From: Mobula hypostoma
Lineage: Eukaryota
Reading direction: 5' to 3'
NCBI RefSeq assembly: GCF_963921235.1
Contig: NC_086097.1
Coordinates: forward strand, 67,706,001 to 67,770,000
Length of the DNA: 64,000 nt
A model generated the notes under the pieces. That model had not been told where the DNA came from and did no database searches. It worked only from the letters and a program-made list of their open reading frames with translations. Numbering within the stretch: the stretch's first letter is position 1; every line of letters starts with the position of its first letter. A program made the position numbers and the translations under genes. Below are positions 1-64,000 of this stretch, piece after piece.

Positions 1-1088
1 TTAGCAGACTGATTAAGAAGAAGACTTGCAATTTATGAAATCAAGTTAGTGTAACCTGATGTACTGATACTCGCTTAACAATCCACCAACATGAAATTCT
101 CCAAAATCAAATACTGAAAGACAAACAATTGGAAGCATAGTAGTCTGAGATATAACTAGATGGACAATTTATAGGTACCTCTTTGGTTACAAAAAGGATA
201 CAGTAAACATTTAACACCAATTTTGAATGCAATAAAACTAGAATTTGACACATTTTGGGTTGAATACAGTCAATCATTGTCCTTCTGTTAATCTCTACCA
301 CTTTCTGGAAGCCTTTCTGGAATCCTTCAGCTTCTCCAAATCTTAATCCTCCTTTAAAACTTTCCTAAGGACTCGCTTTATTCACCTGCCTCTTGGCCAC
401 TCCATACTAATCTATCTCCTTTGCTTTTGCTCAGTATCTGTTTTACACCTCAGAGATTCTCATGGGATTTTTTTTCGTATTCCATTGCATATGCTGTGTA
501 AATGCAAATCACTTTCCTGGAAGTAAAGCTATCTGGTTGCTTTATGATCAAAGGGGGAAAAGTGATGTCAGAATGATGAACTATCTTTGCCACAGCTGGA
601 AACAATGATGTATGATTAAAAGTAAATAAAGAAATTGGCTTTCTTGGAAGACTTGTCACTTCCTTGAATCCAGTTCTCTTGGCTCATAATTAAGATGTAA
701 GTGCATAATTTGTCTCCTGATCAGTTCCATTCAATACCACAGCAAATGAGGCATGGCAAAATTAATTAGCAATCACCTGGTTCTGCAACAAGTCAGTGGA
801 GGGTCAATAGATCCAACTACCCTCTACTACCTTGGATATTACCACCTTGGCAGCAGTACAAAGTGGATTAGACATGTCAAATTCTATAATGCCATAGATT
901 GAAAAACTTGAAAGTTTTAGAACAAAATCTCAGGTTCATGAACTTTGTAAACCACAGTCTTTTTTTAAATTGCTAGTACTGTTTTATTAAATGCATCAAG
1001 AAAACCCACTATAACCTCTTGACCTTCATTCAATTGTGGTTCTAAGAATTTTAACTGAAAAGATTTCTCTCTCTCCCTGAAAGTAGTG

Positions 1089-1843
1089 AGTCAGAATTAG
1101 AATCAGCTTTACTTTCATGATCTTATATGAATTTTGGTGTTTTGCAGCAGCATTACAGTGAAAAGACATGATTACTATAAATTACAGAATAAATAAATGG
1201 TGCAAAAAAAAGGGTAGTGTTCATGGGTTCACAGACAACAGGAATTTGTTGATAGAGGGAAGGAAGTTGTTCCTGATTCATTGAGTGTACATCTTTAAGC
1301 TCTGTATCTCCTCCCTGATGGTAGTAATAAAAAGAGGGCATGTCCAGCATGGTGAGGTCATCTTCTTGAGCCACCTCCTCTTGAATATGTCCTCACTGGT
1401 GGGAGGATCGTGCCTGTGATGAAACTGGGTGAGTCTACAACTCTTCATATCTCTTCCAATCCTGCGCACTGGAGCCTCCATACCACAACATGACACAACC
1501 AGTCAGAAGAACGCTATCCACCATATACCTATAGAAATTTGCAGAAGTCTTTGGTGACATACCAAATCTCTTCAAGCTTCTAATAAAGAAAAGTTGCTCA
1601 TGTGCTTTCTTAGTGATTGCATTAATGTGTTGGGTCTAGGACATATCCTCTGAGATATTGACACCAATGAACTTAAAATCTGCTCACCCTTTCTACCAAT
1701 GATCCCTTGATGAGGGCTGGTTCATTTTTTCTGGACTTATCCACCCAAAGTCCACAATTAATTCCTTGGTCTTGTTGACGTTAAGTGTGAGGTTAACCAC
1801 TCAACAAGCTGATCTATCTTATGCCTGTACACCTCTTCATCAT
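1089..1843 (-). mobile_element. Rex1/Babar-like LINE, 5'-truncated 3' fragment
   Basis: A (GATTCT)-type tail appears as AGTCAGAATTAGAATCAG at the left end. The decayed RT C-terminus on the minus strand (FKFIGVNISEDMS-like) matches other copies in the window. Confidence 0.8.
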
Positions 1844-2053
1844 ACCAGAATATGATGGTTTGCCGAATGATTATTCCTCATCGATTTGTCAAGGTGGTCA
1901 GTATCAGGAGGCTATTTTACCAAAAAGACATGATAGCTAAAATCGACTTTGCCCTCACTTTGCATCAATAATACATATTTCAGACAAGGTTACTGAACAG
2001 CAATTAGGAGTAGATACATCAGATGATCAATTTTACTATTTAGCCTGGGTGCA

Positions 2054-2077
2054 TTAATTACAGAGCTCTGTAATTAA
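2054..2077. repeat. Perfect 24-bp palindrome TTAATTACAGAG|CTCTGTAATTAA
   Basis: Exact reverse-complement symmetry, read directly. Confidence 0.95.
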
Positions 2078-3149
2078 GCCATGAGATCAGCACAGACCAG
2101 ATGTGTTTCTGCTGCATCTGATTCTAAGCCCCAAATGTGTTAAGAATATTAACTCGTCTTATACCTGGAAGATACACAGAATCAAAAGTCTTCCCCTTCA
2201 GTTTTCATGAGGAAAACAGTTGTAAAGAACATGTGGAAGTTATTCAGAAAGCAACTGGTAAAATCATAATTAAGTCACCTCAAAATATTTTGGACATGAT
2301 ACATTATATGCTCATTATACATATAATTATTGTGGAGATCTATTAAAGAATACAGACTGGGATTGGATTATCTGCTAACCAGAAGTTACTTGGGAAAAAG
2401 CACCTTTAAGTATCTTGTGTTAATTAGAAAATCCTCCTGTGAATCTGCTTGCTGCAAGACAGTCCACTGGAAAACAATACTATGTATATTTGGGAACTTT
2501 CTCATGGCTGGTTCCCAGCTTTGAAGAACTGATTTTACTCTGCATATGAATAAAACCATTTCAACATTATGCTGATTTGGATCTTGTCTACCAGACCAGA
2601 TGAATGCTAAATTAGAATAAGCTTCTAAGAAGAGAAAATTTCTCCTTTTCTTATGCACATTGACAAAGTGATGTACATTACATCTGACAACAGCACAGAA
2701 TTATTCTTCTTGCTCACAAACACTGTGGTTTAAATTGCAGCACTTTTTGAAACATATGATCTTCCAGGGGAAAGCTATTACCATCAATATGTATTTCTGC
2801 AACAAATTTATTTCAGAATAACCAGCATGCACCTTCCCTAAAAGCTTCAACAAACAAAATGTTATATCAAGCTTGCGTGCAGTCAAAATGCAATGCAACT
2901 GTTGTAGACTACTTACTTTCTCCACAGCAAGTCCTTAGAACTAATTTATAATGGGACAGCTCAGTGGTTAAAAAAAACTACTTTGTTGAATTCTAGATTC
3001 TGTTGTGCCAGTTTCATAGTTACAGGGAGCATTTTGTGTACAACAAATATTGTACAACTATTCTTAAATATATTGTTCTTTTAACCCTGGTGTATGCTGT
3101 ACTTTACAAAAGCTCCATTTAACAGAATAACCAGGAATAATGGATTATT

Positions 3150-3216
3150 TTTTGGTCCATTTAATGTCGGTTGCATTCATCTCTTGAGCATGCAACTGAC
3201 ATTAAATGGGCCAAAA
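3150..3216. repeat. 27-bp-stem inverted repeat (hairpin) with 13-nt loop
   Basis: Arms are TTTTGGTCCATTTAATGTCGGTTGCAT (3150-3176) and ATGCAACTGACATTAAATGGGCCAAAA (3190-3216). The two non-Watson-Crick positions are G:U pairs on the + strand. Confidence 0.9.
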
Positions 3217-4298
3217 TACTGTCTGGGTAGATTTACTGAACTGCAGCCTCAATGATCAGGGTCACATCACTGATGGGGCAGAAATAGTCTGCTTTTAAGT
3301 GTTTCCTATGCTTAAATCTTAAAATGATTTTTTTTTAAAGGGACATACAGGTAATGCTCATGATGCAGGTGTTCCCACTAGAACTGGATTTCCAATCAGC
3401 AGCTTGTCAAAATAAAATAAAATTGATTTTACTCCGGGCTTCTGCTGTCAAGGTGACCACATCCAAGTTCTGCACTACTTCCTCTCTCCTCCAAGGACTA
3501 AACTACAAGCACATGCTGGAGCTGAGGCTGAAAACCTGATGTTTGAAGCGACATGGTTACTTAGTGCTCACAGTTTACCTGAAGGCAAATACTTACCTTA
3601 TTCAAAAATCAGATGTGTTCCACATCTGTTTCCCACAGGTCAAAATCAACTCCACTGTGTCTTAGCTTTCATCTACTTCACCTTCAACTGCATTCCTCAA
3701 AATAATAAAAAGTTAAATGTAATAGATGTAAATGTTTAATAATAAACTTTCTATTCTTTGCATGTTAGGGTACAATAAAACATAGGCTTGGATTTCATTC
3801 TGAGCCAGGAAAGAGAGGCTTTCATTGCTCATTTTGTAAACAAAGAATTTTGCTGTGTTTGTCAGGCTACACTTGCACTCAGCTTAGTGTACCTACCGAT
3901 GATAATTCCTCACTGTGCATTGCCCCAGGAACATATCACTTATGGTTTGGTGTGGAAATGCTAGCTATGAGGGATGAGCTTGGGTGGACCAGGACAAAGG
4001 TACTGTCACTCCATATTGGGGTATGGATCTCAGGGCATGGCCAGGCTAGCATTTCCAGTATGTTGGAGACTAGAAGCAGACTCTCTCTTATCCTTGTTTT
4101 GGATCTGATGTAAGTTGCGGTTGCCCCTCTACTTTTGCCTGCACATTTCTCCCTAGCCCAAGGGGCTTGAGAGAGCTCGCACAATACACCCAACAACAGC
4201 CTTTACAGAGAGCTTCACCACAACAAACCATGACTGATTCACTTTTGGATTTGAACTGGGTTCCTGGCACAGCAGGAACAGCAATGGGAAAGGAAGAA

Positions 4299-4850
4299 AT
4301 GTACGCACTCTACACGCATGACTGCATGGCTAGTTACAAATCAAACAACATCTACAAGTTCATAGATGGCACCACTGTTGTTGGTTAAATGTCAGATGGC
4401 AATGAGGAAGTCTACAGGAGTGAAATAATTTGGCTTTTTGACTTTCTCTCAACATCAGCAAGAACAAGGAATTGTGAAGACACAACAGTCCTCATTGAAG
4501 GATCAACAGTGGAAAGGATGAGTAGCTTTAAATTCCTGGGAGTCAATATCCTAGAAGATGTGTCCTGGGCCCAACACAATGATGCAACCATAAAAAAGAC
4601 ACACCAGCAGACCTACTTTGTTAGGAGTTTGAGGACATTTGGTTTCAATAGATGCATGGCAGAGAGCATTCTGCCTGGTTGCATCACAGCCTGGAATGGA
4701 AACTCCAATGCATAGGGTTACAAGGGGTGTAGACTTAGCCAATTCCACTTTGGACACTAACCTCACTGTCATCGAGAAGCATCTTCAACAAGTGGTATCT
4801 CAAGAAGGCAACATCTATCATTTAGGACACTCACCAGATGAAACTCATCT
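4299..4850 (+). mobile_element. Rex1/Babar-like LINE RT fragment
   Basis: Peptides LYTHDCMASYKSNNIYKFIDGTTVVG (decayed FADD) and FKFLGVNILEDVSW; stops and deletions. Confidence 0.85.
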
Positions 4851-4999
4851 GGTTTCAGTGTATTTTTAATTTTTCACAGATGCGATCGAATGCAGCATCA
4901 CATCTGAAGACCTGTGGCAAGTATGTGTGAATACAGCAGGCAGGAAGTTCCTTAACCTCACACACTGAAGAACGTTTATTGAAAAACACAGACTGCAAA

Positions 5000-5510
5000 G
5001 CAGGAATAGAAACATAGAGAAAAGGAACAGGAGTATGTTCCTTGGGCTTGTTCTATCGTTCAATATTACATGGCTCTTCATTCAATTTAGTATACTGTTC
5101 CCATTGCCTCCTAGCATCACTTGATCTCTTAAACATGATGAAATATGTCTACTTCCTTTTTGAATATATTCAATGACTTGGCTTCGACTGCCTACAGTGG
5201 TAAGGAATTCTACTCATCCTCTGAGTGAAGAAATCTCACTGGTAAATGACATTTGTCTCCTGCTGCTACTTCTGTCTGTAAAGAAACCAAAACTGCACAT
5301 TATGCTCCAAGTGCGATCTAACAAATATTGTACAGCTGTAACGTGATGTCCTAACACTTAACTCAATACCTCAGGCTATGATTGCAAGCATACTAAATGT
5401 CTTCTTCTCTACCTTATTCATCTGTGTTGCCATTTTCCAGCAAGCAATGGACTTGCATCTAGAGGCCCCTGTTCCCCAGCATCTAGTTCATCCACTATCA
5501 GGATTATTAT
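5000..5510 (-). mobile_element. Decayed CR1 LINE 3' fragments
   Basis: Minus-strand remnants of the CR1 RT C-terminus and 3' UTR (CCAAAACTGCACATTATGCTCCAAGTG, equivalent to the HLEYCVQFW motif). Confidence 0.6.
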
Positions 5511-5515
5511 ACATT

Positions 5516-6497
5516 CAGACAGACAGGCAGACAGACGGACATACTTTATTGATCCCGAGGGAAACTGGGTTTCATTACAGTTGCACCAACCAAGAATAGA
5601 GTATAAATATAGCAATATAAAACCATAAATAATTAAATAATACATAAATTATGCCAGATGGAAATAAGTCCAGGACCAGCCTATTAGCTCAGAGTGTCTG
5701 ACCCTCCAAGGGGGAGTTGTAAAGTTTGATGGCCACAGGCAGGAATGACTTCCTATGATGCTCAGTGTTGCATCTTGGTGGAATGAGTCTCTAGCTGAAT
5801 ATACTCGTGTCCAACCAGTACATTATGTAGTGGATGGGAGACATTGTCTAAGATGGCATGCAAATTGGACAGCATCCTCTTTTCAGACACCACCGTCAGA
5901 GAGTCCAGTTCCATCCCCACAACATCACTGGCCTTACGAATGAGTTTGTTGATTCTGTTGGTGTCTGCTACCCTCAGCCTACTGCCCCAGCACACAACAA
6001 CAAACACAATAGCACTGGCCACCACAGACTCGTAGAACATCCTCAGCATCGTATGACAGATGTTAAAGGACCTCAGTCTCCTCAGGAAATAGAGATGGCT
6101 CTGACCCTTCTTGTAGACAGCCTCAGTGTTCTTTGACCAGTCCAGTTTATTGTCAATTCGTATCCCCAGGTATTTGTAATCCTCCACCATGTCCACACTG
6201 ACCCCCTGGATGGAAACAGGGGTCACCGGCGCCTTAGCCCTCCTCAGGTCCACCACCAGCTCCTTAGTCTTTTTCACATTAAGCTGCAGATAATTCTGCT
6301 CACACCATGTGACAAAGTTTCCCACCGTAGCCCTGTACTCAGTCTCATCTCCCCTGCTAATGCATCCAACTATGGCAGAGTCATCAGAAAACTTCTGAAG
6401 ATGGCAAGACTCTGTGCAGTAGTTGAAGTCCGAGGTGTAGACGGTGAGGAGAAAGGGAGACAAGACAGTCCCCTGTGGAGCCCCAGTGCTGCTGAGT
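5516..6497 (-). mobile_element. Rex1/Babar-like LINE, 5'-truncated, (GTCT)n tail, RT C-terminal ORF still open
   Basis: ORF 5762-6520: TGAPQGTVLSPFL...LQKFSDDSAIVG...YKYLGIRIDNKLDW...[14 protein letters not shown] repeats at 5516-5540. Confidence 0.92.
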
Positions 6498-6719
6498 GTT
6501 CCTATCAACTCCTCCCTCATTCATTATTTTTCAGTGAACTTCAGCCAAATTGACCTAATCTCCCCTAAAACATCTGTCCAGTCATTCCAGGAACTGGTAG
6601 AGTAAACCTTGTTGTACTCTCTCCATGGTAGGAGGGCACATGGGTCTTATTTCACCATCCCTTTTCTCATATCTATCAACATTCATGTGATAGTCTGTCT
6701 CCCAGCTTTTGGAAACAAA

Positions 6720-6945
6720 GTGGAAAACTTCATAATTACTTGCGTTATGCTACATTAGTCATGCATGTGCCCACTTACCCAACTTGTCCAAATCACATTC
6801 AATCCTTTTCCCACTTTCCTCACATTCTATCTTCTCAACCCCATCCTGACCAAACTGTGCTTCATCTGCAAGCTTGGAGATGTTAGAGTTAGTTCTCTGA
6901 TCCAAATCATTGATACCTATTGTGTCATTGTCTGCACCCAAACAG
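6720..6945 (-). mobile_element. CR1 RT remnant
   Basis: INDLDQRTNSNISKLADE...DLDKLGKWA, a decayed ISKFADD motif. Confidence 0.7.
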
Positions 6946-6996
6946 CCTAATAATTCTTACTCTCTTTTGCTTTCTGTTATCCTATTCTGAATCCAC

Positions 6997-7105
6997 ATGG
7001 TGGCAGAGTAGTGTAGTAGTTAGCACAATGCTTTACAGTACCAGCGACCTGCTCCAGTTCCTGCGGCCTTCAGTAAGGAGTTTGTATGTTCTCCCTGTGA
7101 CCACA
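6997..7105 (+). mobile_element. tRNA-derived V-SINE (HE1-like), 5' part
   Basis: A-box-like GTAGTGTAGTAGTTAGC followed by the core start GTAAGGAGTTTGTATGTTCTCCCTGTGACC. Confidence 0.7.
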
Positions 7106-7592
7106 ACTGATATATCTGATTGATGGGAGCACTGGTATTGAAGGTATTAAAGAAATGCGCAGAAGTATTCAACGGAGAATGATGGAGTATGTAAGGAATC
7201 ACTATTAAGCTGGCTGTTGAACCTGACAGACACCTAAATGTTTGAAGGCAAAACCTGTTCCATACGTCCTCAAACCAAAGGTAGAAGGACTTTACTGGGA
7301 TCAGACTAGACTGGGTTCAATGTGCAAGGGTTTGAATGCCACAACCTCCTACAAAGTTAGATCTTGCAACATAGGGGAAAGCAGAGCCTCGCTTCCAGAT
7401 GAGTTCAATAGCTTCTATGCTTGCTTTGTCCACCAGAGCAGGGAGGAACCATCGCGCACCTCCAGATCTCCTGGTGATCCTTTCAGCTCAGTATCTGAAG
7501 ATGACTTGCGGGCTGCCTTCAAGAGAATGAATCCAAGGAAAGCATCTGGCCCAATACTGAAGACCTGTGCTGACCAACTGACTGGTGTCTTC

Positions 7593-8665
7593 AAGTCAAG
7601 TCAAATCAAGTCACGTTTTATTGTCATTTCGACCATAACTGCTGGTACAGTACACAGTAATAACGAGACAACGTTTTTCAGGACCATGGTGCTACATGAA
7701 ACAATACAAAAACTACACTGAACTACATAAAAAATAACACAAAACTACACTAGACTACAGACCTACCCAGGACTGCATAAAGTGCACAAAACAGTGCAGG
7801 CATTACAATAAATAATAAACAAGACAATAGGCACAGTAGAGGGCAGTAGGTTGGTGTCAGTCCAGGCTCTGGGTATTGAGGAGTCTGATGGCTTGGGGGC
7901 AGAAACTATTACATGGTCTGGTTGTGAGAGCCCGAATGCTTCGGTGCGTTTTGCCAGATGGCAGGAGGGAGAAGAGTTTGTATGAGGGGTGTGTGGGATC
8001 CTTCATAATGCTGTTTGCTTTACGGATGCAGCATGTGGTGTAAATGTCTGTAATGGCAGGAAGAGAGACCCTGATGATCTTCTCAGCTGACCTCACTATC
8101 CACTGCAGGGCCGTGCAATTCGAGATGGTGCAATTTCCGAACCAGGTAGTGATGCAGCTGCTCAGGATGCTCTCAATACAACCTCTGTAGAATGTGGTGA
8201 GGATGGGAGGCAGTGGGAGATGGACTTTTCTCAGCCTTCGCAGAAAGTAGAGACACTGCTGGGCTTTCTTTGCTATGGAGCTGGTGTTGAGGGACCAGGT
8301 GAGATTCTCTGCCAGGTGAACACCAAGAAATTTGATGCTCTTAACGATCTCTACGGAGGAGTCGTCGATGTTCAGTGGAGAGTGGTCATTCCGTGTCCTC
8401 CTGAAGTCAACAACCATCTCTTTTGTTTTGTTCACATTCAGAGACAGGTTGTTGGCTCTGCACCAGTCCGTTAGCCGCTGCACCTCCTCTCTGTATGCTG
8501 ACTCATCGTTCTTGCTGATGAGACCCACCACGGTCACGTCATCGGCGAACTTGATGATGTGGTTAGAGCTGTGTGTTGCAGCACAGTCGTGGGTCAGCAG
8601 TGGACTGAGCACACAGCCCTGGGGGGCCCCCGTGCTCAGTGTGATGGTGTTGGAGATGCTGCTTA
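7593..8665 (-). mobile_element. Rex1/Babar-like LINE, (TTGAC)n tail, nested antisense in the previous LINE
   Basis: ORF 7857-8612: HIIKFADDVTVVG...[13 protein letters not shown]...SFCPQAIRLLN. Tail AAGTCAAGTCAAATCAAGTC at the left end. Confidence 0.92.
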
Positions 8666-9360
8666 ATCCGGACCACAGGGATGTTCATGGTTATCTTCAA
8701 CCTCTCGCTCCAGCAGTGTGTGGTACCCAGGTGCTTCAGTCGTACTGTTGCCCAAGAAGAGCATGGTGACCTGCCTCAGTGATTACCGCCCAGTCGCACT
8801 TACATCCACAGTGATGAAGTGTTTTGAGAGCTTGGTGTTGAAGCATATCAGCTCTTGTCTGAGTGGCGACTTGCATCTGCTCCATTTTGCCTACTGAAGC
8901 AACAGGTTGACAGCAGATGCCATTTCATTGGCTCTTCACACAACCCTGGAACATCTGGACAGCAAAAGTGCATACATCAGGATACTCTTTATGATAACAG
9001 CACAGCATTTAACACCATTATCTCCTCAAGGTTAACCAGACCTGGGCCTCAATACCCCCTTGTGCAATTGCATCCTAGATGTCCTCACTTGTAGACCCCA
9101 GTCAGTTTGGATTGGCAAAAGCATCTGCTCCACAATCTCCATCACCACAGGAGCACCACAGGGATGTGTACTTAGCGCCTTGCTCTCATCACTTCGCACC
9201 TATGTCTGTGAGGCTAAGTACAGCTCCAACACTATTTTCAATTTTGCTGATGCTGATGACACCACTCTTGTGGGCTGTATCAAAGCTGGTGATCAATCAG
9301 CATATAGGAGGGAGATTGAAGATTTGACTGAGTGGTGTAACCTCTCACTCAATGCCAATA

Positions 9361-11001
9361 CAGGTGTCCCCCGCTTTTCGAACGTTCACTTTACGAAACC
9401 TCACTGTTACGAAAGACCTACATTAGTTACCTGTTTTCAATAACAGAAGGTGTTTTCACTGTTACGAGAAAAAACAGCGCACGGAAAAAGCAGCGCACGA
9501 AAAAAAGGGAGCGTGCGCCCCGAGCAGCCGCTCTCCCCTGGATTCGGAACTGCATTCTAGCCGGCATTGCTTAAACACGTGCCCGTGAGCAGCCGTTTGC
9601 AAGATGAGTTCTAAGGTATTGGAAAAGCCTGAAAGAGCTTGTAAGGGTGTTACACTTAGCGTAAAACTAGACATAATTAAGCGTTTTGATCGTGGTGAAC
9701 GAAGTAAGGACACAGAGAGCTTGGCTTGTGGAAGTTGACGAAGATGATGTTGAAGAAGTTTTGGCATCTCATGACCAAGCACTGATAGATGAAGAGCTGA
9801 TGCAATTGCAAGAGGAAAGGATAACAATCAAAACCGAATGCAGTAGCGAACGGACTGAAAGTGAAGTCGTCCAGGAACTGAATGTGAGGCACCTACGTGA
9901 GATTTTCGCTGCAATGATAAAGTACGACTTTAATTTTGAAAGGGTACGTAGGTTTAGGGGATATTTGCAGGATGGTTTGAGTGCTTACAAAGAACTGTAT
10001 GATAGAAATATGCGCGAGGCTAAGCAGTGAAGCATACTGTCGTTTTTCAAGCCTTCCACATCAGCCACAGCAGATGACGAACCCCAATCTTCGACGTCGA
10101 GGCAGGCAGACATAGAAGAAAATGACCTGCCTGCCCTCATGGAAACAGACGACGAGATGACACCCCAGTGTCCTACCACTCCAAACCCCGGGCCGCAGAC
10201 AGATACCGATCCGCGGAGAATGCAGCGGTGGCTGGGACGCAGCCAGCACATTTTTAAGAAAAAAGCCGAAATAAACATGCTAATTAATTAGGTGCTGCCT
10301 GGCACGTAAATGTCAGTCCAGATCAGAGACGATTGCCAATTGCGTCGCCTCTGATCTGGGCCGACATTTACGTGCTGGGCGGCACCTAATTAATTAGCTT
10401 GTTTATTTTGGCTTTTTTCTTAAAGATGTGCTGGATGCGTCCCGGCTACTACTATACCCCTGCATTCTTTTCGGATCGGGTTGCTGCCAGGAGGGTGGGG
10501 GCCACTGCACCACCCCAACCTCCAACGACTCAGCCTAACACACCATCATCAGTGTGCTTGGCAAGCTGTCCTCCTGATTCCGGTAAGTGATACTACACTG
10601 TACATACATTATTTCTACATTATCTCGGCTGTGTATTTTTACGTGTTATTTGGTATGATTTGGCAGCTTCATAGCTTAAAGGTTACTGGAGAGCGCTTGC
10701 GCCATGTTTCTGTTGAGAGTGCTTGCGCGAGATTTTCGCTACTGAGAACAGTGCAGGCAATTATTGTGGGAAAGTATTTCTACTTTATATAGGCTGTATA
10801 TTCATCATATCATTCCTGCTTTTACTATATGTTACTGTTATCTTAGGTTTTATGTGTTATTTGGCAGGTTATTTTTGGGTCTGTGAACGCTCACAAATTT
10901 TCCCATATAAATAAATGGTAATTGCTTCTTCGCTTTACGACATTCCGGCTTACAAACCATTTCAAAGGAACGCTCTACCTTCGGATGGCGGGGGAAACCT
11001 G
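9361..11001 (+). mobile_element. Tigger/pogo-type DNA transposon, internally deleted
   Basis: Ends are CAGGTGTCCCCCGC and GCGGGGGAAACCTG, with TA TSD (9359-9360, 11002-11003) splitting the host codons NAN|KTK. The N-terminal HTH MSSKVLEKPERACKGVTLSVKLDIIKRFDRGE (from 9604) is fused to the acidic C-terminus EVDEDDVEEVLASHDQALIDEEL; the DDE core is missing. Confidence 0.9.
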
Positions 11002-14000
11002 TAAGACCAAGAAATTGATTGTAGACTTCAGGAGAGGGAAACCAGAGGTGCGTGAATTATTGGAGAGTCAGAGGTGGAGAGGATCAGTAACTTTAAATTC
11101 CTGGGTGTCACTATCTCAGAGGACCTATCCTGGACCCATTACATCAATATAATTGTGAAGAAAGCACGACAGCACCTCTATTTCCTCAGGAGTCTGCGGA
11201 GATTCCGCATGTCATCAAAAACCTTGGCAAACTTCTATAGATTTGTGGTGGTAAGTGTGCTGACTGGCTGCATTATGGCCTGGCACGAGAACACCAATGC
11301 CTTTGAGTGGAAAATCCGACTAAACATAGTGGATTTGGCCCAATACATCAGAGGTAAAGCCCTCCCAATCATTGAATACATCAACATGAAACATGGCTGT
11401 AGAAAAGCAGCATCCATCATCAAAGACCCTCAGCACCCAGGCCATGTCTTTCCTCGACACTGCCATCAGGTAGAAGGTACTACACTCATTCTATTTCTGG
11501 TGTTCCCACAACTGATGGTCTCACTTTAAGGAGACTTGGTATTTCATGCTCGTTATTTATTGCTATTTATTTATATTTGCATTTGCACAGTTGTTGTTCA
11601 TGATCCTGTTTACAATTACTGTTCTATAGATTTGCTAAGTATGCCCACAAAAAAAATCTTGGGGTTGTATGTGGTGACACATATGATAATAAACTTTACT
11701 TTGAACTTTGAAGCTGAATTGGAAAGACTGGTCCAGAGTAAGGATTTGGAATCAGTGTATGTAAGTAAATGGGCAATTCCAGTTGTTTCTCTACTAAAAA
11801 TGGGATGGGTCTTTAAGGCTTGGTGGAGACTTCAAGGTAACCACTAACATGGTTTTTATGGCTGAACAATACCCTCTTCCCCTCATTAACGACCGGAGGA
11901 CAGACATTTAGCAAGATGGACTTGTGTCAAGTGTACTTGCAGATGCCTGTGGAGCCAGAGTCCCAGGAACTGTTGATCATAGTGACTCAAAAAGTAATGT
12001 TCAAGTACCAACGGCTTCTGTTTTGTCGATTAAGATCTTTCTTAGGACTACTAACATACTACTCGAAGTCCGTTCCTAACCTAGGTAGCATGCTGAAACC
12101 ACTTAATGACCTTTTAAGAAAGGTCTAAACAGTTTTGTCACAATCTGAAGCATTCACACACTTCAACCCGTCATCGCTCACACAGTTGGTCTGTGACACA
12201 TCACCCTATGGTGTGGGGGGCAGTGATATCACACGTCATGCTGTCAGGTGAAGGGCATTCAGTTGCTTTTGTATCAAGGACATTAAGCAAGGCAGAGAGC
12301 CACTATGCTCAGATTGAGGATATTCCTTCCCTGGCTGCCATTTGAATGGAGTGTTGGGTTCTGTCACTATCTGCACATCAGTACAGTATAAAACACAGGA
12401 GGTCTGTGCACCATTCAATTGCTGGTGGACTATCCAGACTTCCCTTAGCTGTTACAGCTCCAGAGCCATCCCTGGAAGAGATCTTTTAGTTCAAGGAATT
12501 ACCAATAACTGCAGCACAAGTCCAGAAGCACACACACACTGACCCTGTCTTTCTAAAACGGTGGACATGGTAACTCTAGAATGGAAGGGAGAACCAACCA
12601 TAAAATTGAAACCTGGTCAGGCTTGATGGAAGGAGCTCACAATCCAAGCTAGATGTTTATTCACTCCTCCACCATTCAGAAAGCAAGTGCTTGACAAACT
12701 ACATGCAGGACACAGTTGCGTAGTGTGCATGAAAGAGAACGCATGCAGTCACTTCTGATAGCCAGGACTGCATGGAACCATTGAAGAGAAGGCCAAAAAC
12801 ATGCCCACATTGTCAGCAAGTGAGAAGTGTTCCTCAATTTGCCCCTTTGCATCCATGGGATGGCCTGAAGAATCATGGCAGAGGATTCACATAGGTTTTG
12901 CTGGAGCTGTAGAAAGCCACATGTTCTTGGTCGTGGTGAACCCACACAGAAAATGGTCTGAGGTTACCATCATGAAGAGAACTACATCTGAAAGACGCAT
13001 TGAGGAGCTAAATTCTGTCTTTATTTGTTTTGGTTTTCCTTAACAGCTCGTAAGTGACAATGGCCTACAACTCCTGTCTGAAGAGTTCAAAGAAGCAAAC
13101 GGTATTCAGCACATCAAGTTAGCACCATATACTCCAGCTCCTAATGGCTTTGCTGAATGATTTGTACAAACAATGAAACAAGCCCTCAAGACTTTAGTGG
13201 GAAGTGGATTCTTCAACTAGTGTCTTAGCACTTTCTTGCTGACATGTTGCAACACACCTCATGGCACCACCAAAATGTCTTTTCACTGATGAAAAGACAG
13301 CTTTACAGCTGACTTGACCTGCTTAGACGCCCAAACACAGATTGTGCTAAATGAAACAGAAACCCAAACAGAGAGACATGCCAAAGCACAGTACAGAAGT
13401 TTCACAGCAACTGACAGTACTTGCCCAGAATTACATCTCTGGAACAAAGTGGTTACCTGTGACTGTGGTGGAGCAAACTGGTCCTTTGCCATACACAGTA
13501 GGAGCCAGTAACCACAATATCTGGGGAAGGCATGTTGATCAGCTGTTGCCAACGCCTGAGGCTACTGAAAACCAACACAAAACTGAACAATCCAGATCCA
13601 GTTATAGAAATGGGACAGGATTCTGAGACAATGACTGCAAACCTCTGTTAAGATCAAATGACATCACCTGTGCTTTTCTGAGTAGTCCCTTACTGACAAT
13701 GCAGTACCTAAGCCAAGATCTATACAAACACCACCGAGAAATAAAATGACTTTGGTGTCAACTTCAGTTCGGTACCCTCACAGGAACAGGCAAATTGAAT
13801 CTCCAGTTCAGTGGCTAACCCTCAGCACATGGGGCAGAATAACCCCTAGGGTTATGTCTGGAAATAGAGGTAGCCTATTCACTTACCCTAGTTTAAAAAA
13901 AAACATTGTTGTTGGTTGAATTTGATGATTACTTCATTGAATGTTAATATTTAGCAGCTGGTCTGTGAATGGGGAGGGGGAGAAACCTTTAAAATAAGGG

Positions 14001-14010
14001 GGGAGGGATA

Positions 14011-14211
14011 TGTTATATATTCATGTATATTTGACTCTTATAGGCTGCTGTCCAGCTTCCCTGTATGTTATGTACTGAATGAAATGTGAGAGGGCATTCT
14101 GGGTAGATGACTTACAGGAAAAGTAAACAGTTGCACGTTTGTCCCTCATCTCTCTGTCTCTTGTGTATGTTATTTACAGTCACCTAGTTTCCCAGTACCA
14201 CAAACACAACA
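14011..14211 (+). repeat. Gypsy 3' LTR
   Basis: Polypurine tract AAAATAAGGGGGGAGGGA (13991-14008) is followed by TGTT...AACA termini, with an internal AGTAAA signal. Confidence 0.75.
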
Positions 14212-15719
14212 GGTTTCTTATTTCAGCATTTCACTAAGCACATGAAAACAACTTTATTTCAATAATCTGAAAGTACCAGGTGGTATCTCCTCAAATTTCT
14301 GGTATTATAAAAATATACCAAAGAAAAAGGAACTTGTAATGTATGAAGAAGGCTGATATGATGCGCAAAACTTAATGGATATGTGGTTCCTGACATTCAT
14401 TCTCTCTTCATTCTCAATCTAATGGGAATCCTTCACATTTATGGGGATAATTTACACATGGTTCTTAACTGGAATTGAAATTGATCCAATATTTGATTAA
14501 AAGATGTAGAAACAATAAGGAAAAGCAATAGATGGATCATAATTTGTGCATAGTTAAATGACTGACTGAACAGATTTTAAATAAACTCCTCCTGAAGGCA
14601 CACAATCACCACTGTCATACTGGCTTCCAGGGGACTTTAGTCAGCCAATTTATTACCGACAAAGGGTATCCCAAGGAGTTTATGGGAAAGCATACTGCTA
14701 CTATGCAATTCATGACATGAATTACTTCTGCCACACAAAATAAATCTTGTTAAAAAGGTAAATTCAATAAAATAAAGCCTCAAAACAGAATTAACCATGA
14801 ACAACCATGCATCAGAATCATTGGGAAGCAAGTTGGGTCGTTAAATAGTTATATACCAAAATTCACAATAAGGAGCTCAGCAGGTATTTAATACCATTAT
14901 GCAATAGCAGGAAAATTAGTAATTCAGTGGAAAGCTTAGAACTTACAGCAAGTAGCTTAGTGGGACTACCAAGTTATATAATAAATTGAATATTAAATAA
15001 ATGAATGTCTTAAATTCACTTATCCTCAAATTTGGTATGATTCTGAGGTGCATCAGAAATAGAAACCCAACAATCAAACAATCGTTATTTTTAGACCCCA
15101 TCTTCTTAATCCTAACGAGCTGTAAATAATAATTGGGCTTACTACAGGTGGCCTCTTATTCCCTCACTAATTTTGCCAGAAATCAGGCTTGCCATAAGTC
15201 TGGCACAGGATGATGAGGGGAATTTTTCTGCCAGCAGCTTAAATTATTATGTAGAACGTAGAGGAACATTTCTGTTTGTTTTGAATCTATACAAATTAAA
15301 ATTTAATGAATTGCTGAGCATTTTCCAATGGTCCCTTTAAAGATTACTGTTCAATTAGTTTATTACCCGAAAGTATTAGCTGGTGCTTTGTGTTGAATAG
15401 TTTAAAGACCCAGAGTAGCTCAAGTGGGGCCCATCAACTACATTTGTTGCTTGCATTCCCCGCAGCTTGCCAGATTCAGATTGGTAAGGCTGAACTTTTT
15501 GACTGACAGCCACAAACATTCAAATGACAAGGCTTGGCTTTGTGCAATGTGGTTGTGTCACATGAGTGGCTCAGAACAAATTCTACCCTAAAGGCTCTTT
15601 AAAAAGCTTTAACAGACAGCACCTTTTTAGCTTCTGACAAATCTACCAAGTCTTTGGAATGCTTCTGTTTGTTGCTGACATTCTACCCAAGTGCAAATCC
15701 ATGAGCAGATTCCCTAAAG

Positions 15720-17720
15720 TGCCGGAAAATTTGTGGGAAGTTGGCACCAGTACTGGGGAAAGAGGGAACTGTTCTATTGGGACAGGCTCCATGTGTATCA
15801 TGCTGGGACCAGGATGCAGGTGAATTGTATAACTAGGGCTGTGGATAGGGCTTTGAACTAAATAATAGGGGGTGGATTCAGTATGGATAAAGTAAGAGCA
15901 AAGGAGAGTGCAGCAGAGGACATGTGAGTCTCCAGAATAAAACAAACAAGTCAAAAAGTTGAGAAGAGGATAGGAATTTAACTTCAGGCAACATGGAGAC
16001 AAAATCGAAAAGAAGGGTGGTGAAGACAGGACTAAAGGTGTTACATTTGAATGCATGCAGTATATGGATTATCTTGTAGTGCAGTTAGAAACTGGCAGCT
16101 ATGATGTTGTTTGCATCACTGAGTCATGGTTGAAAGAATATCACAGCTGGGAGCTTAACGTCCAAGGATACACATCATATCAAAAGGACAGGCAGGAGCG
16201 CAGAGGCAGTGAGGTGGTTCTGTTGGTAAAAACAAAATCAAATCCTTAGAAAGAAGTGACATAGGATTAGAAGATGTAGAATCCTTGTGGGTCAAGTTAA
16301 GAAACTGCAAGGAGTAAAAAGTCCCTGATGGGAGTTATATTAAGGCCACCAAAAGTAGTCAGGATGTGGAGTATAAATTACAATGGGAGATAGAAAAGTC
16401 ATGTAAAAAGGTGAATGTTACAATAGCCATGGGGAATTTCAATATGGAGGCAGATTGGGAAAATCAGGTTAGTCTTGGACTTTCAGGGGAAATCTTACAT
16501 GACAAATCTGTTGGAGATTTTTGAGGAAATAACGGATAGGATAGACTAAGGGGAATCAGTGGATATTGTTTACTTGGATTTTCAGAAGGCCTTTGACAAG
16601 GTGCCACACATGAGGTTGCTAAACAAGATAAAAGCCGATGGTATTAGAGGAATAATTCTAGTGTGTACAGAAGACTGACTGACTGGCAGAAAGCAGAGTG
16701 GGAATAAATGGGGCCTTTTCTGGTTGCCTGTTGGTGATTGGTTGTGTTCCACAGGCGTCAATATTGGGTCCACTCTTTGTCATGTTACAGATCTGGGTGG
16801 CAGAATAGATGCCTTTGTGGCCAGGTCTGTGAACAAAATAAAGCTATTTGGAGGAGCAAGTAGTGTTGAGGAACAGGGGTCAGCAGAAGGACTTAGAAAG
16901 ATTAGAAGAATGGGCAAAGAAGATGGCAGATGGAATACAATATAGGGAAGTGCATGGTCATGCACTTTGGTAGAAGAAATCGAGGTCTAGGCTATTTTCT
17001 GACCAGGAAATGAACTCAGAAATCAAAGGTGCAAAGGGGCTGGTGCAGTATTCCCTAAAGGTTAATTTGCAGGTTAGGGAAGGAAGACAAATGCAGTGTC
17101 AGCATTCATTTTGAGAGGTTGAGAATATAAAAGCAAGGATATAATGTTGAGGCTTTACAAGTAATTGGTTAGACCACATTTGGAGTATCGTGAGAAGCTT
17201 TGGTCCCCGTACCTAAAAAAGGATATGTAGGCATTGAAGAAGTTCCAGGGGAGATTTATGAAAATGATCCTGGGGATGAAATAGTTAATGAATGAGGCAT
17301 ATTTGATGGCTCTGATCCTGTACACACTGGAGTCTAGAAGAATGAGGAGAGGAATCTTATTGAAGCTTACCGAATATTGTAAGGCCTAGATAGAGTGGAC
17401 GTGCAGCAGATGTGTGAGAGTCTAGAAAAATAGGGCACAGCTTTAGACTAGAGGGATGTCCCTATAGAACAGAGATGATGAGGAGGATGAATTTCTTTAA
17501 CCAGAGGGTGGTGAATCTATGGAATTCATTGCCACATATGCCCATGGAGGCCAAGTCACAGGGTATATTTAAAGTGGGGGTTGATAGGTAGTAAAGGTGT
17601 CAAAAGTTACTGGAAGAAGGTAGGAGAATGGTGTTGCAAGGGAAAATAAATAAAATGATTGAATGTGGAGCAGACTCTGTGAGTTGAATGGTTCAATTCT
17701 ACTATGCTTTGTGGTCTTAA
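15720..17720 (+). mobile_element. CR1 LINE, internally deleted (APE, RT and 3' UTR)
   Basis: APE: YDVVCITESWLKEYHSWELNVQGY. RT: YLDFQKAFDKVPH at ~16570. C-terminal FFNQRVVNLWNSLP. Confidence 0.88.
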
Positions 17721-17769
17721 GTTCATGTGCCACCATTGTACCAAACTACAGTATAGTCTGGACAGTAGA

Positions 17770-18275
17770 TCATTGATTCCAGCACAGAAGTAGGCCCTTC
17801 AGCCCACCTAGTCCATGCTGACCTGATCTTCTGCCTAGTCCCATCTACCTGCACCCAGACCATATGCCTCCAAACCCCTCCCATCCATGTACCTATCCAA
17901 ATTAAACCCACATCAACCACTTCAGCTGGTAACTCATTCCACACTCACATCACCCTCTGAGTGAAGATGTTTCCTCTCAGAGATTCCCTTATTCAAATTT
18001 TCATGAGAACTCAGGTCCTCAAGTTCTGGCAACATCTTCGTAAGTTTTCTCTGCACTCATTCAAGCTTATTGCAGGTAGATGACCAGAACTACGCACACT
18101 ACTCGAAATGTACGTCCTCAACATAACATACCAACTCCTGTACTCAGTGACCTAATTTAGTAAGGCCATTGCGCTGAAAGCTTACTGTACAACCCTATCT
18201 ACCTATGATGCCACTAGAACGGAATTATACATCTCTATTCCCAGGTCCCGTCTTGTACTGTATACCTTAGAGTCC
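17770..18275 (-). mobile_element. CR1 3' fragment (further remnant ~19050-19280)
   Basis: WNELPAEVVD peptide; 3' UTR TGGGCTGAAGGGCCT on the minus strand. Confidence 0.75.
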
Positions 18276-18280
18276 CCGGA

Positions 18281-19050
18281 ACACACACAAGATGCTGGAG
18301 TAACTCAGCAGGTCAGGCAGCATCTATGGAAGTGAATAAACAGTCAACATTTCAGGCCGAGACCCTTCATTTGGACTGATAGGAGAGGACAGAAGACCAT
18401 GGAAGAAAGGGAAGGGGCGAGGAGCACCAGAGGGAGGTGATGGGCAGGTAAGAACAGAAGGTGTAAGTGGGAAACAGGAATGGGGAATGATGAAGGAGAG
18501 TGGGGGGGTGGAATTACTGGGTTAGAGTAATCAATGCACGTGCCATCAGGTTGGAGGCTACCTAGATGGAAAATAAGGTGTTACTACTCCAACCTGAGTG
18601 TGGCCTTATCGTGACAGTAGAGGAGGCCATGGACTGACATGTTGTAATGGGAATAAGAAGCAGAATTGAAATGGATGGCCACTTGAAAATCTCGCTCTTT
18701 GTGACGGACAGAGCAAAGATGCTTGATGAAGCAGTCTCCCAATCTACGTCGGGTCTCATCGACACACAGGAGGCCACACTGGGAGCATCAGATACAGTAG
18801 ATGACCGCAACAGACTCACAAGTGAAGTGTCGCCTCACCTGGAAAGACTGTTTGGGGCCCTGAATGGTAGTGAAGGAGGAGGTGTAGGGGCAGGTGTAGC
18901 ACTTGTTACGCTTGCAAGGAAAAGTGCAAGGAGGGAGGTCAGTGAGAAGGGACAAATGGACAAGGGAGTCATGTAGGGAGCAATCCCCGTTGAAAGCGGA
19001 AAGCTGGGGGGGGGGGTGCCTGGGAGGAAAGATGTGCTTGGTGGCGGGAT
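18281..19050 (-). mobile_element. Penelope-like element 3' part (GIY-YIG endonuclease plus terminal repeat with dead hammerhead)
   Basis: TFPCKRNKCYTCP...QVRRHFTCESVAVIYCI, then CSQCGLLCIDETRRRLGDCF. A pyrimidine-rich 3' UTR ends in the 100-bp terminal unit at 18281-18380. Confidence 0.85.
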
Positions 19051-19559
19051 CCTCAGAGCCCGAACATTCGCTGTGCAAGTCTTACTTTACTTTGTTCTTG
19101 ACTGCATTAGATTCCATCCTGCCTGTTTTCCCAGGTGCCCAAGATAACACTACAAACTGTGACAGCCTTCCTCGCCGTCTCCAATCTTGGTGTCATCCGC
19201 GAATTTGCTAATCCAGTTTACTACATTCTCATCTGAATTATAAATATAGATAACAACAGAGGCTTCACCAATCCCTGTGGTACACCACTAGCTCTATGTA
19301 GCCCAGTTAAGATTTTGGTGCATTGTTTAACATGGGGATATAAGAAATAATAACTATGTCAATTTGGCCGACAATAACATCCGAGTTAGAACGTCTTGGG
19401 CTCAACATGTGTTTCAGAGATAGGAGTACAAAATAAGGCTAATGCTCTTAGTGTCATAGTGAGAAATGGTATTGCTAGTACAATACTATCTTTGGTGTGA
19501 AACTTCAAACCATTGATCTGTCTTCTGGATGCAGAAGATAATTTGGACAACTAAAAAGT

Positions 19560-19730
19560 AGAAAGAGTGTTTTGCTGGTGTCTGCTCCAACATCTACCTC
19601 TTAAACCAAATAATTTGTTGTCTGTTCTACTGTCATTTCATAGTTCTTCTGTCCTTTCATCATATTTCCTGCGTGTAACAGGGACTACTTTACAAAAGTA
19701 GCTGGTCATAAGCACTTTGATTATGAAAAT
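19560..19730 (+). mobile_element. Possible highly diverged Deu-SINE (SacSINE1/AmnSINE-like) remnant
   Basis: CTGGTGTCTGCTCCAACATCTACCTC...TTTCCTGCGTGTAACAGGGACTACTTTACAAAAGTA...AAGCACTTTG resembles the Deu domain and 3' tail as I recall them. Confidence 0.35.
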
Positions 19731-19899
19731 AAATATAAACTAATTCCTCATTAAGATATAAAGTATGGTAAAGAAAATCAGTGGGCATTATTTGATATAG
19801 ATGCACCATACAATCCATAGTAAACATTTAATTGGGGCAGTTGGTATATTTAAGCATCAGAATTCACAGTATTGGGCACAGCAGCGCAAACAATACTTC

Positions 19900-20212
19900 G
19901 GACTGACAATCACAATAGCAACGGTTGTCTCCCCTGTCACTGTGGAATGAGTGATATCTGTCTCTCCCTATTTAGTGAGAGAGAGAGCCTGTGGGATATC
20001 AAGAAAGTTGGAGTGAACAGGTAGTTTTTGATGTACTGTAGGCTATGGTCTGAATTTGGGGGATTTGCTGTTGCTGGCATGGTGTGTGGTGGGAATGCTG
20101 ATACTATCTGCTGGAACAAGCGGGGGCGGGGGAGAGGCAGAGTTGATGCTGCTTATGTGGGGGGTGGGGTGGGTAGGGGGCTTTGGGGTTCTTGTGTATT
20201 ATTTCTGTCATT
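19900..20212 (+). repeat. Unclassified non-coding repeat fragment (same family as 41858-42631)
   Basis: Shares GAGAGAGAGAGCCTG...GTGAAC...GGGGGCTTTGGGGTTCT with the 42290-42530 region. Confidence 0.65.
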
Positions 20213-20800
20213 ACACCTGAACCAAAAGGGGTCCAATATCCTAGTGGGCACATTTAATAGAGCTGTTAGAGAGGATTTCAACCAGTTTCTCAGGGGGGTG
20301 GGAACTGGAGTGATAGGGTTGAGGAAGGAGAAAACAGAAATAAATCAAAGATAATGTGCAACAGAGATTATAGAAAGAACAGGAGGGAGATGAGGCTTAA
20401 TCACAGCCAGTGGGATGAGTTACAGGGCAATAGAGGCGGGGTGCAGTTAAAACAGAAAGCAACAAAAACTGGACTGAAAATGTTATATTTGAGTGCATGC
20501 AGCATAAGGAATAAAATGGACAATCTTGAAATTCAGCTACAGATTGGCAAATATGACGTTGTGACCATCTCTGAAACTTGGCTAAAGGATGACTACCATT
20601 GGGAGCTCAACGTCCAAGGATATATAGTATGGTGTATCGGAAAGATAGGTTAATAGGCAGAGAGGGAGAGGGGGTGGAGTGGCTCTGTGTATAAGAAATA
20701 TTATTAATCATCAGAAAGAGATGGCACAGGATTGGAAGGTGTAGAGGTTCTCTGGGTTGAGTTGGGAAATGGAAAGGGTAAAAGGATCCTAATGGCATAT
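20213..20800 (+). mobile_element. CR1 fragment (ORF1 end and APE start)
   Basis: LHLNQKGSNILVG; GLKMLYLSACSIRNKMDNL...YDVVTISETWL. Confidence 0.85.
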
Positions 20801-21743
20801 GTGTACTCATTGCAGGAATTCAATAGCTTCAGATGAAGTCGAAGGTTATTTCTTACACTACCCATTGGGAAATAACTATTTGCAATTCACATTTTGGACA
20901 CGTCACTGAATAAATACAAGTACTTAAAATGAAAATTTCCCTAAAACTGGGATAAGAGTGATTCTAGTAGCTGCTTCTATCATGAAATACCACTGTTCTA
21001 TACTCCACCAACAGAGCTTAGAGGCAGAACTGGAATTCTCTCATCAACCAAACTTATCTCATTTAAATTCAGAAGATTTATTTTATACTCAAATATATAA
21101 CAAAATAATTGAAACATTAGTTTGGTGCTTCACCAAAATTGTACAATAAGTTTTTTTTCCCCTTTGTCTTGCAGGCCATGCCTGAGTGACTTCTATGAGT
21201 AAAGGACAGAACTGTGAATGTGGTGTATATAAGGCATTTGTCAAGATTCCTCATGGTAGGCTCATTCAGAATGCCAAGAGGCTTGGGATCCAGAAAACCT
21301 GGCTGCACGGATTCAGAATGCACTTACCCACATAAGGCAGAGGGTGGTAGTAGATGGAGCATATTCTTCCTGGAGGTCTGTGGCTTGTAGTGGTGTTTCA
21401 CAGGAATCTATTTTGGGACCCCTACTCTTTGTGATTTTTATAAATGACTTAGCTGAGGAATTGGAAGGGTGGGGTAGTAAGTTTGCAGATGTCACAGATT
21501 GGTGATATTCTTGACAGTCTAGAAGTTTGTCATGGTTGCAATGGGACATTGACGGCGTACAGCTGGGCTGAGAAGTAGCAAATGAAGTTCAATCTCGAAA
21601 TGTGTGAACTGATTCACTTTGGATTGTGAAACTCGAATACCGAGTACAGGGCTAATGTCAGGATTCTTAACAAGTGTGAAGGAACAGAGGGATCTTGGGA
21701 TCCGAGTCCATAGATTGCTCAAAGTTGTCATGCAAGTTGATAG

Positions 21744-21878
21744 AAACAAGAGAAAAACTGCAGATGCTGGAAATCCAAGCAACACACCCCAAATACTGGA
21801 GGAACTCAGCAGGCTAGGCAGCATCTATGGAAAAGAGTAAACAATCAACATTTTAGACTGAGATCCTTCATCAGGATG
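21744..21878 (-). mobile_element. Short Penelope-terminus/hammerhead element (core decayed)
   Basis: Family sequence. Imperfect TSD GCAAGTTGATAG (21732-21743) / GCAGGTTGCTAG (21879-21890). Confidence 0.85.
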
Positions 21879-21951
21879 GCAGGTTGCTAGGGAGGTTAAG
21901 AAGGCTTTTGGTGCATTCACCTGTTACTTGGGGAACTGAGTTCAAGAACCT

Positions 21952-22061
21952 CTTTTATTCTCCAGTCCTGCTAAAGGGTCTAGGCCCAAAACGTCAACTG
22001 TACTCTTTTCTATAGATGGTGCCTGACCTACTGAGAACCTCCAGCATTTTGTGTGTGTTGC
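21952..22061 (+). mobile_element. Short Penelope-terminus/hammerhead element (core decayed)
   Basis: CAGTC-CTGCTAA-AGGGTCTAGGCCC-AAAAC-GTC-AACTG. Perfect TSD CAAGAACCT (21943-21951, 22062-22070). Confidence 0.85.
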
Positions 22062-25000
22062 CAAGAACCTTGAGGTGATGTTGCACATCTATAAGACTCT
22101 GGTTAGATTCCACTTAGAGTATTGTGTTCAGTTCTGGTCACCTCATTAGAGGAAGGATGTGGAAGCACTAGAGAAAGTGCAGAGGAGATTTACCAGGATG
22201 TTGTCTGGATAAGAGATCATCTTTTATGAGGAAAGGATAAGTGTGCTAGGGTTTTTTTCTCTTCAGAGCAAAGGAGGATGAGAGGAGACTTGATAGAGGT
22301 GCATAAGATATTAAGAGGCATCGATAGAGTGGGTAGCCAGGGATGGTGGGAGAGGTAAATACACAAGGGACATTCAAGAGATTTTAAATTGGGACATAGA
22401 TGAAAGAAAAATGAAGGGCTGTTTGAGAGAAAAGGGTTAGATTGATTTTGGAGTAGGTTAAGAGGCTGACATAACGTCATGACTGAAGGGCCTGTACAGT
22501 GCTTTACTGTTCTAAGTTCCATGTGCTAAATTTTTGACAAATTAAAGACTAAAATGGAAGATCTAGATTGTGCCAAGAACAGAAACAACTGAAATTAATT
22601 TTATATCCTGTTCACTGAAGCACTAATCTAATGTGAATACATCATGTAGAAATGGATGATCTCCTGACCCATACTACAATCAAACAACTGCTGTAGCATA
22701 TTCTGTCTTTTCAGCTCCAACCATTACCTTAATTATATGTTACTATGTAACAAACCATTTATAATAAGCAACACTTCGGTCAAATATGTGGTAATCTGAC
22801 ATTTAGTGTCCTTGAAGTAAACTATCAGGTAATTTCAATCACAATTCTAATTTTTTTTATATATACACAGAGCTCCTCTTACATAAGTGTATGTATTTTG
22901 ATTGTTATAAATAATACAGTAGTATGCCAGAGTTTGAAAACAAAATACTTAGTTTCACATATTGCACTAAAATTATCCAGCAATAATTTTCCATGAAGAT
23001 TAATTATTAAAACCATTTTCCTATCCATAAATATGGGTTTCTTGCCTTGAAGCAAATGCAAAATGTCCTTTGAGATATTTTAATCATATCTATGAGAGGG
23101 TAGTGTCAAGTGATCCGCGATGGAGCATAAATTACGTGTTCGCTCTGACTGAGCAACAAAGCACAAAACTTGAAACGGCGTTAGTGTGATCCACTATCAA
23201 GATTTGAGGACCGTGAGCAGAATCAAAACCAAATAGCTATTCATTTCAAGAATGAGACAAGATAAAACATAGTACAAGGGAAAATAACCCAAATGTGCAA
23301 GTACTCATACACCTGATCAGTATTGGATTTTCCTCTAACTTTCAACCTTTAGGTTATTTTTTTTTTCTTAGGCTGGTCAGAACCTTGAGATGGTCTTCTG
23401 TATTAAAGATAATAATTAAAATTAACACTTCAGCTGTTGAATGACAAGTTATCCTTCAGTTTTTTTGTGTAATAGTCAAGGTGAGTAGAAGAAACATGTG
23501 TACAAAGGACATAAGCCAACTGCTACCCATGCAAAGCAGAAACAACTAGGAGAGACAATGTTCTTTCTCCTGTTGTTGGCTGGGAAACCACTCATCTTCC
23601 TAATGGTGCATTTTTAAGATTGGGAAGACCCCTGTCCAGTGCAGGAATACAGGTGGTGGGACCCTTATCAAGTGCCACTGAATCAGTTATTTCTTTGCAT
23701 AATATATATAGTGAGAGTGGAAGTCCCACGGATGGGTACATTAATGGATTTGCTCTGTTTCACAATGCAATATTTAGGAGAAGCAAGGGATACATTTTCC
23801 TGTGTTGTATCCTCCAACTCTGTTTGCATGATTTGATGATTTTTCCTCTTACAATGATTAAAACAATTTTGGAGTTTTTGAGTTGTTCACTTCCTCTATC
23901 AAAAAAAATATTTGCAGGACTTTTACTAAACCCAGAATATCAATCAATTCTTGGTTGATTAAGAACAAAGGAAATAATGGCTAATGCGAAGCAATGGATC
24001 AGTTTTAACTGCAGTGAAAATGTCTTTACAGTATTATAGAAACACCTGATGCCATTTTCAAAACATTAAACTGTGATTATCTGAGTGCCAGTATATTCTG
24101 TTTTAACTAATCCAACAGCATAGATGTGCTTTCAATTTACCATTAGCATGTATGTGTGTGTCTGTGCATACATGGGAGCAAACGTCTTGAAATGTAGCAA
24201 GCTACATGGAGTGTGAAAATAAAAGAAGTCACTGGGAGTCTATTGTCAATATGCAGAAGCCATGAAGCATGGAGAGCAAAAGAATGATCATTTCAGGTGA
24301 ATCACTTGATCTGCTGAATTTTTCCCAGTATTCTCTGTTTTCATTTCATATTTTCAGCATCTACAATTCTTCTTCTCTTTTTAAACTTATTAGCATGCAT
24401 CATCTGCTGTCCATCCACTGATGCCAATTGGAAGACATGCTGGAAGAAAGCCTGCTTAGGATTTGATCAGCTGTAAAATCAGATACCTCTATATTTTTAT
24501 TCATACACATGCTGCTGCTTCTTTAACATGGCAAAAGGTATATTCAGCCAGTTGTGCTGACTGCTGTGTAATGCTCTAACTTTATTGTGGCACTCCATAA
24601 ACCATTATGTCATGTTGATTTTTTGGAGATCAGTATATTGGATCACTTCAATAGTCTTTACAATAGCAAGGAAGAACTCAAATCATATTCAATTTTTTCA
24701 CTATAATACCTTCACATTCAATTTTGTGACCTTCCATATCAAACATTCACATGAATTACAAATCGATTTAGGTGCGTTTAGTTGCTGAGGCTGATTACCT
24801 GAAAGCAACGGTGGTAGAGGACAGGGTGGTGGGACAGTTGGTAATGCGATAAGTACACATAATGTAGGATCCTGCACCCAGTTGAGAACTCTTCCATCTG
24901 AGTCACTGAGAAAAACTTAATTAATTCATCACGGACTCCCCCCAGCACTTGACAGCATCTCTTACAGAAGAAGCTACAAGTTGGATCTTTGGTTGCATTT

Positions 25001-25269
25001 GATAAATTAGATTGCTTGTGGTTTTAGCTCTTTTTTAAAAAAAAATCTAGCTATCAAGTTAAAAAAAAATGAAGAGGGATTGCTTTTAGAAATCTCAGCT
25101 GGTGTACAATGTTACCTTGCCAGCATGGTTTTACTGATTTGCCTTTGGGCCAGGAATTTGAGGCAGAGGTGGAACATACAGTCAGTGCAGAGAAATACAG
25201 TTCCTGCTTAGAAGGTAGGACACAGGAGACCTCATTAATGTTCTGGACCAGAGCCTCCACACTCAGAGG

Positions 25270-25610
25270 TAATTAGGATCTAGCAGGTGATGTCAGCAAC
25301 ATTGCTGTGCATTGTTTCAATAAGCAGGTCACAGGTGAGGGTTTCTTCAACTAAGCATAACAAATGGCAGCAAAAGAAGAACAGCAAGTTCAGGGCTTGC
25401 CAGGACAACAAGCTTTCCCCAGCTGCAGGGCATAATTGACTGCACTCACAGAACCTTACATAGTCCACAGCATCAACAAGAAAGGCTTTCACTCATTAAG
25501 AGCTCAATTGGTGACTCAACAGGCAATGTGTCATGAATATCTGTGTTGATTCCTGGCAGTTCTCCCAGTTCCTTGTTGCTGTGTGAATCCCAAATACTCG
25601 GCACTTTTCC
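25270..25610 (+). pseudogene. PIF/Harbinger (HARBI1-like) transposase remnant
   Basis: FPQLQGIIDCTH (25414-25449), INKKGFHSLRAQLV (from 25472) and PGSSPSSLLLCES correspond to the GAIDCTH, NRKGFHS and PGSxHD motifs; frameshifted. Confidence 0.75.
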
Positions 25611-26194
25611 TGGGCTGGTAACCAAAAATCAACAAAGAACATCTAATTCTATATTGACATTATTTCATTTTATTTTACTGCTTTTACTTATTTGCTAGTT
25701 TTATTGCACTTTGAATTAACTTCATATTACTATTCAAATCAATCTGAGTTATTTTTTAAATGCCCCTGGTGAATAGAGACATTTAAAAACTGCTGAAAAG
25801 CTTTGTGGACAGCCAGTGAGCTCTAGGAGCTGCTTCAAGGATGGGACCTCATGACAGGGATGCCTTTTGCAGTTTGTCTCACATTGAACGCCAGGTTTGG
25901 GAGGCGGAAGTTTAGATGAAAGGGGTAGGGGTTGCCACATGCCCAGCACACATTGCACCTGGAATAGTAAAATAGTTAGGGATTACAGATGATGAATCTG
26001 GAAGCATGGACAATCCAGCTAATAAAAGTTTCTAGGGTTTTGATAGGGTAGAAAGTGGTTGGAAGATATTTTAGCCATCAAGTTCAAAAATTGAAAGGGG
26101 TGGGCAGTTGCTTTCAGAGATGCAGAAAAATCTCAGCTGGTGTACAACGTTACCTTACCGGCATGGTTTTACTGATTTGCCTTTGATTTGACTT

Positions 26195-26300
26195 CTCTTT
26201 CTTTCTGGACCTGATGAAGGGTCTCAGCCCGAAACATTGACTGTTTACTCTTTTCCAGGCCTGGCCTGCTGAGTTCCTCCAGCATTTTGTATGTGTTGCA
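26195..26300 (+). mobile_element. Short Penelope-terminus/hammerhead element
   Basis: CTGATGA-AGGGTCTCAGCCC-GAAAC-ATT-GACTG; stem I is decayed. Confidence 0.85.
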
Positions 26301-28319
26301 TTGGAGGACATTTTCCCCAGTACAGCAAAGAGCAGCAGCAGCCTCAGATAGGAGGGGAGGGGGGAACTGAGGAGCAAAATCATCATCACACACCAGAAAT
26401 ATGCTTCCTGGGAATTCTCTGCCCCAGATGCTGCAGAAAATTTGTTGTTCAGGTTAGTCTAGATATATATCAATAGTTAATTGGATACTAACAGAAGCAA
26501 GCTATTTTGTCATTGGTAGAATTCTTGAATGGTAGAGCAGGATAGAAGACGTGAATGACACATTCCTGCTTTTATTACTTATGTCCTTGCATTTGCCCCA
26601 TATTCCACAGGTTTGCCTGGCAAACAAGGCAACCCCTAAAGTTACCTGGGAAGGATGAAGACACACCAAAGCAGAAAGAAGTGCAAGACACTGAGATAAA
26701 GCATGGACTATTGAGACTACCAATTTCCATTGCTTTTCTGTAACAAACAACAAATATCTTGGTTGAATTCTTCTTGTCCCTCTTTTCCCAATTTCCCTTA
26801 TATTTTCCTGACGTGGAATTTCAGGATGTATATTGTATACATTTCTCCGACATTAAATGCACCTATCGAAACCTATTGAACCTGATTTTTATATCACCAT
26901 GGTTAAAGCCATCACTTCATTAGGTACATCTAAAGAACAAGAAGCCTAATTCCAAACTAAGATGTAAAAAGACTGATGAAAACTTTTAGTTTGTGAAAAT
27001 TCGGTGATGATTAGAAATGACCTTGCCTTTTCAAGACTTGCAAAATGAAAACCTGTTGCTAGTGGTTGGTGAGGTCAAATAACGCTGACTTTGAAGAATT
27101 TATTTGTAACTGTAAGCAGCCAGGTTCACTTATCCCCACCAACTTCCGAGCACATGGGTACCTTGAGTGGCTGTAGGAGATGGAAACATGCTGCCATCTT
27201 TGGATAGCACATTACGTGCCTTTCCATAATAAATTGCCACCTCAACGAATCTGCCCCTCAGCACTCCCGTTGTCCCAATTAACATCAGAATGAAGCAGGG
27301 TGATTAAAACAAAATGAAGACTTCTACTCACACTTTCTTCCAGGATTTACAGCCTGACAAGCTGGAATACAAAACCACAACAGGAATATCAGACTTGTCA
27401 TCAAAGCATGCCAGGCATTGGTATTATCATGGTTGACCACAATTATTCGACGCATAACCAAGTGATCCACTCTCAATTATTGTCTAACATTGAATCAGTC
27501 AGTTTCTTGTATCATTTCAGCGAGGTCTTGATCCAAATGTTCTTCAGTTTAATCTGCCTTGCCACATCTGCCATTGTTACAGGATGATTTAGCTTGACCC
27601 CCAGTGGCACTGAGCGGCTACATCCTCCTGGTAATGTACCCATCAAGCACTTCCAGACTGAATAAAATTCTCATAGTCCTTCTAGGACTTGTTGGCTGCT
27701 GCCTTGCAACAGTGAGCTAACTATGGTAGCTGGCCTCCCTTTAAGGAGTCTTGACTGCTTTATCATGATTTCCTGCCTTGCAAGTTAGTCCATAAACAGC
27801 AGGAGTGATGGTTGGCAGCTTGCCAATCACTGTCAAATGAACCATGGGCCCTTGTCTCACACTGATTGCACTGGGTTTGCATATTAATTATATGCTCATT
27901 GGCAATTAATTTCATCAAATATTTGATGTCTCTTCAATTATTAGTAAAATGTATTTGGAATTATTTGATCTTGCTGTTCCCTGTCTTACCACAAGTACAA
28001 ACTGAAACATTTTCAAATCTTTTCCTATCATTCTCCTTAAGGTCATAGCCCGGGGGAGGGGGGCGCGGTGAGGAAGGGGGAAGGGAGGTACTGGAGATAA
28101 ACTCGCACTTATATTAAATACTCCCAATGGCGTGCATCTCAAATAGCCTCTGACAACCAAGTCCAACTTCTGGCGTTCACATATGGCTGAGTTACTAAGC
28201 CTGGCAGACCATTTCCACTGACTGGAGAAGGGGCAAAGGTTGGTTACTGGCACCTTAATAGCAGTTGCTTCGTGTAAATGGGGAAAGTCTGTTGTGGTTG
28301 GCAGCTCATCATAATTTCA

Positions 28320-28470
28320 AACACAAACATGAGAAAATCTGCAGATGCTGGAAATTCAAGTGACACTCACATAAAATGATGGAGGAACTCAGCAGGCCAG
28401 GCAGCATCTAGGGAAAAGAGTACAGTCGACATTTCGGGCCAAGACCCTTCATCAGGACTGATGAGAAAAA
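28320..28470 (-). mobile_element. Short Penelope-terminus element
   Basis: Family sequence AAACATGAGAAAATCTGCAGATGCTGG...GAGGAACTCAGCAGGCCAGGCAGCATCTA. Confidence 0.88.
28423..28460 (-). ncRNA. Minimal type I hammerhead ribozyme, near intact
   Basis: Minus strand reads CAGUC-CUGAUGA-A-GGGU-CUUG-GCCC-GAAAU-GUC/GACUG. Confidence 0.75.
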
Positions 28471-29247
28471 AAGAATAATTTTTTAAACCTCCATTGCCTT
28501 GTAGCTCTAGTCATTCATGAGGAAGGCTCTGGTAGTAAACCCCGAGGAAAAGTCCGGAGCTGGAGTCACTAAGGCAGTCCAACGCTGAATTCAACACTGA
28601 CTAGCAACTCCTGCGATGCTGCTGGTGCCAAACTGTATCGGCCTCTGCCATTGCTTTGGACTCACAGCTGCATGGAGAGGGGGAGTCTGCTGCACGGGCA
28701 ACAGCTTGCTCTCCGTATCGTACTGCTCTGGCTTGTGTGTCGACTTTGACAGCAAGGATGCACGAACAATGGTTGACCTCGACCAACCGAGGGCCATCCA
28801 AGAGAATTTCACTCTAAAATAGTTGCAATGAGCAATACCATGTGGGTGTGGGAAATTCTGATTCTGTCCAATTGAAACTTCACAGGGGAAGACAATGGAT
28901 GAATATTCCTGCCATTAGAACAGCTGTCTTCCTGCCACTTAATGCACAGTTTAGAAAAGATTTGTTTTATTGCTTAACTTTCTAGTCAGTTGTATGTCCA
29001 TGGAGTGATCCTTCAACACTATAACAAAAGAGGTATATTTGGGTCTGTTGTATTCAAGAGACTTTTGGAACAGACACTAGCATTAAATATTCAGAGAGGT
29101 TCCACTAGTTGCGATGTGCTACCATTAGAAACAAGCGATTTTGTAACTTTACCTGACTATATTCAAAATGTTAAAGTTAAATTAACTGCAGTTCATCATT
29201 TATTGTTTTGTGGTGAAAAGTATAAAACGTGTCAGGAGAGTAAATTT

Positions 29248-29580
29248 TAGAAACATAGAAAAACCTATAGGCCATTTGGCCCACAATGCTGTGCCGAACA
29301 CGCACAGTACTTACTTTAGAAATTACCTAGGGTTACCTTTAGTCCTCTATTTTTCTAAGCTCCCTGTACCTATCCAGGAGTCTCTTAAAAGACCCTATCG
29401 TATCCACCTCCATCACCGTTGCCGGCAGCCCATTCCATACACTCACCACTCTCTGTGCAAAAAAATTACCCCTGACATCTCCTCTGTACTTACTTCCAAG
29501 CACCTTAAAACTTAGCCATTTCAGAGCTGGGAAAAAGCCTCTGACTATCCACACGATCAATGCCTCTCATCATCTTGTAC
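29248..29580 (-). mobile_element. CR1 3' fragment
   Basis: YRGDVRGNFFAQRVVSVWNGLP; (TTTCTATG)-type tail. Confidence 0.88.
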
Positions 29581-29932
29581 GTTTTCTTCCTGGAGGTTTG
29601 CTGTGTGAATAAAGACTTTTATGTTTCCCATATCAGTTTCCGTGTGGCTCAGTGTTAGTCCGTCACATCAGTTGCAATGAACAAATAGTATAAAACACCA
29701 TTTTCCAGCTATCAACATGTACATTTGCCATGAGGCCCCAAACTTATGAGCAATAAAACTCATTCTGCTCAAGCACTCAAACATCAGTTATTACAATATT
29801 CCTCGAGCATCTCCACTCCATCCGCAAAAGCAGACTTTTCCGGTGGCCAACCAATTTAATTCCTATCCCCATTCCAACATGTCCAAATTTTGTAGTTTTT
29901 CTTTTCTTTGCTACTTTGAAATTCCCCAGAAG

Positions 29933-30123
29933 GGAAGTGTACTGTTCCCAGAGGCAATGCAATACCAGGTCGATGCGTGGAGTGGAAGGAGCAAGCCCCT
30001 ATTCCATCTCCCTGTTCCAAAAAATCAATTTAACATATGGTCCCCAGATAAGGGACGTATCAGATATTAAACTGATAAGAACAGATACTACACTTGATCT
30101 TAGCCAAAAGGCCGAGAAGCAAT
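29933..30123 (-). ncRNA. RNU2: U2 spliceosomal snRNA, full-length copy (probable retroposed pseudogene)
   Basis: Minus strand reads ATTGCTTCTCGGCCTTTTGGCTAAGATCAAGTGTAGTATCTGTTCTTATCAGTTTAATATCTGATACG...Sm site ATTTTTTG...CCTGGTATTGCA...AACAGTACAC. It sits inside repeats and has a TSD. Confidence 0.97.
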
Positions 30124-30134
30124 TGACATGTCCA

Positions 30135-32172
30135 AGTTTCAAAGCAAATTTATTACCAAAGTACATATATGTCAACATATACAACCCTGAGATTCATTTT
30201 CTTGTGGAAATACTCAATAAATCCAATAACCACAATAGAATCAATAAAAGACCACACTAACAGGGTGTACAACCAGCGTACAAAAAGACAACAAACTATG
30301 CAAATACAAGAATAAATAATGATAATAATAAATATAAATTAATTAGCAATACACATCGAGAACATAAGATGAATAAAACATAGAACATAGAAATTTACAG
30401 CACATTACGGGCCCTTCAGCCCACAATGTTGTGCCAACCATGTAACCTACTCTAGAAACTGCCTAGAATTTCCCTATCGCATAGCGCTCTATTTTTCTAA
30501 GCTCCATGTACCTATCTAAGAGGCTCTTAAAAGACCCTATTGTATCTGCTTCCACCAACACTGTCAGCATTGCATTCCATGAATCCACCACTCTCTGTGT
30601 GAAAAACTTACCCCTGACATCCCCTCGGTATCTGTTTCCAAGCATCTTAAAACTATGACCCTTTGAGGTAGCCATTTCGGCCCTCGGAAAAAGCCTCTGG
30701 CTATCCACATGATCAATGCCCCTCATCATCTTATATACCTCTATCAGGTCACCTCTCATCCTTCATCGCTCCAAGGAGAAAAGGCCAAGTTCACTCAACC
30801 TATTCTCATAAGGTACACCCTCCAATCCAGGCAACATCCTTGTAAATCTCCTCTGCACTCTCTCTATCCTATGCACGTCCTTTCTGTAGTGAGGTGACCA
30901 GAACTGAACACAGTACTCGAAGAGCCCTTAAAAGTGAGTGCATAGGTTGTGGGAACATTTCAGTGATGGGGCAAATGAAATTGAATAAAGTTACCCACTT
31001 TGGTTCAAGAGTCTGATGGTTGAGGGGTAATAACTGTTTCAGAATTTGGTGGTGTGAGTTCTGAGGCTCCTGTACCTTCTTCCTGAAGGCAGCAGCGAGA
31101 AGACAGCATGACCAGGGTGGTGGGGTCCCTGATGATGGATGCTGCTTTTCCTGCAACAACACTTCATGTAGGTGTGCTCAATGGTGGGAAGGGCTTTACC
31201 TTTGATGGACTGGGCCATATCCACTACTTTTTGTAGGATTTTCTGTTCAAGGGAATTAGTGTTTCTATACCAGGCTGTGATGCAGCCTGTCAATATACTC
31301 TTGACCACACATCTATAGTAGTTCATCAAAGTTTTGGATGTCATGCCGAATCTCCACAATCTCCTATGGAAGTAGAGGTACTGCTGTGCTTTCTTCATCA
31401 TTGCACTTGTTCTGGGCCCAGGTCAGGCCCTCTGAGGAATTTAAAGTTGCTGACCTTCTCCATCTCTGACACCCTGATAAGAACTGCCTCATAGATCTCT
31501 GGTTTCCTCTTACTGAGGTCAATAATCAGCTCCTTGGTCTTACTGACATTGAGGGAGAGATTGTTGTTGTGACACCACTCAGTCAGATTTTCAATCTCCC
31601 TCCTACATGCTGATTCATCACCACATTTGATTCAGCCTACGACAGTGGTGTTGTCTGCAAAGTTGAATATAGCATTGGAGCTGTGTTCAGCCACACAGTC
31701 ATGAGAGTAAAGTGAGTAGAGCAGGGGCTAAGCACACAGCCTTGTGGTGCACCTGTGCTGATGGAGATTGTGGAGGAGATGTGGATGCCAATCCAAACTG
31801 ACTAAGGTCTGCAAGTAAGGAAATCGAGGATCCAATTGCACAGGGATGTATTGGTGCCAAGTCTTTGAAGCTTATTGGTTAGTTTTGGGGGGATGATAGT
31901 ATTGAATGCTGAGCTGTAGTCGATAAAGAGCATCCTGATGTATTCATTTTTGCTGTCCAGGTGTTCCAGGGTTGAGTGAAGAGCCATCTGCTGTGGACCT
32001 GTTGAGCCTGTCGGCAAATTGGAGCGGATCCAAGTCACTTCTCTGGCAGGAGTTAATGTGTTTCATCACCAACCTCTCAAAACACTTTTTCACTGTGGAT
32101 GCAATTGCTACTGGACAATAGTCATTGAGGCAGGTTACTGTATTTTTCTTGGGTAATGCTTGAAGCAGGCTT
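30135..32172 (-). mobile_element. Rex1/Babar-like LINE, 5'-truncated
   Basis: [40 protein letters not shown]...FSLLPSGRRYRSLR. Tail AAGTTTCAAAGCAAATTTATT at the left end. Confidence 0.9.
30375..30920 (-). mobile_element. CR1 3' fragment nested in the Rex1 3' UTR
   Basis: MRGDLIEVYKMMRGIDHVDSQRLFP...FFTQRVVDSWN; tail AACATAGAACATAGAA. Confidence 0.9.
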
Positions 32173-33029
32173 CAATTATACTATCCACGTCCTCCTCTTT
32201 TGCCATGATGTGATCACCCCAAGGGTGGAGGAACAACACCTCATATTCTGTCTAGGTAGCTTCCAACCTCATGGCATGAACATCCATTTCTCCTTCTGAT
32301 AATTTTTCTCCTTTACTCTTCCATTCCCCAATCTGGCCCCCTTCCTCTCCTCTTCATCTGCCGATCAACTACCCTGGCGTCCCCCTACCTTCCTTTCCCT
32401 CTGGTGCACTCTCCTTTCCAATCAGATTCCTTCTTCTCCAGACCTTTACCTTTCCCACCCACCCGGCTTCACCTATCACCTAACAGCTGGTCCCCCTTCC
32501 CTTTCCCTTCACCTTTTTGATTCTGGCATTTTCTCCCTTCCTTTCCTGTGTTGATGAAGGGTCTCAGCCGAAACACTGACTGTTTATTCACCTGCATAGA
32601 TGCTATCTGACTTACCGAGCACCTCCAGTATTTTGCGTGTGTTGCTTTGGATTTCCAGCATCTACAGAATCTCTTGTGTTTATTGGATCCCTCTACCAAT
32701 GGCACATCTTATACCTTCCATAACCTAGATCTCATCGTTGGTGCCCATGTCTTTTCAGAGTGATGGAATCAAATTGAATAATCATCATTGTTCAGTGATC
32801 TACAGGGGCTTCAAGTCAAGCTGAATTCCAATTCTGAAATTCCCAGTCTTGCTTACATTTCCCTTGATAGTCTCACCTCTTCATAAGCTTGTCTACACGC
32901 ACAATCAACTTGATTCATGCAGTTCCTGAAATCTAACCTCTCACTCCACGACAATTTTCTTTTATCTATCATTGGCACCTTTGCCTTTACCTGAACAAGC
33001 TTGATATCTTACAGAATGGAGATGATGGA

Positions 33030-33235
33030 ATTTGGAGCAACAAGCAATATTCCTGGAGGAATTGAAGGGGTCAAGCAGCATCTATGGGGAGAAGATAATC
33101 ATTTCTATTTCAAGTTGAAATCACACAAGCATCCTAATGCAGGTTTCAACTTGACACATCGACAATTCCTTACCCACCATCCTCAAATGCTGTTCAACCC
33201 ATTTACAGTCTGCAGTAGATTGCTTGTGACACTAA
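33030..33235. repeat. Old diverged inverted pair related to the Penelope-terminus family
   Basis: CTGGAGGAATTGAAGGGGTCAAGCAGCATCTATGG, then TTTCAAGTTGAAA / TTTCAACTTGACA, then ATGCTGTTCAACCC. Confidence 0.5.
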
Positions 33236-33319
33236 ATCTCTTCTCCTTTAACATCTTCCTCAAAGTTATTTGTCTTAGTATTTCCCAGTGCCAGCTTTGC
33301 TTTATTAGCTAACCTACAT

Positions 33320-33620
33320 TTATTTATTTATGTATTTTGCGATACAGCGCAGAGTTGGCTTTTCCGGCTCTCTGAGTCATGCCGCACCAGCAACCCCTGA
33401 CAAACCCAGTTAACCCTAACCTAATCATTGGGCAATTTACAATGACCAATTAACCTTCCCAGTACCTCTTTGGACTGAGAGAGGAAACCAGAGAACCTGG
33501 AGAAAACTCACGCATTCCATGGGGAAGGCGTACAGAGACCCCTTAGAGAACAGCGCCAGAATTAACTCGGAACTCCGGAACGCCCCGAGCTGTAAGTGTT
33601 GTGCTAACCACTACGCTATA
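33320..33620 (-). mobile_element. V-SINE (HE1-like)
   Basis: Minus strand: TAGCGTAGTGGTTAGCAC A-box; core CTGGTTTCCTCTCTCAGTCCAAAGA...TTAATTGGTCATTGTAAATTG; (TAAA)n tail. Confidence 0.85.
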
Positions 33621-33817
33621 AAGTGCCATGGGATATTTTGCTATGTTAATGACCCTTTTATAAATGCAGGTAAATATAATTAAATCAGATTGTGTTTGAA
33701 TCAGAGCAAAATCCAATCAAATATTCACCAAATGCCCAAGGCTATAACAGCTATGATTTAAAGCACTGGAAGGCATTTTGTGTTGTTGTTGAAAACTGCA
33801 GGTTGGAAGTTTGAAAT

Positions 33818-34050
33818 AAAGTGGATTCCAGTTGATTGGGACACATCGGGACCAATACATTTTGGCCCAATTAAGCAGCTGCCTCAATTAGCCGATGTTG
33901 GGTAGAAATAGTTACAAAAGGTATAAAAAAAGACAAACTGAGTAACAAATTATGTATTTAAATGAAATATAGAATAAATTAGAACCCACCAAAACTACTA
34001 TAGTACCATGAAACTGTGTAATAAATCCTAATAGTTATCAATGGAGGTAT
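33818..34050 (+). mobile_element. Terminal fragment of a pogo/Tigger-like DNA transposon (similar terminus at 34768-34930)
   Basis: AGTGGATTCCAGTTGATTGGG resembles TACAGTGGATTCTGGTTAATTGGG (TA plus CAGT start). Confidence 0.5.
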
Positions 34051-34059
34051 TCATTCAAA

Positions 34060-34645
34060 GAAAAGATGGAGCTGGCGACCAATGCGACATTTTGCAAACA
34101 GCTCACAAAATTACCAGATACTCTGCGAGATGTACGTCTTCTCATAGACTGCAATTGCTGTAGTCTGCAGCCTGTAATTTCCCTTTTGAGGAAATTACTT
34201 TTTTTTTTACTTTTGAACCATCTGAGCGATCTGGAGCTTTTGCATTCTCCTGGGGGATTCAGTGAACTAGACTCTCGAAAGTGCAGATACGGCTGGGGTG
34301 GCAATTGCTGGAGGTGGACACTGAGTTAAGGCCTGATATCGAAAGATGAGCCCGTGGTTGGCTCCATTACACCAGGGTGATTAAAGCATCGAGCAAGATT
34401 AAAACTGTCGAGGATGAGAGTGGAAAACAATCAGGTGTTCAGAACCAACTGCTTGTGTTTTATCGGTCTCCCCCTTTTCTTGCTACTACTGTCAGGTGGA
34501 AGGTGCAGGACTCTTGGGTCCCACACCACCAGGTTTAGAGCAGTTGTTGCCCTGAAGTCATTCGGCTCCTGGACTGGCTTCACTCACCTCGGCGCTGACT
34601 GGCTCCATGGCCACGGACTCACTTTCTGGGACTCTGCAGTTTAAC
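34060..34645 (+). repeat. Non-coding repeat ending in Rex1-like 3' sequence
   Basis: Starts AAGATGGAGC. From ~34470 it reads LLLLSGGRCRTLGSHTTRFR, the Rex1 C-terminus. Confidence 0.5.
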
Positions 34646-34974
34646 TTGCATGTGTTTTTGTCACATAATCTGTCATTTCATGTGGACAGCTTTATGGTAT
34701 TCGGTAAAGAAAGACAAAGCAAATTTAAAACAGAAAAGTTGGTACAGTTTTCTTTTGTGTGTTAAACTACAGTGGATTCTGGTTAATTGGGTTGTCAGTT
34801 AATTGGGCAACTACTTATTTGGGACAACCCTTGAAGAACAAAAGCAAACTGAGAAAAAAGCATGGATTTCCTTTTTTTTTCGGGACTCTATACCTCTTAA
34901 ATGGGGCAGGTGACTGTAGCCAAAAATTTTTCAACATCATGTGATCATTAGACATAGCACAGAAATTCTGTCAT

Positions 34975-35250
34975 GGGTACCATGGTAGCATTATGGTTAG
35001 TGCAACATTATTATAGCTAGGGGTGTTGTAGTTTGGAGTTAAATCCCCATGCCCTCTGTAAGGAGTCTCTGCACATCCACCTTGTGAAATGCATGGGTAC
35101 TCCGGTTTCCTCTCACAGTCCAAAGACGTACCAGATAGGTTAATTCGTCATTGTAAATTGTCCTGTGATTAGGTTGGGGATAAACGGGTTGCTCGGGGTT
35201 GCTTGGCCATCTGGCTTGAAGGATTGAAGCTCTAAATAAATAAAATTTTA
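34975..35250 (+). mobile_element. V-SINE (HE1-like)
   Basis: GGTAGCATTATGGTTAG A-box-like; TACTCCGGTTTCCTCTCACAGTCCAAAGACGTAC core; TAAATAAATAAA tail. Confidence 0.85.
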
Positions 35251-35531
35251 AAAAACAAAATAGGTTTCAGTACCAGGTTACTAACGCAAGTCAAATATTC
35301 ATTCCTATAGTACCGGCTTGCCCTCAGGTAGTGCTAACACCTTGAAGTACGGAAGAAAAATCAGCTACTGCTGCAGGCCTGCAAAGACCAGATTTTAATA
35401 GGAATGTAATTCCTGATACACTTGGAAATTGATTCTCCAATTTCACGTAGGAAAACTGGAAGAAAAACTGCATATAGTAATGCAGTCTCTGAATTACTAT
35501 ATCATTATGATCTCAAACAGTTATCAATGGT

Positions 35532-35632
35532 GCAACACACACAAAATGCTGGAGGAACTCAGCAGCCCGGGCAGCATCTATGGAAAAGAGTAAACAGTTG
35601 ACATTTTGGGTCGAGACCTTTCATCAGGACTG
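35532..35632 (-). mobile_element. Short Penelope-terminus/hammerhead element (GAAA mutated to AAAA)
   Basis: Minus strand CAGTC-CTGATGA-AAGGTCTCGACCC-AAAAT-GTC-AACTG. Confidence 0.85.
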
Positions 35633-36679
35633 GCCAAAATGATGATGCTTGGCCCAATTTTAATTCCATTATTTAAAGATGCACTACAAGCATACAAAAT
35701 TGGGCCTGCGATAGTGAGCCAAATCACAACTGCAATAGAGATGAGGGAGTAAAGGCTGAGCTTTGGTTCAGAAATGCTATTCTGGATCTGATTTTACACG
35801 GATCAGATTATGAAGACCTGAGAGACAGTCCTTACTTTACAGATATGAAAAGGAAGCTTTCTATTGAAATAAAGGAGGCACAGTTGGAGACTGCCATTGA
35901 GGTCAGTACTAACAGTTTAATGACCTAACCAGAGTAAAGGTGAGAGTATTTGCAATCACTTAATTCACCTAGTATGTAGGTACCTCGCCAATCCTTTCAC
36001 TGTTAATTCTACTTTGGTATATCATATTCACAGCAATTTACTTTGCAGGTGCACTCATTCCTTTTAATCAGTGGACCCCCTCTCACCCCACCTGTACCCT
36101 CTACTTTATAAAGTCATGTTTCCTTCCTGATCACCCCCAAGAAATGCTTTTCTATTTATTTCTTCAACACTTTGTGCCGTTTTCACTCTTATGCTCCTTT
36201 TTCTCCATTCTTGCAAGAAAGGAAGACAGAGAGAGGGACTGCCTGCAGCCAGTTCTCAATTGGCATCTGCAAAGCTACTGCTACATATCCTCCGGAGATG
36301 GAGCTACTTAATAACCTTTTGACAGAGTTAACTATCAAACAACTACATGAGTTTGTTGTCTTCTGTGTGAATCATTTATTTTCATCAGTTCATGGGCAGC
36401 AGTTGTTTCTGGGAAGCCAGCATTTATTGTGCGTCCCTCATTACATATTTTTTAAAAAAGGCATCGGCGAGGCACCTTCACAAATTGCTGCAGTTTGTTT
36501 GATTGAGTGATTAATGATTACTTTTAGCATTTTTGCTCTGAAATCCTAATTCGTGTTTTTAATCTTCCACAAGGAGTTGAAACATCCCAAAGGCAGTGGT
36601 CCAGTGAGATGATGGTGACTGCTCAGAGAAGGTCACGCATTCCAGGGCTGTACTCTGCATGTTGATCATACACCAGCTT

Positions 36680-37530
36680 TGATACACCCTAGTGGTTCAG
36701 AAGATATTAAACTACCACTTATGAAGGGAGGAAAAGATAAAGCAAGTAATTACAGGACAGTGCAAGTTAGTTTAATGTTATGATGAGCAAATTATTGCAA
36801 TCAATTCTTTGGGACAGTTAGAAAAGCATACATTAATCAGGAACTGTCAGCATGAATTTATTAAGGAATGCTCTTGTCTCATGAATTTAACAGTGATCTT
36901 TGAGGACATAATGAGGAGGGTCGATAAGGGTGATGCATTTGATATTCCCTACATGCATTTTAGCAAAACGTTTGATGAAGTTCCCTATGGTGGGTAGATC
37001 AAAGAAATAAAAGTCCATGTGGTCAAGAATAAGAGTGGCAAATTAGATCTAAAATTTGCTCAGAGACAGGAAGCAAAGTGTAAAAGTTGACGGATTTTTT
37101 TGGCATTTGGAAGGTTTTTTTGCGGGATAGCCCCACAGGGCTCTGGTACTCAGACCTTTGTTTGTAGAATATGTTGATGATTGTGACATGGTAAAGAAGG
37201 TTGCAGATGATAGTAGTGAATGCAAGTGTATGTCATTTATGCCTGGTGCATGCACACATACACACGTAATTAGAGTTGAGTAAACAAGTTGCATATATTC
37301 TTGCAGTCCTCTGTATTTCTTTATGACTATATTTGCCCGCATTAACCACAATTAGAATAAATATATATGCATGCACACATCGATTCCAATGATACAAAAC
37401 TTGCTGTGTGGTTGATAGTGTGGAAAGGAGCTATAGGCTACAGGTAGATTGGTTAGTCATGCATTACAGTGGCAAATAGAACTCAATCAGAGAAGTGGAC
37501 CTGACCTGCAACAGGCAAGTGAAAAGAACA
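36680..37530 (+). mobile_element. Decayed CR1 RT fragment
   Basis: QHEFIKECSCLMNL...YMHFSKTFDEVPY. Confidence 0.75.
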
Positions 37531-37689
37531 ACTAGGAAGCATTAAGCACAAGTAGCGTGATACGTTAGGAATTTTTGATCATAACTTGGCCTTAAAAATA
37601 CTTCAAAAATAAAATCCGCCTAGTACTTGCAATCTCTCACCAGTAGTTTTCACAAAACAAGTAGAAAATACATACTATCTCTTCATCAT

Positions 37690-38040
37690 CCAATTAGGAT
37701 ATGGTTGCCCTGACTGAAACCTCAACTTTACATTCCTGTCTAACTTGCAATAACCTATCACCCTACTGTTCAGCAAGAATCTATCTACCCTCACTTTTAA
37801 AATATTCAAGGGCTCCGCTTCCACAGCTCTTTCAGGAAAAGAGTTCCTGAAAGGACTCAAAGAGAAAAAATTCCATAGTTCTGCCACAAATGGAAACAAA
37901 TTCACATCCACTAAGTCCTCCTAGGATCTTCAATCAAGTCTGCTCTTACGTTTCTAAATGCTGGAATAGATAGATGCCTGCCCAGTCTAACCTTTCTTCA
38001 TAAACACGCTCATTCCAGGCATTAGCTTGGTAAATAGCTC
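37690..38040 (-). mobile_element. Decayed CR1 3' fragment
   Basis: NSFPERAVEAEPLNILKVRVDRFL. Confidence 0.7.
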
Positions 38041-38134
38041 CAATATCATGTTTCCTTCATAGTCACCCTAAAATAACCTTCTCTTCTTCTCTGCAACATT
38101 TCATATCATTCTCACTTCCAGGTCCTTCAATAAG

Positions 38135-38690
38135 TTTACCTCCTTCCTGATGGCAGTAATGAGAACAAGGCGTGACCTGGGTGATGGGGTCCTTAATGAT
38201 GGATGCCGCCTTTTGAGGTTTCGCTCCTTGAAGATGTTCTGGATAATGGAGAGGCTAGTGCCCAGGTTGGAGCTGACCGAGTTTACAACGCTGCAGCTTA
38301 TTTTGACCATGTGCCGCAGACCCCTCCCCACCAGATGGTGATGCAGCCAGTTAAAATGCTCTTCATGGTATATCTGTAGAAATCTGCCGTGTCTTTGGTG
38401 ACATACCAAATCTTCTCAAACTCCTAAATATAATATTGCTGTTGTCGTGCCTTCTTTGTAGCTGCGTTGAAATGTTGGGTCCAGGATAGATTCTCAGAGA
38501 TATCGACACCCAAGAATTTGAGATTGCTCACTCTTTCCACTTCTGATCCCTCTATGAGGACTGGTCTGTGTTTCCTCATCTTACCTTTTCTGAAGTCCAC
38601 AATCTGTTCTTTGGTCCTACTGACGTTGAGTGTAAGGTTGTTGCTGTGACACCTCTCAACCAGCTGGTGAATCTCACTCCTGCACACCTT
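38135..38690 (-). mobile_element. Rex1/Babar-like LINE fragment
   Basis: NNLTLNVSRTKEQIVDFRK...KFLGVDISENLSW. Confidence 0.88.
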
Positions 38691-41196
38691 GTAATGTAAT
38701 GTAATGGATGCACTTCCACCCCCAAATCATATAAGGAGGCTTTGTACTTTGTTTCTTCTTCATACTTAAGATCTAAACTTCACCGTTGCTCTAAGATCTA
38801 TCACCAAACTATGATTCCAGCTAACTGAATTCTGGAACAAACAGGTCCATCCAGGTATCTGAAGTATATTTTCAGCTTCCTGCTGATTTGTTCCATGCCT
38901 CATACGGTTGAAATATTATTTTTAATGAATCATGAATGATCTTATGGGTGGGGTTCTTTGCATTCATTTTTAGCCTGGTTTAAATAGTTTATCATATCTT
39001 GTGGTTGACTCTTACCTTTTATTTCTGAGCTGTCAACTTCAAGGTGTGGAAAGACAAGGAAGGATAGGTTGGCACAAGACAGAAGCATCTGCTGACCGAG
39101 AAGCTTGAACTTGGCTGCACAGATATTGTTTTGTGGTTTTGCAGGCTCTCACAGTTTACAAATATAGTGGCACATTAATCACCACATGTGTAACCAATGA
39201 GCCCCTGCAATTTTGAAGCCAAGCAGAGTCACAAAACACAAGCTAGTCATTCTGACTAGTTCATTGCAGGCAAAATGTGCACGATTGCCTGACTTGATAA
39301 ACATGTCATCTATGGCTGTAGATCCGACAAATGCCCGCGGAGATGAAGCATCCTTGCTTTGTAATTGAAAAGAACAACAATAGGGTGAAGCACGGCACTC
39401 AGGTCAACTTGGCAGTGGATCTTATTGTAGTAGGGTACACATACCACTTGCAATAAGAAAGCAAGATGCTAATACTGTGACACGTTGAACAAACTTATCT
39501 GTGTGCTTCTGCTGTTCCTCAGTCACTTGATCCTTGCTGCTTTAATTGCTGGTGGAGTGACTGGTCAGTGTGGTCCTTTCCTGAGTTTCAAATTCGCTCA
39601 ATACAATTAACATCATTTCTCATCTGACTAATCTCTAAACCTCTCCGAGCCAGTACTGTGAAGAAGCCTTTCAGAGAAGCAAAAAGAAAGCAGTGTGTCA
39701 ACACTTACCGCCACATTAGCTCTTGGGCCTCCTCAATTGCTTTGTTATGTTCTCACCTCGCTTTGCTGGTGTGTTTCAAAAAAGCCCGGGAAGCCCATAG
39801 ACCCACAGATAAATTGCAGAAGCAATGTTAATGTCACAATAATTGAGCGATTAACATATTGAAATTGACAACCAGTTTCTCCTGAGGGGAATGTTCATAT
39901 GCAGCCTAATGAGCTGCAGTTAAATGTAGAAGCTGGCAGTTTGGAGTGAGCTTCTGGATGCACTATTACTTTATTTGGTTTGAACCCTCAGCCTCTCCTG
40001 CGTATTAAAATTCAGCTCCATATCTGTGATCCGATCTTTTGTGTACCTGCACGAAAAAGTAGCTTTCATCTTCTGTGCTGTTACTACAGGCAGCCCACAG
40101 GCCTTGTTCAGAATGTTCAATCTGAGCAGCTAAGCACAAATCTTAAATCCCAGGTCTTTACAGCACTCTTGAGAATTAACATCTAACTCAGAAAGCAATC
40201 AGGGAGAGATTAAAGCAATTTTTGCAAATTTACTTTCCACAAATTAATAAAACTGACAAAATAATCTGGAATGCTTACTGTTATTTAAGTACGCAATATA
40301 CAGTATTTGTTTCTTATCCGTATTACAAGTCTTGGTTTCACTGAGCTTCATAGGGTAAAAAATGTGACTTGGTGATGTAGCCGTTTAATTTGTTAGACAG
40401 CAATGGTACATTCATGTTTCAAGAATTTATAAAGAAAATTACCCAATCTACTTTCAGCACAGCTGGAATTTCAAGAACACTACACAGACAAAAAGAAATT
40501 GACAAAAAATAGCTGCAGAAAGTGATACTATAACAGAGTAACCTAAAGCTCCATAAGAGAAATGTGCTTCAAAACAGAGGGAACAGGATGCGGAAGGTGA
40601 ATGACAATGGGGGGGGGGTGGGGGAGGGGAAGGACAATGACAGAACCATTGTTAATTATTAGACATAAGATGGAGCTGCAATAAAAGTAAGGATAAGAAA
40701 AAAATTAGCAGCTAATCCTTTAAGCAGAACATCTGCTAAATGAAAATGAATTAAGGTTATTTTTGAAACAGGTTTAAGTCTAATCATAACAGAAAAAAAT
40801 AAACATCTGTACCTATTCTAAATGATTGGAAAAGTGCAACATTTTTAACATTTCCTATTTATAACCAAAGATTTTGCACTTGTTTGTCCAAATTATGAGG
40901 AAATATTTGATAAAGAAAATCAAAAAAATTGCTTTTTTTAATTGCTTGGGTAGGCGAACGTTCATGGCCATTTGAAGGGACTAGCAGGGCAATTTTTTCA
41001 TATAATTAACACCTCATATAACACCTCTGTTTTCACCTTGTGTGAACATATTGAGTGATATATGATTAGGTAGTTTTGTCAGAACTAGGATTTGCTTACC
41101 TTTTGTAAAAAGATGTCAAAATAATAGATCATAATGTACTTTCTCTATAGAGCTTTATTCTTTCTATATTTACCAGCAACATTGTTTCATTTAAAC

Positions 41197-43437
41197 AATT
41201 TGGCTTTTTTGACACTGATCAACAGAAAAAACTCTTGTGTCAAGTAAAAACAGATCTCTACAAAGCGATCTAAATTAATTACAAATATAAAACACAAAAT
41301 AATTGATTGCATAAGTATTCACCCACCTCAAGTCAGTATTTAGTAGATGCATCTTTGGCAGGAATTACAGCCTTGAGTCTGTGTGGGTAGGTCTCTATCA
41401 GCTTTGCACATCTGGACACTGCTATTTTTCCACATTCTTCTTTACAAAACTGCTCAAGTTCTGTCAGATTGCATGAAGATCATGAGTGAACAGCCCTTTT
41501 CAAGTCCAGCCACAAATTCTCAATTGGATTGAGGTCTGGACTCTCACTTGGCCACTCCAGGGCTTTAACTTTGTTGTTTCCATCCTGTGTAGCTTTGGCT
41601 TTATGATTGGGGTCATTTTCTTGCTGGAAAACAAATCTTCTCCCAAGTCACAGTTCTCTTGCAAACTGTATCAGGTTTTCCTCCAGGATTTCCCTATATT
41701 TTGCTGCATTCATTTTACCCTCTACCTTCATCAGCCTTCCCCACAGAATGATGCAGCCACCACCATGCTTCATGGTATGGATGGTGTGTTTTTGATGATG
41801 TGTGTTGTTGGGCTTACGCGAAACATAGCGTTTAGTCTGATGGCCAAAAAACTCAACGACAACTCCTTTGCTTGCATCTTTGAAAACAGTTCTATTTCCA
41901 TCTTTAATATCTCTATTTTTGCCTTTTAGGGTTCTTTTGAAGACCCTGACCTGGAGTTACACACTGACTACGGTTCTTTGTGGGAATGGGATCCGCTATC
42001 GGGGTTCCACAATCGACCGCTATTTCAGTTTCAGCCTAAGATTTCGGCACGGATTCAAAAGCCTGGGATCTTGAGGGACTGGAGACGGGTGAATCAAGGG
42101 TCAGTGTCGCTACAGGAGACCTGTGTGTCATTGGGGGAGTAAGAATATCTGCTGTGTGCCTGGGAACCCGGGATCCTTGTGATCTTCAGGTACAGAGCTC
42201 GAAAAAAGCAACGTAACGGGCTTTTAACATCGTAAACCAGCGAGTTGTTTGTTATCTCTCCCCACTCGTTGGAAAATGGATTCACCTCTTTCTCCCTTAT
42301 TAGGGGAGAGAGAGCCTGCATCTTGTCGAATTATCGGGTGAACAATGTAGTCTTTGGGGTAACTGCAAGTCTGTGTCTTTGCTATTGCTTTGCTCACGCT
42401 TGAGTGCTGGTAGTGGGTGCACTTTATTTTTGCCAGTGGGGGGGGGGAGGGGGATTGTTGCTCACTGCTGCTTACGCGGGGGAGGGAAGCGAGCTGGGGG
42501 GAGGACTTTGGGGTTCTAATATTTAACTGTCATTCCTGAGGAACTCCTCTGTTTTTGTGGATGGTTGCGAAGAAAAAGTATTTCAGGATGTAAATTGTAT
42601 ACATTTCTCTGACATTAAATTGTATCTTTGAACCATACAACTTTCTTCCAGCCAACTTCAGAGTCTCCCACATGCCTTCTGGCAAACTCTAGCCGAGATT
42701 TTGTGTAAGCTCTTTTTGTCAACAGTGGCTTTCTCTTTGCCACACTCCCATAAAGCTGCAACTGGTGAAGCACCCGGGCAACAGTTGTATGCACAGTCTC
42801 TCCCATCTCAGCTACTGAAGCTTGTAACTCCTCCAGAGTTGTCATGGGTCTCTTGGTGGCCCCCCTCACTAGCCCCCTTCTTGCAGTCACTCAGTTTTTG
42901 AGGATGGCCTGCTCTAGGCAGATTTACAGCTGTGCCATATTCTTTCCATTTCTTGATGATTGACTTAACCGTACTCCAAGGGATAGTCAGTGACTTGGAA
43001 ATATCTATCTCTTGACCTGTGCTTTTCAACAACCTTTTCATGGAGTTGCTTGGTGTGTTCCTTTGTCTTCATAATGTAGTTTCTGCCAGGATACTGACTC
43101 ACCAGTAATTAGACCTTCCAGATACAGGTGTAGTTTTAGTACAATCAATTAAAAGACTTTGATTGTATTTAACTGATTATATGACTTCCAAAACCAATTG
43201 GCTGCACCAGTGTCATATTAAAGGGGGTGAATACTTATGCAATCAATTATTTTGTTTTTTTATATTTGTAATTAATTTAGATCACATATAGAGATCTGTT
43301 TTCACTTTGACACAAAATAGTCTTTTTCTGTTGATCAGTGTTAAAAAAGTCACATTAAATCCACTGTGATTTAATGTTGTAAAACAATAAAACATGAAAA
43401 CTTCCAAGGGGGAGTGAATACTTTTTTAAAGGCACTG
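41197..43437 (-). mobile_element. Tc1-like (IR/DR, Sleeping Beauty-type) DNA transposon, decayed; left TIR truncated
   Basis: The right end ...GTGAATACTTTTTTAAAGGCACTG is followed by TA. The ~200-bp TIR with AAGTATTCAC direct repeats is mirrored at 41197-41325. The transposase runs from ATG 43072 (ISKSLTIPWSTVKSIIKKWK...KHGGGCIILWG) to AKDASTKY* at 41333. Confidence 0.93.
41858..42631 (+). mobile_element. Unclassified non-coding (SINE-like) insertion in the Tc1 transposase
   Basis: Interrupts the Tc1 ORF and is CpG-containing. Its 3' end ATTTCAGGATGTAAATTGTATACATTTCTCTGACATTAAAT recurs at 26818-26860. Confidence 0.75.
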
Positions 43438-43649
43438 TAATTCGGGTGACTTCTTGCCACGCATTTTGAAGCTCAGGTTCATAAGCATAGCCACAAATGG
43501 GATTTGCTAGTGATGTTAGAAACAATTGATCACAGATTCAACTTTACCTGCTTACAATTTCCCAATAAGAGAAAGCCCATATTGATAAAGATGCTGTAAT
43601 ATTAGACCATGCCTGATTCTGTGCCATCATTTAGAGCAATGGATGATGA

Positions 43650-44928
43650 TTCACTCCAATTTGCCTACCAGAGCAATAGGTCCACAGCCGGTCCCATCTC
43701 ACTGGCTCTTCACTCAACCCTGGAACATCTGGACAGCAAAGATGCATACATCAGGATGCTCTTTATCGACATTCAATACCATCTTCCCCTCAAAAGTAAT
43801 CAATAAGCTCCAAGACTTTGGCCTCAATACCTCCTGTGCAATCAGATTCTATATTACTTCACTTGCAGACTTCCGTAAAATGGGATTGGCAACATCTCCT
43901 CCATGATCTCCATCACATAAGCCTGTGGGCTTAGCCCCCTGCTCTACTCTCTTTACACTTATGACTGTGTGGCTGAGCACAGCTCCAATGCCATATTCAA
44001 ATTTGCTGATGACACCATTGTTGTAGGCAGAAACAAAGATGCTGATGAATCAACATATAGGAGGGAGACTGAAAATCTGGCTGAGTTGTGCCATAACAAC
44101 AACCTCTTACTCAATGTCAGCAAGACCGAGGAGCTAATTATTGACTTCAGAAGGAAACCAGAGATCCATAAACCAGTCTTCACCAGAGGATCGGTGTTAT
44201 TACTTTGGAGGACCTATCCTGGGTCCAGCAAGTAATTGCAATTACTAAGAAAGCACGGTAGTTCCTCTGGTTTGAGAGTTTGTGAAGATTCGGCATGACA
44301 CCTAAAGCTTTAACAAATCTTTTAAAGATGTGTGGTGGAGAGTATATTGACTGGCTGCATCACAGCCTGATATGGAAACACCAATTCCTTTGAATGCAAA
44401 TTGCTACAAAAAGTAGCGGATACAGCCCAGTCCATCATGGGTAAAGTTCTCCCCACAACTGGGCACATCTACATGAAACGCTGTTGTAGGAAAGCAGCAT
44501 CCATCATCAGGGACTGCATTACCCAGGACATGCTCTCTTCTCTCTGATGCCATCATGAAGAATGTACAGGAGTCTCAGGAGTCACACTACCAAGTTCTGA
44601 AAGAGTTACTACTCCTCAAACATCAGGCTCTTGGACCAAAGGGGATAACTTCACTCACCTTCACCTGCCCATCACTGAAGTGTTTCCACAGCTAATGGAC
44701 TCTTCCTCTCATGTTTTTGATATTTATTGTTTATTTATTCATTATGATTTCTTTCTTTTACACAGTTTGTTGCCTTCTGTATTCTGTTTTAATGCCCCAG
44801 TTGGATGGTCTTTCAATGATTCGGTTATGGTTATTCTATAGATTCATTGAGCCTGCGAGAAAGTGAATCTCAGGGTTGTATATGGTGATATATATGTTCT
44901 TTGATAATAAATTTACCTTGAAATTTGA
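43650..44928 (+). mobile_element. Rex1/Babar-like LINE, 5'-truncated
   Basis: [11 protein letters not shown]...[29 protein letters not shown]; tail AATAAATTTACCTTGAAATTTG. Confidence 0.9.
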
Positions 44929-47882
44929 TGACTAGTAAGGTGAATGAGAACCATTCCTGCATGCAAGAATAAGATTACCATAATAAATGCACTTCTGCTT
45001 GATGTTAAAATGGACAGTAAGTGATTGTTTGCTCCACCACACTAAGAGCATTGTTTGTTATATAATATAAATGGTATAAGAAAACATACAGCGGTAACCT
45101 ACAATGTGAAATGTTAGCACTGTTTCTGTTTCCACAAACGCTGCCAGATCAACTGAGTACTTTGGCATTTCTTGTTTTCTTATTATGTATTTTCTTCTAT
45201 ATTTAAGCATATATAGAAATCAATTCTGATTATTTTCTCCCATTTTCTCTTATTAAAACTCACTTTAACTTCTACTGAAGGACAGAAATAAATTGCACTG
45301 CAGTCTATGATCAGGTTGTTATGACCTGTGATTCTGTTTAAACTATGGAAGTTAATAAAAATAGATTGACAGAGTTACAAATATTGATTTGTAGGAACGT
45401 TACTATTTCAGAAAATTACTTTTTCAGAATTCAAATACTAGAATTATGTTGCAACATACTTCAATTTTTAGAATAACTCATGCTATGTTTGACATGCCTA
45501 ACCTGAGGTATGGCTGGTTTTCATATCTGAATTTGTTTAATCTTTAATAAAGGATGTATCTCCAGCCTTCACGAAAAGACATTTCATTTATGTTAAAGGT
45601 TTCAAAAATAGATACATTGTCACACATAATTTTAAAGGTTTCTTTTTTCCTTATGCCCTTTCTTTTTCAAATCAAACTGCATTAGTATAATCAAACCACA
45701 CGAGGGGTTTGGGTTGCAGGTGGCTGCTTTACTCTAAAATGTTCAAGCTTGACTGATCCATTTCATCAGCACTGTCAAAGACTTGCACTGATACATGTTG
45801 ACAACATTTAATCTTAAAAATTGAAAGAAATGAATTAATATGCAAATTTCATCAGCTTTGTAATAAAAATGTCCTTGAAAAAAAACAGAGAACATGACCC
45901 CTGTGGAATTCTATGAATTATCCCAGCCCAGCTCTCTTACTTAGTCTGAGACAAGATGGTCCACAAGGAAATCATTTTGGTTCATACTTAGAAATAATTA
46001 CGTTGAAGAACAAAACAGAAGTGAGTTGAATACACAGAAGTGGGTTGAATACATTTACTGAGTAGGGAAAATAAATATCCAGATACTATGATACTCACTC
46101 TGACTCAATGGAATTAACTTTATTTCTAAAACCAAGAAATACTAATTTAATTTTCTCAACAAAATCAGATCTTAGGTCTACAATTATGAAGAAATGGGAG
46201 AGGATGTCCACAGTGGTATGAAACATACCACTATCCACAAGTAGGTCTCTACTTAATTTGTGGGGTAAGGGAGGGGCCTCTTACTTTGCTTGCCAATCCC
46301 AGAAGGTCACACTACAGTGGGAACCCAGCTCAGACTGAAGAGCGGTAAGGAAACCAATTTAAAGTATTTTCAAAAATAACTTCATCTTTTTTCTGGACTG
46401 GTGTATGACCTTCAAATATTCACTTTCTGCATAGTACAACCTACGTTTCATCACCTTTGCAAGTGACTTTGGTTGTAGCATTACTGTTCTTTGGCAGATG
46501 GCATCCTGAGGTCATAAGGTAGGTTTTAGCAAGCAGATTTTGTCATCAAAAGCCAACTTCTAAATATGCCTGGTCGAGTGAAAAGAATGAGAAGGGTGGA
46601 ACACCACAAGATGAAGGTACCCAAGTGGTTACCTAGTTTTATGAAAAAAACCTAGAGAAATGTAATTAAATGATTGCATTCTGATGGAATGAAACAGATA
46701 CCAACTGATAAATTCTCCAGTCTGTTCTAAGAGGTGCTTGTCACCTTCTGTATCCATTGAAATACATGCACAGCAGAGTGACAAGTGCATTCTCATTCTG
46801 TATGTGCTAAAGTTGATATTCATATATGGCTTACAAAGGGAGTGACCATTATCTGCCTTAAACATTTGTATGCACTAAATGAGAAATTCTGCTAACATGT
46901 CTGGCAGAACTTGAGAATGATCCTGAAACACATAATCACTTTGACAACCAAGGACAAAATATATCCACTAAGTTCAAGGAGCCTGCAGAATACTGGCACT
47001 GCCTGAGACTGCCAAGTCAGGTTAATATATCAAGGAAACTGAGCTTCTGCCTGCATACCCTATGTGGAGGGAACATACTCCTGCCTGCTGAACTCCTGTG
47101 AGAAGTCTCTGTCACATATACAGTGAAAGGCCAGTCAGCGGAAACCTATTGTAGTTCCTTTGCCAGTTTCTTCTTTGAGTTCCACAGTAATGTTGCATGA
47201 GCAATTCCTATATTCAAATTCTGATAGAAATCTATTTCATGTATCAGGCACATACATAGAACTAAATGTACACAATAACTAGGTTAGCACTATTCTTCCC
47301 ATAACTTTCTACAAAGTTTTTTCGAAGAAAATAACCAATAGAACTCCTGTGAAAAAAAGTTTGATTTAAAATGTGGTAATTTAGCCAGTGGAGAAATTGA
47401 ATTTTTTAAAGTGAGAAGACTGTCAGCAACTCAGTTCCCTCCTAATGACACTTTGTCCTCACTGGGGTGTCACTGGCAAATTTCAGCGAGCTTGGGTAAT
47501 GCACCTGCCAGCTGTTAAATATAAAATTTGCAGTTAAAGTCTCTCTTAATTAGCAATAAACAGATTTAAATTAGCAACCCGTTTCTCCTGTGGGAGATTT
47601 TCAAATCATTGTTAAGCATGCTCCTGTTAGATTAGGAATCTGGCAGGTTCATGCAGGTTCCCAACCCGTGATTTTTTTAACACCCCACCCATTCTCAAAG
47701 ATTAAATCCAAACCTCCCATTGTTCTGTGATGAAAGGTGGCATGCCAAAACTGATAAATTGGTGAGTACAGCAATTTGAGGGCTTGTTTCCAATGTCACA
47801 CTTGCTCTTTTCACTGTTCTAATAAAGTTTGAAGCACAGATCAAAACAAGGACTTCTTTGTAAAGTATCTTAGAGCTTTATA

Positions 47883-48373
47883 AGAATCAGAATCAGGTTT
47901 AATATCACAGGCATGTGTCGTAAAATTTGTTAACTTAGCAGTAGCAGTACAATGCAATACATGATAATATTGAAAAAATAAATAAATCAATTACTGTAAG
48001 TATATACTGTATGTATATTAAATAATTTAAACATAGTGCAAAAACAGAAATAATATTAAAAAAGTGAGGTAGTGTTCATGAGTTCAATGTTTATTTTGGA
48101 ATCGGATGGCGGAGGGGATGAAGTTGTTCCTGAATCATTGAAAGTGGGCTGTACCTCCTTCCTGACGGTACCAATGAGAAGAGGGCGTGCCCTGGTTGAT
48201 GGGAGTCCTTAATAATGGACACCGCCTTTCAGAGGCACCGCTCCTCGAAGATGTCTTGGATACTATGGAGGCAAGTACCCAAAAGATGGAGCTGACTAAT
48301 TTTACAACTTTCTGTAGCTTCCTTTGATCCTGTGCAATAGCCCCAATCCCACCACCCTCCTGCATACCAGACA
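47883..48373 (-). mobile_element. Rex1/Babar-like 3' fragment with (GATTCT)n tail
   Basis: AGAATCAGAATCAGG at the left end; AQDQRKLQKVV peptide. Confidence 0.85.
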
Positions 48374-48850
48374 ATGAAGTTTTCGATTTACTGCATCACA
48401 AATAATTCAGTGTGTAGATTTAAATAACTAATAAATGTATTTCCATTTTGCTACTGTTTGAAAATCACAGATAGACATTCACATTTATTACATGCATCAA
48501 TTCTTTGTATCCCTTTTATTCCAATTGGAAACCCACTTTTGCTTTAACAATGATACATTTGCTATTCCCATTTTCAACCAGTAAATATGTAAAACTTTAG
48601 GCATACACAGTATAAATCACTCAAAGAATGGGAAATATTTATATATTTCAATACCTCTGAAACTTGAGAGAAAGTTATATTCAATGTGCTGTGTTAAATC
48701 CGGAATAATTGACTCTCTGAAGAAACGTTTTTGAGAAGTTAGTGACTCAGTACACACTTTTACTGCAAAGAATGCCCTATTAGTAAGTTAAATACAATAA
48801 ATATACCCTTGATTTCAACATGATTTAAAGAAAACTTCTCAAAATACATC

Positions 48851-49076
48851 TACAAACAAGAGAAAATCTGCAGATGCTGGAAATCTAAGCAACGTACACA
48901 AAATGCTGGAGGAACTCAGCAGGCCAGGCAGTATCTATGGAAAAGAGCACAGCTGATGTTTTGGGCCAAGAAACATTTTGGTCCTGCTAAAGGGTCTTGG
49001 TCCGAAATATCGACTGTACTCTTTTCCATAGATGCTGCCTGGCCTGCTAAGTTATTCCAGCATTTTGTGTGTGTTG
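48851..49076. mobile_element. Inverted dimer of the Penelope-terminus/hammerhead element
   Basis: Two opposite copies form a ~85-bp-arm hairpin, flanked by TSD CAAAATACATC (48840-48850, 49077-49087). Confidence 0.88.
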
Positions 49077-50399
49077 CAAAATACATCAAAGTGATTTTTA
49101 TTTTAAAAGAATTATGTATTTCATCGTTCAGCTGCTGCAAAGTTAACAAATTTCACAACATATGCCAGTGAGATTAAACCTGATTCTGATTCTGAAAATG
49201 ATGTAAAAAGGTTAACTGAGATTCCATTTTAAATATTATCTCTAATAGCTATCAAAGTTCCCAACCAAATAGGTTGACAATTGAGAAGTTAAGCGCATTT
49301 CTAACACGATAAAATCTGGCGATCTATGAAATAATAGTGCTTGTAACTTTTGTAAATAAACTGTTTTCAGTTATAGGTTCGTAACACTTAGCCCAAAGAA
49401 CAACTATGTAGTGATGTGGAAATGAAACCATTACTAGGGTCAAAGGAAGGGGGATACACTGTTTATAAACTAATGGAATGTGGTAATGTATAATATACAC
49501 TTCTGGAGTGTTGTAAGTTTAAAGTAATTAAATTTATCTTCTATTTTCCTCCCCTTAATTCTCTTATGTTGTGGACCCTCCTCTATCAGAAAATAGACTT
49601 GATACCCAGGTGTCTGACTTTGTGAAATGCACACAGGTCGTTTTGGTCCCTGTTGGCCAATTCCTATGGGTTCCCAGTTGAGAATGGAAAAGCATTGTGG
49701 CTGGAATCAAGAACACAGGGCTACTTACCAGCACTAGCTAATGTGACACTTGCAATATTCACCATTGCATTCTCATCTATTTTTGTGGAATCACTTCCAT
49801 TCTCTATCAACCATGAAGTGTATCCTGGACTCCAGTTAACATGAAGTTTAAGTTTCTGTGACTATGCTTCCATTATTTATTTGTTAATGTTAGATACTGA
49901 AATCCATTTGAATACATACATAATGTTGCCATTCTCATTGATACTGGAGTACCCAAGTACAAATTCAAGCCTTGGCTTGGATTTTCAGCATGAAGGTAAT
50001 TTCGATCTAGTGCTCCTTGGAGAAAATTTAAACAATCAGTCAATAGTCCATCTTATGCCACATTCTGGACAGCAGTGGAAAGCAAGTTTACAATGGACAC
50101 TAAATTTTGCAGATGTATCAAGATGGTGGAGAAATCCAATCTTTTGAAAATAGAGATTAGGATATATTGGGAAAATGGACCAAACAATAATTAATCGTTT
50201 TTGATCAAAAACATGCAGTTTAATGCAGGAAGCTAGAATCAACACACAAAACACACAGAGAACAATTCTGATAAAGGGTCAGAGTATTATTGTGCACATT
50301 TTACTTTGGGAGTGAAGGCGCAAAGTTACTTCAACTGAACCATTCATAAGGTATACATACAGAGAATTAATGATGTGAGAGGCCTGTCATGAGTATAAA

Positions 50400-52230
50400 A
50401 CATGTAGGGAGGCACTCGAAAATATTAGGAAGACTAAGTGGGATCATTAGTCTTATCAGCAGACAGGATTAAGGTACATCCAAGGGAGTACTGTAAAAGT
50501 AAAGGGACAAACAGGGAAAGGACATGGTCCATTTGGAAGAAAAGAGACATTTTGTATGTGGAACCAAAGAAAGGTAAAGACAAGGTTCTCAATGAATACT
50601 TTTCATTGCTATTCACAATGGAAATAGACTTCACAGTTGGATTTCCATAGATGTTGCCTGGCCTGCTGAGTTCTTCCAGCATTTTGTGCGTGTTGCTCTC
50701 ATGTTTGTAGTTGAAGGGGTAGGTGCAAGTCTAATGTGGGTCTCCTTAAATGAAGAGGAGGTACTCGATGCCTTGACATGTTTAAGGGTAGTTAAATCTC
50801 CAGGACTAGATGAGATTTATCCCAGGGTTCTGGCTGAGATGTTAAAATCTTCATTGGACACAAGTGAGGTACCAGATAACTGGAAGGTAGTAAACATGGA
50901 CCCTCTTTTCAAGAAAGGCAGCAGGGATAAGCCTTGTTATTTAAAACCTATGAACCTAATATCTGTAGTAGGGAAGATACAGTATAAGAAAAAAACATTG
51001 AGAGAGAGGATTAATGTTTACTTGGAAAGGCAGGGATTAATGTAGCTTTGTCAAGGGGCAGATCTTGCATGACCAATTTGATTGAATTTTTGAAGAAGTA
51101 ACATGCATCAATAAGGGCAGGGCAGTAAATGTGATTTATATGACTAGTTCTGACATGGTTTAAAAGGTTAGGGTCTAAGGTGCCCAGGACAAGTTGGCAA
51201 ACTGGCTTCAAAGTTGGCTTGGTAATAAGGGAGGGTGAAGAGAAGGGTTGTTTTAGCAAATGGATGTCTCTGACTAGTCATTTCCCAGAAAGATTGATGC
51301 CAGGGCCCTGACTGCTTGTAAGATACATGAATGACTTGGATGTAGATGTGGAAAGGAAAATCAGTAAGTTTGCGGATGACATGAATATTGGCTGATTTGT
51401 TGATAGTGTGGAATGTAATCTTAGGCTCCAAAGGAATATCGATGCATGGGTAAAAAGGACTGAAAAATGACAGGTGTTAATTAATCCAGGCAAACGTGAG
51501 ATAATGCACTTTGAAAGCACAGATAAAGCTAGTACATAAATTATGAACAGTTCTAGGAGTACTGAGGAACAAAGGGACTTTGGAGTACAAGTCCATAGAT
51601 CCTTGATGGAATCAACAGAGTAGATAATAGGCTAGGAAGCCATTGGACTCTAGAGCATTGAATATAAAAATAGGGAGGTTATGCTCCAACTTTATATACA
51701 AGTCTCAATCTTGTTTAGATGAAGAACCACATGCAGTTCTGGTCACCAGAACGTGACAGTACTGACAGTGAAGGACGTGACAGTACTGGAAAGGAGATTC
51801 ACCAGGATGTTGCTTGGGATGGAGCAGTTAATGATGATGAGATTTCAGTGAAGGTAGGTCTGTTCTCCTTGGAGTAGAGGAGATTAAGAGGTGCCATAAT
51901 TGAGTTATATAAAAGTAGGGGGTATAGGAACCATTTCTCCTTATAAGAGATAACAAAAAACTGTAGGACCTGGAGGGTAAAGCCAAAGCGATATGGAGGG
52001 GATTCAAAGAGGCTTTCTTCACCTAGAGAGAGATGAAAACCTGAAAAGCACCGCATGAGAGAGTGATTGAATCTAGATCACTGACAGCACTTAAGAAGTG
52101 TCAAATTGAGTATTTGAAAAGCTTAGGCCTAGGGAGCTGTGGACCAAGTGTTACGTAATCGGATTAATATGAAAGGATGCTCATTGGTTAGTAGGGAAGA
52201 ATTGGACCTAATATCTGTTTCCGTGCTTTG
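50400..52230 (+). mobile_element. Decayed CR1 ORF2 fragment
   Basis: KSPGLDEIYPRVL...VPDNWKVVNMDPLFKKGSRDKP; MNDLDVDVERKISKFADD at ~51328. Confidence 0.85.
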
Positions 52231-54759
52231 CTCACAGTCGAAAAGACATCATTGTGTTCTTAAATAGGCCCTTGATTTGATTGGAACCACAAATTTGCAC
52301 TCAGTTTTGGTCCCTCGCATGGCAGATGACAGTAGCCTCAGACAAGGTTCATAAGAAGAGCCACAATAATTACTAATTTAAAGAACCTCAATTATTCATG
52401 ATAGGCTTAACAATCTGAGCCTAGTTTTATTCTGTAGTGCATATTTGAGACAACCTGAAACAATGTGGAAAACTGAACTTTGCACCTATTGGAAAATCAT
52501 TTGGATAAGATCAAGGTTCTTGCAAGTATGGGAATCGACTACTTGTTAATCATTTCATCTTATCCCAAAGAGAACTAAAACTTCAGAAGATGTTGTCAGC
52601 TTGAAATTTGCCACTTCAAAAGGGCCTTAATAAAAGGTAAGAAATTAACCTACTCCGAGGATGATCACCTTGTCGAGGTGGAGAGTTTTGTGACTGCTTG
52701 AGATCCCGAGAGCGATGCTGTGTGGAGTTTAGCTCCTGGTCGGGTCATCCATGGTTGTAAGGTTATGGGGAATGTTCCAGACAAAGAGCAATCCAACCAA
52801 GAGCTCAGCGGTAGAGCTGGCGGAAGATGATGACACATCACAGTGGCAGTGAAGGCAGAGGAAGGCGGAGGCAGTGAAGTGTCTTGCACTCCATGTCACT
52901 GGACTCTGACTCTGATCTGTCAAGGACCATGTGGTGGCTGTTCATACATAAGCCTCCCCATGTTAAACTAAGTCAGGCACGGCAACTTTCCATTAAGGGA
53001 ATCCATCCTAACATCTTGGATTAAGTCTCGTGGCGATTAGCAAGTGATGAAGGAAGTAGGATTGTGAAGTCAGGAAGTCCCTATCACAATATGGTACATT
53101 TGGCAGTGGGCGCTTGATTCATCACTCAGCTCTTGGACTGAGACAGAAAGAGCTCTTCCGCAGTGGAAACCACGACTGAGCAGCCTTATTTATGATCTAC
53201 TGTGCTCACCCCTCTCGGGCAAGAGGTAGAAAAAGGTGCTCTAAAAATAGCCTGCCTTGAAACCTCCTGACTGGATTACCGCATCCAGGAGGATCACCAT
53301 ATGTGGTTAGAAACAAAAGAACACGACATTTGGAGCCAGGAATGTGTGCATTCTGAAAGGTAGTGCAACAAGTGATTGACCAGAGAGGAAAACTGTGATC
53401 ATCGCCAGAGAACTGAGGAGATACCAGATTGACCTAGCTGATCTTTCTGAAATCTATCTGGCAGATGAAGGGCAACCGAGGGAAGAGAAGAGTGGTTACA
53501 CCTTCTTCTGGAAAGGGAAGGCAGCTGATGAGCCTAGGATCCATGATGTTGGGTTTGCAATAAAGAACCAGCTTGTCTGTTAATTCTGTGAACTTCCAGT
53601 GGGGGTCAGTGAACACCTCATGACGATCCATTTTGTGCTTACCAACAACCAGATGGCAATTATTTTGAGTGCTTTACACCAGCTCTAGGTTCAAGTGAAT
53701 ATCAAAAAGAGGCCTTCTACACTTGCTGAGGTGCAATATTGTTGGGCATCCCCAAGAAGGCTAAGATAATTCTCTTAGGGGGGCTTCAACCTTTGTTGGG
53801 ATACCATAGGAAAGGAAGGCGTTAGCAATATCAACTCAGATGGAGCACTGCTTCTCAATATATGCACAATCTTATCATCATGAACACTCTCTTCCACCAG
53901 AACAAGCAACTTCAAGACATCTTGGCAGCACCCCTAACCTAAACAATCTATGTCATTATTTGTGCTAGGGACCATCATGATGTGAATATCACAAGGGTCA
54001 TGATTGGCACAGATGACTGCTGGATAGATCATGGCCTGATCTGTTTTACCATGTCCATCAGAATCATGAAAAAAATGATTCCTAAGTAGCAGATCAGGCC
54101 AAGATGAAAACTGGAGTGCCTGCTTGACATTGCCACTCAAAAGCGCCTTCAGGCCTCGTGTGGAGGAAACCTCCAACGGTATTATCTAGAAGATATCAAA
54201 CAACACTGCAGTCTGCTTAAATTCACCATCCCCAATACCATCAAAAACATCCTTGGGTACAAGACCAGAAAACATCAGGATTGCAGATAGAACAACTTAC
54301 CTCCAAGAAAAGGAAAACCTTTTGTGTCTAGCAGATGACATCAGCAGCAAGGCAAAAAGAGAAGCTTACTTCAGAGCCAAGGCAAATGTCCACTGCAGAG
54401 TGAGGGAGCTAAATAATTCTTAGTGGACTGTAAAACCTCTGGAAGTCCAGAGACTGGCAGACTCTGGTGACACAAGAGACTTCTTCAGTGCCACCAAATC
54501 AGTCTATAGTCCAAGTTACTGTAGAATAAACCCTCTGCACTCAAAGAACAGGAAGAACTTGCAACGGGATTGGAGGGGTAGCAACAAGTGATAGAGAGAG
54601 CACTTTTAAGAACTTCTTAATTACTTCAACACTGCTGAACCAGACATTACTAACCAGGTGGTTGAGAGAGCCGTGAGAGAAGACATGTGGGTACCTCCCA
54701 GTGTGAAAGAGGTTTGTGATGCCATCAGGTGCCTGAAAAGCCACAAAGAAGCACTTGGA

Positions 54760-56538
54760 TGGTATGTTGCCTCCCAGGTGCCAGGGTTAGGAATGTCTCC
54801 AATCAGGTCCACAATATTCCAAAAGGGGAGAGCGAGCAGCCAGAAGTTGTGGCATGTATTGGTACCAACGACATAGTAGGAAAAGGGAAGAGGTCCTGAA
54901 GACAGGATTTAGGGAATTAGGTAGAAAGTTGAAAAGCAGGACTTGCAGGGTAGTGATCTTTGGATTGCTACCTGTGTCATGTGCCAGTGAGGATAGGAAG
55001 ATTTGGCAGATGAGTGTGTGGCTGAAGAATTGACAGGGTTATAGATTTCTGGATCATTGGAATCTCTTCTGGGGAAAGTATGATCTGCTCAAAAAAAGGA
55101 TGGGTTGCACCTGAACCCGAGGGAGGCCAATATCTCATGGGAAGGTTTGCTAGTCCTATCGGGGAGGGGGGATGGGGACATTGTGGGCATTACTGAGTTG
55201 AGGCTGAAAGAAGATCATAGTTGGGAGTTTAACATCCAAGAATATACCTTGTATTGAAACGACAGGCAGGTAGGCAGAGGGGTTGGGGTGGCTCTTTTGG
55301 TAAGAAATGAGATCAAGTATTTAAAAAGAGGTGACAGAGGTTCAGAAAATGTAAGATCTTTGTGAGTACAGTTAAGAAACAGCAAGGGTATAAGACAGGT
55401 ACATCAGGCTTGGAAAAATAGAGGGCCATGGGTAAGCCTAGGTAGTTCTAAGGTAAGGACATGTTTGGCACAGCTTTGTGGGCCAAAGGGCCAGTACTGT
55501 GCTGTAGGTTTTCTATGTTTCTATGTTTCTACAGTGATCATAATAAATGGGGCCTTTTCTGGTTGGCTGTCAGAGACTGGTGGTGTTCTGCAGGTGTCAT
55601 TGTTGGGACTGTACTTTTCACATTATATGTCAATGATTTGGATGAATGAATTGATGGATTTGTGGCCAAGTTTGTGGATGATATGCAGAAGGATTTAGAG
55701 AGATTGGGAGAATGGATAAAAAAATGGTAAAGATGAATATAATGAAGGGAAGTATATGGTCATGCACATTGGTAGCAAGGTGTAGACTGTTTTCTAACCG
55801 GGGAGAAATTCAAATATCAGAGGTGCAAAGGGAAGTCCTCATGCAGGATTCCCTAAAGGTTAACTTGCATGTTCTGTCAGTGGTGAGGAAGCTAAATGCA
55901 TTGTTAGCATTCATTTCTAGAGGGCTAGAATATAAAAGCAAGGATGTAATGCTGAGGCTTTATAGAGCATTGGTCAGACCACTGTTGGAATACTGTGAGA
56001 AGTATTTGACCCCCTATCTAAGAAAATATGGCAGAAATTGGACAGGGTCCAGTGGAGGTTCACAAGAATGATTCCAGGAATGAAAGGTTTAACTTAGGAA
56101 GAGTGTTTCATGGCTCTGGGCCTGAAATCCCTATAATTTAGAAGAATAAGGGGGGATCTCACTAAAACATTTCAAATATTGAAAGGCCTAGATAGAGTGA
56201 ATGTGGAGATGATGTTTCCTATAGTGGGCGAGTCTAGGACCAGAGGCCACAGCATCAGAATAGAGAGACAACCATTTTAAATAGAAATGAGGAGGAATTT
56301 TTTCAGCCAGAGGGTAGTGAATCTTGTAAAACCCATTGTCATAGACAGCTGTGCAGGCCAAGTCATTCGTATATTTACAATCGAGGTTGCTCGGTTCTTG
56401 ATCAGTCAGGGCATCAAATGTTACAAGGAGAAGACAAGAGAATGGGGTTGGAGGGATAATAAATCAGCCATGATGAAATAGCGGAGCAGAACTGATGGGA
56501 CAAATGTCCTAATTTTGCTCGTATATCTTATGGTCTTA
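54760..56538 (+). mobile_element. CR1 fragments nested in RTE (ORF1 esterase, APE, RT, 3' UTR; extra CR1 tail at ~55400-55531)
   Basis: FLDHWNLFWG; LFTLYVNDLDE; RLYRALVRPLLEYCE; RRNFFSQRVVNL. Confidence 0.85.
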
Positions 56539-57012
56539 CGAATTCTGAGACCACTGTATAATTACACGTCAGCCACAGTACTCAGGAATAGCGGCGCTGA
56601 ATCTGAACCCTTCACTGTCAAGACAGGAGCCAAACAGGCCTGCATGATTGAGCCCTCCCTATTTGTCATCTTTATTGCTGCCATCCTTTACCTCATTAGC
56701 CAAGACCTGCCACAGGGAATTCCAATTGTGTATAAAATGGACACCAGGCTTTTCAACCTCAACCAGTTCAAAGCCACAGACAAGGTCAGCACCACCACTA
56801 TCATGGAGTTTCAGTATACGATGACAGTGCCATCGCAGCACACTCTGAAGGAGACCTCCAATGTACCCTGAATGCCTTTTGCAAAGGCATATAGGGACCT
56901 GGGTCTTGTTTTGAATATAAAAAAGACACAGGTCCCACATCAGCCACCACCCAACCAGCTATTTATCCAGCTCTCCATAAAATTTGACGATATCGTCCTT
57001 GAAAAAGTAGAC

Positions 57013-57974
57013 AAATGTGTTGGAGAAGGTGCGGCTCTAAGGAGGCAAATCATTTTCATATTTTCTGGGATTGCCCTAAATTAAGTCTATTTTAGGAAGG
57101 TATTCATAGAACATTAGTTAAGGTACTTAGGTCCCAGATACCTCTGAACTTTGAGACGCTCTATTTGGGGCATGTATTGTTCCTTGAACAGAAGGAAGAT
57201 ATAAAGTTGCTGCAGGCCCTCTTAGCGGCAAGTAAGAAATCAATCACTAGAAAATGGCTAAATCCAATACCACCTACATTAGAAGATTGGTACGAAATTA
57301 CCTTGGAAATATTTAAAATGGAAAAGTTGACCTACTCCCTGAGAACTCAAAAAGAAACATTTTATCAAATCTGGAATAAATGGATTGAATATATAACACC
57401 AATGCGAGCAGACTTTAGATGACTCTCCTAATGATTTATATTGCTCTTCTCATCAACACAGTAATATTGCTAACGTAAGCACCCCTAGTCTAAATGTTTG
57501 TTGTTTTTTTTTGGAAAATAGAGAATTAACACAAGTAAAGGGAAAGATTTGGGAAAGGGATAAAAAAAAATGAAAAAATTAAGTAAATAAGTACATAGGG
57601 ATTGGATAATTATGTCTGCGGGCAGGAACAAGCACGAACAAATTGGGATATAAACACCTACAATGGTTGGTATATAGGCTTGTATGCAACATTTTGGACC
57701 AGTGGAAATGGTCCAGAAGGGTTGTATGGAAACTATTATTACCATTTTTCTTAACAACTAATTTCATTACTTAGCCTAATAGGTTAGATTTACCACAGTA
57801 CATAATTATCTATTTAAATGTTTATTTTGCTTTTATATCATCTCAATGTGTACTTAAGAATGTATAAATAATTGTAGTTTTATACATATAAAAAAATGGA
57901 AAAGGTTATATGTATGAAAAAAGTGCATGATAATTGTGAACTCCTTATCCAAATAAAAATAAAATAAAAAAAAA
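57013..57974 (+). mobile_element. L1-clade LINE, 5'-truncated 3' end with poly(A) and 12-bp TSD
   Basis: CCHC knuckle CWRRCGSKEANHFHIFWDC, then ...AASKKSITRKWLNPIPPTLEDW...IWNKW. AATAAA plus A-tail; TSD GAAAAAGTAGAC (57001-57012, 57975-57986). Confidence 0.92.
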
Positions 57975-59834
57975 GAAAAAGTAGACCAATTCCCTACCTT
58001 GGCAATGAGACATTGACTCAGAGATCAACCACTGCATGAGTAGCGTTATTTGGAGCTATGCAAGATTAAGGAAAAGAATTTTGACAACTGCCTATAGTGC
58101 AGTTGTCCTTCCTACATTACAGCATGGAGCTGAATCATGGACCACTTACTGCAGGTACCTGAAAGCCCTGGAACAATAATACCAAAGAACCTTACAAAAG
58201 ATTTTGGAGATCAGCTGGAAGGACAAATGCACTACATCAGTGTAGTGGAGGAGGCCAACATGAACAGCATCTCCACCACGATAAAGCAACACCAACTCTG
58301 CTGAATAGGTTATGTTATCTGGGTGCCTAATTCATATCTTCTCAGATACTTTATTCCCAATTGAAGGATGGTCAATGAGTCCCTAGAGGGCAAAGGAAAT
58401 GCTTCAAAGATAACTTCAAAATCAGCCTGAAGAAATTCAACATCACATCTAAAAACTGGGAAGACATTGCACTCAATAGATACACCTAGAGAAAATCTGT
58501 TCAAGAGGGAGCTGCGCTACAATGAATGTGACCTCTGCAATGGTGCAAAGAATAGGCAGCAACTGCAAAAGTTAATCAAAAGACCCAACCACCAACCACA
58601 GGTACCACTTACTCTTGCCTCACACTGCATCAGAATACATGGATCAGCCTCCTAAGGACCTACCTTGGTAGAACATCACACTCGACTTGAGTGAATGCGC
58701 TACTACTCGGCTGAAGAAGTTTTGTTACCTCTTCCAGGAAATTACATGGCAGCCAAGCATCACAAGTGTGGAGCAAGCTTGATACATGGTAACAGTTTAC
58801 CTTCCATTAAAGTTAATAGAAAATTAAATGCAGCACTTAGAGAGTTGTTTCTTGCAGTCCTGCAATGTTAGTACATTCATAACTCAGCTATAACTCAGCT
58901 GGAGTCAAGAGAAAATTAAAATTGGGAAAAAGTATAACTGTTGACACTTGATCTGCTAAGTCTCCTCCAGAAACATTATACTGAGATTACCTCCATTAAA
59001 TTTCAGTCTAAAGCATGATTTACCAGAGCAGCCAAATGAGATTATTCACCGAGCATATTTTAAACATATTTATTTTATTTTATGGCGGGATTTATAATTA
59101 ATATTGCAACTTAATTTAGATCATGACATGCACTATTCCCTTATCAAGAAATGCAATTACCAGCTTATTTACAGATCTTTAAAGCAACCAGAATATTCAG
59201 AATTACTCCCAAAGACAAAATGCCAAGGCTTCTGGAACCAGAAATTTTTTAAACTGTGAATCACATTACTAACTTCTATGTTGTAAACATGCTATTTTTA
59301 AGCAATAACACTTGACATTTCATTGCAAATTACACAACATAAACCAGTAGTTTTCCAGAAGGCCTGCAAAATTACTTTACTGATTTATAGATCTGGACAG
59401 ACTTCCCTGACAGAAAAAAATATTTTTCTATTTTATCCAGCTTTGTTTTGCAATCCCTGGTTAGCAAGCGAGTGATGGGAGATGGCTTCCTAATGCCATG
59501 TTAATTAAGACAAAGCATTCCGTTGGAACATTTGATACACTTGCCAAACTACAAAGTCTATTTTCCACACTGAAATTCTCTTTCCAATTACAGATTCTGT
59601 TTTATTACTTTAGGACTTTTAGTAGGCTTAAATATAATTTAGAAATCTATGCATTTGCACAATATAATAAGCAATAGCCATTAAATATAAGTAAGTGATC
59701 TGTTTTATTGATAGTTCCCTTTTTCTGGGAACAGGAGATATTTTTATATGAATGGGAGTACTCTGAGCTCATTGAGGTAATGGTGCATCCACTGCAATAC
59801 ACACAAAATTGCAGGAGGAACTCAGCAAGTCAGG

Positions 59835-60985
59835 CAGTAATCTCTGGATTGCTGCCTGTGCCACATATCAGTGAGGGTAAGAATAGGATGATTTGGCAGG
59901 TGAATGCACGGCTGAGGAATTGGTGCAGGGGACAGGAATCCAGATTTATGGATCATTGGGATCTCTTCTGGGGAAGGTATGACCTGTACAAAAGGGTTGG
60001 GTTACACCTGAACCCAAGGGGGTCTAATAATCTCGTGGGCAGGTTAGCTAGACTTATTTGGGTGGGTTTAAGCTAATTTGGCAAGGGGATGGGAAACTAG
60101 AGTAATAGTGCTTAAGATGAGGTAGTTGGTTTACAAACAAAGTCAATGTGTAGTGAAACTCCAAGTATGGAGAGGCTGATGATAGGGAAAAATTGCAGTC
60201 AACAGGATGAGTTGAAATGTAAAAGGTGAACAAAATTAAAAAGGGTGAACATAGGACTGAAGGTGTTATATTTGAATGCAAGCAGTATATGGAATAAGGT
60301 CGATGAACTTGTAACCCAGTTACAGATTGCATGTATGGTGATATAGGCATCAGTGAATAATGACTGAAAGAATATTATAACTGGGAGCATAATGTCCATG
60401 GATATACATAGTATCAAAAGGACAGGCAAGAAGGCAGAGAGGGTGGCATTGCTCTGTTGGTAAAAAATGAAATCAAATCATTAGAAAGAGGTGACAGAGG
60501 GTCAGAATGTGTTGAATCACTGTGGATGGAGCTAAGGAACTGCAAGGGTAAATAGACCTTGTTGGGAGTTATTTACAGAACCCCAAACAGCAGCAGGGAT
60601 GTGGTTTGCAAGTTACAGTTGGAGATAGAAAATGCATACCAAAAGGGCAATGTTACAATGGACATGGTCGATTTTATATGTAGTTAGATAGGTAAAAATC
60701 AGGTTGGTGCTGGATTCCAAGAGGGGTAATTTCTGGAATGCCTACAAGATGGCTTTTTAGAGCAACTCATGGCTGAACCCACTAGGGGATCAGCTATTCT
60801 GGATTGGGTGTTGTGCATTGAACCAGAACTGAGGTAACAGACCCTTAGGGGAAATGATCATTATATGATTGAATTCATCCTGAAATTTGAGAAGGAGAAG
60901 CTAACGTCAGATGTATCAGTATTACAGTGGAGTAAAGGGAATTACAGAGGCATGAGAGGAGTTGGCCAGAGTTGATTGGAAATGT
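59835..60985 (+). mobile_element. CR1 fragment (ORF1 SGNH-esterase domain plus APE)
   Basis: VISGLLPVPH...LRNWCRGQESRFMDHWDLFWGRYDLYKRVGLHLN; GLKVLYLNASSIWNK. Confidence 0.88.
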
Positions 60986-60989
60986 TAGA

Positions 60990-61305
60990 GATGTTTCTGC
61001 CGACAGGGACTGACTGTGGCCTTTCTGGTAAGAAGTCCAAGACTCAGTTATAGACAGAGGTGTTGAGACCCAACGAGGACCGTTTACTCACCAACTTCTG
61101 AAGAATAACTATATTCAACACCAAGCTGAAGTCAATAAAGAGCATCCTGGCATAAAAGGTACTATTTTCCAGATGGGATAGGATGGAGGGGAGGGCAGAG
61201 GCTCTGATATCATCAGTGGGGCTGACTTGAGCAATAAGCGAACTGGAAGGGGCCCAAAGTAGCAGGAAGATGGGATTTAATGTGATCTATAAACAGCCAC
61301 TCTAC
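60990..61305 (-). mobile_element. Rex1-like RT fragment
   Basis: Minus strand PFQFAYCSS...HLENSTFYARMLFIDFSLVLNI. Confidence 0.7.
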
Positions 61306-61444
61306 TCGAGAACGTGGAAAATTTTCCAGATACTTGTTTGCAAAAGCAGGACCCATTTACGTTTTGTCAGGGCAACTGGCTGCAGATATCATTACAGCCT
61401 TAGTTCAAACATGGCTCAAAGATATAAATTTCAAAGACCGTAAT

Positions 61445-62133
61445 GCTATAAGATATAGGAGCAGAATTAGGCTATTCAGGCCATCGAGTCTGCTCTGTCA
61501 TTCCATCATGGCTAATCCCAGATCCCACTCAACTTCATAGACCTGCCTTCTTGCCATATTCTTCGATGCCCTGACCAATCAGGAAAGATCAACTTCTGCA
61601 TCAAATATACCCCTGGAGTTGGCCTCCACCGCAGTCTGTGGCAGAACATCTCACAGATTTCCTACTCTCTAGCTAAAAACGTTCCTCTTGAACTCTGTTT
61701 TAAAAGGTTTCTCCTCAGTTTTGAGGCTGTGCCCTCTAGTTCTGGATACACCCACCTTAGGAAACATCCTCTTCACATCCACCCTATTTAGTTCTTTCAA
61801 TATTCAGTAGGTTTCAATGAGATCTCTCTGCATTCTTCTAAATTCCAGTGAATACAGGCCCAAAACTGCCAAATGCTCCTCATATGTTAACCCCTTAATT
61901 CATGGTTTCATCCTCATGAACCTCCTCTGGACTCTTTCTAATGGCAACACATCCTTTCTGAGATATGGGACCCAAAACTGTTGACAATACGCTAAGTGCA
62001 GTCTGACTGGTGTCTTATAAAGTCTCAGCATTATCTCCAATGGCAACACATTCTTTCTGAGATGAGGGGCCCAAAACTGTTCACAATACTCCATGTGCGG
62101 CCTGACAGGTATCTTATAAAGGCTCAGCATTAT
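61445..62133 (-). mobile_element. CR1 3' fragment with internal 99-bp tandem duplication
   Basis: MLSLYKIPVRPHMEYCEQFWAPHLRKNVLPLE repeated as MLRLYKTPVRLHLAYCQQFWVPYLRKDVLPLE. Confidence 0.85.
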
Positions 62134-62134
62134 G

Positions 62135-62302
62135 TAAACAACAGGAATTCTGCAGATGCTGGAAATTCAAGCAACACACATCAAAGTTGCTGGTGAACGC
62201 AGCAGGCCAGGCAGCATCTCCAGGAAGTGGTACAGTCGACGTTTCAGGCCGAGACCCTTCGTCAGGACTAACTGAGGGAAGAGTTAGTAAGAGATTTGAA
62301 AG
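62135..62302 (-). mobile_element. Short Penelope-terminus element (distinct, CpG-retaining subfamily)
   Basis: AAACAACAGGAATTCTGCAGATGCTGG...GCTGGTGAACGCAGCAGGCCAGGCAGCATC. Confidence 0.88.
62233..62270 (-). ncRNA. Minimal type I hammerhead ribozyme, core intact
   Basis: Minus strand reads UAGUC-CUGACGA-A-GGGU-CUCG-GCCU-GAAAC-GUC/GACUG. Confidence 0.8.
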
Positions 62303-62857
62303 CTTTATTCAGGCGTCAGTGGTAAGATCAGCTACCTGCCTTTGAGAGGGTGGTGGTGAGCCACTAGAATCTTGTTGGACTAAGTGGTTCCATGATATTT
62401 GAAGGAAAAATATGAAGTCACATCAAGACAGTATCTAACGAAGTGTAGTTGGAGGTGTTTGGTAAAACAGAGCTCACTAGACATTAAGAGATAAACACAC
62501 TGTTGCACAAAGGAAGGTGGTTTTGTTGGTGAATAAATCCAACCCCAGGATTAGGCTCAACTGCCTTCCAACAAAATGTCAGAAGTGAGAATATTCATTG
62601 ATGATTGCAGAAAATAATCTCCATTGAAAATTCATGCTGGCATCCAGCAAGAAAACGCTGATAAGTAGCAAATACCACCTCTGTCAACTACTTTTGTGAA
62701 GTTCCTCATCAATAACACCATTAACCAGAAACTCATTAGGGCCAGCCACACACACAATGACAACAGGAGTACATCATATCCTCTGACTCACTTCCTGAAA
62801 CCTCATAACCTCATATCAGCAGTATGATGGAATGCCCTCCTGTTGTTTGTGGAGTAA

Positions 62858-63368
62858 AGGCTGATTTATACTTCTGCGTCAAATGGACGCTGTAACCTAC
62901 GTAAGTGGCCTACTCACAATGCTAAGTCGTGAGCATTTATACTTGTGCATTGGTGTGTCTGCTTCACTCTGCAATTCGCGCATGTCACGCATGCGCACAC
63001 ACCTGCCCGTGCAAGGCTTCATGGTCATGGTAGTCTTTCTCGGGGTAAACACGTTTAAAGCGAGCATTTTCTTTGTAAAAGTGATATGTGTCCTCCATAA
63101 TATTGGAGGTCTGTAAAGCTTTATGGAAAGCATTGCAGCCAGAGTTCCTTCCCTGCTCTTCAGTCGCCCAATGGGAAGCTACTGTAGCTAAGGAGGAAAT
63201 GCAATGCTACCAACCAGACCAATCACAGTTGTTGTGGTGTGCATTGCTGCGACACGTAGTTACATTTTGGGAGAGGTGCATGTCAGGCTACGGCGTAGAC
63301 ATCCACGTAGGGTTCGCGACGACGCCGTACTTACGGCGCCCATTTGATGCAGAAGTATAAATCAGCCT
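62858..63368. mobile_element. PIF/Harbinger (Tourist-like) MITE
   Basis: TIRs AGGCTGATTTATACTTCTGCGTCAAATGG / CCATTTGATGCAGAAGTATAAATCAGCCT; TAA TSD (62855-62857, 63369-63371). Confidence 0.9.
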
Positions 63369-63501
63369 TAAGGCTCCAACACAACTTTCAAAATGCTAAC
63401 CAGAAAAGGTAGTTGCTTGATTGCTACCCAGTTGACTACCCCAAAACATTTCTTGTCTCTACCACCATTGCTTCTTGGTTGCAATGGAGGTATGCACTGT
63501 A

Positions 63502-63640
63502 TGTCCTGCTGAAGGGTTTTGTCCCGAAACATCGACTGTACTTTTTTCCATAGATGCTGCCTGGCCTGCTGAGTTCCTCCAGCATTTTGTGTGTGTTGCT
63601 CGGATTTCCAGCATCTGTAGACTTTCTCGTTTGTGATACA
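63502..63640 (+). mobile_element. Short Penelope-terminus/hammerhead element (CUGCUGA variant)
   Basis: GTC-CTGCTGA-AGGGTTTTGTCCC-GAAAC-ATC-GACTG; TSD ATGCACTGTA (63492-63501, 63641-63650). Confidence 0.88.
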
Positions 63641-63734
63641 ATGCACTGTAGTCATTTGCCTTAGCATTAAGGTGGTCAAGGACATTAGGAACATGGGAAC
63701 TTTATCACATGAAGGAAATCACACACCTTTCTGA

Positions 63735-63915
63735 TGAGGAAATATATTGTCACTCTTTCATTGTTGCTGGGTCTAAATCCTAGAAATTCCTACTCAAAAC
63801 ATCAGGAGGACTGCAGTAGTTCAGCACAGTGGCTCATCAGCATTTTCTCAAAGGCATTTAGAGATTGACAATAGTAACTGACCTTGCCAGTGACACTTGC
63901 ATCCAGAAAAATGAT
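63735..63915 (+). mobile_element. 3' end of an old CR1-like LINE (further remnants ~62500-62850)
   Basis: GCTGGGTCTAAATCCTAGAA...GGACTGCAGTAGTTCAG...CCTTGCCAGTGACAC resembles a chondrichthyan LINE 3' end as I recall it. Confidence 0.5.
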
Positions 63916-64000
63916 TTTTCTTAAATGACTCGAAAGTTGTGTAATCCTTTTGAAGAGTCATTCTCTTTCAAAAGTGCCAAAAGTAGTGAATGGTTAACAT

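Follow-up and report, generated by a model that had tools for sequence, protein, structure and literature searches.

The window (the whole stretch of DNA that was analysed, 64,000 nt) contains dispersed repeats that correspond to the final 100-135 bp of a Neptune-type Penelope-like retrotransposon, itself abundant, and consist of a minimal hammerhead motif followed by an optional 35-bp tail. Their 5' ends pile up in a hotspot at the front edge of the hammerhead, and an RNA 5' end at this position, deduced from the DNA copies, is likely. The reading that we favour, and regard as somewhat probable, is that reverse transcription, primed at two internal sites, runs to the end of a linear RNA that starts at the hammerhead edge, with the long copies deriving from tandem or circular RNA. 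Apart from its very high abundance, the repeat family is of an ordinary kind; what makes it valuable is that it records a mechanism.

Repeat copies and their parent element

Element coordinates take C3 of the hammerhead core as 0, with minus upstream and plus downstream. The window contains 14 copies of the repeat, the two arms at 48851 counted separately:

18271..19053, minus strand: Neptune-type 3' fragment with Zn-finger and GIY-YIG remnants, model -822 to about +97; ~157-bp deletion in the 3'UTR, hammerhead end without tail
21744..21876, minus strand: solo stub, -2 to +131, tailed; core decayed
21950..22074, plus strand: solo stub, about -19 to +98, untailed; A6>C core, exact 9-bp flanking repeat
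26182..26306, plus strand: solo stub, about -18/-28 to +100, untailed; intact core, 7-bp deletion downstream
28323..28474, minus strand: solo stub, -18 to +133, tailed; core and stems intact, ACGU palindrome gone
29799..29884, plus strand: upstream piece, -510 to -415, collinear with the 32181-32682 copy, with a 2.3-kb insertion between
32181..32682, plus strand: ORF C-terminus, 3'UTR, decayed hammerhead and tail, -416 to +132
33017..33118, minus strand: very diverged stub, +13 to +116, 21 bits
35530..35642, minus strand: solo stub, about -6/-15 to +97, untailed
48853..49081, arms on minus and plus strands: head-to-head pair from one insertion event, with an exact 11-bp repeat around the whole pair; tailed arm on minus (+11 to +132), untailed arm on plus (-3 to +99)
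50642..50701, plus strand: stub without hammerhead, +41 to +100
59785..59848, minus strand: diverged stub without hammerhead, +43 to +104
62137..62304, minus strand: young-subfamily stub, -39 to +128, tailed; core, both stems and ACGU kept
63503..63632, plus strand: solo stub, -3 to +129, tailed; A6>C core, exact 10-bp flanking repeat

The repeat is present at all 12 places listed in the earlier note (12/12), with 48851 resolving into two arms, and the weak copy at 33017-33118 is additional to that list. The very high copy number proposed there is borne out as well: density is 196 copies per Mb in a 1-Mb sample, and the genome-wide estimate is ~0.68 million, so that the one copy per 6 kb read from the window compares with ~1 per 5 kb across the genome. 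Approximately 9% of the 1-Mb sample matches the 3' 1.1-1.4-kb models, some low-complexity matches being counted in, and five shuffled windows gave 0 matches with the 3' end. Two copies had been taken for the ends of GIY-YIG Penelope fragments; the one at 18281 does end a fragment with Zn-finger and GIY-YIG remnants, whereas that at 32545 is a C-terminal end of the endonuclease region only. The report of TSDs around four solo copies stood only in part, since the exact repeats of 9 bp (21952) and 10 bp (63502) both fall just under the threshold with a measured chance rate; the 8-bp match at 28320 is internal and not a TSD. In the same scan, the 11-bp repeat enclosed the entire 48851 pair.

The proposed origin from a Penelope 3' terminus is confirmed, as the stubs correspond to the repeat that terminates full-length elements. 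The hammerhead repeat forms the end of two full-length pLTR-ORF-pLTR copies (L096, L097) as well as of 18 further long-ORF copies, mostly 94-99% alike, and intact, young full-length copies of the parent element are present. L096 has a 1043-aa frame with Pfam matches to RVT_1 (E 0.004) and GIY-YIG (E 0.001), both under the curated cut-off, and the element protein has 1330 homologues at E<=1e-20. A single ORF with RT and C-terminal GIY-YIG, a partial-tandem pLTR, an optional 30-40-bp tail and an inverted 5' arm were all found, as in EN+ Penelope-like elements. The translations display CX4CxxC, DKG and CxxC, the motifs of the Neptune/Nematis type, which is characterized by a CX2-5CxxC linker finger, DKG, and a CCHH whose two cysteines lie between GIY and YIG (PMC8557442). 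The label "Neptune-type" is thus probable, given these motifs and the reported presence of Neptune and Poseidon in vertebrates (bioRxiv 10.64898/2026.07.22.740005).

The consensus and stems drawn in the earlier note fit the window copies, and its minimal type I hammerhead is right, with a CUGANGA...GAAA..UH core, stems I and II and a palindromic stem III. Across 10 window copies, 84% of stem I and 95% of stem II cells are paired, compared to 16-47% with slid partners; covariation is not demonstrated, because 50-98 of 500 column shuffles reached the observed pairing. The core and both stems are intact in 32/44 young, 5/107 older and 3/10 window copies, with ACGU also kept only at 62135 among the latter, and the decay of the core is neutral and CpG-type. 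An Rfam search did not call the hammerhead. An A6>C core is found in three window copies (21952, 48981 and 63502) and in 17/116 older copies, and the occurrence of this variant in both short and long copies (7 and 5 members) suggests that the hotspot may work without hammerhead catalysis.

Ends of the copies and the one-tail rule

The census of young copies (n=154) covered one chromosome end, the first 6.4 and 8.4 Mb of C1, where every exact match to two 33-mers was collected. Two fixed 3' ends, 35 nt apart, were observed, at +92..99 in untailed and +127..129 in tailed copies. At the 5' side, 30/122 young copies end within -8..0, where 3.3 would be expected (binomial p about 3e-20), and the stop hazard is 0.033/nt at -8..-2, 0.002-0.005 at +10..+60 and ~0.001 upstream of -60. 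The peak occupies no single base, with about 5-16 copies per position from -7 to 0 and a shoulder to -40 (89 rows, by eye), and the commonest ends, also judged by eye, start with G or AG (-3, -4 and -7). Older copies stop at -8..-2 in 31/97 cases, while planted controls were miscalled there in 1/174, and the same hotspot is present in all six subfamily clusters. A TSD lies within 16 bp of the 5' end in 14/16 non-inverted hotspot copies, and TSDs adjoin the element directly at -8, -5, -4 and -3. The position of the peak is identical in tailed and untailed copies, indicating that it does not reflect a fixed cDNA length, which was rejected as its cause.

The earlier note's observation that copies do not start at the cleavage site also holds, the pile-up being at the hammerhead 5' edge. 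Starts at the cut site (+28) account for 16/100 rows by eye, and 9 of the 13 fetched are explainable by microhomology; cleavage-site starts were rejected as the main rule, with a small +28 excess remaining. In one other organism, loose contig ends were seen at -3 and -4, although these are 2 selected of about 790 rows and contigs cannot show starts; a comparison with old-type contigs was confounded by the diverged pyrimidine tract, and neither observation is counted as evidence here. The contigs came from runs presumed to be RNA.

Head-to-head pairs carry a single flanking duplication per pair. Among young unique inverted pairs, exactly one arm is tailed in 50/50, and the two arms share a haplotype, differing at 18/282 diagnostic sites versus 39% when shuffled. 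An older random sample followed the one-tail rule in 48/58 arms, with 8 short-short and 2 tail-tail.

Proposed mechanism and alternatives

According to the reading that we favour, the RT would prime at either of the two internal sites bounding the 35-bp tail, and running off a linear RNA with its 5' end at the front edge of the hammerhead would yield the stubs. This RNA 5' end may reflect clustered transcription starts or trimming back to stem I. A protein dimer would prime both broken DNA ends, one per site, with both primings using a single RNA or RNAs of common source. Long and full-length copies would arise from a second class of template, tandem read-through or circular RNA, that has no end at this position. 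Junction copies, whose tail runs into the 5'UTR, support this reading (30 loci; there are 408 such copies in all, and a second junction variant gave 34 matches). Of those primed only 74-303 nt further in, 4/7 stop at +10..-13 and 0/7 extend past -126. Those with at least 860 bp of ORF stop at this upstream hammerhead edge in only 1/15 cases, compared to 4/7 and 47/132 (Fisher p=0.02 against each class). This test is small, its classes were drawn after the data were seen, and the 860-bp limit is set by the alignment and does not prove full length. Counting against the favoured reading are the breadth of the peak, the unbroken linkage across the hotspot, the exceptions to the one-tail rule among older copies and the restriction of the young census to one chromosome end. 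A more specific version, which we put forward only tentatively, is a two-template Penelope cycle, in which a dimer would use two sites 35 nt apart on a single RNA to prime the two sides of a staggered cut, linear mRNA would give strong-stop-like stubs (hundreds of thousands), hammerhead-cut and re-ligated 3.5-kb circles would give long copies, tandems and the pseudo-LTR, and internal priming would let transcribed stubs carry upstream host DNA. The 5' hotspot, the one-tail rule and the difference between first and late passage provide three predictions for RNA-end mapping and an in vitro assay.

It is rather unlikely, in our estimate, that the template is instead a continuous RNA and that the RT drops off just past a protein-bound or folded hammerhead, having lost its RNA anchor, and is processive later. 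The Poseidon protein is thought to bind the hammerhead region and assists cleavage (PMC11167929). Two observations are in keeping with such an early drop-off: the hazard is elevated to either side of the peak and falls off gradually, reaching background by -60, and in young as in old subfamilies the peak falls on the 5' strand of stem I. The free late passage of junction copies with a long ORF part (1/15) also speaks for it. However, the junction copies primed only 74-303 nt further in still stop at the hammerhead edge and do not extend past -126, and the folding energy of the module is no more stable than that of shuffles (z -0.7 to +1.0). Structure-caused RT stops usually occur at the 3' foot of a helix, which also counts against drop-off at the hammerhead.

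An acceptor-like sequence, a pyrimidine tract followed by AG at -7 or -3, lies upstream of stem I, raising the question of whether stubs derive from RNA spliced at the hotspot. The prevalence of G- and AG-starting ends fits a 3' splice acceptor, as does a D. virilis intron that ends at helix I (PMC4209133), but the TSDs that adjoin the element leave no exon between, and we assign splicing a very small probability. The idea that 5' truncation is random, and that misalignment of the variable pyrimidine tract creates the peak, is scarcely credible: long copies do show a smooth, low hazard and the upstream tract is diverged between subfamilies, but the peak persists in young copies that are 92-100% identical and whose ends are defined by TSDs, the controls were rarely miscalled, and the census of young copies rejects it. 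Extreme 5' truncation, which the earlier note considered the simpler explanation, stands in that the copies are truncated Penelope ends, but does not account for the clustering of their 5' ends. Strand transfer between RNAs at the hotspot was likewise rejected, as no linkage break was detected there (|D'| 0.74-0.83 across versus 0.75-0.80 upstream), in a test blind to a jump within one RNA. Extension of the tail into the 5'UTR is similar in short (6/29) and long (5/23) copies and so does not separate these classes.

The earlier note had also raised the possibility of a SINE- or retrozyme-like family mobilised by the Penelope RT. Such a family would be independent and non-autonomous, would have a separate 5' end and would be amplified from short copy to short copy. 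Defined ends and TSDs, a weak nearest-neighbour label signal (p=0.048), one haplotype with 12 short and 5 long copies, and the fact that stubs and rearranged copies can be re-copied are compatible with such a family. In the tree, however, short copies formed no separate clade, with 23 label changes versus 25.2 +/- 2.1 when shuffled (p=0.21; ~90-bp alignment, limited power), and no lineage of their own by this alignment. None of 7 diagnostic sites has a variant exclusive to short copies, every common haplotype occurs in both short and long copies, and short copies are present in all six subfamily clusters, which have the hotspot in common. No tandem arrays were found among 196 copies, only 9 loose same-strand neighbours (gaps of 56-262 bp), and TRF detected no head-to-tail hammerhead units in the window, the arrangement that defines a retrozyme. 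Furthermore, the stubs consist of partner sequence from the first base, with no tRNA, 5S or 7SL head and internal promoter as in a SINE. Intermixing in the tree, the lack of tandem arrays and a mostly decayed ribozyme, with its neutral CpG core decay, argue against a separate SINE or retrozyme family, which we consider highly improbable.

Mobilisation of stubs in trans does happen at least occasionally. At C1:2960799, 300 bp of flank and a +36 stub, 98.5% identical to C1:170428, lie inside a new 14-bp TSD, a single case of a hammerhead-less stub re-copied with its upstream flank. Any read-through RNA with the last ~95 nt could be copied, and stubs would thus serve as occasional templates in trans. 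Because priming would be internal, every stub in a transcribed region could carry upstream host DNA to new sites, and if stubs act in this way, they would provide a 5' transduction route in cartilaginous-fish genomes.

Comparison with known systems

Solo minimal hammerheads of Penelope elements have already been published. Those of metazoan PLEs (PMC4209133; Cervera & de la Pena 2014) are alike in being type I with a loop-less palindromic stem III and an unpaired base before stem II, in having G10.1-C11.1 (here in old subfamilies), and in residing in pLTRs and being mostly dispersed, single or on opposite strands, which those authors read as truncated PLEs. In coelacanth and Xenopus, 4,000-9,000 motifs were counted, by methods that differ from those behind the ~0.68 million copies here, and the part of that paper drawn on here reports no fixed 5' end, unlike the hotspot in our data.

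Insertions of EN+ PLEs of the Neptune/Nematis type (Craig 2021, PMC8557442; Arkhipova 2013, PMC3846280) likewise exhibit 5' truncation, partial-tandem pLTRs, an inverted 5' arm, a 30-40-bp tail that is often at one end only, and pLTR-mediated mobilisation of other DNA in trans. Quantified here in addition are the one tail in all young pairs, the common haplotype of the arms and the positional 5' hotspot. Head-to-head units were explained by self-priming on an antisense template (PMC3846280), whereas here two primings on a sense template would produce them. Regeneration of the pseudo-LTR in Penelope elements has been called open (PMC2377424).

Animal non-LTR retrozymes (PMC7229834; bioRxiv 10.64898/2026.07.22.740005) share a type I hammerhead, kinship with PLE pLTRs and a non-coding nature, and dispersed monomers are counted among them. 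They are tandem repeats by definition, with canonical hammerheads and circular RNAs in PMC7229834, unlike the dispersed or inverted stubs with minimal, mostly decayed motifs described here.

The only full-length Penelope protein studied in vitro is Poseidon PAc (Frangieh 2024, PMC11167929), for which internal RT initiation at two tail-bounding sites, cleavage and extension of both DNA strands, and insertion for which hammerhead catalysis is dispensable were reported. Poseidon belongs to another clade, without the linker Zn finger, and its ORF starts inside the hammerhead, while here the young ORF has its first in-frame ATG past the tail; the main text on Poseidon describes no 5' stop site. In both elements, the two internal sites of initiation flank the tail and lie near the pLTR-ORF junction.

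Hammerhead copies in the window and their parent element

The repeat was present at every place where the earlier note had listed a copy, and one weak extra copy brought the total to 14 in the 64 kb of the window, while no copies with a 3' end were found in five shuffled windows. With position 0 set at C3, the first core C of the hammerhead, positions -5 to -1 of stem I pair with +28 to +32 and the predicted cut falls between +27 and +28; the minimal hammerhead layout proposed from sequence alone fits the copies. Covariation in the hammerhead stems was not demonstrable, and conservation was no better in the core than in its flanks. Core and both stems were intact in 3/10 window copies, 5/107 older random copies and 32/44 young copies; the majority of copies are decayed. 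Four solo copies had been credited with target site duplications (TSDs), but exact flanking repeats were found for two, with another enclosing the inverted pair of the window.

The copy at 18281 carries a 3'UTR deletion from -162 to -5 (at window 18376-18378). Deletions in the pyrimidine-rich 3'UTR, in this copy and in locus L019, end at CAG or a pyrimidine tract, and the entire hammerhead is absent from L019. The main form of the young subfamily (loci L093-L112) has U instead of C at stem II position 11.1 (+19), which changes a usually conserved G-C pair.

A protein search of the 3.48-Gb genome returned 228,434 candidates; 135 of them were scored, and their open frames reached ~1,100 aa. Twenty long-frame loci are mostly 94-99% alike. 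The closest named proteins to the ORF are from shark (70-73% identity), which suggests a cartilaginous fish as host. Two loci (L096 and L097) have the form pLTR-ORF-pLTR, where pLTR is a pseudo-LTR, and this pLTR ends in the repeat. The motifs read in the ORF were DKG, a CX4CxxC linker finger and CxxC inside GIY-YIG, a combination that PMC8557442 gives as the signature of Neptune/Nematis. Judged by these motifs, the parent element carries this signature, the assignment being to the joint type and not to either clade. The repeat belongs to a very abundant Penelope-like element (PLE) family of known kind: in a sample of 100 evenly spaced 10-kb stretches, 196 copies retaining the 3' end were counted (bootstrap 166-227; 155/196 scoring at least 40 bits), which extrapolates to ~0.68 million genome-wide. 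Three young motifs gave 13,549, 41,189 and 16,665 exact genome matches, and tail-to-5'UTR junctions gave 374 + 34. At locus L086 (40.0 Mb of contig C40), 10 kb of pyrimidine-rich repeats with a ~3-kb period produced many weak profile matches without 3' ends; this stretch is probably an unrelated satellite.

Other features of the window
29932-30123 (within 29876-30140), minus strand: full-length U2 snRNA copy (Rfam, 173 bits)
3143-3223: near-perfect inverted repeat of 81 bp, with weak Rfam miRNA matches below gathering score
61940-62133: tandem repeat, two copies of 99 bp, within LINE-like DNA

The U2 copy has ~45 additional bases at its 3' end, is flanked by a direct repeat of 10 bp (by eye) and lies within a Neptune fragment adjoining LINE remnants; it is likely an inserted retrocopy. 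The inverted repeat is possibly a small MITE-like relic, and the tandem repeat directly adjoins the young stub of the window.

Copy ends and the standing of the short copies

When copy ends were plotted, as the earlier note had proposed, the 3' ends were fixed, at +92 to +99 or +127 to +129, two ends that correspond to the PLE tail; the 5' ends were not random. In a random genome sample, 44/191 uncensored copies started at -10 to -1, and the stop hazard among 140 non-young copies was 0.055/nt at -8 to -2 versus 0.002-0.003 upstream of -60. Planted controls were miscalled at this hotspot in 1/174 cases, their sources being model-fitting copies, so that the control is weaker for very divergent subfamilies. 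The young census took every exact match to two downstream 33-mers at one end of contig C1 (n=154); 122 of these copies extend to position 0, and 30 of the 122 stop by -8, compared to 3.3 expected from the downstream hazard. The hotspot position is identical in tailed and untailed copies, and the TSD lies at most 16 bp from the 5' end in 14/16 non-inverted hotspot copies, several abutting it exactly. The peak is broad, with 12, 5, 6, 16, 16, 11, 12 and 11 starts at -7 to 0 (by eye, after 11/100 rows resembling long copies were dropped). Searches of the open literature (subscription papers and repeat databases lay outside this scope) gave no title or abstract that mentions a fixed 5' end at a PLE hammerhead; the supplements of bioRxiv 10.64898/2026.07.22.740005, which cover one chondrichthyan, may list the family.

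The earlier note had raised an independent SINE- or retrozyme-like family, with solo copies as a clade of their own. Short events (5' end -13 to +3, n=35) and long events (beyond -100, n=53) were compared using one arm per event and leaving out mixed events. Their labels changed 23 times on the tree versus 25.2 +/- 2.1 when shuffled, placing the short copies among the long ones, and a nearest-neighbour label test was borderline (p=0.048). No sites exclusive to short or long copies and no arrays of the repeat were found, and each of the six subfamily clusters (5-25% diverged) includes hotspot copies. These results give no support to the SINE or retrozyme reading.

Even so, a stub is not invariably a dead end. 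At C1:2960799 a single TSD of 14 bp encloses two arms, one inverted and one tailed, together with 300 bp of foreign flank and a stub from +36; this flank and stub are 98.5% identical to C1:170428, where the stub has its own TSD. In a second joined copy, 350 bp of flank from another locus (99-100% identical) is fused to an arm that has few variants in common with that locus, which points towards template switching. One internally inverted copy was seen at two loci.

Candidate causes of the hotspot

Of 30 loci compared in which the tail runs on into the 5'UTR, 20 have at least 860 bp of ORF, and in the other ten priming lay just 74-303 nt beyond the tail. Among the former, 15/20 reach +10, and only one of these 15 stops by -13, versus 47/132 in the census (p=0.022). 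Of the near-tail-primed loci, 7/10 reach +10; four of these seven stop by -13 and none extends beyond -126. Neither a single class of mRNA with a wall at -4 nor a barrier encountered at each passage fits. Two template classes fit the junction data: a linear RNA starting at the hammerhead edge or slightly upstream, and a tandem or circular RNA. Full tandems spaced 3,510-3,516 bp account for three among 34 junction-variant matches. A first-passage checkpoint at the hammerhead fits almost as well as the two template classes.

A6 of the hammerhead core is essential. An A6>C variant with both short and long members suggests that the hotspot arises without need of hammerhead catalysis. Starts at the cut site, +28, were seen in 16/100 rows versus 1-2 at +27, +29 and +30 and ~10 at +23 and +24 (by eye); among the +28-start copies fetched, microhomology was present in 9/13 and absent in four, one of which is a repeated jump from +28. 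These starts hint, weakly, that a minority of templates is cleaved.

The tail-5'UTR junction also lies inside short tandem repeats with units of about 260, 310 and 510 bp, which are candidate products of copying from small circles or of recurrent template jumping.

Short tandem repeats bearing the junction (contig and positions)
C2:157816723-157817376
C2:122542762-122543057
C50:94984163-94984709
C1:1876744-1877035

Inverted pairs and a proposed double priming

A head-to-head partner accompanied 80/154 young copies, and all 50 unique young pairs combined one tailed and one untailed arm. A direct repeat, mostly 11-17 bp, surrounds the whole unit in 44/50 pairs, and paired arms differ at 18/282 diagnostic sites versus 39 +/- 3% when shuffled. 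The one-tail rule was followed by 48/58 arms in older copies. Six of the 30 junction loci (L353, L354, L358, L360, L373 and L381) have their ends 133-163 bp beyond the tail, which suggests that the start of the ORF holds a third, minor priming zone.

The hotspot, the one-tail rule and the asymmetry between first and late hammerhead passage, as real or suggestive features, render the PLE copying cycle testable. According to PMC11167929, the Poseidon protein, a predicted dimer, initiates at two internal sites in vitro and both cleaves and extends each of the two strands. Given the one-tail pairs, the likeness of their arms and this in vitro result, each insertion event would involve two primings, on one RNA or one source.
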